Source: Myxococcota bacterium
GTDB taxonomy: Bacteria > Myxococcota > XYA12-FULL-58-9 > JALHOP01
Length of the DNA stretch: 60,264 bases
Assembly (NCBI GenBank): GCA_041288095.1
Contig: JBGGMJ010000062.1
Coordinates: forward strand, 1 to 60,264
Direction of reading: 5' to 3'
Positions 1-60,264 of this stretch are shown in pieces. The first letter of the stretch is position 1. Every line of letters starts with the position of its first letter. A program made the position numbers and the translations under genes. The notes under the pieces were generated by a model, which ran no database searches, was not told the origin of the DNA, and saw only the letters and a list, made by a program, of their open reading frames with translations.

Positions 1-299
1 CGACCACCGAGAAGCCGATCGCCGAGAAACCGGCTGCCGACCTGCGAAAGTCGAAGTCCGCCAAAGAAGACCGTGCCCGTCCCAAGGGCGCGACCGGATA
101 TCTGTCGTTGCGCTCGCGCGGCGCCTGGGCCGAGGTCTTCCTCAACGGCAAGAAGCTCGGCACGACGCCGCTCGCTCGTGTCGAGGTCCCTGCCGGGGTC
201 ATTACCTTGCAGCTCAAGAGCCCGAACGGTGTCAACGAAACCATGACCGTCGATGTCCCAGTCGGCGAGCACATTCAGAAGACCATCGAGATCCGATGA
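1..299 (+). CDS. 3' end of a PEGA-domain protein (partial; such tails often end myxobacterial Ser/Thr kinases)
   Basis: The frame is open from the window edge: K/P-rich linker, then GYLSLRSRGAWAEVFLNGKKLGTTPL, a PEGA-like motif. Stop at 297-299. Confidence 0.65.
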   Translation, partial: TTEKPIAEKPAADLRKSKSAKEDRARPKGATGYLSLRSRGAWAEVFLNGKKLGTTPLARVEVPAGVITLQLKSPNGVNETMTVDVPVGEHIQKTIEIR

Positions 300-325
300 C
301 TCGCGCTGCTCCCCGGCGGTGAGCT

Positions 326-1282
326 ATGAAGCCCCTCCCCATGTTGCGACGTGTCGTCGACTTTCTAAGGCAACCCGCGGTCTGGCGCTACGTCGTCGGC
401 CCGCTGCCGTTCCTCATCATGCTCTCCGCGCTCGTCGGCAAGCGTTTCACCTTCGAGCACGCAGTCGTCCCGGGCGTGATGGCGGTGCTCTATTTCCTGC
501 CGTTCACGCGCCGCGCTTACCCGTATCTCTTCCCGTTCTTTTTCTTCTGGGCGACCTACGACACGTTGCGGGTCTTCACCCCGATCTTCCACAACCTGCA
601 TCCGCCGCTGGTCGCGGGGCCGTATCTCGTCGAGAAATTCCTCTTCGGCATTCCGGCCGCCGCCGGCCGTATCACCCTGAATGAATTCTTCGCGACGCAC
701 ACGAGCACCTTCGTGGACCTGCTCGCGGCCTTCGCCTACGCCGCTTACTTCTACGAGCCGTTCATCTTCGCGTTCTACCTGCTCGCCAAAGACCGTCCGC
801 TATTGCGGCGCTACGGTCTCGCCTTCTTGGTGACCAACTACCTTGGTTTCATCACGTATTACACGCTGCCAGCGGCGCCTCCCTGGTACGTCGAGCTCTA
901 CGGCTTGGGCGCGGCGGACCTCGCGACTCCTCCGAATCCCGCGCGCCTTGCCGCCGTCGACGAGTTACTCGGCGTCACGTATTTTCACGACCTGTACTCG
1001 AAGTCGGCGAACGTGTTCGGGGCGCTGCCGTCGTTGCACGCCGCCTTCCCGCTCTTGGTCTGGCTGTACGCGCGTAAGGCAGTGCGGCCGATCTACCACT
1101 GGCCGCTCTTCGCGTACTGGCTCTTGGTCTGCTTCTCGGCCGTGTACCTGCGCCATCACTACGTCATCGACGTCGCGCTGGGCTCGCTCTATGCGGGCTT
1201 TGCCTACTGGCTCATCGAGCGCATCGCCAAAGCTTGGGGCTTCGTTACTTCTTCTGCAGAAAGCTCGTCGCAGCCGTCGTGA
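326..1282 (+). CDS. PAP2-superfamily membrane protein, AUR1/inositol-phosphorylceramide-synthase-like
   Basis: Multiple TM segments. Motifs PAAPPWY, GALPSLHAA and HHYVID match the AUR1-type PAP2 group. Confidence 0.8.
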   Translation: MKPLPMLRRVVDFLRQPAVWRYVVGPLPFLIMLSALVGKRFTFEHAVVPGVMAVLYFLPFTRRAYPYLFPFFFFWATYDTLRVFTPIFHNLHPPLVAGPYLVEKFLFGIPAAAGRITLNEFFATHTSTFVDLLAAFAYAAYFYEPFIFAFYLLAKDRPLLRRYGLAFLVTNYLGFITYYTLPAAPPWYVELYGLGAADLATPPNPARLAAVDELLGVTYFHDLYSKSANVFGALPSLHAAFPLLVWLYARKAVRPIYHWPLFAYWLLVCFSAVYLRHHYVIDVALGSLYAGFAYWLIERIAKAWGFVTSSAESSSQPS

Positions 1283-2774
1283 ACGCGAGCAGGCCGGTGC
1301 GCATGGTGTTCACGGCGTCCGGCAGGAAGTCGTTGGTGTGGGACACGGGCGGCGGCAAGCCCGCGGCCTGACGGCGATCGAGCTCCGCCTGAGTCGACGC
1401 CCCGACGAAGAAGAACAACGTCGGGATCGAGCGGTCGTCCTTGCCGAAGCGCGGAAAGTCTTCGCCCGCCATGATGCGCGGCATTTCACGGATGGTGATC
1501 TTCTCGCCGGCGAGCTGTTGCTGCCAGACCGTGGTGAGCCGAGTGTGCAGAGCGGCGTCGTTGATGACCGCTGGATACGTGGGCTCGGCCTTGGTGACCG
1601 TCGGTTCCTTGGGGGCGCCGACCGCCACGGCCACGCCTTTGGCGACGTTCGTGATGTTGTCGACCAGGACCTTTTGCACCGGGTCCGCGAACGAACGCAC
1701 GGTCAGCTTGAGCTCCGCGCTGTCGGGAATGATGTTGCGCGCGGTGCCGGCGCGGATCTGACCGATGGTGATCAGGGCGGGCTCGCCCGGAGTCACCTTG
1801 CGCGAGACGATGTCGTGCGTCTGACCGATGAAGTTCCCCGCCATGGCCACCGGGTCGACGGTCGCCTGCGGCGTCGAGCCGTGGCCGCCGCGCCCGTGCA
1901 AGACGACGTCGAGTGAATCGACCGAGGCCATCATGGCGCCGGCGCGCGTGGCGATGACGTTGGGCGTGGCGGGGCCGTAGCAATGCAACGCGATAGCGGC
2001 GTCGGGCTTTCCGAAGCTTTCGTAAAGTCCGCTTTCCATCATGGCCTTGGCGCCGCTCATGGCTTCTTCGGCGGGTTGCGCGATGAGCATCAAGGTTCCG
2101 CTCCAGCGGTCTTTGAGCTGCATCATGATGTCGGCGAAGCCGAGCAGATTCGTGGTGTGCACGTCGTGGCCGCAGGCGTGCATGACGCCGACCTCGGTGC
2201 CGTCCGGTTGCGTCGCGCGCTTGGTGCTCGCATAGGGGACGTTGGTCTTCTCGGTGATCGGCAGCGCGTCCATGTCAGCGCGCACGAGCAGGGTGGGGCC
2301 TTCGCCGTTCTTCAAGATCGCGACCGCGCTCTGCAGCTCCTTGCCGTCGCTCCACTTGCCGAAGTTTTCGGTGACCTCGTAGCCAAGCTCGCGCAGGCGC
2401 TTGCCGACGATCTCGCGCGTCTTGACCTCTTGGCCCGCGAGCTCGGGGTTTTGGTGAAAGTGTTTGTATTGCTCGAAGAGCGCCGGCAGTCGCGGCTCGA
2501 TGAGTGCCTTGATCTCCGCTACCGGCACGGGCGCGGCGAACGCCGCATCCGCGCCCGCCATGGCGGCGCTTGCGAGCGGTGCCTCGGGCCAGCTGCTGAT
2601 CGGACGCTTGAAAGCCGGGCCCGTGCAGTTGCACAAGGTGTGCCCCGAGCCGTGGTCGAAGGTGTCGTCAGGGGAGACGTCATCACAGCGCAGGGTGCTG
2701 GCGCGAGCGGTGGACGTTGTGGGCTCGCCCGCGGACGCTGTCGTGCTAGGGTTACGACGGATCGAATCGAACAT
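1245..2774 (-). CDS. M20D amidohydrolase with a ~85-aa low-complexity N-terminal extension
   Basis: Motifs HQNPEL, RADMDALP, HACGHD, QPAEE, GRGGHGS and GEDF. Confidence 0.85.
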   Translation of the reverse strand: MFDSIRRNPSTTASAGEPTTSTARASTLRCDDVSPDDTFDHGSGHTLCNCTGPAFKRPISSWPEAPLASAAMAGADAAFAAPVPVAEIKALIEPRLPALFEQYKHFHQNPELAGQEVKTREIVGKRLRELGYEVTENFGKWSDGKELQSAVAILKNGEGPTLLVRADMDALPITEKTNVPYASTKRATQPDGTEVGVMHACGHDVHTTNLLGFADIMMQLKDRWSGTLMLIAQPAEEAMSGAKAMMESGLYESFGKPDAAIALHCYGPATPNVIATRAGAMMASVDSLDVVLHGRGGHGSTPQATVDPVAMAGNFIGQTHDIVSRKVTPGEPALITIGQIRAGTARNIIPDSAELKLTVRSFADPVQKVLVDNITNVAKGVAVAVGAPKEPTVTKAEPTYPAVINDAALHTRLTTVWQQQLAGEKITIREMPRIMAGEDFPRFGKDDRSIPTLFFFVGASTQAELDRRQAAGLPPPVSHTNDFLPDAVNTMRTGLLAFTTAATSFLQKK

Positions 2775-2801
2775 GACCGCACCTTTTCTGGGTTGCTCGC
2801 A

Positions 2802-2828
2802 TCATCGGACGGACCAGCCTCGTGTTGC
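2802..2828 (-). promoter_or_regulatory. sigma28/FliA-like promoter candidate for the amidohydrolase
   Basis: The minus strand reads GCAAC-N14-TCCGATGA, 27 nt before ATG 2774. CGTCAC lies immediately upstream of the -35. Confidence 0.45.
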
Positions 2829-2839
2829 GTGACGAGGGG

Positions 2840-3568
2840 ATGACGGCCTGGGTAGAGGCGCTCGAAAAGCGCTACCTCGCCGACGTGACTTTTCAGGAGG
2901 CACGCCGCGCGCTCGAGGCGTTGTCGGCCATCTACACGCAAAAGCGCGACCGCTTGGCCAAGGGCGCGGCGCTCGACGGCCGCGGAAAGAGGGCGGCTTT
3001 CGCGTTCTTCTATGGTCCGCTGCACTTCATGTTGGTGCAGCGCATCGCGCTGGAGCTTGGGCTCGCCGAGAGTGCGCCGAGCCACATCGTCGACCTTGGC
3101 TGTGGCACCGGCGTGGGCGGTGCCGCGTGGGCGGCGCTGGTCGATCCCAAGCCGCGTATCCAAGGAGTCGATGTCGATCCATGGGCGATCGCCGAAGCGC
3201 GCTGGACCTACGGTTACTTCGGTCTCGCGGCGCAAACCAGCAAGGGCACGGCCGACAACACGCGCCTTGCCGACGGCAGCGGCATCATCGCCGCGTACAC
3301 GGTGAACGAGCTCGACGACGGGGCGCGCGGGCGCTTGTTGAAAAACCTGCTCGAAGCCAAGAAGCGCGGCTGTCGCGCCCTCATTCTCGAGCCCATCGCC
3401 AAGACGACCTCGCCGTGGTGGCCGGAGTGGGTGTCCGCTTTCAAGGACAACGGCGGGCGCGACGACGAGTGGAGCTTTCCGGCGGAGCTGCCGGCGCGGT
3501 TGCGCTTGATGGACAAGGCCGCGGGGCTGCGGCACGACCGGCTCAAGGGGCGGACGCTGTCGTTCTGA
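2840..3568 (+). CDS. class I SAM-dependent methyltransferase
   Basis: IVDLGCGTG motif I and an acidic GVDVD strand. Start placed at ATG 2840 (uncertain). Confidence 0.75.
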   Translation: MTAWVEALEKRYLADVTFQEARRALEALSAIYTQKRDRLAKGAALDGRGKRAAFAFFYGPLHFMLVQRIALELGLAESAPSHIVDLGCGTGVGGAAWAALVDPKPRIQGVDVDPWAIAEARWTYGYFGLAAQTSKGTADNTRLADGSGIIAAYTVNELDDGARGRLLKNLLEAKKRGCRALILEPIAKTTSPWWPEWVSAFKDNGGRDDEWSFPAELPARLRLMDKAAGLRHDRLKGRTLSF

Positions 3569-3605
3569 TTGCGGGCACCAATCGGTTCGTGACAGCGTAC
3601 TGCCC

Positions 3606-4190
3606 ATGCTCCTTCGTCGCGTCGTCACGGTGCTCGTGATGTCGTCGAGCGCCTGCGTAGCCTCGCGCATCGGGCCGAACCTGTACGAGGCGGTCCAGCC
3701 GTTCAAAGGCCAGCTGCCGCCCTGTGACATCGACGTGGAAGCCTCCGAGGTAAGCCTCGACGTGGTGTCCGGCCAGTCAGTCGGCTTCATGGCGCCGGAT
3801 AGCTCGAAGACGCCGTACCCAACCTCGCTCTTGCGGCAAGACATCGCCGATGCCTTCGCTCAGGCTTGCAACAAGATGAGCACCACGCCGCCGCGGCTCG
3901 CGCGCTTTCGCCTCGGGGGCAGCGCCGCCGGCGAGAAGATGATGATCGAGCTCTATGCGGTCATCCACGTCTTGTGGGTGATCTTGCCGTTGCCTCTGGG
4001 CACCGGCAACGCCGACCTCACACTCGAGTACGACTACGGCGGCACGGTCTACACCACGAAGGTTCACAAGAAGGTGCTCGCCGGCATGTTCTACAATCAG
4101 ATGCCCGCCGACGATGCCTTCGTCGACGCCATGACTGCCGCTATAGCGGACATCGGGCGTCAGATGAACGCCGCCGGAGTGCCGCGATGA
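3606..4190 (+). CDS. hypothetical lipoprotein
   Basis: MLLRRVVTVLVMSSSAC signal peptide with lipobox. ATGA overlap with the next ORF. Confidence 0.6.
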   Translation: MLLRRVVTVLVMSSSACVASRIGPNLYEAVQPFKGQLPPCDIDVEASEVSLDVVSGQSVGFMAPDSSKTPYPTSLLRQDIADAFAQACNKMSTTPPRLARFRLGGSAAGEKMMIELYAVIHVLWVILPLPLGTGNADLTLEYDYGGTVYTTKVHKKVLAGMFYNQMPADDAFVDAMTAAIADIGRQMNAAGVPR

Positions 4191-4357
4191 AACGCTATGT
4201 CGTTGCCGCGCTCTTGCTGCTCGGCGCCTGCCGTCACGGCAACCCGGAAAAGATGAGCATCAAGGCGGCGCGCACGAGTCGCTTCGCCGAGCCCTGGGGG
4301 GCCGCCAAGACGGAACCGGCACCCGAAGCGGCCCCGGCGCCACCCACCGAACCTTAG
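4187..4357 (+). CDS. small lipoprotein (56 aa)
   Basis: MKRYVVAALLLLGAC lipobox. ATG 4187 overlaps the upstream TGA. Confidence 0.6.
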   Translation: MKRYVVAALLLLGACRHGNPEKMSIKAARTSRFAEPWGAAKTEPAPEAAPAPPTEP

Positions 4358-5319
4358 CCCAGCACACCCAGCTCGGTGAGCTTCGCCGACAAGCGGGTGA
4401 TGTCGTCGATCTTCAGCACCGCCCGGCGCCGCAAGTCGTCGAGCTGCCGCGACAGCTCGTATTTGCTCATGCCGCCACGGCCGAGCAGCTCCTCGGCGAC
4501 CACCGCGACGTCCTCGATGGCGATGCGGTCCTCGGCGTGCAACGCCATCGCGGTCTGGAAGTACGTGCGTGTGCCGGTGACCCGGTTGCCGAAGCGCCGG
4601 AAGTAACGCGGGTCGAGATGGTCGCGGTGCACGGTAATGAAGATGCGGCGCACACCGTCGCGGCGCGCGAGCTTGCGGGCCCGCCAGGCGATGCGCAGCG
4701 CCTCGTCGCGAAATACGCCTTGCTTGAGCATCAGCTCGTAGAGCGGCCAGTTGGCGATGTGGCCTTCGATGATCTCCGAGAAGGTCGAATAGATGGCGAC
4801 GTCGGTCTCGGCGTCGTCGCCGAACATGGTCTCGACGGCGCCTGGCGGGAGCTTCGCGCGCAGGTCCATCAACGCCAGCGTCTTGTAGCCCATCTGCTCG
4901 CGCAGGCGCTTGAAGCGACCCGGCCGGACGTTGCGCAGGTTGTCCTTGAAGTAGATACCGTCGACCTCGACGCCGTCGAGCGCGAACTTCTCGAGGATCT
5001 TCTCGCGGATCTGGGGGGGCGACGCGGACACGAAGTAGATCGGCCTAACGCCGTTCGGGCCGCGCCGCAGTGCACGCAATAGCGGTGTAGCGCCGGGGTA
5101 GGCGACCTTGTCCTTGGCGGTTTGCCGGATGGTGCGTACCAAATCGCCGAACGATTCGAACTTGGTGCGCAGGTACGTCTTGTCGAGGTCCCAGACGAAG
5201 ACGTCTCCGGTGTATTCGGGCGGCACCGGCACGCGAAAGTCCGTCGGCACCACGACCATATCGATGGGTGGGTCCTTCTTCTTGCGCTTGGGCGCGGGCT
5301 TCTTGGGGCTCGTCGTCAT
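4354..5319 (-). CDS. HAD-type phosphatase, App1/DUF2183 phosphatidate-phosphatase-like
   Basis: FVWDLDKT (DxDxT), YFVSASP and FGDDAETD motifs. ATG 5319 overlaps the plsX stop. Confidence 0.65.
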   Translation of the reverse strand: MTTSPKKPAPKRKKKDPPIDMVVVPTDFRVPVPPEYTGDVFVWDLDKTYLRTKFESFGDLVRTIRQTAKDKVAYPGATPLLRALRRGPNGVRPIYFVSASPPQIREKILEKFALDGVEVDGIYFKDNLRNVRPGRFKRLREQMGYKTLALMDLRAKLPPGAVETMFGDDAETDVAIYSTFSEIIEGHIANWPLYELMLKQGVFRDEALRIAWRARKLARRDGVRRIFITVHRDHLDPRYFRRFGNRVTGTRTYFQTAMALHAEDRIAIEDVAVVAEELLGRGGMSKYELSRQLDDLRRRAVLKIDDITRLSAKLTELGVLG

Positions 5320-6359
5320 GCCCGCCGGCGCTCGAACCCGCTGACCGCTTCCTCGATTTGCTCGGCTACGCCGCCCCGGACGCCTTTGGCCGCGACCTTC
5401 ACGGCGTTGGTGATCGCGTGTTCGCTCGAGCGGCCGTGCGCCTTGATGATGAGGCGCTTGAAGCCGAGGAAGGGTGCGCCGCCGTATTCGCGATAATCGG
5501 TGACGCTCTTGAGCTGCGTGAGCCCGCCCGAGAGTAGCGCCATACCGACGCGCCAGGTGAGCTTCTGCTTGAAGGCCCAAGCGCCAAGGTTCTGCAGCGC
5601 CTCGCCCATCCCTTCGGCCATCTTGAGGACGACGTTGCCGACGAAGCCCTCGCAGACGATGACGTCGGCGATGCCGTTGGGAATGTCGGTGCCTTCGACG
5701 TTGCCAATGAAATTTAGTCGCGACTCCTCACGCAGGAGGCGATGCGCCGTCGTGAGGATCTCGTCGCCTTTGCCTTCTTCGCTGCCGACGTTGAGCAGGC
5801 CGATGGACGGTTGCGGCACCTTGCTGATGCGGCTGGCATAGGCGTGGCCCATCAAGGCGTACACGAGCAAGTCCTCGGCGTCGCAGCGAAGGGATGCTCC
5901 GACATCGAGGATGAGCGCGAAGCGATCGTTGCTGAACGAACGCTCGCGCGTCGGGTGCACCGCGGCGAGCGCCGCTTTCTTCACGCCGGCAATGCGCGGG
6001 ATGTGCGTTGCGGCGGACACGACCAACGCGCCCGTGGAGCCGGCTGACACCAAGGCGTGGGCCTCGCCGGCAGCGACGGCCTTGGAAGCGAGGACGAGCG
6101 AAGAGTCGGTCTTTTGGGTCACCGCTTCACGCGGGCTCTCGCCCATGGCGATGACCTGGGAGGCTTCGCGCACCGTGAGGTTCGCCGGATTGTGCTCGAT
6201 GCGATCGAGCTCGGCTTTGATGAGGTCCGAGCGCCCGAAGAGCTGGATGTGAATGTTCGTGCCGCGGCTCAAGGTGGCGGCCGCGCGGACCGGCTCCCGC
6301 GGTGCGCCGTCACCGCCCATGGCATCGAGGGCGATGATGGGGCTATCGATCTGGCTCAC
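5316..6359 (-). CDS. plsX: phosphate acyltransferase PlsX
   Basis: IALDAMGGD, SAGSTGA, LLNVGSEEGKG, CEGFVGNVVLK, GGAPFLG and KAHGRS motifs. Confidence 0.92.
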   Translation of the reverse strand: MSQIDSPIIALDAMGGDGAPREPVRAAATLSRGTNIHIQLFGRSDLIKAELDRIEHNPANLTVREASQVIAMGESPREAVTQKTDSSLVLASKAVAAGEAHALVSAGSTGALVVSAATHIPRIAGVKKAALAAVHPTRERSFSNDRFALILDVGASLRCDAEDLLVYALMGHAYASRISKVPQPSIGLLNVGSEEGKGDEILTTAHRLLREESRLNFIGNVEGTDIPNGIADVIVCEGFVGNVVLKMAEGMGEALQNLGAWAFKQKLTWRVGMALLSGGLTQLKSVTDYREYGGAPFLGFKRLIIKAHGRSSEHAITNAVKVAAKGVRGGVAEQIEEAVSGFERRRA

Positions 6360-6414
6360 ATTTTCCGATGTAGCGCTCCAACGAAGCGCTACGCAATGCT
6401 AAGGTGCCGGCGCG

Positions 6415-7023
6415 ATGATCACCGAGGCGCAGGTCGCCGAGCTCTACACCCGCTATGGCCACGCCATCTTCGTGCGGTGCTTGAAGCTCGTGGGCAACGA
6501 GGACGAGGCCCGCGATCTCACCCAGGAGACATTTTTCCAGTTTTTCCGCTCGCGTGGCCGTTTCGAGGGCCGTTCGTCGCCGTTCACATTTCTCTACCGT
6601 ATTGCGACTAACGTATCTGTGGACAGGTTGAGACGACGCAAAACCGCCGGAGATCAGCTTTCGACCAGCGTATTGGCCGAAACGCCCGGTTCGAGCTTGG
6701 CAAGAGAAGCCGAGCGAAAAATGTCGTCCGAACGCGATCCGGCAACATTTGACACGATCCAGACCCTGGCGAGGTTGACGACCGGCCTCGACGACGAAAC
6801 TTTGACTATTGCAGTCATGAGCCATGTCGATGGGCTCACGCAGGACGAAATCGCGGAAGCGCTCGATCTGTCGCGACGCACCATCGGCAAGAAGCTCAAG
6901 CGATTCCTCGAGCACACACGCGAACGCGCGGGGATAGAGAAGGTGGAGTGGCCGTTGAGTGGGGGAGCTGGCGGAGCGGGGCCGGAAGACGAGCCGCGAG
7001 AGGGGCGCAAAGCCCATGGCTGA
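6415..7023 (+). CDS. ECF RNA polymerase sigma factor
   Basis: Region 2 (ARDLTQETF, FTFLYRIATN) and region 4 (DGLTQDEIAEALDLSRRTI). Confidence 0.88.
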   Translation: MITEAQVAELYTRYGHAIFVRCLKLVGNEDEARDLTQETFFQFFRSRGRFEGRSSPFTFLYRIATNVSVDRLRRRKTAGDQLSTSVLAETPGSSLAREAERKMSSERDPATFDTIQTLARLTTGLDDETLTIAVMSHVDGLTQDEIAEALDLSRRTIGKKLKRFLEHTRERAGIEKVEWPLSGGAGGAGPEDEPREGRKAHG

Positions 7024-8527
7024 GATGACCACGGGACTCACGACCACCCCGGTCTCGGACGTCATGCTGGCGCGTTACGTCGCCGGCGACCTCTCGGGCG
7101 AGCAGCTCGCGCGGGTCGAGCGGGCCATCGGCGAAACACCGGGGCTCGCCGAGCGTCTCGAGCGTATGAGGAGCGAGCGTGCCGAGTTTCTCGCGAGCGC
7201 TCCACCGCATCAGTTCGCGCACAAGATGGTGACGCGCCTCACCGTCGAGCGGCCGGCGCAGCCCAAGTGGCAGATCTGGTGGCTCTTGCCGCCGGTCACC
7301 GTCGCCACCGCCTTGCTCGTGGGCGTCGTTTATCAGCGCGCGCTGGGCCCACAGTCGCTGTCGCGCCCGGCGGTTACGACAGATGAAGCGTATCAGCTCC
7401 CCGAGGACGCGAAGCCGATCGCCGCGGCGCCCGGCGCCGACGCGGCAGCTCCCGATCTGCGACGCGAGGCGGACGTCGTCGAAAAACCGGCCGAGGCCAA
7501 AGCCGAAGCACGCGATCCTGCAACCGCTAAAGCGAACACACTGGCGACGCGCGCCCCGCCCAAGAACAAGGGTGCTGGTGGTGGCGGTGGCGGACTCGCC
7601 AACGCCGACGCCGACAAGACGAGCGCGCCGCGCCGCGAGGACCGCGAGCACGCGCGCAAGAAGGACGCGCCCCTGGGCGAGCTTGCCGCCGATGGCATCA
7701 GCCAAGGCGCCTACGGTGCCGGCCGTGGCGCGGGCGAGGGCGCCGCGACGGGGAAGAGCGGTTATGCGCAGCCACCTCCCGCGAAGCCCGTGCCGGTGCA
7801 ACCCGAGTCGCCTCCCGTCTGGGCCGCGCCGCCGCCGCCCGCGCCGCAACCAGCTCCAAGCGAGCGTCGTAGCGCGAGCCCGCCCGCCGCGAGCAGCACG
7901 GTCGAGAGTGAGAGCCGGGACCGCGAGGCCAACGCCGCCACCAAGACTCCGGCGCAGCGCGCGCCCGAGCCGCGACCCGAGCCCAGCAGTGCCGGCCCCT
8001 CGGCGGACGCCGCTTCGCCGCCACCGGCGAAGGTGATGAAAGACGAGGCGCCGAAGGCCGATGAGAAGGGGCGCGCGCGTGCTTCCGAATCGGCGAAAGC
8101 GGCGAGTAGCCCCGCCGACGACGGTGGCGATGAGGTTCCGGCGACCAGCGTCAGCATCAACCGCGACGTCGGTGGCCGCCCGCGCGCCTTGAGCTCCGGC
8201 GACGTCGTGCCGAGCGCCACGTTGCTGAAAGTCGTCGCGCAGGGCGGCCGTTACATTACGGTGATCGGCGTCCGACGTGACGGTGTGCCGCACGTGTACG
8301 GCCAGGCGGAGTCGCCCACGGGGCAGCCGGTGACCGTCCAGGTGCGACTGCGCCCCGCGAGCTCCCGCGTCTCCGAAGCATTGTTCGTCGTCGTCGGCGA
8401 CGCGCCGATGCCCAGTGGCAAGGCGCAGGTGAGCAGTGGCAAGGATGCGGCGCAGCTGCCGCTGCGTCTCACCGTCGCTGGCGCGCAACGGCGCTACGTA
8501 GTGATTATGTCCGCTTCAGCGGACTGA
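7016..8527 (+). CDS. putative membrane anti-sigma factor with a long low-complexity extracytoplasmic region
   Basis: Overlaps the ECF stop. SDVMLARYVAGDL anti-sigma-like N-terminus, one TM (WWLLPPVTVATALLVGVVY), a P/A/E-rich linker and a compact C-terminal domain. Confidence 0.65.
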   Translation: MAEMTTGLTTTPVSDVMLARYVAGDLSGEQLARVERAIGETPGLAERLERMRSERAEFLASAPPHQFAHKMVTRLTVERPAQPKWQIWWLLPPVTVATALLVGVVYQRALGPQSLSRPAVTTDEAYQLPEDAKPIAAAPGADAAAPDLRREADVVEKPAEAKAEARDPATAKANTLATRAPPKNKGAGGGGGGLANADADKTSAPRREDREHARKKDAPLGELAADGISQGAYGAGRGAGEGAATGKSGYAQPPPAKPVPVQPESPPVWAAPPPPAPQPAPSERRSASPPAASSTVESESRDREANAATKTPAQRAPEPRPEPSSAGPSADAASPPPAKVMKDEAPKADEKGRARASESAKAASSPADDGGDEVPATSVSINRDVGGRPRALSSGDVVPSATLLKVVAQGGRYITVIGVRRDGVPHVYGQAESPTGQPVTVQVRLRPASSRVSEALFVVVGDAPMPSGKAQVSSGKDAAQLPLRLTVAGAQRRYVVIMSASAD

Positions 8528-8680
8528 GTCGCCGCGTACTTTTGCGTACGCCGCGGGGGCGATTTCGCGATGGCGCGCGCCGCGCAGTGACGCGGCTGTC
8601 AAGCAAAAACTAGTAATTTCCCCGTCGATCACTGACGGCCATTCTCGGATCGCCGCGCTAGATCCTCGAGATCATTAACT

Positions 8681-8728
8681 TGATCGCGACAAAAAATTTG
8701 ACCGTCTGATCGCGCCAATCTATTGAAT
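8681..8728 (+). promoter_or_regulatory. sigma70-like promoter flanked by 12-bp direct repeats
   Basis: TTGACC at 8698-8703 and TATTGA 17 bp later. TGATCGCGACAA at 8681-8692 and TGATCGCGCCAA at 8707-8718. Confidence 0.45.
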
Positions 8729-8733
8729 GGAAC

Positions 8734-9270
8734 ATGACGCTGCTTTCCGATTCCGAGCTCAGGCGTTTGGAGAAGAAGCACGCCGTCGGCATCAGCTCGC
8801 GCGCGGTCGTGGAAGCGTTTCAGACCAAGGGCGCGCGCTTCAGCGAAGCGACGCTGCGTAAATACGTCCAGCTGGGGCTCCTCCCGAAATCGCACCGTGT
8901 CGGGATCCGTGGCCGCCATCGCGGTTCGAGTGGACTGTACCCGGTGACCATCGTCCGCTTGGTGAACGACATCAAAGCGGCCCTCGATGCCGGATCGACG
9001 CTCGACGAAGTTCGCGTCGGCCGTGTCGGTCTCGAAGGCGAAGTCGATACCTTGCGGCTGGCGGGCGAGCGCGCGCTGGCGCGCTTCTACGAGGCCGCGG
9101 AGACGTATCCTGACAGGCCGTCGCGTCCCAGCTTGAAGCGCGAGATCGAAGAGCACCGCCGCGCCATCGAGAGCGCCACGCGCAGCCTCGAGCGCTTCGC
9201 CTCGCGCCTCGCGCGACGCCCGGAGCGCCATCAATTCGCCGACCGTGATGAGCGGGAGGCGAGGGCGTGA
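8734..9270 (+). CDS. MerR-like helix-turn-helix regulator
   Basis: FSEATLRKYVQLGLLPKS...GLYP winged-HTH pattern followed by a helical C-terminus. Confidence 0.65.
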   Translation: MTLLSDSELRRLEKKHAVGISSRAVVEAFQTKGARFSEATLRKYVQLGLLPKSHRVGIRGRHRGSSGLYPVTIVRLVNDIKAALDAGSTLDEVRVGRVGLEGEVDTLRLAGERALARFYEAAETYPDRPSRPSLKREIEEHRRAIESATRSLERFASRLARRPERHQFADRDEREARA

Positions 9271-9436
9271 ACGATCGTGAGTGTTCGCGAAAGCGTGCAA
9301 TGCATGTTCTTCGCGAGTCGGTTCGAAGGTAAGAAGGGGTCAGGGCTTCGTTGCGCGACGAAGCTTCGGCTCCATGGGCTCCTGAAAAGATTCAACGCCC
9401 GCCGCCGAGAGGCGATGGGCAACGTTCGGAGGGGTC

Positions 9437-9940
<504 letters not shown>

Positions 9941-10064
9941 AACAAGTTCTTGCGTCGCTCCAACTTAGCGATATTGTGCGGGTTATAGTGTCTGCTCTCG
10001 GTCGACATTTCGTGCGGTCTGAGTGGGCGAGGCGCCGATATCCCGGTACATTCCACGGCACGAC

Positions 10065-12845
10065 ATGCGCGTGACGTGCTCCAATTGTTCAACCTCCTTC
10101 GAGGTCGACGACGGCGAGATTGGGCAAACGGGAGCTCTCGTTCCGTGCCCCAACTGCGGCACGCAAGTCGCGGCGATGCCGCTCTCATCCGTGCTGTACG
10201 CTAATGCGTCGGCGCCGGTGACCGGCAGCACCATTACCCTCGATGCCGACGAGCTCGCGGAGCTCGCCGAGGTCGAGGACGACGCCCTCATCGAGCTCGA
10301 CGATGACGAGACCGTGGCGGAGGTGTTCGCGCCCACGGGCCCGGGTGAGGCGGCGCGCCCCGCGCCGTCGTTCGACATCGACCTGCCCGACCTTACCCCC
10401 GGCCGCGCCGCCAATCCGTTTGCTGCCGCCTTCGATGCTCAGGATGCCGCCGAGGAGACGCCGCCGCCGCCGCTCGCCGTGCGCAATGGCGACTATCCGC
10501 TCGCCGACGACGACACGGTCGTCGGTCCGCACCGACCGGCTCGTGCCGATGAAGGCACCCCCGAGATCGATGTGAACGTGAGCGACGTGGAGGTCGACGA
10601 GGCGCCGGCGCCGGCGGAGCCTGCCGATCTGCCGTATGGGCAGATGCCGACGATGCCTGGGCTCGAGCCCAGCGACCCGCCAATCGATCCCGCCGCCTAC
10701 GAGGTGCTTGGTACCGGGCCCACGGGTCCCGACTCGACGCTCATCGTGCGCAAGCGACGCGCGCCGAAGGAGCTCGCTGCCTTGGACGGCGAGGAAGGCG
10801 GTCCGCCGGAGCGGACACAGCCCCGCGTCCAGCAGCCGAACCAGCGCGGCGGCACCGGCGACGGCGAAACCGACCCGGGCCGCGCCAACGTGTCGTTTTC
10901 GCGGACACGCGCCTCGGCGACTCAGGCTTACCTGCTCTGGGGCGGCATCGTCCTCGGCGTTGCGCTGCTCGCTGGCGGCTTCCTGTATTGGCGTGGCTTG
11001 CCGATTGCGCCACCCGAGGTGCCAAACCCGCTCGAGCAGCGGGCGGACGACTGGCGCAAGAGTGGCCAGCCGCTCGCCAAAGTGGATGATGCGGCGGCGG
11101 CGGTCATCGAGGGTCTGGCCTCCGGCACCAACGCCGGCCGTGATCGCGCCTTGGGTGCGGCGCGCGCCGCGGTCGTCGCGGACCCCAAGTCGCCGGGCGC
11201 TGTCAGTCTCTACGCCCGCGCGCTCGCCGCGCGTGACGAGCAACTCGACACCACGACGTTGAACGACGTGCTCGCCGCCATTACCTCGGTGGTTGGCGAC
11301 CAGCCCAACAGTCCCGACCGGCCCAGCCTCGAGACTTCCCGCGCCTGGTTGCTGCTTCGCGCCGGGCGCGTCGATGATGCCCGCGAAGCCGCGGCCCGCG
11401 CCGTGGCAACGCGCGCCGACTATGCTCCCGCGCAGGTCGTGGCCCTCGCCGCGTCCACGGCGCTCAAGCCCGAGCACGCCGCCCAGCAGCTCGCCCCGTA
11501 CCTGAACACCCCCGAGGTGGCGAACGACGCGCGCTTGTGGCTCGGCGAAGCCCAGCTCGCCAACGGTCAAGTGAACGAGGCCATCGCGACCTGGCGCGGC
11601 GGACTGCGTGATGTGCCTACCGACGGCGCGTTCGTCGGCCGCTTGGCGCGTCTTCAAGCCGATCTCGGTGATTACGCCGCCGCGAGCGATTTGCTCTCGC
11701 AGAACGTGGCGCGGGGGGCCGCTTCGTTGGGCGACGTGCTGACGTTGGCCCGTCTGCAATCGCGGGCATTGCACAAGCCGAAGACCGCGCTCGAGACGCT
11801 CGACACCGCCCAGAAGGAGCGCGAGAGCCAACCGTTCGCGGTGGCGCAGTTGGTTGCCGAGCGCGTCACCGTCGCCCTGTCGGTGAAGCCGGCGCTGATC
11901 CCCGCCGACGAGATCACGAAAATGCTCGCCGCGGCCGCGGCCGGATCGCCAAACGTTCCCCAGCTCATCTACGCCGCCGCGCTCGCCGAGCTTGGCGCCA
12001 ACCAAACGCAGAAGGCGATCGACGGCCTCGAATCCGCGCAAGCCTTGGCGCCGGAGGCACCGGAGATCGCGTTCGCGCTCGCCGCGCTCACCAAGACGGC
12101 CGACCACGCCGGTGCGAGCGAGGTCGTGGCCACGGCGCTGAAGGAACGCGCGGACTACATTCCGCTCCACATCCTCGATGCCACCATCGCCGCCGAGCAC
12201 GACGAGAAGCCGCGCGCCGTGACGGCCGTGCGCAAGGCGCTCACCTTCGACCCCGCGCTGTACGTGCAGCACACCATGTTCTCGGCGTACGGCGAGCCAC
12301 TCTCGGTGATGCTGGACGTCGCGCGCTCGCTCGCCGAGCATTCGAGCCGTTTGGACAACACCATCTTGAAGAGCGCCGCTGGCGCGCTCTACGTGCTCGC
12401 GAACGACCAGAAGAACGGTCCGCTTTGGCTTACAAAGGCGCTGCGCGGCGACCCCAACGACGTCGGCGCGCATTTCTACAGCGCCATCTTGAACCTGCGC
12501 CGTGGCCAGAAGAAGCCCGCCCGCCTGGACCTCGCCGCCGCCGAGAAAAGCGAGCGCCGGCAGCCGATGGTGCGCCTCTACAAAGCGCGCGTCTTCGAAC
12601 AGATCGGCAAGTACCCCGAGGCCACGAAGATCTACCGCGATCTCGTCGACCAGAACCCTCTGAACGCCGCCGCCTTCGTTGGGCTCGGCCGGGTCCTGCG
12701 CATCCAAGGCGATGAGCAAGCCGCGCGCGATGCCGGCCGGAAGGCCCTGGCTGTACGCCCGCGCGACCGCGAGGCCCTGCGGCTCCTCGTAGCCGACGCC
12801 AGCGGCACTCGCCGCGACGCCACCACGACCCGCCCGCGCCGCTGA
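10065..12845 (+). CDS. zinc-ribbon (MJ0042-type) / TM / TPR protein
   Basis: MRVTCSNC...CPNC, an acidic Pro-rich linker, a TM (YLLWGGIVLGVALLAGGFLYW) and many TPR-like helical repeats. Confidence 0.75.
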   Translation: MRVTCSNCSTSFEVDDGEIGQTGALVPCPNCGTQVAAMPLSSVLYANASAPVTGSTITLDADELAELAEVEDDALIELDDDETVAEVFAPTGPGEAARPAPSFDIDLPDLTPGRAANPFAAAFDAQDAAEETPPPPLAVRNGDYPLADDDTVVGPHRPARADEGTPEIDVNVSDVEVDEAPAPAEPADLPYGQMPTMPGLEPSDPPIDPAAYEVLGTGPTGPDSTLIVRKRRAPKELAALDGEEGGPPERTQPRVQQPNQRGGTGDGETDPGRANVSFSRTRASATQAYLLWGGIVLGVALLAGGFLYWRGLPIAPPEVPNPLEQRADDWRKSGQPLAKVDDAAAAVIEGLASGTNAGRDRALGAARAAVVADPKSPGAVSLYARALAARDEQLDTTTLNDVLAAITSVVGDQPNSPDRPSLETSRAWLLLRAGRVDDAREAAARAVATRADYAPAQVVALAASTALKPEHAAQQLAPYLNTPEVANDARLWLGEAQLANGQVNEAIATWRGGLRDVPTDGAFVGRLARLQADLGDYAAASDLLSQNVARGAASLGDVLTLARLQSRALHKPKTALETLDTAQKERESQPFAVAQLVAERVTVALSVKPALIPADEITKMLAAAAAGSPNVPQLIYAAALAELGANQTQKAIDGLESAQALAPEAPEIAFALAALTKTADHAGASEVVATALKERADYIPLHILDATIAAEHDEKPRAVTAVRKALTFDPALYVQHTMFSAYGEPLSVMLDVARSLAEHSSRLDNTILKSAAGALYVLANDQKNGPLWLTKALRGDPNDVGAHFYSAILNLRRGQKKPARLDLAAAEKSERRQPMVRLYKARVFEQIGKYPEATKIYRDLVDQNPLNAAAFVGLGRVLRIQGDEQAARDAGRKALAVRPRDREALRLLVADASGTRRDATTTRPRR

Positions 12846-12910
12846 AAAGGCGCCGATGAGCGCTTCAGAAGGCTTGTAGAGCGTCTCACGGAGCGCTACG
12901 TACTCGCGCG

Positions 12911-13720
12911 GTGAAGCTCTCGATTTTGGTCGTCAGCTACAACGTCCGCGAGCTCCTGCGGCGTTGTCTCGAGTCGACGCGCGAACACGAGGTCATCGTC
13001 GTCGACAACGCGTCGAGTGACGGCACGGTGGCCATGGTGCGCGAGGCCTTCCCAGAGGTGCGCCTCATTGCCTGGGACGAGAATCGCGGCTTCTCGACCG
13101 CCGTCAACGCCGCGGCTCGCGAGGCGACCGGTGACGTCTTCTTGCTTCTCAATCCCGATGCCGAGCTGCCCGCCGGCGCGCCTCGTCGGATGCTGGCGGC
13201 GCTCGCGGCCCGTCCCGACGGTTGGGCGATGGGTTTTCGCCAGGTCGATGCCCACGGGAACTTCCAGCTGGCGATGGGGCCCAAGCCGGGCTTGATCGTC
13301 GAGCTCGGACGCAAGCTCGTTCAAGATCGTCTCGACCGCGGCGATGTCGCGCTCGGTAACATCATCGACCGCTTCGCCGAAGCCGGGCCGGTCGGGTGGG
13401 TCGCCGGCTCGAGCCTGCTCGTGCACCGGCACGCCTTCGAGCGCATCGGCGGCTTCGACGAGCGTTTCTTTCTCTACTTCGAAGACATCGATTTTTGCGT
13501 GCGGCTGCGCGCCGCCGGCGGCGTCGTCTACTACGACCCATACATCACGGTTGTCCATCATCGCGGGCAGTCGGCGCGCCGGCACAAGGCGCAAGCTTCG
13601 GCTGCCTACCGCGATAGCCAGCTCTGGTTCTGGGAGAAGCACCGCGGTCCGTGGACCCGACGTCTCGTGCACGCCTACTTGCTCGCCAAGCGCGCCGCGC
13701 CGCGGCAGCTCACCGGATGA
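12911..13720 (+). CDS. GT2 glycosyltransferase (WbbL-like)
   Basis: VVDNASSDG, NRGFSTAVN, LLNPD and GFDERFFLYFEDIDFC motifs. Confidence 0.88.
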   Translation: MKLSILVVSYNVRELLRRCLESTREHEVIVVDNASSDGTVAMVREAFPEVRLIAWDENRGFSTAVNAAAREATGDVFLLLNPDAELPAGAPRRMLAALAARPDGWAMGFRQVDAHGNFQLAMGPKPGLIVELGRKLVQDRLDRGDVALGNIIDRFAEAGPVGWVAGSSLLVHRHAFERIGGFDERFFLYFEDIDFCVRLRAAGGVVYYDPYITVVHHRGQSARRHKAQASAAYRDSQLWFWEKHRGPWTRRLVHAYLLAKRAAPRQLTG

Positions 13721-14805
13721 AACGCGTCGTCCACGTGATGGCGTCGGGCGCGCGCGGCGGCGGCGCCGAGCACCTGCGAGGTCTCATCCGCGAACAGCGG
13801 GCTCTGGGGTGGGTGCCATGCGCGGTCGTCGGCGATGACGGACCACTGGCGCGGCAAATCGAAGCCGATGCCGAGCGCGTCACGACGCTCGACCTCATGC
13901 GCTCGCGCTGGGACGTCGCCGCGCCGCGCCGTTTACGCCGAGCGATCAACGCCCACGCGCCTGATCTCGTGCATCTCCACGGCACGCGCGCCGCGTTTTT
14001 CGCGGGGCTGACGCCTTCGCTCTTACCGAGCGTCTATACGGTGCACGGACTGTCCTACCGAAAGCAGGGGGCGGCGGCGGTGCGCGCCGTCGGCCAAGCC
14101 GCCGAGGCGCTCGCGTGCGGCCGCGCCAGCCGAGTCATCACCGTGGCGCGCGCCGACCTCGACGACCTCGTCGGCAAGCGTTTCGTCACACGCGGCAAGA
14201 TCACGCACATTCCGAACGCCATGGACCTCGAGCGTTTCAAGGAGCACGACCGTGATGAAGCGCGCCGGCGCATGGGCGTCTCGGCCAACGGCTTCGTCGT
14301 CGGTACGGTGTCTCGCCTCGTGCCGCAGAAGGCCGTGGCCGACGCGATCGACGCCTTGGCTCGGGTCCGCGACGTTACCTTCGTCGTCATCGGCGACGGT
14401 CCCGAGCGCGCCGAGCTGCGCACCCGAGCCGCCGGTCGTGGCTTGCACGCGGTGTTTCTCGGTGCGCGCGACGATGTCCCCGAGCTCCTCGCGGGTTTCG
14501 ACGTCTTTCTGTTAGCCTCCAGGTGGGAGGGTGAGCCAATCGCATTGCTCGAGGCTTTGGCCATGCGCCTGCCGTGCGTTGCCACGGCGACGGCGGGCTC
14601 CCAGGAGATCCTGGAGGGGAGCGGGGCGGGTTTGCTCACGCCGGTCGGCGATATCGCGGCGCTCGCCGACGCCTTGAGCCGCTTGCGGCACGAGCCGGAG
14701 CTGCGCAGGCAGATGAGCGAGGTCGCTCGCGATGTCGTGCGGCACCGCAGCTTCAGGGAGAATGCCCGCAGCGTGCTCGACGTCTATGGGACGGTCGTCA
14801 CCTGA
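13717..14805 (+). CDS. GT4 glycosyltransferase
   Basis: GGAEH, VSRLVPQK and SRWEGEPIALLEA motifs. ATGA coupling to the upstream gene. Confidence 0.88.
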   Translation: MKRVVHVMASGARGGGAEHLRGLIREQRALGWVPCAVVGDDGPLARQIEADAERVTTLDLMRSRWDVAAPRRLRRAINAHAPDLVHLHGTRAAFFAGLTPSLLPSVYTVHGLSYRKQGAAAVRAVGQAAEALACGRASRVITVARADLDDLVGKRFVTRGKITHIPNAMDLERFKEHDRDEARRRMGVSANGFVVGTVSRLVPQKAVADAIDALARVRDVTFVVIGDGPERAELRTRAAGRGLHAVFLGARDDVPELLAGFDVFLLASRWEGEPIALLEALAMRLPCVATATAGSQEILEGSGAGLLTPVGDIAALADALSRLRHEPELRRQMSEVARDVVRHRSFRENARSVLDVYGTVVT

Positions 14806-16463
14806 TGCGCCGCTCCCACCTTACCTCGGTCGATGATCCGGAATTCGCGTCCGAGAGGCGCGTCCGAACCGCTCCGACCGGTCGTGACCGCATCACCCAA
14901 GCGGCGTGGCTCGCGGCCTTGGCCGCGGCGCTCGTGCCGTTGACCACCGTTGCGCAGGTGCGTCTTACGTACCTCGCGGTCCCGGCCGTGCTGGCGCTAT
15001 CCTCGCGTTGGCTGGGCAATGGTGCTCGCTGGACCGCTTTGGCGGGCAGCGCGTTGCTCGCCGGCCTCGGCGCCGCGGGCATTCCGCCATCGCCGCTGTT
15101 GCTCTGGGTGTTCATCGCCCTCGCTTGCGCGGTCGCTCTAGCGGACCGGCCGCGCGCCACTCGCGCCATCGTCGTCGTGATCACCGCAGTCACCGTCGTC
15201 CTGGTTCGCCGGGTGCTCGCGCGCGCCGGCTGGACGGACGAAGACGGCGCCATGACCCAGCTCGCGACGGGGTGCTTTGCCGCCACCGTCGCCGGCTTCG
15301 CGTTGTTGTGGTTGACGCGACCGCGTGAGGGCGCCGTCGGCCAAGCGCATGTCTTCGCGCTGGTGGTGGGTGCCTGCGCCGCGGCCTCCGCCGGGCGCAT
15401 CGTCATCGAGCAGCAGCCGGTGGTGTTTCCACGCTGGGTCGCGCGGGCGCACGCACTGACCGCGGCCGCGCCCAATCCCAGCCCCCTGGCGCTCCTCGAG
15501 CTCCAGCGCCTCCAGAACGCGGGCTTCCGCGACGCCGCGCTCGCGCGTGCCGGCGTCCTCGTGGGCCGCGACGCGGACGTGCCCACGCTGAAGGACGCTT
15601 GCTTCGTGGGCTACCGCGAGCCCCAGCTGGCCGGTAGCTGGGCGGGCAGGATAGCGCTCGGTGAGATCGCCTGCCGCGCGGTGCGCGCCTTCCCGGAACA
15701 TGGCGCCGCCACTCTCGCGCGCGAAGCGGAGCGCCTCCACGGCGGCGAGAAGGCCGCGCTCGAGCACCTGCGCGGCGACCTGCTGATGGTGGCGGGGCGC
15801 ATCGAGCCGGCACTCGAGGCCTATGCGCGTGCCACCGCCGCCGGAGACCAGTGGGCGGCGAGCGACGCCGTGCGTGCGCTCCTCGACCGAGGTCGTGTCG
15901 ACGAGGCTCGCGCCTTCGCCGCGAAGCAGCCCGAGGCCGATAGGGCGCGCGGGCGACTCGCGATCTGGCTCGGCGAGCCTGGTTCCGGAGACGAGAGCTC
16001 GATGAGCGTTTGGAACGAGCTCGTCGATTTCACGACGCTCGCTCCGTTATCGCGGCGAGGCGCCGTGTTGAGCGGCAACGGTCGCGCGCTGATGATGGTC
16101 GATGCCGACAGCGGCCGCGAGAGTCTCACCGCGGTCAGCGAAGACCTCGCTGCCTTCGCGGTGAGCCTGCCTCTGCCTCCACGGCGCGAGATCCCCGAGA
16201 GGCTGACCTTCGAGATGCGGGCCCGTCCCGCGTTTCGCGTCGACCTCACCAACACGCGCGGCCAGCGCCTGGTGCTCGCCTGCGGTCTCCCCGGCACCGA
16301 GGCCGCGGGTGAAACCTTCGTCGAGCTCGGCGAGGCCTGCACGACCGGTGGCCCAGTGACCGTGGCACCGCGTCAGTGGCTGACAGGCGAGCTCAGCGGC
16401 ATGGACCTGGTCGGCGGCTTCTCGGCATATTCCGTCCGCGCGGGCCCCGAACACGAGCCATGA
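14805..16463 (+). CDS. hypothetical membrane protein with TPR-like helices
   Basis: TGATG coupling upstream and ATGA coupling downstream. N-terminal TM segments. Confidence 0.6.
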   Translation: MRRSHLTSVDDPEFASERRVRTAPTGRDRITQAAWLAALAAALVPLTTVAQVRLTYLAVPAVLALSSRWLGNGARWTALAGSALLAGLGAAGIPPSPLLLWVFIALACAVALADRPRATRAIVVVITAVTVVLVRRVLARAGWTDEDGAMTQLATGCFAATVAGFALLWLTRPREGAVGQAHVFALVVGACAAASAGRIVIEQQPVVFPRWVARAHALTAAAPNPSPLALLELQRLQNAGFRDAALARAGVLVGRDADVPTLKDACFVGYREPQLAGSWAGRIALGEIACRAVRAFPEHGAATLAREAERLHGGEKAALEHLRGDLLMVAGRIEPALEAYARATAAGDQWAASDAVRALLDRGRVDEARAFAAKQPEADRARGRLAIWLGEPGSGDESSMSVWNELVDFTTLAPLSRRGAVLSGNGRALMMVDADSGRESLTAVSEDLAAFAVSLPLPPRREIPERLTFEMRARPAFRVDLTNTRGQRLVLACGLPGTEAAGETFVELGEACTTGGPVTVAPRQWLTGELSGMDLVGGFSAYSVRAGPEHEP

Positions 16464-17734
16464 TCGAGCGTCTCAAAAATCTCCAACGCACCGACCTGCA
16501 CGGCGCCGCGCTGGTCACGTTTGCCGCGCTGGTGCCGGTAGGCGAGGGCGTGGCCTACGTCGCGCTCGGGCTCACCGCGCTGATGTGCGCGGTGTCGTGG
16601 AGGCAGGCGCTGCGCGCGCTCATCGACCGTCCCACGACCCGCGTGATGTTGGTCGCTTTCGCGGTCTGGTTGCTCTGTGGTCTGCTCGCCGTGGCGCTCT
16701 CGGGCCATGGGTGGCTCCGGCCGGCGGAGCTCGGACGTTGGCCGCCGTTGTTGGCTATTTTCGTCGTCGTCGCCAGCGCTCCGGTGGTTGGCGAGGTGTG
16801 GCTCAAGCGTGCCGCGATGGCCTTCACGGTGATGCTCGCCGTCGCGAGCGCTTTCGCGCTCATTCAGTATGGCTTCAATGTCCGTCCCGGCGAGTGGCTG
16901 ACGCGGAGCACGACCGGCGCCGGCCAGGCCCTCGTACCCGGCGAGCCGCGCACGGTCGCGGGCGGCTTTTACTTCCATCGTTTGAAGATGGGCCACGTCT
17001 TGCTCGTGGGCCTCGCCATCGCCTGTGCGCGTCTCTTTTTCGGCGAGCTGCCGCGACGCCGCTGGATTGCCGAGGCCGGTCTGGGTGCGGTCTTCGCGGT
17101 GACGCTGCTGCTTACGTTCACGCGTGGCGCCGTCCTTGGTGGTGCCGCCGCCGGGGTCGTTTGCCTGCCTTTTCTACGCGGACGCTTGCGCGTGATCGCG
17201 GTTGCCGTGCTGGTTGCGGCGGTCGCGGTCGGCTTTGCCATGCCGGGTGTGCGCACGCGCATGTTGTCCGCCGGCAGCGAAGAAGCGAGCGCCACGCGCG
17301 GCCTCGTCTGGTCGCAAGGCGTGCGCATCATCGCCGATCACCCACTAGGCGTCGGTCTCGGGAACTACTCGGCGCTCGTCGGACGCTACTACGACACCGT
17401 ACGGCCCGAGTTCACCGTTCGCACCTATCCGCACAGCATGGTCTTGGCGGCCTGGGCCGAGACGGGGCCGCTGGGCCTCTTTGCCTACTTCTGGGCGTGG
17501 TCCGCTTTCGCGGTCGCTTGTGGACGGCTCCTCTCGAGCAAGCCGGTCGCCGGCGAGAACGCTCGGCGCATCGCGGCCGGCTGCGGACTCTTCGCCATCA
17601 CCGCGCTCGGCGTGGTCGGACTGACGCACGACCTCCTCTATCACAACTCGGTTGCGCTGGCGTTCGCCGGTGTCATCGGCGTGGTGCTAGCGCTCATCGA
17701 TGAGCCCGTTGTGCGGGGGCCGCGACTCGCGTGA
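16460..17734 (+). CDS. O-antigen ligase / Wzy_C family protein (WaaL-like)
   Basis: Polytopic membrane protein with LLTFTRGA, PLGVGLGNY and YPHSMVLAAWAETG motifs. Confidence 0.82.
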   Translation: MIERLKNLQRTDLHGAALVTFAALVPVGEGVAYVALGLTALMCAVSWRQALRALIDRPTTRVMLVAFAVWLLCGLLAVALSGHGWLRPAELGRWPPLLAIFVVVASAPVVGEVWLKRAAMAFTVMLAVASAFALIQYGFNVRPGEWLTRSTTGAGQALVPGEPRTVAGGFYFHRLKMGHVLLVGLAIACARLFFGELPRRRWIAEAGLGAVFAVTLLLTFTRGAVLGGAAAGVVCLPFLRGRLRVIAVAVLVAAVAVGFAMPGVRTRMLSAGSEEASATRGLVWSQGVRIIADHPLGVGLGNYSALVGRYYDTVRPEFTVRTYPHSMVLAAWAETGPLGLFAYFWAWSAFAVACGRLLSSKPVAGENARRIAAGCGLFAITALGVVGLTHDLLYHNSVALAFAGVIGVVLALIDEPVVRGPRLA

Positions 17735-18834
17735 CGCGTGTAGCCCTCGTGCATGACTGGTTGGTGGCGCACCGCGGCGGCGAGCAAGTGTTGCTCGAGC
17801 TGGCGCGCGCGTTTCCCTCGGCGCCAATCTACACCCTCGTCTACGATCCCAGGGACGTCCACGCCGAGCTCACGTCGCGCGACATCCGCACCAGCCTCAT
17901 CCAGAGCTTGCCCGGCGTGCCGCGGCATTTCCGCCGCTACTTGCCGCTCTTTCCCAAGGCGATCGAGGCCTTCAATCTCTCGAAGTACGACGTCGTGCTC
18001 TCGACGAGCCATTGCGTTGCCAAGGGCGTCATCACGCAGGGCACGCACATCGCGTACATCCACACGCCGATGCGTTATCTCTGGGATCAGCTGCCGACAT
18101 ACATCCCACCCTGGGCCGATACGCGACTGACCGTCAAAGCGGTCACCATGGCGGTGACGCCGCTGCGCCGTTGGGACGTCATGAGCGCGGCGCGGCCGAC
18201 CGAGCTCGTCGCCAACAGCAAGTATGTCGCTGAACGCATCGCGCGCGTGTGGCAGCGCGAGTCACGTGTCGTGCACCCGCCGGTCACGACCGGCTTCTTC
18301 CGGCAGGCGCCCGAGCGTCGACGCGAGGGCTACCTCGTGGTCAGCGCGCTCGTTCCCTACAAGCGCGTCGAGGTCGCGGTCGCCGCGGCCGCTCAGGAAG
18401 GGCTGCAGCTGACGGTCATCGGCTCGGGCTCCGAGCTCGGCCGTCTCGAGCGCATCGCCAAGGGCAAGGTGCGCTTCCTTCCCAGCGCGTCGGCCAAGGC
18501 GCTACGCGAAGCCTACGCATCCGCGAAGGCTCTCTTGTTCTGCGGGGTCGAGGACTTCGGCATCGTGCCGGTCGAGGCCCAGGCGAGCGGCTGCCCGGTC
18601 GTGGCCTTGGCGAAGGGTGGGGCCCTCGAAACGGTCGTCGACGGGGTGACCGGGGTCCTCTTCGATAGCCCCGAGCCACGCTCGCTATTGGCCGCCATCG
18701 AGCGCTGCGAGGCCCTCGATTTCGACCGCCAGACCCTCGAAAACCATGCGGAAACCTTCTCGGCGAGGCGCTTCCACCTGGAGCTGCAAGCGGTCCTGAA
18801 GAGCCACAATGTCTTCTATGAGCGACCGGTATGA
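17731..18834 (+). CDS. GT4 glycosyltransferase
   Basis: VALVHDWL..GGEQVL, VSALVPYKR and EDFGIVPVEAQASG motifs. Confidence 0.9.
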   Translation: MTRVALVHDWLVAHRGGEQVLLELARAFPSAPIYTLVYDPRDVHAELTSRDIRTSLIQSLPGVPRHFRRYLPLFPKAIEAFNLSKYDVVLSTSHCVAKGVITQGTHIAYIHTPMRYLWDQLPTYIPPWADTRLTVKAVTMAVTPLRRWDVMSAARPTELVANSKYVAERIARVWQRESRVVHPPVTTGFFRQAPERRREGYLVVSALVPYKRVEVAVAAAAQEGLQLTVIGSGSELGRLERIAKGKVRFLPSASAKALREAYASAKALLFCGVEDFGIVPVEAQASGCPVVALAKGGALETVVDGVTGVLFDSPEPRSLLAAIERCEALDFDRQTLENHAETFSARRFHLELQAVLKSHNVFYERPV

Positions 18835-18900
18835 CATAAATGTCGGTGTCGATGCTGGCAACGCCCTAGCGATCCTTTGCGAAAACGGGGATTTGCCGTT

Positions 18901-18916
18901 CGGCGTGCAAGTTGCT
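18901..18916 (+). promoter_or_regulatory. sigma54 promoter candidate for the priming transferase gene
   Basis: CGGCGTGCAAGTTGCT has GG-N10-GC spacing and a TTGCT -12 element, 77 nt before ATG 18994. Confidence 0.45.
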
Positions 18917-18993
18917 AATCGCTTGCGCGATGCCGCGTCAGGTCGCGGCTCATAGAGAATGCACAGCGGCCCGGGCCGCGTCTCATACGAAGC

Positions 18994-20400
18994 ATGCTGC
19001 GTCGACACCATAGATTCTTCCAATCCGTGCAGGTCGTGCGCGACGCTCTCCTCGTCGCCGTGGCTTTCTATGGTGCGCACTGGGCTCGCTTCTCGTTCCC
19101 CGAGCTGCTGCCGTTCCAAGAAGTCTCGCCCGTCAACGAAACGCTTTGGGTTGGGGCCGCGCTCATCTTCGTGTGGCCGGTGGTCGGCTGGGCGAGTGGT
19201 CTGTACGTAAGCCGCCGCACGCGCAGCATCACGAGTGAAGTCTTCGACTGCTTCAAGGTCGCGCTCATCAGCTTCCTGGTGATCGTCACCTTCACGTATT
19301 TCGTACGCGACGTGCGCTTCTCGCGTGGCGTCCTCGTCCTGTGGAGCGCTTCGTCGTTCGCCATGGTCTCGCTCGTGCGCGTCACCTCGCGCGGCGGCCT
19401 CGGCATCTTGCGGGCGCACGGTTACAACCTGCGTCACGTGCTCGTGGTGGGCACCGGCCAGCTCGCGCAGCGGGTGGTGTACACGGTTGGCCAGCACCAG
19501 TCGCTGGGCCTGCGCGTCTCCGGCATCATCGCCCTCGACGACGAGCGCGGGCGCATCGGCGAGATGATCGACAGCATTCCGGTCTGCGGCACGGTGGGTA
19601 ATCTCTCGAAGATCCTGAGCTACGGCACCATCGATCAGGTCCTCGTGGCCCTGCCCATCGAGCAGCTCGGCGCCTTGAAGACCATCATGGCGACGCTCTC
19701 GCAGGAGACCGTCGACGTCCGCGTCATTCCTGACTTCTACCAGTACATGACCCTGTGCGGCGGCGTCGACGAGTTCGCCGGCCTGCCTCTCATCAACCTC
19801 CAGGCAACGCCGCTCGTCGGCTGGAACCTGGTGACCAAGCGCCTCTTCGACATGTCGATGGCGATGCTGGGCCTCCTGGCCGGCGCGCCCCTCTTGGCCA
19901 TCATCGCCGGCATCGTCCGTTTGAGCGGACGCGGACCCATCCTCTACGCGCAGGAGCGCGTCGGCATGGATGGCCGTACCTTCACGATGTACAAGTTCCG
20001 CACCATGCGCGCCGACGCCGAAGTCGACGGCGCCCGCATGACCGAGCGCGACGACCCGCGCCGTACCGCCATCGGCGCCTTCCTGCGCACTCTGTCGCTC
20101 GATGAGCTGCCGCAGCTGTGGAACGTCTTGCGCGGCGACATGAGCTTGGTCGGCCCGCGTCCCGAACGGCCGTGCTTCATCGAAGACTTCAAGCGCGAGA
20201 TCCCGCGCTACGCCCTGCGCCACAAGATCAAGGCAGGCATGACCGGTTGGGCCCAGATCAACGGCATGCGTGGGAACACCAGCATCGAAAAGCGGATCGA
20301 GCTCGACCTGTATTACATCGAGAACTGGTCGATTCTGCTCGATATGAAGATCCTGCTGCGCACGGTCTGCGGCGGATTCCTGTCGCGGAACGCGTACTGA
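18994..20400 (+). CDS. undecaprenyl-phosphate hexose-1-phosphate transferase (WbaP/WcaJ type)
   Basis: N-terminal TMs, a CoA-binding-like domain, and KRLFD, YKFRTM, SLDELPQLWNVLRGDMSLVGPRPE and GMTGWAQING motifs. Confidence 0.92.
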   Translation: MLRRHHRFFQSVQVVRDALLVAVAFYGAHWARFSFPELLPFQEVSPVNETLWVGAALIFVWPVVGWASGLYVSRRTRSITSEVFDCFKVALISFLVIVTFTYFVRDVRFSRGVLVLWSASSFAMVSLVRVTSRGGLGILRAHGYNLRHVLVVGTGQLAQRVVYTVGQHQSLGLRVSGIIALDDERGRIGEMIDSIPVCGTVGNLSKILSYGTIDQVLVALPIEQLGALKTIMATLSQETVDVRVIPDFYQYMTLCGGVDEFAGLPLINLQATPLVGWNLVTKRLFDMSMAMLGLLAGAPLLAIIAGIVRLSGRGPILYAQERVGMDGRTFTMYKFRTMRADAEVDGARMTERDDPRRTAIGAFLRTLSLDELPQLWNVLRGDMSLVGPRPERPCFIEDFKREIPRYALRHKIKAGMTGWAQINGMRGNTSIEKRIELDLYYIENWSILLDMKILLRTVCGGFLSRNAY

Positions 20401-20458
20401 GCCGGGGGCCGCGAGCCCTGGTCTGTCCCATCCCGTTTTGCTAATACCCTCGCCTCCC

Positions 20459-21577
20459 ATGACGACTGAGCCGGTCCCGTTCCTCGACCTCTCACGCCCC
20501 CACCAAGCGCTCGCCGCGTCCTTGGCCGACGGTTTCGCGGAAGCCGTCCGAACCACCGGCTTCATCGGCGGCCCCCGCGTGGAAACCTTCGAAGCCGACT
20601 TCGCCCGCTTCTGCGGCGCCGAGAAGTGCATCGGCGTCGCCAACGGTACCGACGCGCTCTTCATCGCCCTCAAGGCCCTTGGCGTCGGCCCCGGCGACGT
20701 CGTGCTCGTGCCGTCCTTTACCTTCGTCGCCACCGCCGAAGCAGTCAGCATCCTCGGCGCGACCCCGCGCTTCGTCGAGGTCGACCCGCACACCTTCACC
20801 ATCACCGCCGACACGCTCGCCAAAGCGGACGCGACCAACGTCAAGGCGGTCATCCCCGTCCACCTGTTCGGCCAATGCGCCGACATGCAGCCGATCATGA
20901 CCCTGGCCAAGAAACACGGCTGGAGAGTGCTCGAGGACGCCGCCCAAGCGCACGGCGCCACCGATCAGGGCCGCGCCGCCGGAGCGCTCGGTGATCTCGC
21001 CGCCTTCTCTTTCTACCCGACGAAGAACCTCGGTGCGATCGGCGACGCCGGTGCCATCACCGGTCCCAGCGGCGAAACGCTCGAGCGCGCCCGCCGTCTC
21101 GCGAACCACGGCCGGCTCGGCCGCTACGAGCACGCGGAGCCCGGCTTCAACAGCCGTCTCGACTCCATTCAGGCGATGGCGCTCAGCCTCAAGCTCCGCC
21201 ACCTCAATGATTGGAATGCTCGCCGCGGGGCTATCGCGGCCATGTACGACGAGCGCCTGAAGGAAGCCGGCGTGATTACGCCGTCTGTCCGTAATAGCGC
21301 ATCACACGTCTATCACCTCTACGTCATCCAGGTGGAACAGCGTGAGCGCCTCCAGAAAGCCCTCGACGCCGACCGCATCGGCCACGGCGTCCATTACGGC
21401 TTGCCTCTGCACTTGCAGCCGGCCTACGCCGGATCCGGGCAGGGGAAGGGCGCCTTGCCCATCACCGAGCGTGTCGCCGAGCGCGTCCTGTCGTTGCCGA
21501 TGTTCCCAGAGCTGTCCGAATCACAAGTCGATCGCGTAGTGCGCGTCGTGCGCGCGCATGCACGCGCCGGGAGCTAG
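20459..21577 (+). CDS. DegT/DnrJ/EryC1/StrS aminotransferase
   Basis: NGTDAL, PVHLFG, EDAAQAHG, SFYPTKNLG and NSRLD motifs. Confidence 0.92.
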   Translation: MTTEPVPFLDLSRPHQALAASLADGFAEAVRTTGFIGGPRVETFEADFARFCGAEKCIGVANGTDALFIALKALGVGPGDVVLVPSFTFVATAEAVSILGATPRFVEVDPHTFTITADTLAKADATNVKAVIPVHLFGQCADMQPIMTLAKKHGWRVLEDAAQAHGATDQGRAAGALGDLAAFSFYPTKNLGAIGDAGAITGPSGETLERARRLANHGRLGRYEHAEPGFNSRLDSIQAMALSLKLRHLNDWNARRGAIAAMYDERLKEAGVITPSVRNSASHVYHLYVIQVEQRERLQKALDADRIGHGVHYGLPLHLQPAYAGSGQGKGALPITERVAERVLSLPMFPELSESQVDRVVRVVRAHARAGS

Positions 21578-21580
21578 TCC

Positions 21581-22582
21581 ATGGCTAAGATTGCCATCGT
21601 GGGTGCCGGTTTCTGGGGTCCGAACCTCGTCCGTTCGTTCGCGGCGCAGCGTGCCTGCGCGGAGCTCACGGTCTGCGACAAGGACGCCTCGCGGCTCGAG
21701 TGGATCGGGTCGCGGTTTCCCCAAGTCAAGCTGACGGGAGACTTCGACGCCGTCTTGAAGAGCAACGTCGACGGCATCGTGCTCGCGACACCGGTCACCA
21801 CCCACTACGAGCTCGCGCGCCGCGCCCTCGATGCCGGCAAACACGTCTTCGTCGAGAAGCCGCTTTGCCAATCGGTCGAAGAGGCCCGCCGTCTCGTCGA
21901 TCAAGCCGAACGTGCTGGCCGCCACCTCATGGTTGGTCACACTCTCGAGTACAGCCCGGCCGTCGCGAAGGTCGGCGAGCTCATCCGCGGCGGCGAGCTC
22001 GGCAAGATTTTCTTCATGTCGAGCCAGCGCGTGAACCTCGGGGTCTCGCGCCCCAACACCAGCGTTGTTTGGGAGCTCGCGCCGCACGACTTTTCGATCC
22101 TCTTCAACTGGCTCGACGAGGCTCCGACCATGATCGCCGCGGTAGGCAAGGACTACTCGCGGCGCGGCGTCACCGACGTGGCCTTCATCTCCATCGAGTT
22201 CGGCTCGGGCGTCGTCGCTCACCTCGAGGTGAGCTGGCTCGCGCCCTCGAAGCTGCGCCGCACCACCGTCGTTGGTGACAAGAAGATGGTCGTCTACGAC
22301 GACATGGAAGCCGTCGAGAAGGTGCGCATTTACGACCGCGGCAGCGATCCCAAGGAGCACGAGAGCTTCGGCGAGTTCCAGATGTCGCAGCGTACCGGTG
22401 ACATCCTGGTGCCGCGTCTGGCGACGGACGAGCCGATCATGCTGCAGACCGCCGAGTTCCTGCAGGTGGTCGATCAAGGCCGCCGGCCGCGCACCGATGG
22501 GCGCAACGGCCTACGTGTCGTGGAAGCGCTCGCCGCGGCGACCCACAGCCTCGAAGAAGGCGGCGTCCCGGTGCGCCTCTAG
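21581..22582 (+). CDS. Gfo/Idh/MocA oxidoreductase
   Basis: IVGAGFWG, HVFVEKP and ELAPHD motifs. Confidence 0.9.
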   Translation: MAKIAIVGAGFWGPNLVRSFAAQRACAELTVCDKDASRLEWIGSRFPQVKLTGDFDAVLKSNVDGIVLATPVTTHYELARRALDAGKHVFVEKPLCQSVEEARRLVDQAERAGRHLMVGHTLEYSPAVAKVGELIRGGELGKIFFMSSQRVNLGVSRPNTSVVWELAPHDFSILFNWLDEAPTMIAAVGKDYSRRGVTDVAFISIEFGSGVVAHLEVSWLAPSKLRRTTVVGDKKMVVYDDMEAVEKVRIYDRGSDPKEHESFGEFQMSQRTGDILVPRLATDEPIMLQTAEFLQVVDQGRRPRTDGRNGLRVVEALAAATHSLEEGGVPVRL

Positions 22583-22587
22583 CACCG

Positions 22588-25365
22588 CTACTGCGTCTTG
22601 GCCGCCGTGTTCACCGGCGCTTGCTGCACCTTGATGGTGCCGAGGAACTTCTCCGCGCTCTCGCGTTGACTGTTCGCCATCGCGGCGCACGCGGCGATGG
22701 TGTCCTTGGCGAGCGTCAGCGACCGTGGACCGCCGGCGATCGAGCCGAGGCGCGGCGCGAAAAAAGCGTCGACGCTCTCGACGGCCTCCGGGCTGCAAAG
22801 TGTCTCGACGTGTTGGGGCAGGACCGACTGCTCGGCCAGGCTCGCGCGCGCCAGGAAGGCGGCGAAGTTCGTTTGCAGCCACTTCCACGCCTGCTCGCGG
22901 GTCTCACGATGCGCGGCGATGGGCTTGAACAGCCGCTGCAGCTCGTTGATCCGCAGCCGCGGGTCGAGCAGCAGGGCCAAGCTCTTGTCGGCGAGCGCCG
23001 GGTCGCGCGTGTCGGCGAGACCGTGGACGATCTCACGGCGCAGCACCGGGTCCGTCACGGTGGCGAGCATATTCGCGGCGCGCTCGTGCGTCGGTGGACC
23101 GCCGGCGTCGATGGCGGCACCGAGGGCGACCGCCAGCATGTCGGGCTCGATGATCTTGCCGAGCGGCTGGCCCTGCTCGAGCGCCTGCAGGGCCTGCTCG
23201 CCGCGCTTGGCGGCCTCCAGGCGCACCGCCGGATCGCGAGCGACGTTGGTGAGAAACCCAGCGACCTTTACGCGCGTCAGGTGAGCTTCGTCGCTCTCCT
23301 TGGTGGGTACGACGAAGATGCCGCCGGCTCGTCGCTTGTAGAGATCACGTCCAAGGACCTCCGCGTTGGTTACGAGATGGGGCGGGGCGATGTCGTCGCG
23401 CACGACCTCGACCATGCTCATGGCGATGCCGGCGACGCGGCTGTCCGCTGAAGGCGACAAGGTCGTGGCGAATCGCAAGGCCGCCGCAGCCGAGACACCG
23501 CCGCTCCGCAGGCCGGCGAGGAGGTTGTTGGCGAGAGAGACGATCTCGGCGGCCTCGAGCTTGCGCACGGTCGCGGCGTACACCAAGGCGTCGAGCGAGG
23601 CGTTGTCCATGGTGAAGCGGTAGTAGCCGCCACCGCGCGCGTTGGGCATCAGCCAGCTCGGGCAGCCGCGCCCGGAGACGGTGACGTTGATCTCGGGCTT
23701 GTCGAGCATCCAGCATTCCTGGCGAGCACTGGCGCCACCGCTCTCGTAGCGCACGCAAACAGGAATCTGCCAAGCGCGGTCCGCTCCCTCGGTGACGCCC
23801 AAGGGCAGGGCGCGTGATTGCTTGATGGAGAGGCGAGCCGCGGCTCCGGCGTTGCAACGCACGTTGGTCTCGAGGAGCGGCAAGCCGCCTTGCTCGATGA
23901 ACCCACGCATGGCGCCGATGACGTCCTTGCCGGTTGCCTCGGTCAAGGAAGTGAAGAAGTCGTCCGCTGTAGCGGTTGCGAAGCGGAACTTGTTCAGGTG
24001 GAGCTGCACCGCTTTGCGAAATGGATCGGCGCCGAGGAAGCTCTCGAACATCGACAAGACGCCCATGCCCTTCTGGTAGGTGATGGCGTCGAAGGCGTTG
24101 AAGATGTCGTCGTTGGTGGTCACGGGCTGCCGCACTTGGCGGGCCGAGGGCAGCCAATCGTCTTCCATCGCGTGGTGCACGGCGTGGACGCGGTCGAGGT
24201 TCGCGCCTAGGGCCGGATTCCAAGCCTGGACGACACGGTGGCCCATCCAGCTGGCGAAGGCTTCGTTGAGCCAGATGTCGTCCCACCAGGCGGGCGTAAC
24301 GATGTTGCCGAACCACATGTGCGCGAGCTCGTGCGCGATCACGTAGGCGCTCTCGCGGCGTTGCAGAACGGTGGCGGTCGCGGGGTCGAGCACGAGGAAG
24401 AAATCGCGGAAGGTGACGGCGCCGACGTTCTCCATGGCGCCGTAAGCAAAGTCGGGCACCGCGATCACATCGAGCTTGCCGAACGGATAGCCGATGCCGA
24501 AGTAGGTCTCGAGCGCGGTGACGAGCTGGGCCGTCGTCTGGAGCGATTCCTTGAGGCCTGGACCCTTGCCCTTCACGGCGATGCCCCGCAGCGGCAGAGG
24601 CTCGGCGCGCGCGGCATTGGCCGGCACCTTGCCGCCATCGACGACGTCGAAATCACCGACCGCGAACGTGATGAGGTACGTTGGTAGCTTCTCGGTGACC
24701 TTGAAGCGCGTGGTCTTGAGCGTGCCGTGCTCTTGCTCGGCCGCGATAGCGGTCGTGCTCACCGCGACGTGCTCGCGCCGCGTGATCAAGGTGATGTCGA
24801 ACGGTGTCTTGAAGCGTGGCTCGTCGAAGCTGGGGAAGCACAGCCGCGCCGAAATGGGCTCGAACTGCGCGAAGGCGTATCGCTGGTCCTGCGCGGAGAC
24901 CGTGTAGAGTCCTTCGAGATTACCGCCGTAGGTGGCTTCGTAGCCGAACGAGAGCACCACCTCTTGCGGCTCGATGGTGTGCTCGAAGCCCACGAACGCG
25001 AGGCCCTTGCCTGGGATCTCCTGATAGCGGACGGGGTGGAGCTTGCCGTCGGCCAGCTTGACGCTGGCGGTCGCGACCCGAAGTCCACGGCCGTGCAGCC
25101 AGATGTGGTCGCGCGGCTCCTCGAGCTTGACGGTGATGCTGACGTTGCCGGCGAAGGCGTCGCGATCAGGATCGATTGTCAGCTCGATGGCGTAGGCGAG
25201 CGGCGTCGCGTAGCTCGGGAGCTTACCGTTCGGCGCGCCCCGAGTGTCGAGGATCGCATCGGCCGGCCTGTGTCCGTCCGCTTGAGCGGTGGTCTGCTTC
25301 GACGAGCTGCACGCCGCTGCCGCGAAAACGAGCGACAAGCCGGCGACGATAGTGCTGCGACGCAT
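22588..25365 (-). CDS. M1 family aminopeptidase, lipoprotein
   Basis: Lipobox AAAAC, GAMEN, HELAH-x18-E (WLNEAF) and an ERAP1-C-like tail. Start moved to ATG 25365. Confidence 0.9.
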   Translation of the reverse strand: MRRSTIVAGLSLVFAAAACSSSKQTTAQADGHRPADAILDTRGAPNGKLPSYATPLAYAIELTIDPDRDAFAGNVSITVKLEEPRDHIWLHGRGLRVATASVKLADGKLHPVRYQEIPGKGLAFVGFEHTIEPQEVVLSFGYEATYGGNLEGLYTVSAQDQRYAFAQFEPISARLCFPSFDEPRFKTPFDITLITRREHVAVSTTAIAAEQEHGTLKTTRFKVTEKLPTYLITFAVGDFDVVDGGKVPANAARAEPLPLRGIAVKGKGPGLKESLQTTAQLVTALETYFGIGYPFGKLDVIAVPDFAYGAMENVGAVTFRDFFLVLDPATATVLQRRESAYVIAHELAHMWFGNIVTPAWWDDIWLNEAFASWMGHRVVQAWNPALGANLDRVHAVHHAMEDDWLPSARQVRQPVTTNDDIFNAFDAITYQKGMGVLSMFESFLGADPFRKAVQLHLNKFRFATATADDFFTSLTEATGKDVIGAMRGFIEQGGLPLLETNVRCNAGAAARLSIKQSRALPLGVTEGADRAWQIPVCVRYESGGASARQECWMLDKPEINVTVSGRGCPSWLMPNARGGGYYRFTMDNASLDALVYAATVRKLEAAEIVSLANNLLAGLRSGGVSAAAALRFATTLSPSADSRVAGIAMSMVEVVRDDIAPPHLVTNAEVLGRDLYKRRAGGIFVVPTKESDEAHLTRVKVAGFLTNVARDPAVRLEAAKRGEQALQALEQGQPLGKIIEPDMLAVALGAAIDAGGPPTHERAANMLATVTDPVLRREIVHGLADTRDPALADKSLALLLDPRLRINELQRLFKPIAAHRETREQAWKWLQTNFAAFLARASLAEQSVLPQHVETLCSPEAVESVDAFFAPRLGSIAGGPRSLTLAKDTIAACAAMANSQRESAEKFLGTIKVQQAPVNTAAKTQ

Positions 25366-25447
25366 GTAATCGTACCCCCGGGACACGTTCCCCAGGCGGC
25401 TCGATAACAAGCACGACGGCGGCGGACAAGCACGGCCGGAGCGCGTA

Positions 25448-26482
25448 TCAGGCCGGCCGGAGATGCCCTTTGGCGGCCGCCAGGGCGTGGCCGCAGAGCT
25501 TGTAGAGGATGCGGGCGCCGACATTTCCGTCCCATTGCTCGGCGAGATCCGGGCTGCTTGCGACTTCGACCAAGTCGAACCCCACGAGGCGCCTGCCGCT
25601 CGCGCGAATGGCACCCAGCAAGGCGGTGGCGGCGTGGAACGACATGCCGCCCGGGACGGGAGTGCCGGTGTTCGGGCAGAGCGCCGGGTCCAAGCCGTCG
25701 ATGTCGAACGAGACGTACACGTCTTCGGGGAGCTCGCCGATGATGCGGTCGACCAGCTTCGCGAACGGCAGGCCCGCGTGCGCGTGCGCCGCCATCGCGA
25801 AATCGGTGAACGCTACTTGCCGCCCGCTGGAGCGGTCGATGATGCCCATTTCGCTCTCGGCCACGTCGCGCAGGCCGACGTGCACCAGCTTCTTGGCGGG
25901 CAAGCGATGCACGACGTTGTGCATGATCGAGGCGTGCGACCACGCGAAGCCCTCGTAGGCGTCGCGTAGGTCCGCATGGGCGTCGACGTGCAGGATCCCC
26001 ATGTCGGGATAGCGCTCGAGATGGGCGCGGATGCAGCCGTACGGCGTCGAGTGATCGCCGCCGACGAGGCCGACGAGCTTGCCCCGGGCGAGCCAGGCTC
26101 GCGTCTCTTCGTACACCCACCGGTTCAACAGCTCGCCACAGCGATCGGCCTCGACACGCGCCACGGTCCTGTCTGTTTCAGCGGACGCGCCCCGGGCGGT
26201 GTCGACGGCGCGGCTTGCCTCGCCGTTCCAGCGCTCGATCTCGAGATTGGGCGGCAGCATGGCGATGCCGGCGGTGTAGGGACGGCCGGTCTCGAGGTCG
26301 AAGAGGTCGATTTGGTGGCTGGCGCGGAGGACGGCATCGGGACCAAAGCGGGTGCGTCGGCTGTAGCTCGCCGTCGCGTCGAACGGAACCGGGATGAGCA
26401 CGAGCCCAGCTTCGATCGGCGGCACATCGAGGCCGAAAATGCCGGAGCTCGCTGCGCTGGGTCCTTCGGGATCGAATGCCAT
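25448..26482 (-). CDS. speB: agmatinase (ureohydrolase family)
   Basis: GGDHS, HVDAHADLR and SFDIDGLDP..PNTGTPVPGG motifs. Confidence 0.85.
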   Translation of the reverse strand: MAFDPEGPSAASSGIFGLDVPPIEAGLVLIPVPFDATASYSRRTRFGPDAVLRASHQIDLFDLETGRPYTAGIAMLPPNLEIERWNGEASRAVDTARGASAETDRTVARVEADRCGELLNRWVYEETRAWLARGKLVGLVGGDHSTPYGCIRAHLERYPDMGILHVDAHADLRDAYEGFAWSHASIMHNVVHRLPAKKLVHVGLRDVAESEMGIIDRSSGRQVAFTDFAMAAHAHAGLPFAKLVDRIIGELPEDVYVSFDIDGLDPALCPNTGTPVPGGMSFHAATALLGAIRASGRRLVGFDLVEVASSPDLAEQWDGNVGARILYKLCGHALAAAKGHLRPA

Positions 26483-26534
26483 CGACAGGCACGGTAACTA
26501 GCGGCCGGGTAGGGCGCAATGCGAGAACCGGGCA

Positions 26535-27254
26535 GTGGAAATGCAGGTCACCCAGGATGCGATCTTCGCGGGACGGCTGCGCCTCTGGCAGCCGGCGCGC
26601 GGCGCGGGCTACCGCTTCAATCTCGATCCGATCCTACTCGCGGGCTTCGCGCGGCCGGCTGCGCACGTGCTCGAGCTCGGCGCGGGCTGCGGCGTCCTCG
26701 GGCTCGCCTTGTTGCACCTCGGGAAAGCCCGCCGCCTCACCGCCGTGGAGATTCAGCCGGAGATGGCGGAGCTGGTGGCGCGTAATGCCCGCGAAAACGG
26801 ACTCGAAGAAAGGGTCACGGTCCTCGCGGGAGATCTGCGCGGGCTCGCGCTACCGGCGGCTGATCACGTCGTGTTCAATCCTCCGTACTTTCGCGCCGGA
26901 GCCGGACGTGGGGCGCCGAACGACGCCCGCGACGTGGCTCGGCACGAGCGCCACGGCGGGTTGGCCGATTTCGTGGAACGCGCACGGTCGTGTCTTGGGC
27001 CCCTGGGGTTCGCGAGCGCCGTCGTCCCGATCGAGCGCGCGGCGGAGCTCACCGGGGCATGGAGCGGTCATGGGGGAGCGGTCCTCCGGCGGCGGAGCGT
27101 TTGCTCGCGCGCCGGCGATGCGCCGCGCCACCTTCTCTTCGAGGGCGGCATGAGCGCAGGCGCGACGGTCGAGGAGCCGGAGCTCGTCGTGCACCGCGAT
27201 GGCGTACGCGACTTCACCGACGAAGTCGCGGCCTGGGTCGAAGGAACGCCTTAG
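26535..27254 (+). CDS. tRNA1(Val) A37 N6-methyltransferase-like (TrmN6/YfiC family)
   Basis: GYRFNLDPILLA, LELGAGCG, FNPPYF and ARHE motifs. Confidence 0.8.
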   Translation: MEMQVTQDAIFAGRLRLWQPARGAGYRFNLDPILLAGFARPAAHVLELGAGCGVLGLALLHLGKARRLTAVEIQPEMAELVARNARENGLEERVTVLAGDLRGLALPAADHVVFNPPYFRAGAGRGAPNDARDVARHERHGGLADFVERARSCLGPLGFASAVVPIERAAELTGAWSGHGGAVLRRRSVCSRAGDAPRHLLFEGGMSAGATVEEPELVVHRDGVRDFTDEVAAWVEGTP

Positions 27255-28033
27255 CTAGCGGCCGGAGCCTGCGCCGGCTGCTGCGAGAGCTGCCGCACTT
27301 CCTGCTTGAAGGCTTCGATGGTCGCCTGTGCCTCGCGTTGCTCGACCTCTTCGGCCGCTCGCGAAGCCAGCGCCTTGGCGGCGTTCACGGCCGACCGTCC
27401 GAACAAGAAAGTGCCGAGCGCGGCCGCCGCGCCGACGCCGGCGGCGATCCAAGTCTGCGGCTCCGACAGCGCGGTGCCCGCGCTCATCAGGGCCACGCCG
27501 ACCGTCGAGGTCGCGATGGCCAAGGCCGCGCCGGTCACACCCGCCGAAACGAGAGTCGCCGCTGACTTGATGCCGACGCGCAGCTCCGAGGCCGCGTTGA
27601 GCAGCCACTGCGGCGCCGCGAGGCCAAGGCCGAGTCGCGGCACTTGCAGGGCGTTGCCGACCGCCTGGCGCAGGGTGTGAAGCGCATAGACGCCGGAGCC
27701 CGTGGCTAGCGCGGCGGTGACGCCGGTTGCCAACGTCAGGTTCGCTGGGAACTGCGTCAGGAGCCCCGCATCGATGGCGCCAGTGCCGAGGGCGTAGGCA
27801 ATCGCGGCGCTCGAGCCGGCGATGACGGCCGGGGCGATGATGTTGGCCACCGCCTGGCGTGAGCGGGTCGCGACCTCCGCGGCCGGCGGCTGCACCGGAA
27901 TCTGGACCGGCAGCTGCAGCTTCTGATCCGTGCGCAGGCCCAGCTCCAGGAGCGTGGCGCGCGGCACCTCGACCTGCTTGGTGATGAACTGCTGCTGCGG
28001 AGCGGACGGAGCGGTGGCGATTGCGTTGGACAT
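27251..28033 (-). CDS. hypothetical protein with Ala/Gly-rich hydrophobic helices and a C-terminal coiled coil
   Basis: Q/P-rich N-terminus without a signal peptide, about 4 hydrophobic segments, and typical high-GC codon usage. Confidence 0.7.
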   Translation of the reverse strand: MSNAIATAPSAPQQQFITKQVEVPRATLLELGLRTDQKLQLPVQIPVQPPAAEVATRSRQAVANIIAPAVIAGSSAAIAYALGTGAIDAGLLTQFPANLTLATGVTAALATGSGVYALHTLRQAVGNALQVPRLGLGLAAPQWLLNAASELRVGIKSAATLVSAGVTGAALAIATSTVGVALMSAGTALSEPQTWIAAGVGAAAALGTFLFGRSAVNAAKALASRAAEEVEQREAQATIEAFKQEVRQLSQQPAQAPAAS

Positions 28034-28041
28034 TTGCCCTA

Positions 28042-28068
28042 TCATCGGCGGGCCATTTTCGGGGTTGT
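28042..28068 (-). promoter_or_regulatory. sigma28/FliA-like promoter candidate
   Basis: The minus strand reads ACAAC-N14-GCCGATGA, 8 nt before ATG 28033. Confidence 0.5.
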
Positions 28069-28107
28069 GCCATTCGCCATGGCCGCCTGGCAGCGACGCG
28101 GGCCGGG

Positions 28108-28578
28108 CTATTTGTGCCGGTCGTAGCGGAGAGCTTTTTCCACGACCCGGGCGACCGCATCGCGCACGTCATCGTCCTTGATGGTGGAGGTGACGGTCTT
28201 CGCCGCCGCGAGATCGTCGCGGTGGGGCGCGGCCTTGGTCCAGGCGGGCTTCTCGGTCTTCACCGGCGCGTGCACGCGTCCTGTGACGATCTTGAGCTCC
28301 TTCACCATGTCGCCGCCGAGGGCTTTGTTGACCTTCGCGATGATGCCCTCGCGCAGGTAGACCAGCTCGTTCTGCCAGGCGGCGCTCGCGGCCTTCACGA
28401 TGAGGGTGCCGCGGCGAAAGGTGTCCGGCTCGGTGCGGTTCGCGATCTGCTCGCCGACGGCTTCGCGCCAGGCGCGGCTGATGGTGAGCCGGCGGGCGAC
28501 GTCGGTCAGCCCCAGTGTCTCGAACGCCTCCTGCAGCGCTTCCGACATGCCGGATGGAGGATTGTGGCGGCGACTCAC
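28108..28578 (-). CDS. DUF721 / DciA family protein
   Basis: WREAVGEQIANRTEP...LIVKAASAAWQNEL...IIAKVN pattern. Confidence 0.8.
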   Translation of the reverse strand: MSRRHNPPSGMSEALQEAFETLGLTDVARRLTISRAWREAVGEQIANRTEPDTFRRGTLIVKAASAAWQNELVYLREGIIAKVNKALGGDMVKELKIVTGRVHAPVKTEKPAWTKAAPHRDDLAAAKTVTSTIKDDDVRDAVARVVEKALRYDRHK

Positions 28579-28627
28579 TGGGACACCTTTAGCTCAGTGC
28601 GGGGCGTTTCGTCAGGGTTGCGAACGC

Positions 28628-28643
28628 ATAAGGAATGACTTAT
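28628..28643. promoter_or_regulatory. probable ArsR operator
   Basis: ATAAG-N6-CTTAT inverted repeat between TTGCGA (28618) and an AT-rich -10, 9 nt before the ArsR ATG. Confidence 0.6.
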
Positions 28644-28652
28644 ATATAGGCC

Positions 28653-28991
28653 ATGGATGACTCCGAGGTATTCCGAGCGCTCGCCCACCCAACCCGCAGG
28701 GCCGTGCTCACCTTGCTCGCCGACGGCGAGAAGACGGTCTCGCAGCTACATGCCGGCTTCGACATTTCGCAGCCGGCGATGTCGCAACACCTGGCGGCGC
28801 TGCGTGCCGCCGGGCTCGTGGCCGAGCGACGAGAGGGCCGCAACGCTTATTACCGCGCCGAGCCCGCCGGCATGGCGCCGCTCATGCAATTCGTCGAGCA
28901 GTACCTCGAGCAACACGTTGAACGCTATCGCGAACACTGGCCGAAGCAGCTCACCCGCTTGAAGGGTGTGCTCGCGAGGATGGACCAATGA
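28653..28991 (+). CDS. ArsR/SmtB family regulator
   Basis: FRALAHPTRR and ISQPAMSQHLAALRAAGLV motifs. Confidence 0.9.
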   Translation: MDDSEVFRALAHPTRRAVLTLLADGEKTVSQLHAGFDISQPAMSQHLAALRAAGLVAERREGRNAYYRAEPAGMAPLMQFVEQYLEQHVERYREHWPKQLTRLKGVLARMDQ

Positions 28992-29314
28992 GCGACGAAG
29001 CCGAAGTCACGAGCGAATGCGACATCGACGCGCCACCCGGGCGGGTGTACGAGGCGCTCACCGACCCCGAGCTCGTCGCCGAGTGGCTCGACGACGAGGT
29101 GCCCGGCATCGGTCCGGTCGAGCGGACGCTCGTCGAGGCAACACCCGAGAAGGTGCGCTACGCCCTGCACAGCGACGACGGCGAACGCGCGGTCGACAGC
29201 GAGGTCACCTTCACCCTGACGCCGACACCCGCCGGCGGCACCCGCGTGCGTCTCGTGCATGACGGCTTCATCGTCCGCGAGAGCGATCTGGTGGCGATGC
29301 GGAGGGCGGCGTGA
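28988..29314 (+). CDS. SRPBCC/AHSA1-like protein
   Basis: [21 protein letters not shown] and GGTRVRLVH motifs. Coupled to both neighbours. Confidence 0.8.
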
Positions 29315-29934
29315 ACGGCCTCATTCCCATGGTCATCGAGCAATCGGCCCGCGGCGAGCGCTCCTTCGACATCTACTCGCGGCTCCTGCGCGAGCGCATC
29401 ATCTTCTTGAATGGTCCAATCGACGACAACGTCTCGGCTGTGGTTTGCGCGCAGCTTCTCTTCCTGGAGTCCGAGAACCCGAGCGAGGAGATCGCCATCT
29501 ACATCAACTCGCCGGGCGGCATGGTGACGAGCGGCCTCGCCATCTACGACACCATGCAGTTCGTGAAGCCGCCGGTGGCCACCGTTTGTGTCGGCACCGC
29601 GCGCTCGATGGGCTCGTTCCTGCTCATGCCGGGCGCCAAAGGCCGCCGTATGGCGCTCCCGAACGCGAGCGTCATGGTCCACCAGCCCTCGGGGGGCTTC
29701 CAGGGGCAAGCCTCCGACATCGCGCGCCACGCCGAGGATGTGTTGAAGACCAAACAGCGCCTGAACGCGCTCTACGCCAAGCACTGCGGTCACACCGCCG
29801 AAGAGGTCGAAAAGCTCCTCGATCGTGACCACTTCATGACGGCGGAAGAAGCCAAGGCCTGGGGCATCATCGACGGCATCTACGAGTCGCGCGCGGCGCT
29901 CGAAGCCGCTAGCCGAGCGGCGGCCGGTGGTTGA
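29311..29934 (+). CDS. clpP: ATP-dependent Clp protease proteolytic subunit
   Basis: [23 protein letters not shown] (Ser), MVHQP (His) and DRD (Asp) motifs. Confidence 0.93.
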
Positions 29935-30049
29935 CCCCCGAGGCACCCACCATGGAACACCCCCCGGTTGAATTTCCCGATCCGACCCGGCGGGTGAACT
30001 ATAGTTCCCTGGTCGTAGCGATCCGCCAATTGAGCCCCGAAGGGAGCCG

Positions 30050-33000
30050 ATGGTCCCCCATCGCTTCACCAGCACGTTCGTCATGCTCAGCCTCGTCTCC
30101 GCGCTCGCCTGCGGCTCCGACGGCTCGAGCACCGGCATCACGCTGACCATCAGCATTCTCTCGCGGGACTTCGTCATCGACGAGCTGCGGGTGCGTGCGG
30201 AGGTCGAAGGCCTAGAGCCAACGGAAGTGCGGCGTGCCCTCGAGACTCCTGCCGGTGACAGCGAAACCGTGAACCTCCTCTTCGATGCCGACGCTGGCGG
30301 GCGCAATCTGGAGATCATCGTCGAAGCATTCAGCGGCGGAGCTTCGGTGCTCACGGGCCGCACGACGCGCAAGCTCGAGCGCGACAAGTTCGTCACCGCC
30401 GAAGTGCGGCTCGCGTCATGCGCCGCATCGGACGGCGCCTTCTGCGACGCCGACACGCTGGTCGCCTGCGATCCGAGCGGCTCCCAGACCGTGCGCACCT
30501 CGTGCAGCTACGGCTGCAATGGAGAGGCGCGACGCTGCAACGCCTGCGCGCCGTCGACCGTCGATTGTCAGGGCGACAGCTTCGTCACCTGCGGCGAAGA
30601 TGGGATGCCGCTCTTCACCGACGACTGCAACGACGCGAGCGAGCCTTGCCGCACCGGCACCTGCACACCCAACGGCTGTGTTACCGCCCCGGCGCGCCAG
30701 GGCCAGACCTTCTGCTTCGACGGTCAGATCTCGACCACCTGCGACGACGCCGGCAATGCGATCAACTTCATCTGCGTGTTCGGTTGCAACCTCACGCGCG
30801 ATCTCTGCAACGAGTGCGATCCGAGCCCGGCCAAGGCGATCACTTGCCGCGCCGACATCGAGAGCCTGTGCAACGCGCAGGTTGTCTGCGATAGCGACGG
30901 TCGCGTCCTCGCCAAGACGTGTTGTTCCTCGAACCAATGCACGTGCGACGGCACGCAGTGTCTCGAGGACACCTGCAGCACGGCGCCGGACGTCGGGGTC
31001 GGCGGCACGTTCTCGGGTGACCTGTGCACTGGAGCGGACAACGTTCCCGGCGACTGCTTCCCCGGTGGCGTTGCTTGCCGCGGCATCGCCGCCGGCGGTC
31101 AGCCCGAAAAGCTCTACCGCCTGACGCTCGACGACCAAAACAACCGCTCGACTTTCTACAACGTCGTGCTCGACAGCTCGGGGTCGGCCGCGGCGACGGA
31201 CCTACGAGTTTCCACGGTGTGCGGCAATGAGAGCCTGCAGATCCCCACGGCTCAGGTCTGTGCGTTGCCCGCTGGCGCTGCCGCGTTGCGCGCCTGCATT
31301 CAGGACGACGGCGCCGATGTGCTGCTGCTCTGCGGACTCCCCGAGGGCGACTACTTCGGCGCCGTGGACGTCGAAGCGGGGAGCTGCTCGAGCTGTCCGT
31401 GCAGCTACGACCTGGACGTCACCATCACGCCGGTCACGCTCGACACGGCGGCGCAAGCGGGCAACATCTCGCGCGGCGGCACCTTCCGCGGCAACACCTG
31501 CAGCTTGGGCGACCAATTCACGTTCCCGTCGACCAGCTCCGTTAGCGGCTGCGACGGCATCGCCAACTGCGCGGCCGGCGTCTGCCCCGCCTGCTCGGCG
31601 GGCGCCGCGACGGACTGCCGCGTGAGCCCCGCCGACTCGCTCTGCGCTCATAGCGGTGTCGGCGGCGCCGACGCGGTGTTCTACCTGGCGTTGCCGGTGG
31701 ACTCGGGCGTGGACATCTCGACCGCCGGGTCCCTGTTCGACACCGTGCTCTACATTCTCGAGTCAGGGCCGTCGGGAGCATCGCCGCCCGGTGCGGTGCG
31801 GGTCTGCAACGATGACTGTCTCGGCGCCGATGGCGCCTCGCACATTCAGACGTCGCTTGCCGCTGGTCTCTATTATGTCGTCCTCGACGGCGCGGCGGGC
31901 GATTGCGGCGACTTCGTCCTGAGCGTGCAGGTCTCGCCGTCCGCGACCTGCCCGAACCTCAGCTGCGAGCTGCCCTTCGAGAACTGCCAAACGTGTCCTG
32001 GCGACTGCCGCTGCCAGCGCTGTGGTGACGGGGTGGTGCAGGGTGAGGACGGCGAGCTCTGCGACGACGGCAACCCCAGCGACGGCGACGGCTGCAATGC
32101 GTCGTGCGTCGTCGAAGCAGGGTACAAGTGTGCTGGTGCGCCCAGCGTCTGTGCGCGCGCCTGCGGCGATGGCGTGGTCGACTTCGATCGCAACGAACGC
32201 TGTGACGATTACAACAACGTCGGCCTGGACGGCTGCAGCGCTACCTGCACGGTCGAGGCTGGCTCCATCTGCACCGGGAGTCCGAGCGTCTGTGCCCCGG
32301 GCAGCCATGTCACTTCTTGCCCGGGCTCGGCGATCCCCTCGAACGGCTCGCCCCTCATCAGCACCATCAACGTTCCCACGGCGTTCACAATCGCGGACGC
32401 CACCGTCGACCTCGACATCGCGCACAGCTGGGTCGGTGACTTGCTGGTGACGTTGACCTCGCCGAATGCGACCATGGTCACGCTCCGCAATCGCAGCGGT
32501 GGCTCGGCCGACGACATCATCGGCAACTTCGACGCGACGCTCGTTCCTGACGGGCCGGGCACGATGAATTCGTTCAACGGCGGCCCCGCGAACGGCACCT
32601 GGACGCTCAACATCAACGACAACGTGCCGGCCGACGACGGCACCCTGCGCTGCTGGGCGATGAACCTGCGCGCCGCGGCTGTGTGCGGCAACGGCACCTG
32701 TGAGGCTGGGGTGGAGACCTGCCTTGCGTGCCCCGGCGACTGCCCCTGCACGGGTTGCGGCAACGGGCTCCTGCAGCTCGCGCAAGGCGAGCAGTGCGAC
32801 GACGCGGACACGGGCACCGGTGACGGCTGCTCGGACAAGTGCATGGTCGAAGCCAACTACAAATGCAGCGGTTCGCCGAGCACCTGCATCCTCAAGTGCG
32901 GCGACGGCTTCTTGGACGCGGGCGAGGCCTGCGACGACGCCGGTGCCGCGACCGCTGGTTGTTCAGCGACGTGCCAGACCGAGGCTGGATACATCTGCGA

Positions 33001-33409
33001 AGGCGCGCCGAGCGTATGCGTGCCGGGCGCGCGCGTCACGGAGTGCTCCCAGACCGCGATACCGGACAACAACGTGACCGGCATCACCAGGACGTTGGTC
33101 GGCCCGACGGCGTGCACGGTCGGCAACATCACCGTCGATGTCGACGTCCTGCATACGTACATCGGCGATCTCTCGGTCGACTTGATTGCACCGGACAATG
33201 CAACGCTGCGCCTGCACGATCACACGGGCAGCTCCACCGACAACATCTTCGGCAACTACGACCTGACGCTGACGCCGGAAGCAGCAGCGGGGATGGATTT
33301 CTTCGACGGCAAGGCGGCAAACGGCAACTGGCGCTTGCGCGTCATCGACAACGCCGCGACGGACACGGGGACCTTGCGTTGCTGGGCGGTCAATCTCTAC
33401 TGCGAGTAG
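30050..33409 (+). CDS. large Cys-rich lipoprotein with myxobacterial disulfide repeats and two proprotein-convertase P-domains
   Basis: Lipobox SALAC, four CG[D/N]G..E.CDD....GC...C..E repeats, and HSWVGDL...GTWTL and HTYIGDL...GNWRL P-domains. Confidence 0.8.
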   Translation: MVPHRFTSTFVMLSLVSALACGSDGSSTGITLTISILSRDFVIDELRVRAEVEGLEPTEVRRALETPAGDSETVNLLFDADAGGRNLEIIVEAFSGGASVLTGRTTRKLERDKFVTAEVRLASCAASDGAFCDADTLVACDPSGSQTVRTSCSYGCNGEARRCNACAPSTVDCQGDSFVTCGEDGMPLFTDDCNDASEPCRTGTCTPNGCVTAPARQGQTFCFDGQISTTCDDAGNAINFICVFGCNLTRDLCNECDPSPAKAITCRADIESLCNAQVVCDSDGRVLAKTCCSSNQCTCDGTQCLEDTCSTAPDVGVGGTFSGDLCTGADNVPGDCFPGGVACRGIAAGGQPEKLYRLTLDDQNNRSTFYNVVLDSSGSAAATDLRVSTVCGNESLQIPTAQVCALPAGAAALRACIQDDGADVLLLCGLPEGDYFGAVDVEAGSCSSCPCSYDLDVTITPVTLDTAAQAGNISRGGTFRGNTCSLGDQFTFPSTSSVSGCDGIANCAAGVCPACSAGAATDCRVSPADSLCAHSGVGGADAVFYLALPVDSGVDISTAGSLFDTVLYILESGPSGASPPGAVRVCNDDCLGADGASHIQTSLAAGLYYVVLDGAAGDCGDFVLSVQVSPSATCPNLSCELPFENCQTCPGDCRCQRCGDGVVQGEDGELCDDGNPSDGDGCNASCVVEAGYKCAGAPSVCARACGDGVVDFDRNERCDDYNNVGLDGCSATCTVEAGSICTGSPSVCAPGSHVTSCPGSAIPSNGSPLISTINVPTAFTIADATVDLDIAHSWVGDLLVTLTSPNATMVTLRNRSGGSADDIIGNFDATLVPDGPGTMNSFNGGPANGTWTLNINDNVPADDGTLRCWAMNLRAAAVCGNGTCEAGVETCLACPGDCPCTGCGNGLLQLAQGEQCDDADTGTGDGCSDKCMVEANYKCSGSPSTCILKCGDGFLDAGEACDDAGAATAGCSATCQTEAGYICEGAPSVCVPGARVTECSQTAIPDNNVTGITRTLVGPTACTVGNITVDVDVLHTYIGDLSVDLIAPDNATLRLHDHTGSSTDNIFGNYDLTLTPEAAAGMDFFDGKAANGNWRLRVIDNAATDTGTLRCWAVNLYCE

Positions 33410-34288
33410 CTACTGCGCGCGCATGTCCCAATCGCCGAGCGACGTCGAGGGTGCGCCGCCGTCGCTCTGGTGGGTCAGCACGTAGGTCGTGGCTGCCGCG
33501 GCGCCGAGTCCAGCGACGGCGGTCCAAAACCACCAGCGCTTGTAGAGCGGCACACGCACCATTTCTTCGGCCGCGTGCAGCTCGGCTTGCAGCGCCGCAA
33601 CTTGAACCGTGTCGACGCTCACGCGCGTCGTCTTCCCGGGCTGAATCTGGAAGAACGTGAAGTAGTCCTTGATGAGCGGCGAGGTGAGCTTGAGCACGTG
33701 CTCACCAGCCGAGAGGCCCTCGACGCCGCGGGGGAGCGGCGTCGTGCCGACCTCTCGCGAGTCGATCCAGACTGACGCGCCTTCGATGCCGACGTCGACC
33801 AGCAAGGTGCCGGTGAGCTGACTGGTGTCGACCACTTCGAAGATGAGCTTCTGCATCGCCTCGAGCATCTTGGCGCGCTCGCCGCTAAGGTTGGTGGTGG
33901 CGCGCTTGTCCTCCTTGAGCGTGCGGGTGTTCACCACCTTGAGCGTCAGGCTGTAAGCGTCGCCGAGCAGCGACACCGTGCCGACGATGACCCGGTTGGC
34001 GCCGAGCGCGGCGCCGGCCTCGCCGAGACAAGCCGTCGTCGCGCCGCAGCGGTTGACCCGCGAGCGGGTCTCGTCATCGAGGCCGCGCGCCTCGGTAATG
34101 AGGTGGTCGCCGAGCGTGCGTCGCAGCTCCGTGCGCAAGAACTCGTGGATGAGTTGCGCGGTCTCCTGCTCGATGCCGAAGCCGCTGGTCTCCCACAACA
34201 CGTAGGTGAGGGGCGCTGCCTCGGCGGCGCGCGGTGTAGCTCCGCAGAGTACGGCGATGACAACCGCAAGCAACCGGGGATGACGCAT
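33410..34288 (-). CDS. secreted PEGA-domain protein with a C-terminal membrane anchor
   Basis: Signal peptide, GASVWIDSREVGTTPL, and PLYKRWWFW followed by a TM. Confidence 0.8.
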   Translation of the reverse strand: MRHPRLLAVVIAVLCGATPRAAEAAPLTYVLWETSGFGIEQETAQLIHEFLRTELRRTLGDHLITEARGLDDETRSRVNRCGATTACLGEAGAALGANRVIVGTVSLLGDAYSLTLKVVNTRTLKEDKRATTNLSGERAKMLEAMQKLIFEVVDTSQLTGTLLVDVGIEGASVWIDSREVGTTPLPRGVEGLSAGEHVLKLTSPLIKDYFTFFQIQPGKTTRVSVDTVQVAALQAELHAAEEMVRVPLYKRWWFWTAVAGLGAAAATTYVLTHQSDGGAPSTSLGDWDMRAQ

Positions 34289-34357
34289 GCCTCGTAATGT
34301 ATCACATCCGCCATGGCGGACAGGGGGTCGTTGTGGGCCGCTGTACTGCCGTATCGC

Positions 34358-34377
34358 TTGTCTGTTGTTGCAGACAA
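34358..34377. promoter_or_regulatory. inverted repeat between divergent genes (operator candidate)
   Basis: TTGTCTG-N6-CAGACAA. Confidence 0.4.
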
Positions 34378-34406
34378 CCGCCATCGCGGTCTGCTACGAT
34401 TTTCTC

Positions 34407-35249
34407 ATGCGTACCCTCTGCACTTTGGTTGTATTGGTGGGTTCGTGTGTCCTCACGGCGCCGGCCCAAGCCACGAATCATTCAGGCCGCCGCAGCCCGC
34501 GCCAGGTCGACGTCGCCGTTAGCATCGACGATGGCCGCACGACGCTCGTCGCTGGCGGCTCCACGACGTACACGATCGTCGTCACGAACGACGGGCCGCG
34601 CACCGCCAAGGGGCTGGACATCGAGGTCGCCTTCCCCGAGGCCTTTGCCGATATCGTCTGGACCGTCAGCGCCGCCGGGGGCGCGCGGTGTGGCAACGTG
34701 TGTGGGCACTCACGTGGCCACGGGTGGGCTTGGGGGCGTCGCGATCACGACCACGACGGGAGCAGTAACGTCGGCGACATCGACGTCCACTCCGCATGGC
34801 TCCCCGCGGGCGCGTCCTGCACGTTCACCGCCGACGCGACTCTCTCGAGCGCGGCGACAGGGAAGGTCACCGTCGTTGCGAGCACGGCCGAGCTCTTCGC
34901 CGGCCAGACCGACACCGACCCGTCGAATGACAGCGCCAGCGACACCGACACGGTGGGGCCGGCAAGCGATCCCGATCCCAAGGACCCGCCGAGCGAAACG
35001 CCGGAGGACCCGAAAGATCCGCCCAGCGAGACACCAACCGATCCGAAAGATCCTCCGAGCGAGACGAACCTCGACGGCAACGATGCTCCGAGCGACACCG
35101 AGCCGAGCGCGGATGCCGACGACGCGGCCGACGCAGGCACATTCGACGATGACGACGCCCAAGGCGGCTGCAGCGCCAGCGGCCACGACGGCCTCTGGGC
35201 ACTCGTCGGCCTGCTCGTGCTCGGGCGCATCCGCCGCCGCGCCGCATGA
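34407..35249 (+). CDS. DUF11-domain surface protein with a MYXO-CTERM-like sorting tail
   Basis: Signal peptide, TYTIVVTNDGP and DTDPSNDSASDTD motifs, and the tail GGCSAS..LWALVGLLVLGRIRRR. Confidence 0.8.
   Translation: MRTLCTLVVLVGSCVLTAPAQATNHSGRRSPRQVDVAVSIDDGRTTLVAGGSTTYTIVVTNDGPRTAKGLDIEVAFPEAFADIVWTVSAAGGARCGNVCGHSRGHGWAWGRRDHDHDGSSNVGDIDVHSAWLPAGASCTFTADATLSSAATGKVTVVASTAELFAGQTDTDPSNDSASDTDTVGPASDPDPKDPPSETPEDPKDPPSETPTDPKDPPSETNLDGNDAPSDTEPSADADDAADAGTFDDDDAQGGCSASGHDGLWALVGLLVLGRIRRRAA
34974..35066 (+). repeat. 33-bp coding tandem repeat (DPKDPPSET x3)
   Basis: Units start at 34974, 35007 and 35040 and differ mainly at synonymous sites. Confidence 0.85.
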
Positions 35250-35268
35250 AGCGCCGCTAAACCGGGGC

Positions 35269-35326
35269 CAGGGGCAAAGCCCCTGCGTCTCGCCGCAGGC
35301 GAGACAAACTAGCCGCAGGCGAAACA
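35269..35326. repeat. REP-like palindrome cluster
   Basis: CAGGGGC-AAA-GCCCCTG, GTCTCGCC-GCA-GGCGAGAC, and GCCGCAGGCGA(G/A)ACA direct repeats at 35292 and 35312. Confidence 0.5.
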
Positions 35327-35437
35327 CAGTGCCCTTGGGCACCACGCCAACCCGGCGCTAGATCGAAGCTCTCCGACTGCGGACCACGGCACCACAACAT
35401 CGACGAACCTGCGCTTCGTATCAGCGCCGGGTTGACG

Positions 35438-35516
35438 TGGTGCCCCCGACAGGAATCGAACCTGTGGCTTACAGGGTTTAGGAAACCCCAGCTCTATCCA
35501 TCTGAGCTACGGGGGC
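35438..35516 (-). tRNA. tRNA-Arg (anticodon CCT)
   Basis: GCCCCCG/CGGGGGC acceptor stem with encoded CCA, D arm GCTC-AGATGGATA-GAGC, anticodon loop TTCCTAA and T arm ACAGG-TTCGATT-CCTGT. Confidence 0.93.
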
Positions 35517-35607
35517 ACGCACGACCGGTTTAGGCGGCGCACTCCGTGCGGTCAAGCGGCCGGTGCGTCGCTGGCACCGGTGGTAACGCGTCACGGCGCG
35601 CTGGGGT

Positions 35608-35615
35608 GCCGATAA
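35608..35615 (+). promoter_or_regulatory. sigma28/FliA -10 element
   Basis: Perfect GCCGATAA 7 nt before GTG 35623. The -35 match is poor. CGTCAC lies at 35589. Confidence 0.55.
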
Positions 35616-35622
35616 GGGCGGC

Positions 35623-36630
35623 GTGAAATCATCGCCGGCAGGGTCAGCAACGCAGATCACCGGAGCCGCCTCGGCAGCCGAGCTCGTCGGGCAGCGCCTC
35701 GAACCTACGGCCGATTCGTGCCCAGCGGCAGCCGCCGACCGCGTTGCGAGCCCCGTGCGGTCGTTCGCGCGCATCCTTGGCTACGGCAAGCGCACCGATC
35801 ACGTCGCCCAGCTTCTCGGAGTGCGTGCGCTCGAAGCCCGTGGCAAAGCTCCCGCCGGATTGGTGCGCTTTGGCCTGGGTCCCGACCAGCTCGCCTTCGC
35901 CTACGCCCTTCAAGACGAGCTCATGGCGAAGCTCATCACCCCGAGCAATCGCCTCGTCGGCTGGAAGATCGGCTTCTCCACCATCGAGGGCCGCAAGCCC
36001 TTGGGGATCTCCGAGCCGGCATACGGGCCATTGTTCTCGGGCGGCAATGTCAACGGCCCGGTCAAGACCAGCTCGTTCGCGAACCTCCTCGTCGAGCAAG
36101 AGGTCGTTCTCGTTCTTCGCAAGGACATCGACCGCTCCATGTCGGCGGCCGAGCTCGAAGACGCGATCGGCGCCGTGCACCTTGGCTTCGAGCTCCCGAG
36201 CAAGCGCTTCAAGGGCGCACCCGGAGCGCCTGACGGTCCCACCGCCGGTGACATGATCGCGGACTGCCTCGCGGCGCACTCCTTCAAGCTCGGCCCCGAG
36301 CTGCCAAAGACGGCCGCCACCTCGACGACACTCGATCTAACGATCACGCGCGACGGCGCGCCGCTCGCGGTGGGCTCGACCGGCAAGCTCGACGATGGTC
36401 AAGGCGGGCAGGGTGCTCTGCAGGCCTTGCGGTGGCTGGTTGAAAAGCTCGTTGCACGTCGGGCGCGCCGCGGCGAGGGCGACACGCCGGTGCTCAGAAG
36501 TGGTGACATCGTCTACACCGGAGCTGTCCCCGGTCCATTGCTCTTCCAGCACAACGGTCAGAGCCAAGCGAGCTTCGTGACCCAAACGAGTCCGTCCGCT
36601 AAAGCGACTCTCGATGTCATCGTCGGCTGA
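35623..36630 (+). CDS. 2-keto-4-pentenoate hydratase-like FAH-superfamily protein with an N-terminal extension
   Basis: AYALQ, GWKIGFS, EPAYG, VEQEV and GDIVYTG motifs. The first ~85 aa are extra and begin S/A/P-rich. Confidence 0.75.
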   Translation: MKSSPAGSATQITGAASAAELVGQRLEPTADSCPAAAADRVASPVRSFARILGYGKRTDHVAQLLGVRALEARGKAPAGLVRFGLGPDQLAFAYALQDELMAKLITPSNRLVGWKIGFSTIEGRKPLGISEPAYGPLFSGGNVNGPVKTSSFANLLVEQEVVLVLRKDIDRSMSAAELEDAIGAVHLGFELPSKRFKGAPGAPDGPTAGDMIADCLAAHSFKLGPELPKTAATSTTLDLTITRDGAPLAVGSTGKLDDGQGGQGALQALRWLVEKLVARRARRGEGDTPVLRSGDIVYTGAVPGPLLFQHNGQSQASFVTQTSPSAKATLDVIVG

Positions 36631-36636
36631 GCCGGC

Positions 36637-37575
36637 TCACGATCCCTTGGGCACGCCGTACAACACATAGTCGGCGTAGCCGCGCGCCCCTCCGCTATAG
36701 TGGTTCCAGTCGTACTTCTTCTCTTGCGCGTAGCTCATGCCGGTGTAGAGGTTGAGCGCTGGGTTCTGACGGATTGCCGAGAAGGTGAGCCCGCGAAACT
36801 CGCTGGGGCGCAGCCGCTGCATTTCCTCGAGGGCGATGGGCCGCACCTGCACCAAGCCGCAGGCGCCGGCGGAGTGGGCCGCCCAATACTGGCCGCCGTA
36901 CGACTCGAGATCCATGACGCGATAGATCTTCTCGATGGAGACACCGGTGCGCTCGCTCACGAACTGGACGAGCTCCGTGTAGGCCTCGCGCAGCACGCGC
37001 ACCGGCGTGCCGGGCGGATACTGTTGCATGATCTCGCGGCCGACGACGTCGAGCTCGTTGATCAGCTCGGGCCCGTTCAGCGGTTGCAGTCGCGCGTAGA
37101 GACCGGCTGGGCGCTGCGCCGCGCGCTCCAGCTTCGGATCGACGATGCCGCGACGCTCGATGCCTTCGTCTTGCTGCAAGGTTCGCAGCTTGTCGTTGAT
37201 GTTGCCGGCGAAGCCTCGGCCGAGCTCGATGTCCTCGGCGGTGCGCGAGTCGACGGCGCCGATGCGCGGCAGCTCGTAGCCGCGGTCGCGGTAGATGTCC
37301 TGCACTACCTTCGGCAACACGTAGTCGTCGACGGCGTTTGGAACCGAGCGTGTCGGACGAGCGGCGGTGCGCCGGCCGGGGGAGTCCGCTTTAGAAGACG
37401 ACCGCGGAGCAGGGGGTTTGGTCTTGGCGCCGGTCCCCGCTCCCTGGCGGACGACCTTCCCGGTCTTGGCGCTCACGACGGTGGGTTTCGGCTTCGCGGA
37501 CCCGTCCGCCGGCGGCGGATCGTTGCCCGCCGCTAGCAACACGATCGCCAGCGCTCCTGCCGTTAGACTGCTCAT
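36637..37575 (-). CDS. secreted lytic transglycosylase (SLT domain)
   Basis: Hydrophobic N-terminus and K/P linker. VMDLES (catalytic Glu), SAGACGLVQV, NPALNL..G..Y and YSGG motifs. Confidence 0.75.
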   Translation of the reverse strand: MSSLTAGALAIVLLAAGNDPPPADGSAKPKPTVVSAKTGKVVRQGAGTGAKTKPPAPRSSSKADSPGRRTAARPTRSVPNAVDDYVLPKVVQDIYRDRGYELPRIGAVDSRTAEDIELGRGFAGNINDKLRTLQQDEGIERRGIVDPKLERAAQRPAGLYARLQPLNGPELINELDVVGREIMQQYPPGTPVRVLREAYTELVQFVSERTGVSIEKIYRVMDLESYGGQYWAAHSAGACGLVQVRPIALEEMQRLRPSEFRGLTFSAIRQNPALNLYTGMSYAQEKKYDWNHYSGGARGYADYVLYGVPKGS

Positions 37576-37669
37576 CGCCACCCGAGAGCCCCGTAAAACC
37601 GGTAGTTTCGCTCAACATACGCGTTTACGCACGCATGAGGCTGGCACGCTCTTAGCGTCCACGATTTCC

Positions 37670-37699
37670 CTGACCGGTTCCAAAAAGTGTTGCTATACT
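37670..37699 (+). promoter_or_regulatory. sigma70 promoter candidate for ihfB
   Basis: CTGACC-N18-TATACT with a TGn extended -10. Confidence 0.5.
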
Positions 37700-37753
37700 C
37701 GAGTGTTGGCTCCGCTTCGGGCGGTTTGGGACGGGCTCGGGAGTGTGCGCGTC

Positions 37754-38053
37754 ATGAACAAGTCGGAGTTAGTGGACGAAATCGTCACCAAGACCAACCT
37801 CCCGCGCAAGCGTGCGGAGGATGTGGTGAATTTGGTGTTCGACGAGATGACGGCGGCCTTGGCGCGCGGGGATCGTATCGAGATCCGCGGTTTTGGCAGC
37901 TTCGTCAGCAAACACCGGCGCGCACGCACCGGGCGCAATCCTCGCACGGGTGCTGCTATCCCGGTCGTCGAGAAGCGCTTGCCGTTCTTCAAGGTCGGCA
38001 AAGAGCTGCGCGAGCGCGTGAACGCGAAGGCGGGGCAGAAGCCTCCTGCCTAG
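37754..38053 (+). CDS. ihfB: integration host factor beta subunit (HU/IHF family)
   Basis: MNKSELV, GDRIEIRGFGSF, GRNPRTG and PFFKVGKELRERVN motifs. Confidence 0.88.
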   Translation: MNKSELVDEIVTKTNLPRKRAEDVVNLVFDEMTAALARGDRIEIRGFGSFVSKHRRARTGRNPRTGAAIPVVEKRLPFFKVGKELRERVNAKAGQKPPA

Positions 38054-38068
38054 ACGAGCTAGCGCCAG

Positions 38069-38605
38069 CTAAAAAACATGTCCGAAGGTGAGCAGCACGT
38101 CGATGGTGCTGTAGTTCGCGGGGCGCTCACCGGTGGTGCGGGCCACTTCCCACGCGCCCAAGATCCCGACCATCCAGTTGGCGCTCAAGAAGTAGTCGGC
38201 GCCGCCGCCGGCACGTACGCCAAAGCTCGTGAGGTTGGTGCCGAGGACATCGTAGAGGCGGCCGGCCGACACCTCGAGCTGGACGTAAGGGGAGAGCGGT
38301 AGCTGCCCGCCGACGATGCGGTAGCGTCCGCCGACGCGGAGGCGCAACGGGATGGTGCCGGCGAGGCCCGCGGCGACGCTGGCGACGCCCGAGAGCTCCG
38401 GCGTGAACACGTATTCGCCGATGCCGTTGAGCATCAGGTAGCCGCTCGACATGCCGAGCTCGGAGCCGGTCTTGAACGAGGGGCCGATTCCACCGCCGAT
38501 GACGATGTTGCCGGGCTCCATGGTCCGCGCCGACGCGACGTCAGTGGCGATCGAGATACCGATGCTCACTGCGAGCAGGAGCAGAACACTTGGCAGGCGA
38601 TGCAT
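38069..38605 (-). CDS. small outer-membrane beta-barrel protein
   Basis: Signal peptide, alternating Gly/aromatic strands and a C-terminal Phe. Confidence 0.7.
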   Translation of the reverse strand: MHRLPSVLLLLAVSIGISIATDVASARTMEPGNIVIGGGIGPSFKTGSELGMSSGYLMLNGIGEYVFTPELSGVASVAAGLAGTIPLRLRVGGRYRIVGGQLPLSPYVQLEVSAGRLYDVLGTNLTSFGVRAGGGADYFLSANWMVGILGAWEVARTTGERPANYSTIDVLLTFGHVF

Positions 38606-38687
38606 GATAGTGGTCGCGCGTAACATGGCCCCACGATCTGGTCAAACGCGCGGTGCCGAAGCGCGGGTCGCGACGCCAAAGACGGCC

Positions 38688-39920
38688 ATGCAGCGGCTCG
38701 AGCGCTGGATGCCGGCGGCCGTACGCAACGTCATCGAGACATTGGCGGAGCATGGCGCCCGTGCCGTGCTCGTCGGCGGCGGCGTGCGCGACGCGTTTCT
38801 CGGCCGCGCCGCGCCCGACTGGGACGTCGCTACCGATGCCACACCGGAAAGCGTCGCGAGCTTCTTTCGCCGCGTCGCCCGCACCGGCGAGCAACACGGC
38901 ACCATCATGGTCCTGACCGGTGACGTGCCGGTCGAGGTCACGACCTTTCGCGGCGAGGGACCGTATCTCGACGGCCGGCGGCCGAGCCACGTCGTCTTCC
39001 TCACGGAGCTCGAGGCTGACCTCGCCCGCCGCGACCTCACCATCAACGCCATGGCCTACGACGTCGTCCAGCGACGCATCGTCGATCCCTTCGAGGGCCT
39101 CGCCGATTTGCGGGCGGCCCGCGTGCGTTGCGTCGGCAAGGCGGCCGAACGCTTCGCCGAGGACGGCCTGCGTCCACTGCGCGCGGCGCGCTTCGCCGCG
39201 ACGCTCGGCTTCGACGTCGAAGCGGAAACCGCGGCGGCGATGCACAGCGCGCTCGCGACCTTCGAGCGCGTTGCTTGGGAACGCAAACGTGTCGAAATGG
39301 AGAAGCTCTTGGGGCAGGGCGTGCGGCTCGCGACCCCGATCTCCTTGCTCGAGAGCTCCGGCATGCTGGGTGCCATCGCGCCGGAGTTGGTCGGTGTGGC
39401 GGCCGAGGCGGATCGGTTGCTCGAGGTGCCGCGCGATCCGTGGCTGCGCTTCGCGGCTTGGGCCGCTCTCCGAGGTATCGATGCGAGCGTCGCGGGCGCC
39501 ATCGCCACGCGCTGGCGGGCGTCGAAGCAAGACGCGCGTCGCGCCGAACAAGCAGTCGCCGCTTTGATGAGTCTCGACAAAGCAACGCCGCCGTCCGGTG
39601 CCGGCCTGCGTCGCTGGGTCGCGGAGCACGGTTGGTCGGCCGCCAGTGATGCCGGTGAGCTAGCGTGCGTTCTCGCGTCGCCTTCTTACCAGCGATTTCC
39701 AACAGCGCTGCGTCGGCTCGCTGCTGCAAAACCACCACTCGCCGTCGCCGACCTGGCGATCGACGGGACCGATCTCGCGGCTCTCGGCTTCGCCGGTCCG
39801 GCCATCGGCGCGACGCTCAAAAAATTGCTCGCCGTGGTGCTCGAAAACCCTGGACACAATGCCCGGGATACACTCCTCGAGGCGGCCAAAAGGTTGTCCA
39901 CAGCAGATAGCCACATGTAG
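38688..39920 (+). CDS. cca: CCA tRNA nucleotidyltransferase / poly(A) polymerase family protein
   Basis: VGGGVRD, DWDVATD, EVTTFR, DLARRDLTINAM and FAEDGLRPLRAARF motifs. Start uncertain (38625 or 38688). Confidence 0.8.
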   Translation: MQRLERWMPAAVRNVIETLAEHGARAVLVGGGVRDAFLGRAAPDWDVATDATPESVASFFRRVARTGEQHGTIMVLTGDVPVEVTTFRGEGPYLDGRRPSHVVFLTELEADLARRDLTINAMAYDVVQRRIVDPFEGLADLRAARVRCVGKAAERFAEDGLRPLRAARFAATLGFDVEAETAAAMHSALATFERVAWERKRVEMEKLLGQGVRLATPISLLESSGMLGAIAPELVGVAAEADRLLEVPRDPWLRFAAWAALRGIDASVAGAIATRWRASKQDARRAEQAVAALMSLDKATPPSGAGLRRWVAEHGWSAASDAGELACVLASPSYQRFPTALRRLAAAKPPLAVADLAIDGTDLAALGFAGPAIGATLKKLLAVVLENPGHNARDTLLEAAKRLSTADSHM

Positions 39921-40132
39921 ATCCGCGAAATTCGTATGTGACAGCAGCGCGACTTTTGTCCCTTCTTGATCATCCTAACAACTCTTCACAAACGCCGATT
40001 GCGCAGCCTTTTCAGTCCATTAGAAGGATTTCCGAGGCTCACAAAAGACCTCGACGAAAAGGTGTCATATTGTGGGTGCTCGAGGCTTTGAAGTTCCTGG
40101 GGTGTGGAAACCCTGTGAATAACTGTGGATGA
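39894..40132. other. DnaA-box cluster, candidate replication origin
   Basis: TTGTCCACA at 39894, CTCTTCACA at 39982, and tandem TGTGGAAAC (40103), TGTGAATAA (40114) and TGTGGATGA (40124) in a low-GC intergenic region. Confidence 0.65.
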
Positions 40133-40201
40133 CCTGGAGATGTTGCGTGCTCGTGCCGCGCCGCGTTGACAGCAGTATTCCGTGGCCTCTACGGATCTCC
40201 C

Positions 40202-41218
40202 GTGGACACAAGGATTTACCTCGATCACGCGACGCTCTCGCCGCTCCGACCGGAAGCAGCGCAGGCGATTCGTGATGCCGCGACGCTCGGCGGCAACCCG
40301 TCGAGCTTGCACGCCATCGGTCGCGCCGCTCGCCAGTCGATCGACGACGCGGCGCAGATCGTGCGCCAGCTCGTGCGCGCTGGCGACGCGAGTGTCGTGT
40401 TCACCGGCAGCGGTGGCGAGGCCAACGAGCTCGGCGTGCTCGGACTCGCGCGCGCGCAACGCACCAGCCATGGCCGGCGACGGATCCTCATCGGCCCGGA
40501 CGAGAGCGGCGAGGTCATGGCGGCGACCGCGCAGCTTGCGCGCGAGAGCTTCGCCATCGAGGCGCTGGCAGAGGCGCGCCTCGGGGACGACGTGGCTCTC
40601 ATCGTGTTGGCGCTCGACCAAGCGAGCAGCGGTCGCTTGAACGCGAGCGCGCACGTCGCGGTTACCGCCGAGCGGCTCGGCATCCCGCTCCATTGCGACG
40701 CGACCCGCGCGGCCGCGACCATGAGCGTCGACTTCTTGGCGAGCGGCGCGAGCACCCTCTCGCTCGCATCCGAGACCATCGGTGGTCCGGAAGGCGCGGG
40801 CGCGCTCGTGACTCTGAAGGGCTTGGCCCTCACGCCTCTCTGGGACGGCGGCGGCCAAGAAGGTGGCCTGCGCAGCGGCTCGCAAGCCGTGGCCCTCATC
40901 GCCGGGTTCGCCGCGGCCGCGGCGGCTACCTCATCGGCCACGGTCCGACCGATCGATGCAAAGGCGCTCGACATGCTGTGGGCGGCGCTCGACGTCCCGG
41001 TCTTGGGTGGTCCACGCCGGCCCGGCGTTTCCTGCGCCGTCCTGGAGCCCGCGCGCGCCGACCTCTTGATACGCCTCGCCGCCGAGCGCGGGGTCACCCT
41101 GGGGCGGGTGCCTCGTGGGGTCCGCGCGTCGGCCGGCTGGAGCACGACCACGGAAGAGCTCGCGCAAGCCACGATCGCACTTGCCAGCTGCGCGCCAGAT
41201 CTTCAGAAAGCCGCGTGA
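40202..41218 (+). CDS. degenerate cysteine desulfurase (IscS/NifS-like, probably inactive)
   Basis: IYLDHA, GNPSSLH, FTGSGGEAN, HCDA and GGGQEGGLRSGS are retained. The PLP Lys and the SGSAC loop are missing. Confidence 0.75.
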   Translation: MDTRIYLDHATLSPLRPEAAQAIRDAATLGGNPSSLHAIGRAARQSIDDAAQIVRQLVRAGDASVVFTGSGGEANELGVLGLARAQRTSHGRRRILIGPDESGEVMAATAQLARESFAIEALAEARLGDDVALIVLALDQASSGRLNASAHVAVTAERLGIPLHCDATRAAATMSVDFLASGASTLSLASETIGGPEGAGALVTLKGLALTPLWDGGGQEGGLRSGSQAVALIAGFAAAAAATSSATVRPIDAKALDMLWAALDVPVLGGPRRPGVSCAVLEPARADLLIRLAAERGVTLGRVPRGVRASAGWSTTTEELAQATIALASCAPDLQKAA

Positions 41219-41240
41219 GTCGCTGAGGAAGTAACACCCC

Positions 41241-42332
41241 ATGCGTATCGTCGTTGCCATGAGCGGCGGAGTCGATTCGTCGACCGTCGCTGGCCTCTTG
41301 GTCGAGGCAGGGCACGAGGTCATTGGCCTCGCGATGAAGACGCACGCCGAAGCGCCGAAGCACAACCGCGCGTGCTGCACGCCGGACGACATGCGCGATG
41401 CTCGCCGGGTTGCAGACCACCTCGGCATTCCCTTCTACGTTTTGAATTACGCGGAGCTTTTCCGCGAAGTGGTGATCGGGCCGTTCGCCGAGGCGTACAC
41501 CCGCGGGCGCACACCGAATCCCTGCATCGAGTGCAACGACAAGGTGAAGTTCCGGCCGCTGCTCGCACGCGCCAAGCTCCTGGGCGCCGAGAAGCTGGCT
41601 ACCGGTCACTACGCGCGCATCGAGGACGACACCTTTGCTCTGCGCCGCGGCGTCGACCCCAAGAAGGACCAGTCGTATTTCCTCTACCGGCTCGACCGCG
41701 AGCAATTGGGACAGCTCCTGTTCCCGGTCGGCGGCATGCACAAAGACGAGGTGCGTGCCCACGCGGCGCGTCTCGGTCTGCCTGTCGCGGAGAAGCGCGA
41801 GAGCCAGGAAATCTGTTTCGTCGGTGACGGTGGCTACGCCGCGACCGTCGAGACCATCGCGGGACGCGGCGGAGCGGCTGGTCAAATCGTCGATGGCAAC
41901 GGCAAGTCGCTCGGCGTGCATGAAGGCGTGCATCACTTCACCTACGGGCAGCGTCGCGGCTTGCGCATCGCCGCTTCCGAGCCGCTCTACGTGACCGACA
42001 TCGACGCGGCCTCCGGAACCGTGCGCGTCGGCCCGCGTGAGCAGCTCGAGACCGACAGCGTCGTCGTCGAGGGCGTGCGCTGGACGCAAACGCCGCCGCA
42101 CGCAAGCGAGGTCGTGCTCGTGCAGCAGCGCTATCGCGAGTCTCCCAAGGCTTGCCGCGTCGAGCAGCTCGATGCCGGCACGGCGCGTCTGTGGTTCGTC
42201 GACAAGCAGCCCCGTGGCGCCCCCGGTCAGGCCGCGGTCATCTACCGCGACGACGTCGTGCTTGGGGGTGGCAGCATCGCGGCGGCGGCGCGTCCGTCCG
42301 CTGAACCGGACAGGGCTCGGGCCGCCCCGTGA
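41241..42332 (+). CDS. mnmA: tRNA 2-thiouridylase MnmA
   Basis: AMSGGVDS, PNPCIECN, ATGHYA, KDQSYFL, SQEICF and PGQAAV motifs. Confidence 0.95.
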   Translation: MRIVVAMSGGVDSSTVAGLLVEAGHEVIGLAMKTHAEAPKHNRACCTPDDMRDARRVADHLGIPFYVLNYAELFREVVIGPFAEAYTRGRTPNPCIECNDKVKFRPLLARAKLLGAEKLATGHYARIEDDTFALRRGVDPKKDQSYFLYRLDREQLGQLLFPVGGMHKDEVRAHAARLGLPVAEKRESQEICFVGDGGYAATVETIAGRGGAAGQIVDGNGKSLGVHEGVHHFTYGQRRGLRIAASEPLYVTDIDAASGTVRVGPREQLETDSVVVEGVRWTQTPPHASEVVLVQQRYRESPKACRVEQLDAGTARLWFVDKQPRGAPGQAAVIYRDDVVLGGGSIAAAARPSAEPDRARAAP

Positions 42333-43024
42333 GCCTCGCGTTCCCCACCGCCCAAAAGCTCGAAGAGACCCTCGGGTACACCTTCCGCGACCCTGCCTTG
42401 CTGGCGCAGGCGCTGACGCATTCGACCTATGCGAACGAGCATCCGGACGAGGGTCCGCCGAACGAACGTCTGGAGTTTCTCGGCGACGCGGTGATCAACC
42501 TGCTCGCGGGCCGGCTCCTGTTTCTGCGCTTGGCCGACGAATCCGAGGGCGAGCTCACGCGGCGTCGCGCCCAGGTCGTGCGGCGCGAAGCCTTGGCGGA
42601 CATGGCGCAGGGTCTCGAGCTGCCGTCTCACCTGCGTTTGGGACACGGACAGAAGTCGACGGGTGGCGTGACCACCCGTGTGCTCGCCGACGCTTTCGAA
42701 GCGCTGGCGGCGGCTGTCTATCTCGACGGCGGCTACGACGCGGTCGAGAAGATCTTCAGTCGCCTGCTCGCCGATGCCATCGACCAAGCGGTCGGCCCCG
42801 TCGACTTCAAGACCCAGCTCCAAGAGGAGTGTCACAAGGTGGGGAAGCCGGCGCCGATCTACGAGGTCGTGCAAGTCAGCGGTCCGGACCACGCGCGCGA
42901 ATATAGCTGTCGCGTGCTCATCGATGGCGCTTGTTATGGTAGTGGGCGCGCTTCGAGTAAGAAGGTCGCCGAGCAGTCTTGCGCCGAAGAGGCGCTGAAC
43001 GCGCTCAAGGGAGCCGGTACGTGA
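42329..43024 (+). CDS. rnc: ribonuclease III
   Basis: NERLEFLGDA, ADAFEAL and a C-terminal dsRBD. Confidence 0.95.
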   Translation: MSLAFPTAQKLEETLGYTFRDPALLAQALTHSTYANEHPDEGPPNERLEFLGDAVINLLAGRLLFLRLADESEGELTRRRAQVVRREALADMAQGLELPSHLRLGHGQKSTGGVTTRVLADAFEALAAAVYLDGGYDAVEKIFSRLLADAIDQAVGPVDFKTQLQEECHKVGKPAPIYEVVQVSGPDHAREYSCRVLIDGACYGSGRASSKKVAEQSCAEEALNALKGAGT

Positions 43025-43956
43025 GCAAGCGCGTGAAGAAGAGCCACCGAGCCGGTTTCGTCGCGCTCATCGGCCGGCCGAACGTCGGGAAGTCGACGCT
43101 GGTCAATCGCTTGCTCGGGCAGAAGGTCAGCATCGTCACCCCGAAGCCGCAGACGACGCGCACGCGCATCCAGGGGATCCTGACCCTGCCCGAGGCGCAG
43201 ATCATCTTGGTCGATACGCCTGGTCTCGGTGGTGGTCAGGGCGCCTTGAAAGCCGCCATGCAGCGGGTCGCGGGGGACGCCGCCGCGGACTCCGATATCG
43301 CGTTGGTCCTCGTCGAAGTGCGCGGTGACAATCCCGAGATCACCGACGCCGACAAGGCGGTGCTGAAAGAGGCGCGCAAGTCGCGCGGCAGCATCGTGGT
43401 TGCCATCAACAAAGTCGATCTCATCAAGCGCAAGGACATCCTCCTGCCGTGGCTCGCGGCCTTGGGTCAGGAGCTCGGCGAGGTGCCGCTGGTGCCGATT
43501 TCGGCGCGCACAGGTGACGGCCTCGACGTCCTCGTGGCGGAGCTCGTGAAGCTCCTCCCCGAGAGTCCGCAGCTCTTCCCCGAAGACGTGGTGACCGATC
43601 AAGCCGAGCGCGTGCTCGCCGCCGAGCTGGTGCGCGAGCAACTCCTGTTGCGCACCCGCAACGAGGTGCCTCACAGCGCCGCGGTGGTCATCGAGCAATT
43701 CGAAGACGAGCGTGACGCCAAGGGGCAGGGCATGTGCCGCCTCGAGGGGCGCATCTACGTCGAGCGTGAGTCACAGAAGGCCATCGTTGTCGGCAAAGGC
43801 GGACACCAGATCAAAGAGGTCTCGACCGCCGCGCGTAAGGCCATCGAAGAGATGCTCGGTTGCAAGGTCTTCCTGCGTCTGACCGTGCACGTCGACCCCG
43901 ACTGGACTGGAAACCCCAAGGGCGTGCAGCGCCGCATGAGCGATCAAGGCATATGA
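43021..43956 (+). CDS. era: GTPase Era
   Basis: GRPNVGKST, KPQTTR, DTPG, NKVD and a KH domain (SQKAIVVGKGG). Confidence 0.95.
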   Translation: MSKRVKKSHRAGFVALIGRPNVGKSTLVNRLLGQKVSIVTPKPQTTRTRIQGILTLPEAQIILVDTPGLGGGQGALKAAMQRVAGDAAADSDIALVLVEVRGDNPEITDADKAVLKEARKSRGSIVVAINKVDLIKRKDILLPWLAALGQELGEVPLVPISARTGDGLDVLVAELVKLLPESPQLFPEDVVTDQAERVLAAELVREQLLLRTRNEVPHSAAVVIEQFEDERDAKGQGMCRLEGRIYVERESQKAIVVGKGGHQIKEVSTAARKAIEEMLGCKVFLRLTVHVDPDWTGNPKGVQRRMSDQGI

Positions 43957-45371
43957 GCGACATTTCGATTCGAAGGCAGCTCCCGCTCATCGCACTGGTC
44001 GGCCGTCCCAACGTCGGCAAGTCCACGTTGTTCAACCGCTTGGTGCGCAAGCGCATCGCGTTGGTCGACGATCAGCCCGGTGTCACGCGCGACCGGCTCT
44101 TCGGAGAAGTCCGCTTCGACGGAAAAATCGCCCGCATCGCCGATACCGGCGGTCTCGATGCCCAGGCTACCGACACGGTGATGATGGGCGTGCGCGGACA
44201 GACCCGCGCCACCATCGAAGAAGCAGACGTCGTCTTGGTCGTCCTCGATGCCCAGGTGGGCCTGACCGCCGCCGACCGCGAGGTCGTCGACGCGGTACGC
44301 AAGGCAGGCAAGCTCAAGTTCGTCGTCGCCAACAAGATTGATGTCGACGATCACAAGCCGCGCGTCGCCGACTTCGCGGAGCTGGGTGTCGACGGCATCT
44401 TCGGGGTGAGCGCCGAGCATGACCGCGGCACCGAGCCGTTGCTCGAGGCGGTTTTCGCGGTCATCGACGCCCCCAATGAAGAAGCCGTCACCGTCGATCA
44501 GTCCCCGATCGAGGTGGCGCCCGAAGAGGGCGAAGAGGCTTCCCCCGAGCCATCACGCATCGAGTGGAAGGGCGGCCCGATCCGCGTCGCGGTCATCGGC
44601 CGGCCGAACGCCGGCAAGAGCTCGCTGGTGAATCGCTTGCTGGGCGAAGAGCGACTGCTCGCGACCGATGTTCCCGGCACCACGCGCGACGCCATCGACG
44701 TCGCCATCGAGCACGACGGCACCAACTACGTCTTCGTCGACACCGCCGGCATGCGGCGCAAACGCTCGGTCGACGACAAGCTCGAGAAATGGTCGGTGTC
44801 CGCCGCCGTGCGCTCGCTCGACAGCGCCGACATCGCGTTGCTCTTGCTCGACAGCAATTTGGCTCCTAGCGAGCAGGATGCGCGCATCGCGACTCTCGCG
44901 CACGAGCGCGGCAAGGGCTTAGTCATCGTCGCCAACAAGTGGGACGTGGCGAAAGAAGAGGCCTTCAAGAAGGACTTCGACGCCGCGGTCCTCCACGAAA
45001 TGAAGTTCGCGACCTACGCGAGCATCATCAAGGTGTCCGCCAAGACGGGCTGGAAGACGGAGACGATCTTCCCCGCCGTCCTCGAGGCTCAGCGAGAACG
45101 CCATCGCCGCGTCACCACCGGCGAGCTCAACCGTTTCATGAACGACGTGGTCGAGCGCAATCCACCACCGGTCCAGAACAGCCGCCGCCCGCGCATCTAT
45201 TTCGCGTCACAACCGCTGGTGCGACCGCCGACGTTCATCTTCACGGCATCGAAGCCGGAGGACATCCACTTCTCGTATCAACGCTTCCTGCAGAACCAGC
45301 TGCGCGAGCGCTACGGCTTCCACGGAACCCCGGTGTGGCTGAAGTTCCGCAGAACCCGCAAAGAGCGCTAG
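43953..45371 (+). CDS. der: ribosome biogenesis GTPase Der (EngA)
   Basis: Two G domains (GRPNVGKS and GRPNAGKS) and a C-terminal KH-like domain. Confidence 0.95.
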   Translation: MSDISIRRQLPLIALVGRPNVGKSTLFNRLVRKRIALVDDQPGVTRDRLFGEVRFDGKIARIADTGGLDAQATDTVMMGVRGQTRATIEEADVVLVVLDAQVGLTAADREVVDAVRKAGKLKFVVANKIDVDDHKPRVADFAELGVDGIFGVSAEHDRGTEPLLEAVFAVIDAPNEEAVTVDQSPIEVAPEEGEEASPEPSRIEWKGGPIRVAVIGRPNAGKSSLVNRLLGEERLLATDVPGTTRDAIDVAIEHDGTNYVFVDTAGMRRKRSVDDKLEKWSVSAAVRSLDSADIALLLLDSNLAPSEQDARIATLAHERGKGLVIVANKWDVAKEEAFKKDFDAAVLHEMKFATYASIIKVSAKTGWKTETIFPAVLEAQRERHRRVTTGELNRFMNDVVERNPPPVQNSRRPRIYFASQPLVRPPTFIFTASKPEDIHFSYQRFLQNQLRERYGFHGTPVWLKFRRTRKER

Positions 45372-45372
45372 C

Positions 45373-47586
45373 TTACTGGCCGTCCGGCTGATCGACGCCG
45401 TCGTCCTTCTTGCTGCCGAAGAGGCGCGACAAGAAGGAACGCTTTTTCCGGGACGGGGATTCATCATCCTCCGTTGGCTCACCGCCGCCTGTGTCCGCTT
45501 TGGCGGATCTGGGCGCGGCGGGCTCATTGCGTGGTTGGCGTGCCTGGCGAGGCTGGGGTGACGCCGCGCTGGCGCTGCTCGGGGCCGGCGCCGCAGCATC
45601 GCTCGCCATGCTGGCCAGGATCTCGTGCGCCGAAACGACGTTGCTCTCGCGTCCGCCGCGGCCTCGGCGACCGCCGCGCTCAGCGCGTTCGCCACGTTCG
45701 CCACGCTCGCCACGCTCACCACGTCCGCCGCGCTCGCCTCGGCCCTTGCCGCCGCGCTCACGCTTCTGGAACTGCTCGGGGTCGAGGAGCTCGAAGGAGG
45801 GCATATCCCAATCGCGGGCGCTCCCCACCTCTTCGCCGGCATCACCGCCCTTGGCGGCACGCTCGCCGCGCTCGCCACGCGAGGAGCTCGAACGTTCACC
45901 ACGGTCTTCACCGCCACGGCGGCGGCGCTTGCGCTCCTTGGCTTCGCGGCGTTGCTCCGCCAACGACTCCTGACGCTCGGTCTCTTCGCTCGGCAGCACC
46001 AGCTCGAGATCGGAGGGGTCGATGACCTCGTCGTCGTCGTCCGGCGTCAGCTCGTAGCCTTCCGGGAGCTCCGGCGGACCGAAGTCGGGCTCGGTCTCCG
46101 GCAGCACTTCGGCGTTCGGATTGGTCTCGAAGGTGTAATCGGCGTGGCCCGGCATGTGCGCCTTGTCCGGCACGATGTCGACGCGGATCTCGTAGCGCTG
46201 CTCGATCTCTTGCACCGCCGACCACTTCTCGGTGCGCAGAACGTTCGCCGCCTCGCCGTCGAGGAGGACCTTCGCCGATGCGAGGTCGCCGCGCGAGGCG
46301 CGGTCACGTAGCTTACGCAGCACCGCGACGGCGTGCGACTGCGCGTTGAGGACGTGCCCGGTGCCACTGCAGGTGACGCAGGTGCGGAACACCGAAGCGC
46401 CCAGGGCCGAGCGAATGCGCTGACGCGTGAGCTCCAAGGTGCCGTTCGGCGAGATGCGGCCGACTTTGACGCGCGCCTTGTCGAGCTTCAGAGCTTCCTT
46501 GACGGTGCGCTCGACCTGAAGCTGGTGCTTGCGCACGAACATGTCGATGAAGTCGATGACGATGATGCCGCCCAAGTCGCGGAGGCGGAGCTGACGCGCC
46601 ACTTCCTTCGCGGCTTCGACGTTCGTCTGTAGGGCGGTCGCCTCTTGGTCCTTCGATTTCTGCTTGCCGCTGTTGACGTCGATGGCGACGAGCGCTTCGC
46701 ACGGCTCGATGACGATGGAGCCGCCGTTGTTGAGCTCTACCTTGCGAGCGTAGATCTCATCGAGCTGCGGTTCGATGCGGTAGTGATGGAAGATCGGCCG
46801 GCGCTCGACGTAGCGGCTGAGCACGCTGCGCTGCTTCGGCATCACCATGCGCACGTATTCGACGGCCTGGTCGTAAGCGTCGTCGGCGTCGACGATGATC
46901 TCGCTGATGTCGTTCGACCAGTAGTCGCGTAGGGCGCGAATGATGGCGTCCTGCTCCTTCATGATGAGGGCAGGGGCCTTCGCGGCCTTCGCTTCCTTCT
47001 TGATGTTGCCCCAGGTGTGCGCGAGCACCTTCAGGTCGCGGTTGAGCTCGAGCTTGGTGCGGTCGCGTCCGGCGGTGCGGATGATGACGCCCATGTCGTC
47101 GGGGACGTTGAGCTTGGCGGCGGCATCGCGCATGCGGCTGCGCGCCTCGTCGTCGTCGATCTTGCGCGATACACCCGAGCGCGAGCTACCCGGCATGAGC
47201 ACGGTGTAGCGGCCGGCGAGCGAAAGGTACGTCGTGAGGACCGCGCCCTTTTGGCCGACTTCGTCCTTCTCGACCTGCACCAAGATCTCTTGGTTGCGCT
47301 TGAGCAGCTCGTCGATGCGGTAGTGCTTGTCGAGGTCGTGCTTGTTGGAGAGCTTCGGGTCGACGTCGTTCGCCGTCAGAAACCCTTGCTTGTCGGCGCC
47401 GTAGTCGATGAAGGCGGCGTTGAGCGCGGGCTCGACCGCCATCACCACGGCTTTGTAGATGTTGCCCTTGTTCTTCTCGACGCCGCGGGTTTCGATGTCG
47501 AAGTCTTCGAGCAGGCCTTTTTCGTTGACGATGGCAATGCGGACCTCTTCTGGGTCGAGCGCATTGATGATCATTTTACGTGTCAT
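45373..47586 (-). CDS. rne: ribonuclease E/G
   Basis: GNIYKA, AAFIDYG, IDVNSG, LRDLGGIIVIDFIDM, the CVTCSGTG Zn-link and a disordered RGE-rich C-terminus. Confidence 0.93.
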   Translation of the reverse strand: MTRKMIINALDPEEVRIAIVNEKGLLEDFDIETRGVEKNKGNIYKAVVMAVEPALNAAFIDYGADKQGFLTANDVDPKLSNKHDLDKHYRIDELLKRNQEILVQVEKDEVGQKGAVLTTYLSLAGRYTVLMPGSSRSGVSRKIDDDEARSRMRDAAAKLNVPDDMGVIIRTAGRDRTKLELNRDLKVLAHTWGNIKKEAKAAKAPALIMKEQDAIIRALRDYWSNDISEIIVDADDAYDQAVEYVRMVMPKQRSVLSRYVERRPIFHHYRIEPQLDEIYARKVELNNGGSIVIEPCEALVAIDVNSGKQKSKDQEATALQTNVEAAKEVARQLRLRDLGGIIVIDFIDMFVRKHQLQVERTVKEALKLDKARVKVGRISPNGTLELTRQRIRSALGASVFRTCVTCSGTGHVLNAQSHAVAVLRKLRDRASRGDLASAKVLLDGEAANVLRTEKWSAVQEIEQRYEIRVDIVPDKAHMPGHADYTFETNPNAEVLPETEPDFGPPELPEGYELTPDDDDEVIDPSDLELVLPSEETERQESLAEQRREAKERKRRRRGGEDRGERSSSSRGERGERAAKGGDAGEEVGSARDWDMPSFELLDPEQFQKRERGGKGRGERGGRGERGERGERGERAERGGRRGRGGRESNVVSAHEILASMASDAAAPAPSSASAASPQPRQARQPRNEPAAPRSAKADTGGGEPTEDDESPSRKKRSFLSRLFGSKKDDGVDQPDGQ

Positions 47587-48205
47587 TATCGGAGCGTCCC
47601 GGGTCCTCTGATGACCCGTATGAATGTCGTTCGTTTGCGCGAGCTTCGGAGAGGTTCTGCTCTACGCTTGGCGAGCTGGCCCCTATCATGAAGCCAAGCC
47701 GAGCGTTAATCGTCGAGTACGCCGGATTCGTAAAAAGGTCGGTTCCACCGACCGAGTAATAACGAAAGACGATCCCGCCGAATAACCAGCGAGTGATGCG
47801 TACATCAGCGCCGATTCCGAAGAAGAGGTCCCACGTAGGTCCGTAGGTGCCCCCATTCGCGGCCCTCAAGTACACGTTCCCGAAGCCAAGCTCAAGGAAG
47901 GGCGTGAGCCAAAGTACATCGATATCGTAGCGAACGCCGGCTCCAATGGCCCTGGCGGCAAGGGTCGGTTCCCGGTTCGTGAACTCCTTGCGATCGAAGT
48001 TGGCGGTGACCTGGAGGCGCTCGATGAGCCCGATCGAGACGGACCCGCCGCCCCCCAAGGGTGCCCAGTTGGTGACACCGCCCTCGTGGAGGCTTGCGAT
48101 CCCGGGCTCGAGGGCCAAACGCAGGTCAGCGAAACCGGCGTGGGCGGTTGCCGGCAAGATCACCGCCAAGCACGCCAGAAGCACTGATAGGTCTCGACGA
48201 GACAC
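47576..48205 (-). CDS. outer-membrane beta-barrel protein
   Basis: Signal peptide (ATAHA) and amphipathic strands (GVRYDID, TPFLELGFG, GIGADVRI). Overlaps the rne start. Confidence 0.65.
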   Translation of the reverse strand: MSRRDLSVLLACLAVILPATAHAGFADLRLALEPGIASLHEGGVTNWAPLGGGGSVSIGLIERLQVTANFDRKEFTNREPTLAARAIGAGVRYDIDVLWLTPFLELGFGNVYLRAANGGTYGPTWDLFFGIGADVRITRWLFGGIVFRYYSVGGTDLFTNPAYSTINARLGFMIGASSPSVEQNLSEARANERHSYGSSEDPGRSDNDT

Positions 48206-48253
48206 GCCTTGGGAGTATACGAAGCGCCGACATTGGCCTAGCGGAGATTCGTC

Positions 48254-49102
48254 GTGGCACGTTTGTCGGTTGGTAAGAAAAAAGACAGCGAAAACCAGTC
48301 CCGCAAGGACCTACTCAAGCGCGAGGACGCCTTCACAACGGCAGCCGAAGGCAGCGTCGAGTGGGCCAACGCCAACAAGAAGCCGTTGGTCATCGGGGCC
48401 GTCGTGCTCTTCGTCGCGATCGTCGTCGGCGTCATCGTCGACAGCGTCATGGAGGCGAAAGCGGAGTCGAGCGCCCAAGCCTTCGCCAAGGCGACCAAGG
48501 TGATGGCGGCGAAGGTCTTGCCCGCCGACGGCACCGAGACCGCCGATCCGGCCGCGGATCCGCCGGTGTTCGCGAGCGACAAGGATCGTGACCTCGCGGC
48601 GCGCGACGCGTTTCGCGCGGCGGCGAAAGAGGCTCATGGCAAGTCGGCCCTGCTCTCGCGTTTCATGGTCGCCGACCTGACCGCTAAAGTGGGTGAGAAG
48701 GAGGCCGCCGAAAAGGACCTCGCGAGCCTGCTCGCAGACCTTTCCGCGGATGATTCGCTGCGCTTCATGGTGGTCGAGCGCCTGGCGTTCTTGCAGGAGT
48801 CGCGTGGCGACATGGCCGCGGCGCTGCGCACACTCGACACCTTGAAGGGCGACGCCTTCTACGCCGACCGCGCTTCGCTGCAGGCGGCACGCATCGAGAT
48901 CGCCATGGGTGACACCGCCAAGGCGCGCACCCGGCTCGAGAAGCTCAAGGCCGATCATCCGAACAAGCCGGTCGGCACCGAGGCTGGCGATATGTTGACG
49001 GCCATGGGCGTGACTCCCGCCGCCGCCGCGCCGTCGAAGGACATGCCGTCGCCGGCCAGCGCCGACCTCTCGAAAACCACGCCGACCACCAAGGCGGACT
49101 AG
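48254..49102 (+). CDS. YfgM-like membrane-anchored TPR protein
   Basis: RKDLLKREDAF N-terminus, one TM and TPR helices. Precedes a PQQ-propeller gene. Confidence 0.7.
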   Translation: MARLSVGKKKDSENQSRKDLLKREDAFTTAAEGSVEWANANKKPLVIGAVVLFVAIVVGVIVDSVMEAKAESSAQAFAKATKVMAAKVLPADGTETADPAADPPVFASDKDRDLAARDAFRAAAKEAHGKSALLSRFMVADLTAKVGEKEAAEKDLASLLADLSADDSLRFMVVERLAFLQESRGDMAAALRTLDTLKGDAFYADRASLQAARIEIAMGDTAKARTRLEKLKADHPNKPVGTEAGDMLTAMGVTPAAAAPSKDMPSPASADLSKTTPTTKAD

Positions 49103-49105
49103 AGC

Positions 49106-50323
49106 GTGTCTCGGTTCGCGCTGCTCGGGTTGTCCGTCGTAGCGGTCTCGATGGCGAGCATTGCTCTCGCGGCGCCATCGCCGTCCGAATCGGACGCGAT
49201 TCTGTTGTCGCCGCACAAGGGCAAGTCGGTCGAGGCGGGGAAGGGCGTCGTCTTCGAGACGCGCTGGCGCAAGTCCCTCGTGCGTACCGGCCTGAACCGC
49301 GACATCACCGCGAGCTTCGGACGGCCGGCGATCTCGGAACGTCACGAGCGCGTCATCGTCGGTACGGGTGAAGGCTTCGTGCTGGCGCTGTCCTTGAGCA
49401 ACGGCGACGAGGTTTGGCGCTACCGCCACGGCGCCCCCTTCGAAACCGCGGCTGCCATCGTCGACCTCGGGACCGGCGGCGTGCGCGGCATGGAGCTCGC
49501 GCTCCTCGGCGGCCGCGACGGCAGGTTGCTGGCCTTCGAGGTCGGTACCGGCAAGCTCCGGTGGGAAATCCCCATCGACGGCGACATGCGTTCACCTCCG
49601 CGACGCGTGGGCAGCGAGCTGTTGGTGACGACGTCGACCAACAAGGTCTACGTCCTCGATCCGTCCACCGGCGCGGTGCGCTGGACACGCGGCCGACCCG
49701 CGCCGACCGGACTCACCGTGCTGGGGCACGCGCGCGCCTTCGAGCAAGACGGCATCGTCTACGCGGCGTTCTCGGACGGCTACGCCGAGGCGTACGCTTT
49801 GGAGGACGGGCGCGGCATGTGGTCACGCCCGTTGTCGCTCCGTGGTGGCGACTTCATCGACAGCGATGCCGACCCCGTGGTCATCAACGGCCGCGTCTTC
49901 GTGGCTTCGTACTCCGATGGCATCTATTCGCTCGAGCCGCGCGACGGCACGACGGCGTGGACCAAGGCCGCTCAAGCGATCACCTCGCTCGGTGGGCACG
50001 GCAACAAGCTGCTCGCCGCGAGCGCCGACGGCTGGTTCTGGGGCCTCGACGCGACGACGGGCGACCTCCTGTACCGGGCGCGCCTGCCGATCGGCTCGCC
50101 ATCGCGACCCATCGTCGCGGGCGACGCGGTCATCATGACCGGTGGCGAAGGCCTCTTCCTCGTCTTCGACGCCAACAACGGCAAGCCTCTGCAGGCAACC
50201 GCGATGGGCGGCATCGTCGCCAGTGAACCGGTGCTCGCCGGTGACCACCTGGCGCTGATTTCGAGCCTTGGCTACGTGGTGGTCATGCGCCGGGCTAAAA
50301 TGGGGACACTAACCATTTTCTAG
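49106..50323 (+). CDS. PQQ-like beta-propeller protein (BamB-like)
   Basis: Repeated LD/LE..TG...W blades and a DSDADP motif. Sec signal peptide. Confidence 0.8.
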   Translation: MSRFALLGLSVVAVSMASIALAAPSPSESDAILLSPHKGKSVEAGKGVVFETRWRKSLVRTGLNRDITASFGRPAISERHERVIVGTGEGFVLALSLSNGDEVWRYRHGAPFETAAAIVDLGTGGVRGMELALLGGRDGRLLAFEVGTGKLRWEIPIDGDMRSPPRRVGSELLVTTSTNKVYVLDPSTGAVRWTRGRPAPTGLTVLGHARAFEQDGIVYAAFSDGYAEAYALEDGRGMWSRPLSLRGGDFIDSDADPVVINGRVFVASYSDGIYSLEPRDGTTAWTKAAQAITSLGGHGNKLLAASADGWFWGLDATTGDLLYRARLPIGSPSRPIVAGDAVIMTGGEGLFLVFDANNGKPLQATAMGGIVASEPVLAGDHLALISSLGYVVVMRRAKMGTLTIF

Positions 50324-50973
50324 CGCGTGTGGCGGATGACTTCGCCCTCGACCATGAAGACCACGTCCTCGGCGATGTTGGTCGCAAGGTCGGCGATGCG
50401 CTCGAGATGGCGTGACGCGGAGAGGGTATGCACTCCGAGCGGCACGAGCGTCGCGTCCTTCATCATCAGCTCTTCGAGGAACTTGAACATGCGCTTATGC
50501 ATGTCGTCGACGTCCTCGTCATCGCGGACCACCTTACGCGCGAGCTCGCAGTCGCGATTCACCAAGGCGTCGAGACTCTCGCGCACCATCGCGCGGACGC
50601 GCTCCGCCATGGTGAGCAGGTCGCCCGGCGGCACGACCGGCTGAGCCATGGCCATGTCGAAGGCGCGGTCGGCGATGTTCACCGCTAGGTCACCCATGCG
50701 CTCGAGGTCGTTGTTCACCTTCATCACCGCGACGATGAAACGTAGGTCGGTGGCCATCGGCTGGTAGAGCGCGAGGAGCTTCAAGCACTCCTCTTCGATC
50801 TCGAGCTCGCGGCTGTCGATGAGGTCATCGCCATTGCGGACTTCGTCGGCGATGTCGGCGCGGCGGTTCACCAGGGCGGTGATTGCCTTGTTGGTCGCTT
50901 CTTCGACGAGGGCGCCGAGGCCGAGCAGCTCGCGCTTCAAGTGGGCGAGGTCACGCTCGAGGTGTTTCGTCAT
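50320..50973 (-). CDS. phoU: phosphate signalling protein PhoU
   Basis: QPMATDLR, DLERMGDLA and HLERIADLATNIAE motifs. Confidence 0.93.
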   Translation of the reverse strand: MTKHLERDLAHLKRELLGLGALVEEATNKAITALVNRRADIADEVRNGDDLIDSRELEIEEECLKLLALYQPMATDLRFIVAVMKVNNDLERMGDLAVNIADRAFDMAMAQPVVPPGDLLTMAERVRAMVRESLDALVNRDCELARKVVRDDEDVDDMHKRMFKFLEELMMKDATLVPLGVHTLSASRHLERIADLATNIAEDVVFMVEGEVIRHTR

Positions 50974-51008
50974 GGCCTCGTCATTTCACGACGCCGCGCG
51001 TTCTTCAA

Positions 51009-51797
51009 TCAGCCGAAGCGGCCGGTCACGTATTCTTCGGTGCGCTTGTCGCGTGGTCGGGTGAAGAACGTCTTGGTCTCGCCGACCTCGACCAACTCGC
51101 CTTCGAGCAGCAAGGCCGCGACGTCCGAGATGCGGGCCGCCTGCTGCATGGTCTCGGCGACCACGAGGATGGTGCAGGTCTCCTTGAGCTCGACGATGAG
51201 GTCCTCGATGCGGGCGCTCGATGCCGGGTCGAGCTCGGCGCAGGGCTCGTCGAGCAAGAGAACGTCGGGCTGCATGGCCAGGGCGCGGGCGATGCAGAGG
51301 CGTTGTTGTTGGCCGAGGGTAAGGACGCCCGGCGAGTCGTTGAGGCGGTCTTTGACGTCGCGCCACAAGCCGGCGCGCGTGAGCGACCGCTCGACCAAGC
51401 CATCGATGTCGGCGGGTCCGGCGACGCCGTTCACCTGCGCACCCCAAGCGACGTTGGCGCCGATGGAGCGTGGGAAGGGCGTCGGTGTGCGGAAGACCAT
51501 GCCGATGCGCCGGCGCACTTCACCGGCGTCGACGCCGGGTCCGTAAAGCTCGCGGCCACGGTAGACGACGCTGCCGCTGACACGGGCCCCGGGCGCCAGG
51601 TCGATGAGTCGATTGAAAGTCCGCAATAGCGTGGTCTTGCCGCTGCTCACCGGACCCATGACCGCCGTGACGGTCTTCTCGGGGGTGTAGATGCTGACGT
51701 CCCGGAGGGCCAGCTTGGGGCCGTAGTGCACCGTCATGTGACGGGCTTCGAGGACGGCGCTCGTGGGCTTGGGCTCGGGCATCGGCTGGGAGGGCAT
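51009..51797 (-). CDS. pstB: PstB-like ABC ATPase with degenerate motifs
   Basis: TLLRTFNR, GQQQRLCIARALA, LLLDEP and EEYVTGRFG motifs. Q-loop, signature and H-switch are altered. Confidence 0.85.
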   Translation of the reverse strand: MPSQPMPEPKPTSAVLEARHMTVHYGPKLALRDVSIYTPEKTVTAVMGPVSSGKTTLLRTFNRLIDLAPGARVSGSVVYRGRELYGPGVDAGEVRRRIGMVFRTPTPFPRSIGANVAWGAQVNGVAGPADIDGLVERSLTRAGLWRDVKDRLNDSPGVLTLGQQQRLCIARALAMQPDVLLLDEPCAELDPASSARIEDLIVELKETCTILVVAETMQQAARISDVAALLLEGELVEVGETKTFFTRPRDKRTEEYVTGRFG

Positions 51798-51835
51798 GAT
51801 GGTCGGCGCCAGTCTCGGACGCAAGCAGGGAGTGT

Positions 51836-51862
51836 GCACGTCGGCGCGCGGCCTGCCGATAA
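51836..51862 (+). promoter_or_regulatory. sigma28/FliA-like promoter
   Basis: GCACG-N14-GCCGATAA (perfect -10), 8 nt before ATG 51871. Confidence 0.55.
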
Positions 51863-51870
51863 GGCTGGCG

Positions 51871-52173
51871 ATGGTCAGGCTCCAGTCGAAGCTTCCCGCG
51901 CAAGTGCCCGCGCCTGTTCCCCCGACCGCGGCGACCCCGCCGACCCGGGTGCCGGGCCTACCGAGTGCTTCGCAGCTCGTGGGGATGCAGATCGTCGCGA
52001 CCGTTGGCGGCATCGCGGGCGGAATCGCGGCTTGCGTGCTCGCGCAGGGTGCAGGCTGGGAAGGCGTTGCCCCGTACCTTTTGGGGGCCGGAGTGGCCGT
52101 CGGCACCAACCTCTTGCCGGGCATTGGCCTACTGACGGTACAAGTAGGGCGCCGCCTGGTTGGCCGCGGCTAA
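51871..52173 (+). CDS. small two-TM protein with a Pro/Thr-rich N-terminus, antisense between pstA and pstB
   Basis: Fills the pstA-pstB gap. MVRLQSKLPAQVPAPVPPTAATPP is followed by two Gly-rich hydrophobic helices. Has its own promoter motif. Confidence 0.6.
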   Translation: MVRLQSKLPAQVPAPVPPTAATPPTRVPGLPSASQLVGMQIVATVGGIAGGIAACVLAQGAGWEGVAPYLLGAGVAVGTNLLPGIGLLTVQVGRRLVGRG

Positions 52174-52175
52174 CC

Positions 52176-53021
52176 TCAGGCCCAGGGCTCCCGCTGAAAG
52201 CGCCGCTGCAGGCCCCCAGCCCACAGGGTCGCGGCGACGTGAACCATCACGACCACCGCGACGGCGGCGCCCGCCAGCTCGGCGCTGCTCTTGCCCCCCG
52301 TCACCACCGCCTCCATCGCGGCGGCGGGCAGAGTGGGCCACGCATCTTCGCTGTTCATGACGAGGCCGAGCATGACGAGCGGTGCCGTGGCTCCGAACGT
52401 CCGCGCCAAGGTCGTAAGCACGCCGCCGGCGATGCCGCGAATGGCGAGCGGTAGGATGTGATCGCGGACGGTCTGCAATCGCGTTGCGCCAAGCGCGTAA
52501 GAAGCGGCCCGCATCGCGTCCGGTACCTGCAGCATCGCGTCACGGGTCGCGAGCATGATGCGGGGAATAGCGAGGATCGAGAGGGTGAGAGTGGCGGCGA
52601 GGAAGCCCGGCACCTGCTGCAGACCGCTCGTCACCAAGCGCATGCCGACGATACCGAAGACGACCGAGGGCAAGGACGCCCAGCTCTGCACGGCACCGAA
52701 GATCAGGCGCGTGAGGCGCGGGCGGTTCATGGCCTCGCTCACGTAAATGGCGGCGCCGATGCCGATGGCGACCGAGCCGAAGGTCGCGACCAGCGAGATC
52801 ACGATGCTGCCGGTGAACGCGGCGATGAATGCATCCGAGGCGTCGTCGCGGCGGGCAAGCGTGCCGCCGATGTCCGCGAGGCCCTGGCCGATCGCCCAGA
52901 TGACGACCGCGAGCAGCGCGAGCAGGGTGGCGCCGCCGACCGCGCCGCAGGCGGCCAGCACGATGTTGCCGAGACGACGGCGCTGGCCCCGGGCGGCGGT
53001 GCTCGAGAGCGCGTCGCTCAT
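52176..53021 (-). CDS. pstA: phosphate ABC permease PstA-like (divergent)
   Basis: ASLPSVVFG, the RAASYALGATR EAA loop and ARTFGATAPL. Confidence 0.75.
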   Translation of the reverse strand: MSDALSSTAARGQRRRLGNIVLAACGAVGGATLLALLAVVIWAIGQGLADIGGTLARRDDASDAFIAAFTGSIVISLVATFGSVAIGIGAAIYVSEAMNRPRLTRLIFGAVQSWASLPSVVFGIVGMRLVTSGLQQVPGFLAATLTLSILAIPRIMLATRDAMLQVPDAMRAASYALGATRLQTVRDHILPLAIRGIAGGVLTTLARTFGATAPLVMLGLVMNSEDAWPTLPAAAMEAVVTGGKSSAELAGAAVAVVVMVHVAATLWAGGLQRRFQREPWA

Positions 53022-53779
53022 GTCCGCTCTCGCGGATAAAGACGCATGGCCAAGCGATGCAAGACGACGGTGGCGGCAACGAGGACACCACCGACCACGA
53101 AGATATCGGGATGGCTCAAGGGCGGGCCTCGCCCAAGCGCCGCGCGCACGGGCTCGGCGGCGAGGGTCGTTACCTCGGTCGAGGCGGCCACGGCGACGAC
53201 CACGCTCTCGCCGATGGCGCGCACGAACGTGAGCAGCACGGCGCTGGCCATGGCGCGTGCGGACGCGGGCAGCAAGATGTGCAGCCAAGCTTCGAGCCGA
53301 GTCGCGCCGAGGGCGAGGGCCGCGTCGCGCATGCCCTCTGGCGCATTGCGCAGCGCCGTGTCGAAGACGCGCGCGACGAAGGGAGCGAGCAACAGGCCCA
53401 AGGTGAGCGCGGGGATCTGCGACCAGCGAACGCCGCGCTGTACGGTGATGGCGAGATACGCGAAGACGATGGGCGGCATGGTGGCGAACAAGGCGAGCCA
53501 CGGGCGGATCGCGAGGCGCAGCGCTGGTGAGGCGAGCTCTCGCAGGGTGACCGCCATCGTGAGGCCCAAGGGCAGGGCCACCGCCAGGGCCAGGAAGCTT
53601 ACCGTTAGCGTGCCGCGGCACAGCGCCCAGACGTCGACTGAGACGTGGTGGTCACCGAACGCGAAACCGATGCTTTCTCCGGCCACTACCGCGACGACGG
53701 CGACGGCAAGCCCTACGGCCAAAGCCGCGCATCCCGCGAGAACAGCGGTCGGCAGGATTTCGGACCGCCTCGAGCTCAT
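53018..53779 (-). CDS. pstC: phosphate ABC permease PstC-like (short, divergent)
   Basis: GTL..S..A...ALPLG, RDAALALGATR and RAIGES motifs. ATGA coupling to pstA. Confidence 0.7.
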   Translation of the reverse strand: MSSRRSEILPTAVLAGCAALAVGLAVAVVAVVAGESIGFAFGDHHVSVDVWALCRGTLTVSFLALAVALPLGLTMAVTLRELASPALRLAIRPWLALFATMPPIVFAYLAITVQRGVRWSQIPALTLGLLLAPFVARVFDTALRNAPEGMRDAALALGATRLEAWLHILLPASARAMASAVLLTFVRAIGESVVVAVAASTEVTTLAAEPVRAALGRGPPLSHPDIFVVGGVLVAATVVLHRLAMRLYPRERT

Positions 53780-53844
53780 GCGGCTGGTCTCATGCCACGA
53801 AGTGGGTGGCAAACACCCGCGGCTTTAAGTAGGCTACGCCGCCA

Positions 53845-54249
53845 ATGGTCGAGAAACGTCGCATTCGCGTGGTGAGTGCCGCTATCTGCAAGGATGGCAA
53901 GTATCTCATCACCCAGCGGACCGAGCGCGCGGTGTTGCCGCTCAAGTGGGAGTTCCCCGGCGGCAAGGTCGAAGAAGGCGAATACGAGGATGCGGCGCTG
54001 CGGCGTGAGCTGCGCGAGCGCCTCGCAATTACGCCCGACGTTGGCGCCCTCATCTCCACGACCATCCACGAGTACGATGACTACGTGGTCGAGCTGAAGC
54101 TCTACGAGTGCAGCTTGGGCCCGCTGGCCCCGCGCAAGGGCTCGGTGCGCGACATGCAGTGGGTCCGCTCCGGCGACTTCGACAAGTTCGACTTCACGCC
54201 CGCCGATCAAGAGTCGATGGACGTCCTGCTCTTCGGCGAAAAGCATTAG
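53845..54249 (+). CDS. MutT/NUDIX hydrolase
   Basis: WEFPGGKVEEGE.....RRELRERL (Nudix box with EE changed to ER) and a PAD motif. Confidence 0.8.
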   Translation: MVEKRRIRVVSAAICKDGKYLITQRTERAVLPLKWEFPGGKVEEGEYEDAALRRELRERLAITPDVGALISTTIHEYDDYVVELKLYECSLGPLAPRKGSVRDMQWVRSGDFDKFDFTPADQESMDVLLFGEKH

Positions 54250-54252
54250 CCG

Positions 54253-55095
54253 TTACACATGAGCGAGGATCCAATCGCCGACCCGAGCGATCAGCTCGGC
54301 GCGATTGGTCTCGTTCAAGATCTCGTGGAACTCTCCGGTGCGCACGATGACGGTCTTGTCGGGACTGTCGAGCGCTTGCGCGAGGGCGGCGTTGGCCTGC
54401 GGTGAGGCGATGGGGTCGGCGTCGCTGTAGGCATAGAGCAGGGGCATGTCGAGACGGCGGAGCGCGCGAACACGCGCTTGGGCTTCGCGCGAGGCGCGGA
54501 AGTAGCCGGCCGTGACGGTCGAGTAGATCATCGGGTCGCGGCGGTAGGCGTCCACGATAGCGGTCTCATGCGACAGGCCCTCGGGGGGAATGCCCGAGGG
54601 TAAAGCGATGCGTGGGGCGAGGCGGGAGGCGAGGTGGCCGATGGCGAGCTTGATCTTCGGCACCGCGAAGGCGACCTCGAGAAACGGGTTGGAAAGGATC
54701 AAGCCGCGAATGTCCGGCTTCCTCGTGGCAACCCAGTCGAGAGCGATGAGGCCGCCGTTGCTGTGGGCGAGAACGAAGCGCGGCAACCCACGTCCGGCAT
54801 GCGCGGCGGTCATCGCCGCGAGGCCGGCGTCGGCGTCGGCGTGGTACTCGCTAAAGCGGTCGACGAAGCCGCGCTGACCGGCCGAACGTCCGTGCCCACG
54901 CAAGTCGACGGCGACCGTGTCGACGCCGCGCTCCGCAAGGGCGAGGCCGAGCTCACGATAGCGTTCGGCGTGCTCGGCGTAGCCGTGGATGACGAGGAGC
55001 GCGGCGCGTGGGTCGCCCAAAGGGGACCAACGCTGCGCCGCGAGCTGGGTGCCGTCGTCGGAGGTGAGGGTGAGCTGGGTGCGATTGGCGCTCAT
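54253..55095 (-). CDS. alpha/beta hydrolase, lysophospholipase/monoacylglycerol lipase-like
   Basis: IHGYAEH, DLRGHGRS, AHSNGG nucleophile elbow and FHEILNE. Confidence 0.88.
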   Translation of the reverse strand: MSANRTQLTLTSDDGTQLAAQRWSPLGDPRAALLVIHGYAEHAERYRELGLALAERGVDTVAVDLRGHGRSAGQRGFVDRFSEYHADADAGLAAMTAAHAGRGLPRFVLAHSNGGLIALDWVATRKPDIRGLILSNPFLEVAFAVPKIKLAIGHLASRLAPRIALPSGIPPEGLSHETAIVDAYRRDPMIYSTVTAGYFRASREAQARVRALRRLDMPLLYAYSDADPIASPQANAALAQALDSPDKTVIVRTGEFHEILNETNRAELIARVGDWILAHV

Positions 55096-56012
55096 CGCGC
55101 GAACAGATCATCGATCGAGGCCGCCAGCAAGTCGGCCCGTCGCTTGACCAAGAGGTTGTCGGGAGCGAGGTCCGCCTCGCCGGCATCGGCGGCTTTGATC
55201 TCCGCCAGGAGGCGCGCGAAGAGCTCACGGTTTTTGGCTTCGATGGCGTAGGCCTCGGCGTAGCGCAGCTTGGTCACGAGCACCTCGGGTGCGAGGCCCA
55301 AGGCCTTGTCGAAGTGCTCACGGGCGCGGGCGAGGTCGCCACCAGCGAAGCCCGGGACGCGCGCGAAAAAAGTGCCGAGCTCGCGGTCGGCCGCGGCGTG
55401 CTCTGTTTTGGGCGCAATCTCGATCACCCGCTGCATCGCGGCGACCAGACGGCCCCTATACATGAGCAGGGCCGTGAAGCCCTTGTCGACCCCATAGTGC
55501 GCGAGACTCGTGCCGTAGACCGCGAGCGCTTCCATCTTGTCGGCTTCTACGGACTTCACCGCTTCTTCGATGCTGACTCCGCGTTTCACCGCCGCCGAAA
55601 ACGCGGGGGAGCTCGCGAGCAGAGCGCGCTCGGCCGTATCGATGGCGCGCTCGAGAGCGTCGGCCCGCTGCGGCATGTCCGCTGGAGCGCGCACATGAAA
55701 ATCCGCAAGGGTGACGTAGGCGCGGGAGAGCGCGAGCAGCGGCTTCGGATCGTCCGGCCGCGATTCGGATAGGCGCAGCCAGCAGTCGATGGCGCGACCG
55801 AGCGCCGTGCGGTCGACGCGGCCCGCCCAGGCGGCACGGGCTTGGGCGTCGAGGTCCAGGGGTGCCCCGGCATCGGCTCCGGCGGTGTCGGCATCAGCGG
55901 CGGGCACGCCGGCGGTGGTCTCCGGCGAAGGTGAGGGCGGCGCCGGCACGGGGCCTGGGCTGCATCCGGCCGCTGCGAGCACGGCGATGGTTACGACGCG
56001 AAACGACCTCAT
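55092..56012 (-). CDS. TPR lipoprotein, TRAP TatT-component-like
   Basis: Lipobox AAAGC, PGFAGGDLARAREHFDKA and a helical-repeat composition. Confidence 0.6.
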   Translation of the reverse strand: MRSFRVVTIAVLAAAGCSPGPVPAPPSPSPETTAGVPAADADTAGADAGAPLDLDAQARAAWAGRVDRTALGRAIDCWLRLSESRPDDPKPLLALSRAYVTLADFHVRAPADMPQRADALERAIDTAERALLASSPAFSAAVKRGVSIEEAVKSVEADKMEALAVYGTSLAHYGVDKGFTALLMYRGRLVAAMQRVIEIAPKTEHAAADRELGTFFARVPGFAGGDLARAREHFDKALGLAPEVLVTKLRYAEAYAIEAKNRELFARLLAEIKAADAGEADLAPDNLLVKRRADLLAASIDDLFAR

Positions 56013-56070
56013 GGGCGTGCGAAAGCTAGCACGCACAAGAACTTAGCGCGACGCGAAAACGCGGGCGGGG

Positions 56071-57915
56071 TTACCCGTGGGCATGCTCGGCGATGTCGTA
56101 GACGTGCATGAGGCGGCGCGTCCGCACCACGCTGTGCTCGATGTCGACGATGAACTCGCCGGCGAGCGTGATGACCTCGAGCTGCAAGGAGCCCTCGGAG
56201 AGGATTGGACGCACCACCAGGTTCGCGTCGTCGAACAGCGTGTCGAGACCGCGACGCACGGTGGCGGCGCTCGGGTCGTGCTCGGCGAGCTGCGTCAGGT
56301 GGTCGGCGATCAGACGCTTCGCGCGGACCAGGGTCTTGCCTGGGTTACCGCCGTCGCGGGTGGTGAAGTCGAACTTCGCGGGCAAGCACAACGCCGGGCC
56401 CTCGAGGTAGCGCACGCATTTGCCGTCGAGCACGACTTCGAGGTGACCGTCTTCGACGGGTACTTGGTTGCGGCTCGTGGGGTCCTGCACGAGCGCGCGC
56501 AGGGTGACGCGACGGACGTCGCCGAAGCGGCGGTCGCCCATGACCTGAAAGGCGATGTCACCACGGTTGGCGAGGGAGGGAAGGGTGCGCGCGACGCCGG
56601 CGAAAGCGCTGGCGCTCTGCTCCTTGATAGCGGACAGCGAGGTCTCGAAGAGCTTGGCGCTGTCGGTGGGCGTCGCGGCTGCCAGGGGCTGATTCGTGAT
56701 CTTGCGGCGGATGGCTTCCTTCTCGATGTCGCCGATGACGCCGTCGACCAGCTTCGGCGCCGCCTTGCCGATGTGCGAGCGCACGCCTTCGAGGATGGCG
56801 CGCAGGCAATCTTCTGGCGAGGGCGACTTGTTGGTGACGAAGAACGGCGCCTTGGCGATGGCTCCGAGCATCAGGTCGCACGCTTGGTGCATGCCGATGG
56901 CGTTCGCGAGCCGCGAAGTCACCGACCAAACCATGCCGGAGTAAGCGAGGCTTCGCTTGTGCTCCTGCGTCAGGCTGGGATCGAGGCTGACGTCGTTGAC
57001 CAGTGTCCGCAGAGGGCCGAGCGTGCCCGAGGTCCCTTCCTTCTCCGCGAGGTACGCGCCGAGGTCTTCGCTGATGTTGGGGTTCTCGAAATGCAGCGCC
57101 GCGAAGAGGTCACCCACCGCCTCGTGGAAGGGCTTGCCCTCGCCGGTGGTGTCGCTGTTCACGCCAGGGGCGACGTGATCGAAATAGCCGTGGGCAAGCT
57201 CGTGGACGAGGATCTCCTTGCACGACACGAGGTGGAAGCGCCCCTCCGAGGTGCCGAAGACGTAGACGTTCGAGCCCGGGATATAGCCGGCGTTCTCCTC
57301 GCTCATGGCGTTGGCGATGATGCGCACGAGGCCGCTGTTGCTGGTGCTGTCGCGGTACACCGAAGGCAGGTCGATGCCGTAGCCCGCGAGGCGTCGCAGG
57401 AAGGTGTCGGCGGTGTGCAGCGCCTGCACCTGGTCGAAGCCGTCCTGTGTGACCTTGTTCTCGCCAGGCGCGAAGGGCTGCTGGTCCTTCACGGTCTTGA
57501 GCACCGACGAGCCGCTGACGTGCACCAGCTCGATCTTCAGGCCGTCGACGGACAGGCGCACTGTCCGCTGTAGCGACACCTGGGCGACCTTGCCTTGGCT
57601 CGTGAGCCGGTTTTCCTTCGCCCAAACCAGGAGGTTCCCAGGGTTTGTCTCTTGCGTCTCGGCGCCCGGGTTCTCGGCGGCGGCGCGACGTGATTCCGCC
57701 AGCCGCAGGTCGACCGCGGTCGTGGTCGACTTGTCGACGACGGCGGCGACGCTCGCGGGCGAGGCCGTCCGCTGTTTTGCCAGGCGGACGAACAAGTCCT
57801 CGAACCCCGACTTGCTACGGGGCCGACTGTTATCGACGGACGCCGCGGCCCCATCCGCTTTGACGGATGGGGCCTTTCGGCCTCGGGTTCCCGAGAGACG
57901 CGTATCGACTGCCAC
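56071..57915 (-). CDS. thermolysin-like (M4/M36) zinc metalloprotease, paralog 2
   Basis: ENAGY, HELAH, GEGKPFHEAVGD (third ligand Glu), LRTL and QEH motifs. AGGAAGG RBS before the GTG. Confidence 0.75.
   Translation of the reverse strand: MAVDTRLSGTRGRKAPSVKADGAAASVDNSRPRSKSGFEDLFVRLAKQRTASPASVAAVVDKSTTTAVDLRLAESRRAAAENPGAETQETNPGNLLVWAKENRLTSQGKVAQVSLQRTVRLSVDGLKIELVHVSGSSVLKTVKDQQPFAPGENKVTQDGFDQVQALHTADTFLRRLAGYGIDLPSVYRDSTSNSGLVRIIANAMSEENAGYIPGSNVYVFGTSEGRFHLVSCKEILVHELAHGYFDHVAPGVNSDTTGEGKPFHEAVGDLFAALHFENPNISEDLGAYLAEKEGTSGTLGPLRTLVNDVSLDPSLTQEHKRSLAYSGMVWSVTSRLANAIGMHQACDLMLGAIAKAPFFVTNKSPSPEDCLRAILEGVRSHIGKAAPKLVDGVIGDIEKEAIRRKITNQPLAAATPTDSAKLFETSLSAIKEQSASAFAGVARTLPSLANRGDIAFQVMGDRRFGDVRRVTLRALVQDPTSRNQVPVEDGHLEVVLDGKCVRYLEGPALCLPAKFDFTTRDGGNPGKTLVRAKRLIADHLTQLAEHDPSAATVRRGLDTLFDDANLVVRPILSEGSLQLEVITLAGEFIVDIEHSVVRTRRLMHVYDIAEHAHG
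57847..57874. other. perfect 11-bp hairpin in the 5' coding region of protease 2
   Basis: GGCCCCATCCG-CTTTGA-CGGATGGGGCC, followed by TTT on the + strand. Confidence 0.6.
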
Positions 57916-57963
57916 GCGGACTCGCCTTCCTACTGCAAGGGAGGAAACGCTCTGGTCGCTGCT

Positions 57964-59796
57964 TTAAGCCTTCTGCTTCTTCTCGGGGATCAAGTCGACG
58001 AACATGAGGCGTCGAGCTTCGACCTTGTCGCTCTGGTGGTCGTAGATGAATTGACCAGCGGGCGAGGTCAGCATGAGGTTGATCTTGCCCTTGTACATGA
58101 CCTCTTCGATCTCGAGCTCCGACTCGGCGAAGAAGCGCGCCTTGTTTGCCGAGAAGTGCTCCTTCAAGTGCTTGTTCTCGAGCTGGCTCTTGATGAACTT
58201 GTCGATGGCCTCGCGCGCCTTCTTGATGAGCTCCGCGCGATCACCAGGGATCGGCGTGAAGTCGAACGTGTAGCCGGCGTTCTCGATGATGCGGCGGCCG
58301 CTGCCGTCGAACGACGTGACGTCCTTGTCGGTGGCGACCATCGACATGAACCCGTCTTGCACCTTGTACTTCTTGCCGTCGGCCGGATTGATGGCGCGTA
58401 GCTGCATGATGAGCTTCTGCGATTGCAGCTTGGTCTCGGGGTTCTGCCAGGCGAGCTCGCCGACCGTGGTGATCTCGCAATCCTTACGCGTGCCCCAGAT
58501 GCCGCCGATGGTCTTAATGGCGTCTTCGGGGCTGCAGCCCGCGGCGTTGCCCGCAAGCCCGAGCGCAAGCTGAGTGGACTTGGCGTCGGCGTCCTGGCGC
58601 GGCGGCTCCTGCCAGTCGGCCTTGATCATCTCGCGCTTCACGCCTTCGTTCTTGATCGCTTGGATCATGAAATCGACGGTCGCGGCGTCCACCAAGCCCG
58701 GCAGCGCGTCGCGCATGCACTTGGCAACCGCGTCGAGGAAGTCCTTCGGCGAGGGTGACTTGCTGGTGAAGTAGAACCCGGTCTTGAGGGCGACGTGCAA
58801 CATGACGTCGCAAGCGCGCTCGAAGTTGCCGAGGCGCGTCCCGAGCTGCTGGGTGACGCGCCAGCCGAAGCCGCCGTAGGCCTCTCCGCGATCGTGGACT
58901 TCGTTGCCCGCCTGGCGCAGGGTCTTGTCGTTGTCGAGGTTGCGCAGGGGCTGACCCGGCTGGCCGAGAGCGGTGCCGAAGTCTTCCGAGAGGAAGGGGT
59001 TGCGCGCCATGAGCGACGCCGGGAAGTCGCCGAAGTAACCTTCGTGGATGGCGCCGCCTTCGCCCGAGAACATATCGGGGTTCTGCTTGTCGCCGCGGCT
59101 GTGACCGGTCTCGTGACGGGTGACGTCGTTGTCCGACGCCAAGTGCCAGCGGCCGTTGTTGGTGCCGTAGTTCAGGTCGTTGGCGGTCGGGCTGTACCAG
59201 GCGTTGAGATCGGTGCTCGAGTTCGCCTTGCTGCGGATGACGCCGTTGTTGCGCGGCGCGGCCCACAGCTTGTTGTTGTCGATGCCGACCTGTGAGTGCA
59301 GCCAGTTGGTGTAGACGCCGTCGGCGACGAGGTTCGCCTGATCGAAAGCGTCACGCGTCACCTTCGAGCCGTTCTCGAAGGGCTGCTGATTGTCGACGGT
59401 CTCGAGCTGGGTGATGCCGGTGACGTGGACCCACTGGGCGCGGACGCCGGCGGGGCTCAGGGTGACGCCCGGGAGCTTCACGATGCGGGTCTGACCCTGG
59501 CTCGTGTGGTTGTTCTCGCGCTGCCAGACGACGACGCTATCGGCGGCGACGGCACGGGGATTGTCGACCGCGGCGATCTCGGCCAGGGCGCGACCGAAGA
59601 AGGCTGCCTCGCCCAAGCTCTGGAAGGGCTGGGTGCGGGGGGCAAAAGCGACGGGACCGCTGGTGCGGACATTCGAGTCGGCGGCGGCGGGCTTCGCGGC
59701 GGCCTTGGCGGGCGCCGCTTTGGCGGGCGTTTCCCCGGAGCTGACGGCGGTCGAGCCTGTCGTCTTGATCTCTCCGCTGCCCTTGATGCTTTCCAT
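57964..59796 (-). CDS. thermolysin-like (M4/M36) zinc metalloprotease, paralog 1
   Basis: LNAWYSP, DVTRHETGH, GEGGAIHEG..GD, LRNL and EVHDRG motifs. GGAG RBS. Confidence 0.8.
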   Translation of the reverse strand: MESIKGSGEIKTTGSTAVSSGETPAKAAPAKAAAKPAAADSNVRTSGPVAFAPRTQPFQSLGEAAFFGRALAEIAAVDNPRAVAADSVVVWQRENNHTSQGQTRIVKLPGVTLSPAGVRAQWVHVTGITQLETVDNQQPFENGSKVTRDAFDQANLVADGVYTNWLHSQVGIDNNKLWAAPRNNGVIRSKANSSTDLNAWYSPTANDLNYGTNNGRWHLASDNDVTRHETGHSRGDKQNPDMFSGEGGAIHEGYFGDFPASLMARNPFLSEDFGTALGQPGQPLRNLDNDKTLRQAGNEVHDRGEAYGGFGWRVTQQLGTRLGNFERACDVMLHVALKTGFYFTSKSPSPKDFLDAVAKCMRDALPGLVDAATVDFMIQAIKNEGVKREMIKADWQEPPRQDADAKSTQLALGLAGNAAGCSPEDAIKTIGGIWGTRKDCEITTVGELAWQNPETKLQSQKLIMQLRAINPADGKKYKVQDGFMSMVATDKDVTSFDGSGRRIIENAGYTFDFTPIPGDRAELIKKAREAIDKFIKSQLENKHLKEHFSANKARFFAESELEIEEVMYKGKINLMLTSPAGQFIYDHQSDKVEARRLMFVDLIPEKKQKA

Positions 59797-59827
59797 TGCG
59801 TGCTCCGTGACGTGGTGTGGCCCGCGA

Positions 59828-59854
59828 TTATCGGCATCGGCGCGTCACGGTTTC
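59828..59854 (-). promoter_or_regulatory. sigma28/FliA-like promoter for the protease pair
   Basis: GAAAC-N14-GCCGATAA (perfect -10), 31 nt before ATG 59796. Overlapped by GCGTCAC-N12-GTGACGC (59842-59867). Confidence 0.6.
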
Positions 59855-59949
59855 GTTGCAGTGACGCTGATTTGCACGGTGATTGGTGGGCAGGGTGTCA
59901 GGGCCCGCCCGGGCATCTAGCCACGATCGAGATGTCGCAGCGATGGCGC

Positions 59950-59976
59950 GCAACCCAAGGGACTCGCGGCCGATAT
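59950..59976 (+). promoter_or_regulatory. divergent sigma28/FliA-like promoter
   Basis: GCAAC-N14-GCCGATAT. Confidence 0.45.
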
Positions 59977-60079
59977 TGATGGAGCGAGCCTCATGAAAGC
60001 CGGTCGTCGTTCGGACGGTCGGGCCCCCAAGACCAACAGTTGAACGAAACGCATGAGCGCTCGCATGGCGAGGGACGCG

Positions 60080-60264
60080 ATGTCTTTGTCTCAATTGCGT
60101 AATGCCTTCGGGCGCTCGGTTCTCTTGGGCGGCGTGTGCCTTTTGGCCGCCTTCGCGTCGGCTTGCGGCGGCACGAGTCTGGAGAATGACCCGTCGGTCA
60201 TCAACAGCGGCGACACCGATCCGCTTGCCGCGCCCACCATCATCGCGGTGACGCCGACCGTCTG
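60080..60264 (+). CDS. lipoprotein, 5' partial (possible IPT/TIG domain start)
   Basis: MSLSQLRNAFGRSVLLGGVCLLAAFASAC lipobox, then APTIIAVTP. Runs off the window. Confidence 0.6.
   Translation, partial: MSLSQLRNAFGRSVLLGGVCLLAAFASACGGTSLENDPSVINSGDTDPLAAPTIIAVTPTV

Follow-up and report, generated by a model that had tools for sequence, protein, structure and literature searches.

Introduction

The FliA/FlgM system of E. coli and Salmonella shares with the locus described here the -10 element GCCGATAA, a -35 pentamer 14 nt upstream, the sigma factor family, the use of that sigma factor for late secreted subunits and a small binding partner encoded beside it (here predicted). It differs in that the -35 box here is GCAAC, the apparatus is non-flagellar, the two sigma factors score 164-166 bits against a family cut-off of 189.6, and the neighbouring protein p159 is without detectable FlgM similarity. 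Flagellar class 3 regulons are also about ten times smaller than the regulon of about 370 promoters found here. Chlamydial sigma-28, for which Shen et al. 2006 is reportedly the source, and Streptomyces WhiG belong to the FliA family of sigma factors and act in the absence of flagella, with small regulons and canonical-like promoters. Chlamydia has a system for type III secretion (T3SS), and we know of no report that either sigma factor is part of a T3SS gene cluster.

The hrpL gene is located within the T3SS cluster, and BtrS of Bordetella is an ECF sigma factor, unlike the FliA-like sigma factor (sigma A) of the present genome. As far as the cited passages go, HrpL, as an alternative sigma factor, drives T3SS genes, effectors and some non-effectors through one bipartite box (PMC3879358, PMC2957411). 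The HrpL regulon of Pseudomonas syringae, Dickeya and Erwinia resembles the present one in its cluster-encoded sigma factor and in the single box on T3SS genes and dispersed candidate substrates, but HrpL is an ECF factor with another box in plant pathogens, whereas a FliA-like sigma factor in a soil Myxococcota is considered here. In Bordetella, the part of the paper that we draw on has BtrS controlling the T3SS and being antagonised by BtrA, itself exported by the T3SS (PMC10732220), and an equivalent logic is proposed for sigma A and p159, whose binding to each other is supported by a complex model.

In the predator Bdellovibrio bacteriovorus, the motif TTAAG-N16-CCGATA is given in the cited section for 92 of 140 attack-phase promoters, including those of proteases and many unknown genes (PMC3627812). 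There too a sigma-28-type motif lies on a large promoter set, but it is read by the flagellar FliA itself through a canonical-like -35, whereas here we find a paralogue, a new -35 box, linkage to a T3SS of the non-flagellar kind and sites on about 370 genes. The T3SS* of Myxococcus xanthus is non-flagellar and implicated in prey lysis, with unidentified effectors; according to the portions of these papers used here, which name no sigma factor, its cluster has neither needle nor secretin nor translocon (PMC12075869, PMC10849154). Both are non-flagellar systems of Myxococcota; the present one has in addition needle-like C-termini and a cluster-encoded sigma factor. In the literature that our searches covered, no paper connects a sigma factor with a myxobacterial T3SS.

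Results

A dispersed promoter class with sigma-28 geometry

The window, the whole 60,264-nt stretch of DNA analysed, comes from a soil myxobacterium. The scanned genome (G000) is a 5.85 Mb assembly, 90% complete and 8% intergenic, whose gene calls and start codons are the output of a simple purpose-made caller; motif, spacing, conservation, cluster linkage and protein statistics were computed here. An earlier note on the window had picked out six sigma-28-like octamers, three of them GCCGATAA and three variants, and proposed a FliA-like regulon of signal-less candidate T3SS effectors. All six octamers are at the positions given there (Table 1), the distances to the start codons agree, and a pentamer precedes five of them at a distance of exactly 14 nt (GCACG, GAAAC, ACAAC, GCAAC and GCAAC; none at 35608).

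Within the window alone, GCCGATAA is not significant (3 copies, 0.99 expected; 9 of 100 shuffles have at least 3). Across the whole genome, 76 of its 130 copies fall in the 8% of intergenic DNA, a count that ranks top of 1680 octamers of the same composition (mean 11.3). The bipartite motif cGCAAC-N14/15-GCCGATAA precedes 374 genes, with about 6 sites in shuffled controls. At a position weight matrix (PWM) score of at least 14 bits, 3757 upstream regions hold 258 sites with the N14 spacer and 114 with N15, compared with 2 and 2 in shuffled regions; the genome-wide signal, for which the earlier note had proposed a scan, is overwhelming. The -10 consensus of the PWM is gcCGATAa, in which the A, T and A following CG show strong conservation, and the sister genomes keep both boxes with variable spacers. 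In this genome the motif marks a genuine class of dispersed promoters, about 370 in number.

The sigma-28 geometry of the class is supported by the same -10 box, present as 76 exact intergenic octamers, and the same -35 position. The flagellar pentamer expected with it is all but absent, a GCAAC-type box standing in its place: at the -35 position we counted GCAAC 56, ACAAC 20, TCAAG 2 and TAAAG 0 times, and the variants of the class are GCAAC, ACAAC, GCACC and GAAAC. The canonical TAAA(G) was thus rejected as to sequence, while its position (N14/N15) is kept. Flagellin promoters of four relatives read T[AC]AAG-N14-NNCGATG[AC], with equal spacing and a different -35 box.

Distances between octamer and start codon have two modes, 5-12 nt (46 sites) and 20-45 nt (135 sites), with 12 sites in between, at 13-19 nt. 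Counted without use of called genes, ATG is most frequent at positions +7 to +9 past the octamer (15, 23 and 20 times, vs about 5 per position elsewhere). We infer that transcription starts about 7 nt past the octamer, by which about 46 genes would be leaderless and most others short-leadered.

Sites in the window

Four window sites, at 59828, 59969, 28042 and 2802, are members of the genome-wide class. At 59828 both boxes are conserved among the sister genomes and the flanks are variable. The 610-aa protein encoded downstream has an S/T/A/P/K-rich N-terminus without a signal peptide; it has no Pfam match at 1e-3 (Peptidase_M4 reaches E 0.11), and an Atlas structure look-up suggests Peptidase_M36 over residues 85-393. 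The divergent 59969 promoter has the same two boxes in all four genomes of this genus, with a variable spacer. Here one correction is needed: ATG 59993 opens only a 16-codon mini-ORF (59993-60043), and the true downstream gene, starting at 60053 or 60080, has a lipoprotein-type signal (LLAAFASAC resembles a lipobox).

The 28042 promoter is conserved in the relative G002, and its ATG lies 8 nt past the octamer, inside the genome-wide +7 to +9 peak, so that a leaderless mRNA is predicted. The 260-aa product has no Pfam or NCBIfam match and its gene is accessory, DNA matches covering it in G002 only among five relatives searched. The counterpart of the 2802 promoter in G002 reads GCAAC-N14-GCCGAAAA-N7-ATG; the M20 amidohydrolase behind it carries an S/T/A/P-rich N-terminal extension of about 100 aa without a signal peptide, and its paralogue (C81:344-1834) likewise has a promoter site.

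The 51855 site may belong to the class: it has the octamer and a GCACG pentamer, but its score is marginal and the 100-aa ORF behind it (51871-52173), antisense within a pst operon gap and without a family match, is weak (coding score 10.2, the lowest class). The 35608 octamer, which had been assigned to a gene for a FAH-like protein, drops out of the class with its near-zero score and missing -35 box.

Table 1. Promoter sites and associated genes in the window
Feature	Position	Strand	PWM (bits)	Details
Promoter	59828..59854	-	21.4	-10 GCCGATAA 59828-59835, N14, -35 GAAAC 59850-59854; ATG 59796 of 610-aa gene 31 nt downstream
610-aa protein	57964..59796	-		M4/M36-like metalloprotease core from about residue 60-85
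Divergent promoter	59950..59976	+	20.6	-35 GCAAC 59950-59954, N14, -10 GCCGATAT 59969-59976
Conserved leader and lipoprotein-like gene	59993..60264	+		Gene start 60053 or 60080; extends past window
Promoter	28042..28068	-	17.3	-10 GCCGATGA 28042-28049, -35 ACAAC 28064-28068; 8 nt to ATG 28033
260-aa protein, no known family	27251..28033	-		A/P/Q/S-rich N-terminus, then hydrophobic stretches
Promoter	2802..2828	-	16.4	-10 TCCGATGA 2802-2809, -35 GCAAC 2824-2828; ATG 2774 27 nt downstream
509-aa M20 amidohydrolase	1245..2774	-		TIGR01891 277.7 bits, residues 103-461; Peptidase_M20
Marginal site	51836..51862	+	12.8	-35 GCACG, -10 GCCGATAA at 51855, 8 nt before ATG 51871
Octamer without -35 box	35608..35615	+	0.3	GCCGATAA, 7 nt before GTG 35623; adjoins tRNA gene 35441-35516(-)
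Weak extra site	18856..18886	+	14.2	Spacer 15, -10 TGCGAAAA; 141 nt before sugar-transferase gene 19027-20400

Proteins encoded behind the promoters

Genome-wide, the enrichment for signal-poor products with P/S/T/Q/A-rich N-termini, first noticed in the window, holds. Hydrophobic (Sec or TM-like) N-termini occur in 37 of 368 regulon proteins (10%) vs 703 of 2175 controls (32%; p 5e-21), so that most members fit the description of proteins without a Sec signal or lipobox, while these 37, Sec and lipoprotein signals among them, do not. Over residues 2-26 the regulon has an STPQN share of 0.305, vs 0.245 in controls (p 1.5e-20). This is an N-terminus-specific excess (p 1.3e-9), and the cysteine content of regulon proteins over 150 aa is halved.

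Pfam was run on the best 80 of the 257 regulon genes outside the window (at least 14 bits, fixed spacing), and 56 of these 80 proteins (70%) have no Pfam family. The members include hydrolases of normally secreted families (S8, GH3, M4/M36-like, lipases) without signal peptides and with N-terminal extensions of 60-110 aa, and also ordinary enzymes, such as adenosine deaminase, a class IV aminotransferase, glutathione peroxidase and a homoserine dehydrogenase fusion. Effector-signal rules for the T3SS of plant pathogens are only weakly enriched (odds ratios 1.3-1.5), and all three are satisfied by 11 of 237 regulon proteins vs 28 of 1539 controls. The regulon products, mainly unknown proteins lacking export signals, are candidate T3SS substrates.

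Type III secretion cluster, sigma A and p159

The earlier note had postulated a T3SS or flagellar-type export apparatus. We detected the T3SS core genes for SctV, SctU, SctR, SctS, SctT, SctN, SctQ, SctJ and SctL, with Pfam matches to FliP, Bac_export_1, 2 and 3 and FliH/SctL, and the system is of the non-flagellar kind. The SctV score of 850.8 (cut-off 692) exceeds the FlhA score of 694.6, itself under the FlhA cut-off of 772; SctQ reaches 102.4 (cut-off 100.8), SctN 601.1, slightly under 604.75, and SctJ 139.8, under 161.95 yet far above FliF. Flagellin_N and Flg_bb_rod were not found in this 90%-complete assembly.

The cluster order is needle-like protein, TPR protein, p159, sigma A, SctI and SctJ. 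In 14 of 20 relatives, spread over seven families, the sigma A gene and sctJ are 0.7-1.8 kb apart, and at 7 of 10 loci all five cluster genes are present in order. Strong promoter sites head the sigma A clusters at 6 of 10 loci in several families, and likewise in this genome, where needle-like and SctI-like genes stand directly behind sites. Upstream of sctV, sctU and the sctRST-Q operon there is no site of at least 10 bits, so the motif covers only part of the apparatus. Needle-like C-termini occur in four proteins, three of them behind promoter sites. PF09392 (needle) matches the extreme C-termini of three proteins at E 3e-4 to 0.027, and PF17001 (SctI) matches the 163-aa protein encoded before sctJ at E 0.008, all needle, SctI and SctJ matches being below the curated cut-offs; 3 of 10 orthologues have a precomputed PF09392 match.

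The p159 protein has no family match. A model of its complex with sigma A scored 0.69, vs 0.00 for the best control; among 157 solved complexes 116 attained this mark, and among 215 mismatched pairs 2 did. Contact agreement among runs was at least 56% and partner pLDDT at least 58. The modelling supports the prediction that p159 binds sigma A.

FliA-family sigma factors

A sigma-28-family gene had also been postulated, and two were found, sigma A (G000:C92:35188-36072) and sigma B (C127:21759-22571). FliA_WhiG (TIGR02479) is the best family for both, at 163.7 and 166.1 bits and nearly full length (positions 1-223 and 4-223 of 224), but full FliA/WhiG rank was rejected as both are under the curated cut-off of 189.6 bits. 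Assignment to the ECF factors (group 4) was rejected as well, the profile match spanning the segment between regions 2 and 4. With Pfam (E 1e-5), sigma A has Sigma70_r2 and Sigma70_r4 and sigma B r4 only; region 4.2 is divergent in sigma A and resembles canonical FliA in sigma B. Beside sigma B lies an 80-aa FlgM-like protein (31.3 on PF04316, cut-off 25; 29 on TIGR03824, cut-off 40.75); this neighbour is kept on 3 of 3 related contigs and, in part, also in G005.

The FliA-like sigma factors form three clades (A, B and C), clade B being found in 7 of 31 genomes. In the 22 genomes that have clade A or B, the strict motif pattern is matched 1-101 times (median 18.5), vs 0-8 times (median 3) in nine without either and 0-7 in the backwards control; the genomes are related and hence not independent samples. 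Where only clade A is present and no canonical FliA was found there are 13-33 matches, and where only canonical FliA is present 1-8. The highest counts (74-101) come from the genus having both A and B, so sigma B may also, or instead, read the motif. The genome G005, with clades B and C and no clade A found, has 36 matches. The sister species G001-G003 have a canonical FliA (about 215 bits), FlhA and flagellins. The genome G000 contains about 30 ECF-like sigma genes.

Discussion

We suggest that the roughly 370 promoters form a sigma-28-type class probably read by a FliA-family paralogue, with sigma A as the best candidate, and that they constitute a T3SS-associated late programme. The reader is most likely a FliA-family paralogue in the non-flagellar T3SS cluster rather than the flagellar FliA. 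Sigma A appears to switch on the operon that encodes it as well as that of sctI and sctJ, and p159 may restrain it as FlgM does its own sigma factor, an anti-sigma role by which transcription would be tied to secretion. The regulon would then be comparable with the HrpL/hrp box genes or the flagellar class 3 genes and would consist mainly of lineage-specific signal-less proteins, N-terminally extended hydrolases and needle-like T3SS proteins. A more specific reading, which we consider doubtful, is that a sigma-28/anti-sigma checkpoint has been kept, in which the basal T3SS exports p159 and the freed sigma A fires the approximately 370 promoters for an anti-prey arsenal; this arsenal would comprise proteins exported by the T3SS, orphans for the most part, along with hydrolases without signal peptides, for use on prey.

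The promoter class and its FliA-family sigma factor could be real and most of the products still not be T3SS substrates, the regulon being instead a programme for lifestyle or differentiation whose proteins are cytoplasmic or exported by other routes. We regard this as a serious possibility, if not the one we favour. WhiG in Streptomyces and FliA in the Bdellovibrio attack phase offer parallels, about 370 promoters is to our knowledge more than any known T3SS effector repertoire, and the presence of cytoplasmic-type enzymes and of some Sec or lipoprotein products points the same way, as does the weak enrichment of effector-signal rules. The Bdellovibrio FliA, according to the section cited, controls its 92 of 140 attack-phase promoters with many non-flagellar genes among them (PMC3627812). 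The position of sigma A inside the T3SS cluster in seven families argues against such a programme, as do the needle-like and SctI-like genes immediately behind sites, the N-terminus-specific P/S excess with halved cysteine and 70% orphans, and the signal-less hydrolases of secreted families with their 60-110-aa extensions.

As to the reader, sigma B with its adjoining FlgM-like gene might replace sigma A or act alongside it, which we think rather unlikely. The 36 matches of G005, the 74-101 matches of the A+B genus compared with 13-33 where only A occurs, and the kept FlgM-like neighbour (3 of 3 related contigs, partly G005) are in its favour, but its region 4.2 is like that of canonical FliA, the reader of T[AC]AAG, its own gene has no site upstream, clade B was found in only 7 of 31 genomes, and A-only genomes have 13-33 matches vs 0-8 where neither clade was found. 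Reading by an ECF (group 4) factor, with a coincidental -10 likeness to sigma-28, is very improbable. The usual ECF promoter geometry accommodates AAC-N16-CGAT, and one of the approximately 30 ECF-like genes (C53:12200-12784) lies two genes downstream of an 18.9-bit site, possibly in one operon; against it, the -10 is the full 8-base sigma-28 consensus with conserved A, T and A after CG, ECF regulons are usually small, motif abundance tracks the FliA-like clades, and in several families the sigma A clusters have sites at their head. Least credible of all, and hardly to be expected, is an ordinary flagellar FliA regulon whose flagellar genes and fliA are missing from the assembly. The canonical FliA (about 215 bits), FlhA and flagellins of G001-G003 and the flagellin and rod families not found in a 90%-complete G000 would fit it, but the sister flagellin promoters have T[AC]AAG and not GCAAC, and the pattern is abundant in A-only genomes without a canonical FliA found (13-33) and scarce where canonical FliA stands alone (1-8).

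On the preferred reading, in which the class is read by the FliA-family paralogue of the T3SS cluster, the placement of such a sigma factor between a needle-like gene and sctI-sctJ in seven families suggests that sigma-28-type control was inherited by a non-flagellar system. It further suggests that sigma-28-type late-gene control was retargeted through a new -35 box, which bears on the origin of the injectisome from flagella. The regulon would have grown from strict counts of 0-8 where no such sigma factor was found, through 12-36 in most relatives with one, to 74-101 in this genus. A box tied to a T3SS-cluster sigma factor would yield a testable candidate substrate list for the myxobacterial T3SS*, and if the checkpoint reading is true, the promoter box would tag, across the genome, what myxobacterial T3SS*-like machines export.

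Promoter class in the window and in the genome

A re-scan of the window placed the six sites of the earlier note (35608, 51855, 59828, 28042, 2802 and 59969; octamer GCCGATAA or variants) and their distances to the named start codons exactly as stated there, and a pentamer lies exactly 14 nt upstream at five of the six (GCACG, GAAAC, ACAAC, GCAAC and GCAAC). Within the window alone the three GCCGATAA copies are unremarkable (0.99 expected; at least three copies in 9 of 100 shuffles). The -10 box of the class is the sigma-28 consensus.

The window corresponds to contig C62 of the assembly G000 (5.85 Mb, 212 contigs, 66% G+C, 90% completeness). Genes of G000 were called with our own simple codon-usage caller (4972 genes, 92% of the genome covered), on which every statement about genes and start codons rests. 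Intergenic DNA makes up 8% of the genome and holds 76 of the 130 GCCGATAA copies, most of them aimed at a nearby gene, ranking the octamer first among 1680 octamers of the same composition (76 versus a mean of 11.3 intergenic copies). Common to these 76 sites is cGCAAC ending 14 nt upstream, and refinement of the position weight matrix (PWM) gave cGCAAC-N14-gcCGATAa. Scanning 3757 upstream regions (546 kb) with a minimum score of 12 bits gave 308 sites forward, 135 reverse and 11 in the shuffled control. When the spacer was left free, 258 sites of at least 14 bits had N14, 114 N15, 8 N13 and 5 N16 (shuffled: 2 each for N14, N15 and N16, 0 for N13), and sites with 14-nt and 15-nt spacers showed no division into subclasses. 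The free-spacer scan detected a site before 374 genes in all, against about 6 sites in shuffled sequence; the observation of the earlier note is confirmed, and the promoter class is almost certainly real.

The choice of sites by eye held for the four best in the window (59828, 21.4 bits; 59969, 20.6; 28042, 17.3; 2802, 16.4), while 51855 scored 12.8 bits. It failed for 35608, which scores 0.3 bits and has no -35 box, so that the FAH-like gene behind it, proposed earlier as a member, drops out of the class.

Predicted start sites and leaders

Distances between octamer and called start codon are bimodal (5-12 nt at 46 sites, 13-19 nt at 12, 20-45 nt at 135), and, independently of the gene calls, ATG after the octamer peaks at +7, +8 and +9 (15, 23 and 20 versus about 5 per position elsewhere), as would be expected from a -10 box with transcription starting about 7 nt downstream. 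The mRNAs would then either be leaderless or carry leaders that leave room for a ribosome-binding site; site 28042, with ATG at +8, would belong to the leaderless group. Among sequencing runs on record, the stretch 52000-60264 of the window is contained, in whole or in part, in five DNA runs from 3 studies and in no RNA run. An octamer 7-8 nt ahead of a start codon could also be read as a mere Shine-Dalgarno-like TAAGG. For the class we discarded this reading, since the ATG peak at +7 to +9 accompanies a conserved -35 box; at 35608, which lacks that box, it may apply. The boxes of 59828 and 59969 are kept in the sister genomes, with varying spacers and flanks, and the sister species G002 has GCAAC-N14-GCCGAAAA-N7-ATG as its equivalent of the 2802 promoter. 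Literature searches for GCCGATAA with leaderless mRNAs, or for Myxococcus with FliA and T3SS, found no pertinent paper.

The leader behind the 59969 promoter is near-invariant in the four genomes of the genus, spanning a 16-codon mini-ORF and the stretch before the lipoprotein start, and could be a regulatory leader peptide or RNA element; Rfam gave nothing in this leader and one tRNA in the whole window. Elsewhere in the window, the 503-aa protein encoded beside the ECF sigma gene may be its anti-sigma factor, and the P-domain/DUF4215 and PEGA-domain proteins represent typical Myxococcota surface-protein families.

Features of the window (positions without contig name) and of related loci
Feature	Location	Strand	Remark
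PEGA-domain proteins	3-299; 33410-34201		
M20 amidohydrolase	1245-2774		100-aa N-terminal extension
ECF sigma gene	6415-7023		overlaps start of 503-aa gene of no known family (region 6415-8527)
133-aa protein	9539-9940		sigma-70 region 4 only
Protein of no known family	27251-28033		matched in G002 only
1119-aa protein	30050-33409		two proprotein-convertase P-domains; weak sub-cut-off DUF4215 match
tRNA gene	35441-35516	-	Rfam 58 bits; just upstream of octamer 35608
Hydratase/FAH-like	35623-36630		its octamer lacks a -35 box
Gap in minus-strand pstC-pstA-pstB-phoU row	51798-52175		378 nt; holds marginal 51855 site and weak antisense ORF
100-aa ORF	51871		weak coding score; antisense in pst operon gap
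Metalloprotease, probably M4/M36-like	57964-59796		no signal or propeptide; fold match a lead only
Near-invariant leader	59977-60100		mini-ORF at 59993-60043
Sigma A	C92:35188-36072		region 4.2 divergent
Sigma B	C127:21759-22571		region 4.2 resembles canonical clade
Outer-membrane efflux protein and three large neighbour genes	C92:24471-33560		between sigma A and sctI-sctJ
Kup-type potassium transporter	C92:6713-8617		in T3SS row, between FliK/SctP-like gene and sctQ
Four-copy family	G000:C134:34941-37007; C79:35085-37217; C160:24059-25828; C148:16507-18618		589-710 aa, no known family
Sister flagellar loci	G001:C2:514000-546000; G002:C2; G003:C59		L131-L133, L137-L139, L157
Sigma A-like cluster of G029	G029:C57:163000-169000		locus L169

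Sigma factors

Among 36 sigma-70-family matches in the genome, FliA_WhiG is the best family for two (164 and 166 bits), named sigma A and sigma B, so the FliA-like sigma factors anticipated by the earlier note are present, though below the family cut-off of 189.6. Three sister species carry a third, canonical FliA (about 215 bits) beside FlhA and flagellins. The three sigma clades (A, B and the canonical C) are only 24-36% identical to one another in rows with a correctly read frame.

The flagellin promoters of the three sister species read T[AC]AAG-N14-NNCGATGA, and that of the relative G005 reads TAAAG-N14-GTCGATGC; their pentamer has the position of GCAAC and a different sequence. At the -35 position in G000 we counted GCAAC 56 times, ACAAC 20, GCACC 15, GAAAC 12, TCAAG 2 and TAAAG 0. 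Counts of the strict pattern GCAAC-N15-CCGATA per genome are 74-101 across the genus (four genomes), 1-36 in the 18 others that have a clade A or B gene and 0-8 in the 9 with neither (reversed pattern, 0-7); as the genomes are related, this distribution is a co-occurrence and not a test. G005 is an exception, with 36 strict matches and clades B and C found but not clade A. The motif is probably read by a FliA-family sigma factor, and we lean towards sigma A as the specific reader.

Type III secretion genes

The predicted type III export apparatus was indeed found (SctV, SctN, SctR, SctS, SctT and SctU, with SctL and SctO), and it is non-flagellar: SctV scores 850.8 bits, exceeding both its own cut-off and its FlhA score, SctQ is above and SctN just under its own cut-off, and a 277-aa lipoprotein resembles SctJ. 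Searches of the 90% complete assembly for flagellin and rod families gave no matches. Flagellins, FlhA, a FliF-like protein and canonical FliA occur in the three sister species, and none of them was found in G000; therefore the genus is flagellated, or the G000 species has lost its flagellar genes, or these genes are unassembled.

In 14 of 20 relatives with sigma A, from seven families, the sigma A gene precedes sctJ by 0.7-1.8 kb and shares its strand; in 5 the two are on different contigs. Within the genus the gap is 12 kb and includes an efflux operon, unlike the direct adjacency of sigma A and sctI-sctJ in other families. The cluster order is 185-aa protein, TPR protein, p159, sigma A, 163-aa protein, sctJ (complete at 7 of 10 loci). 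The 163-aa protein shows weak similarity to the SctI family (E 0.008) and has no needle-like C-terminal motif (hhalign probability 0.9%). The last 30 residues of the 185-aa protein recur in a small family of proteins 294-402 aa long (hhalign probability 86%), whose C-termini give sub-cut-off matches to the needle family PF09392 (E 3e-4 to 0.027), a match precomputed for 3 of 10 orthologues. In PDB searches, needle-protein chains made up 6 of 10 matches of a 3-row C-terminal profile (E 0.003 to 1.1) and appeared only at E 0.067 and 5.1 with a 13-row profile, and the whole 309-aa protein gave chance matches only.

Sites of 13-20 bits head the sigma A clusters at 6 of 10 loci. In G000 they precede the sigma A and sctI-sctJ operons (18.2 bits each), the gene following sctU and a TPR protein (20.6 bits) and two needle-like genes (19.6 and 21.7 bits); none was seen upstream of sctV, sctU or the sctRST-Q operon.

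The p159 protein, encoded just before sigma A, matched no known family and has a conserved C-terminal domain and a G/P/T/Q-rich N-terminus. Its modelled complex with sigma A scored 0.69 against 0.00 for the best control, with at least 56% contact agreement between runs and partner pLDDT of at least 58; 116 of 157 solved complexes and 2 of 215 mismatched pairs reached that score. In the model, sigma A residues 154-201 are in contact with p159 residues 70-151. The model thus supports binding of p159 to sigma A and, by analogy with FlgM and BtrA, we infer that p159 might be an exported anti-sigma factor.

Regulon proteins

Comparison of 368 regulon proteins with 2175 site-less operon-head controls agreed, at the level of composition, with the N-termini described earlier. 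Hydrophobic N-termini are few (37, 10%, versus 703, 32%; p 5e-21), and in the proteins without a hydrophobic segment P, Q, S, A, T and N are over-represented at residues 2-26, and C, Y, F, K, H, E, D and L under-represented. S+T+P+Q+N together make up 0.305 versus 0.245 (p 1.5e-20), an excess over the protein's own interior of 0.077 versus 0.025 (p 1.3e-9), and the leaderless subset (n=27), whose starts are fixed by promoter geometry, follows the same trend (0.342). Cys content is about halved in regulon proteins longer than 150 aa.

Outside the window, 56 of the 80 best-scoring members have no Pfam family, as against 8 of 50 among the window's other genes. Those with an assigned family include peptidases (S8, S9, trypsin-like and one M36-like), lipases, GH3, an amylase-like enzyme, a phosphoesterase and a serpin, and often their first domain does not begin before residue 70-110. 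Paralogues of members fall into the regulon three times more often than expected (67 of 293 links versus a 7.5% genome share). All four copies of the four-copy family belong to the regulon; in Atlas this family is among Myxococcota-only hypothetical proteins.

Three effector-signal rules come from work on Pseudomonas syringae; they are only weakly enriched in the regulon (odds ratios 1.3-1.5), and 11 of 237 regulon proteins versus 28 of 1539 controls satisfy all three. Ordinary enzymes and some lipoproteins, including the product of the gene behind 59969, are also members. The weak enrichment and these members weigh against the effector reading. Export of a large share of the products through the T3SS seems less likely than not.

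Comparison with known systems

The G000 system works like FliA/FlgM control of flagellar class 3 genes and like HrpL with its hrp box (PMC3879358, PMC2957411); it is similar to BtrS with its secreted antagonist BtrA (PMC10732220). What sets it apart from the known systems is probable reading by a paralogue with a new -35 box, the embedding of the sigma gene in a non-flagellar T3SS cluster and a regulon of about 370 promoters. The predator Bdellovibrio has an enlarged sigma-28 regulon, with a sigma-28-type motif on 92 of 140 attack-phase promoters (PMC3627812), and for the M. xanthus T3SS* the accessible text of two papers describes the effectors as unidentified and mentions no sigma factor (PMC12075869, PMC10849154).

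In G029, from a distant family of the phylum, a sigma factor 45% identical to sigma A lies in a cluster with needle-like, TPR, SctI and SctJ genes and a 19.8-bit site, and the genome has only 3 strict pattern matches; therefore the ancestral regulon may have been a small, T3SS-specific one.
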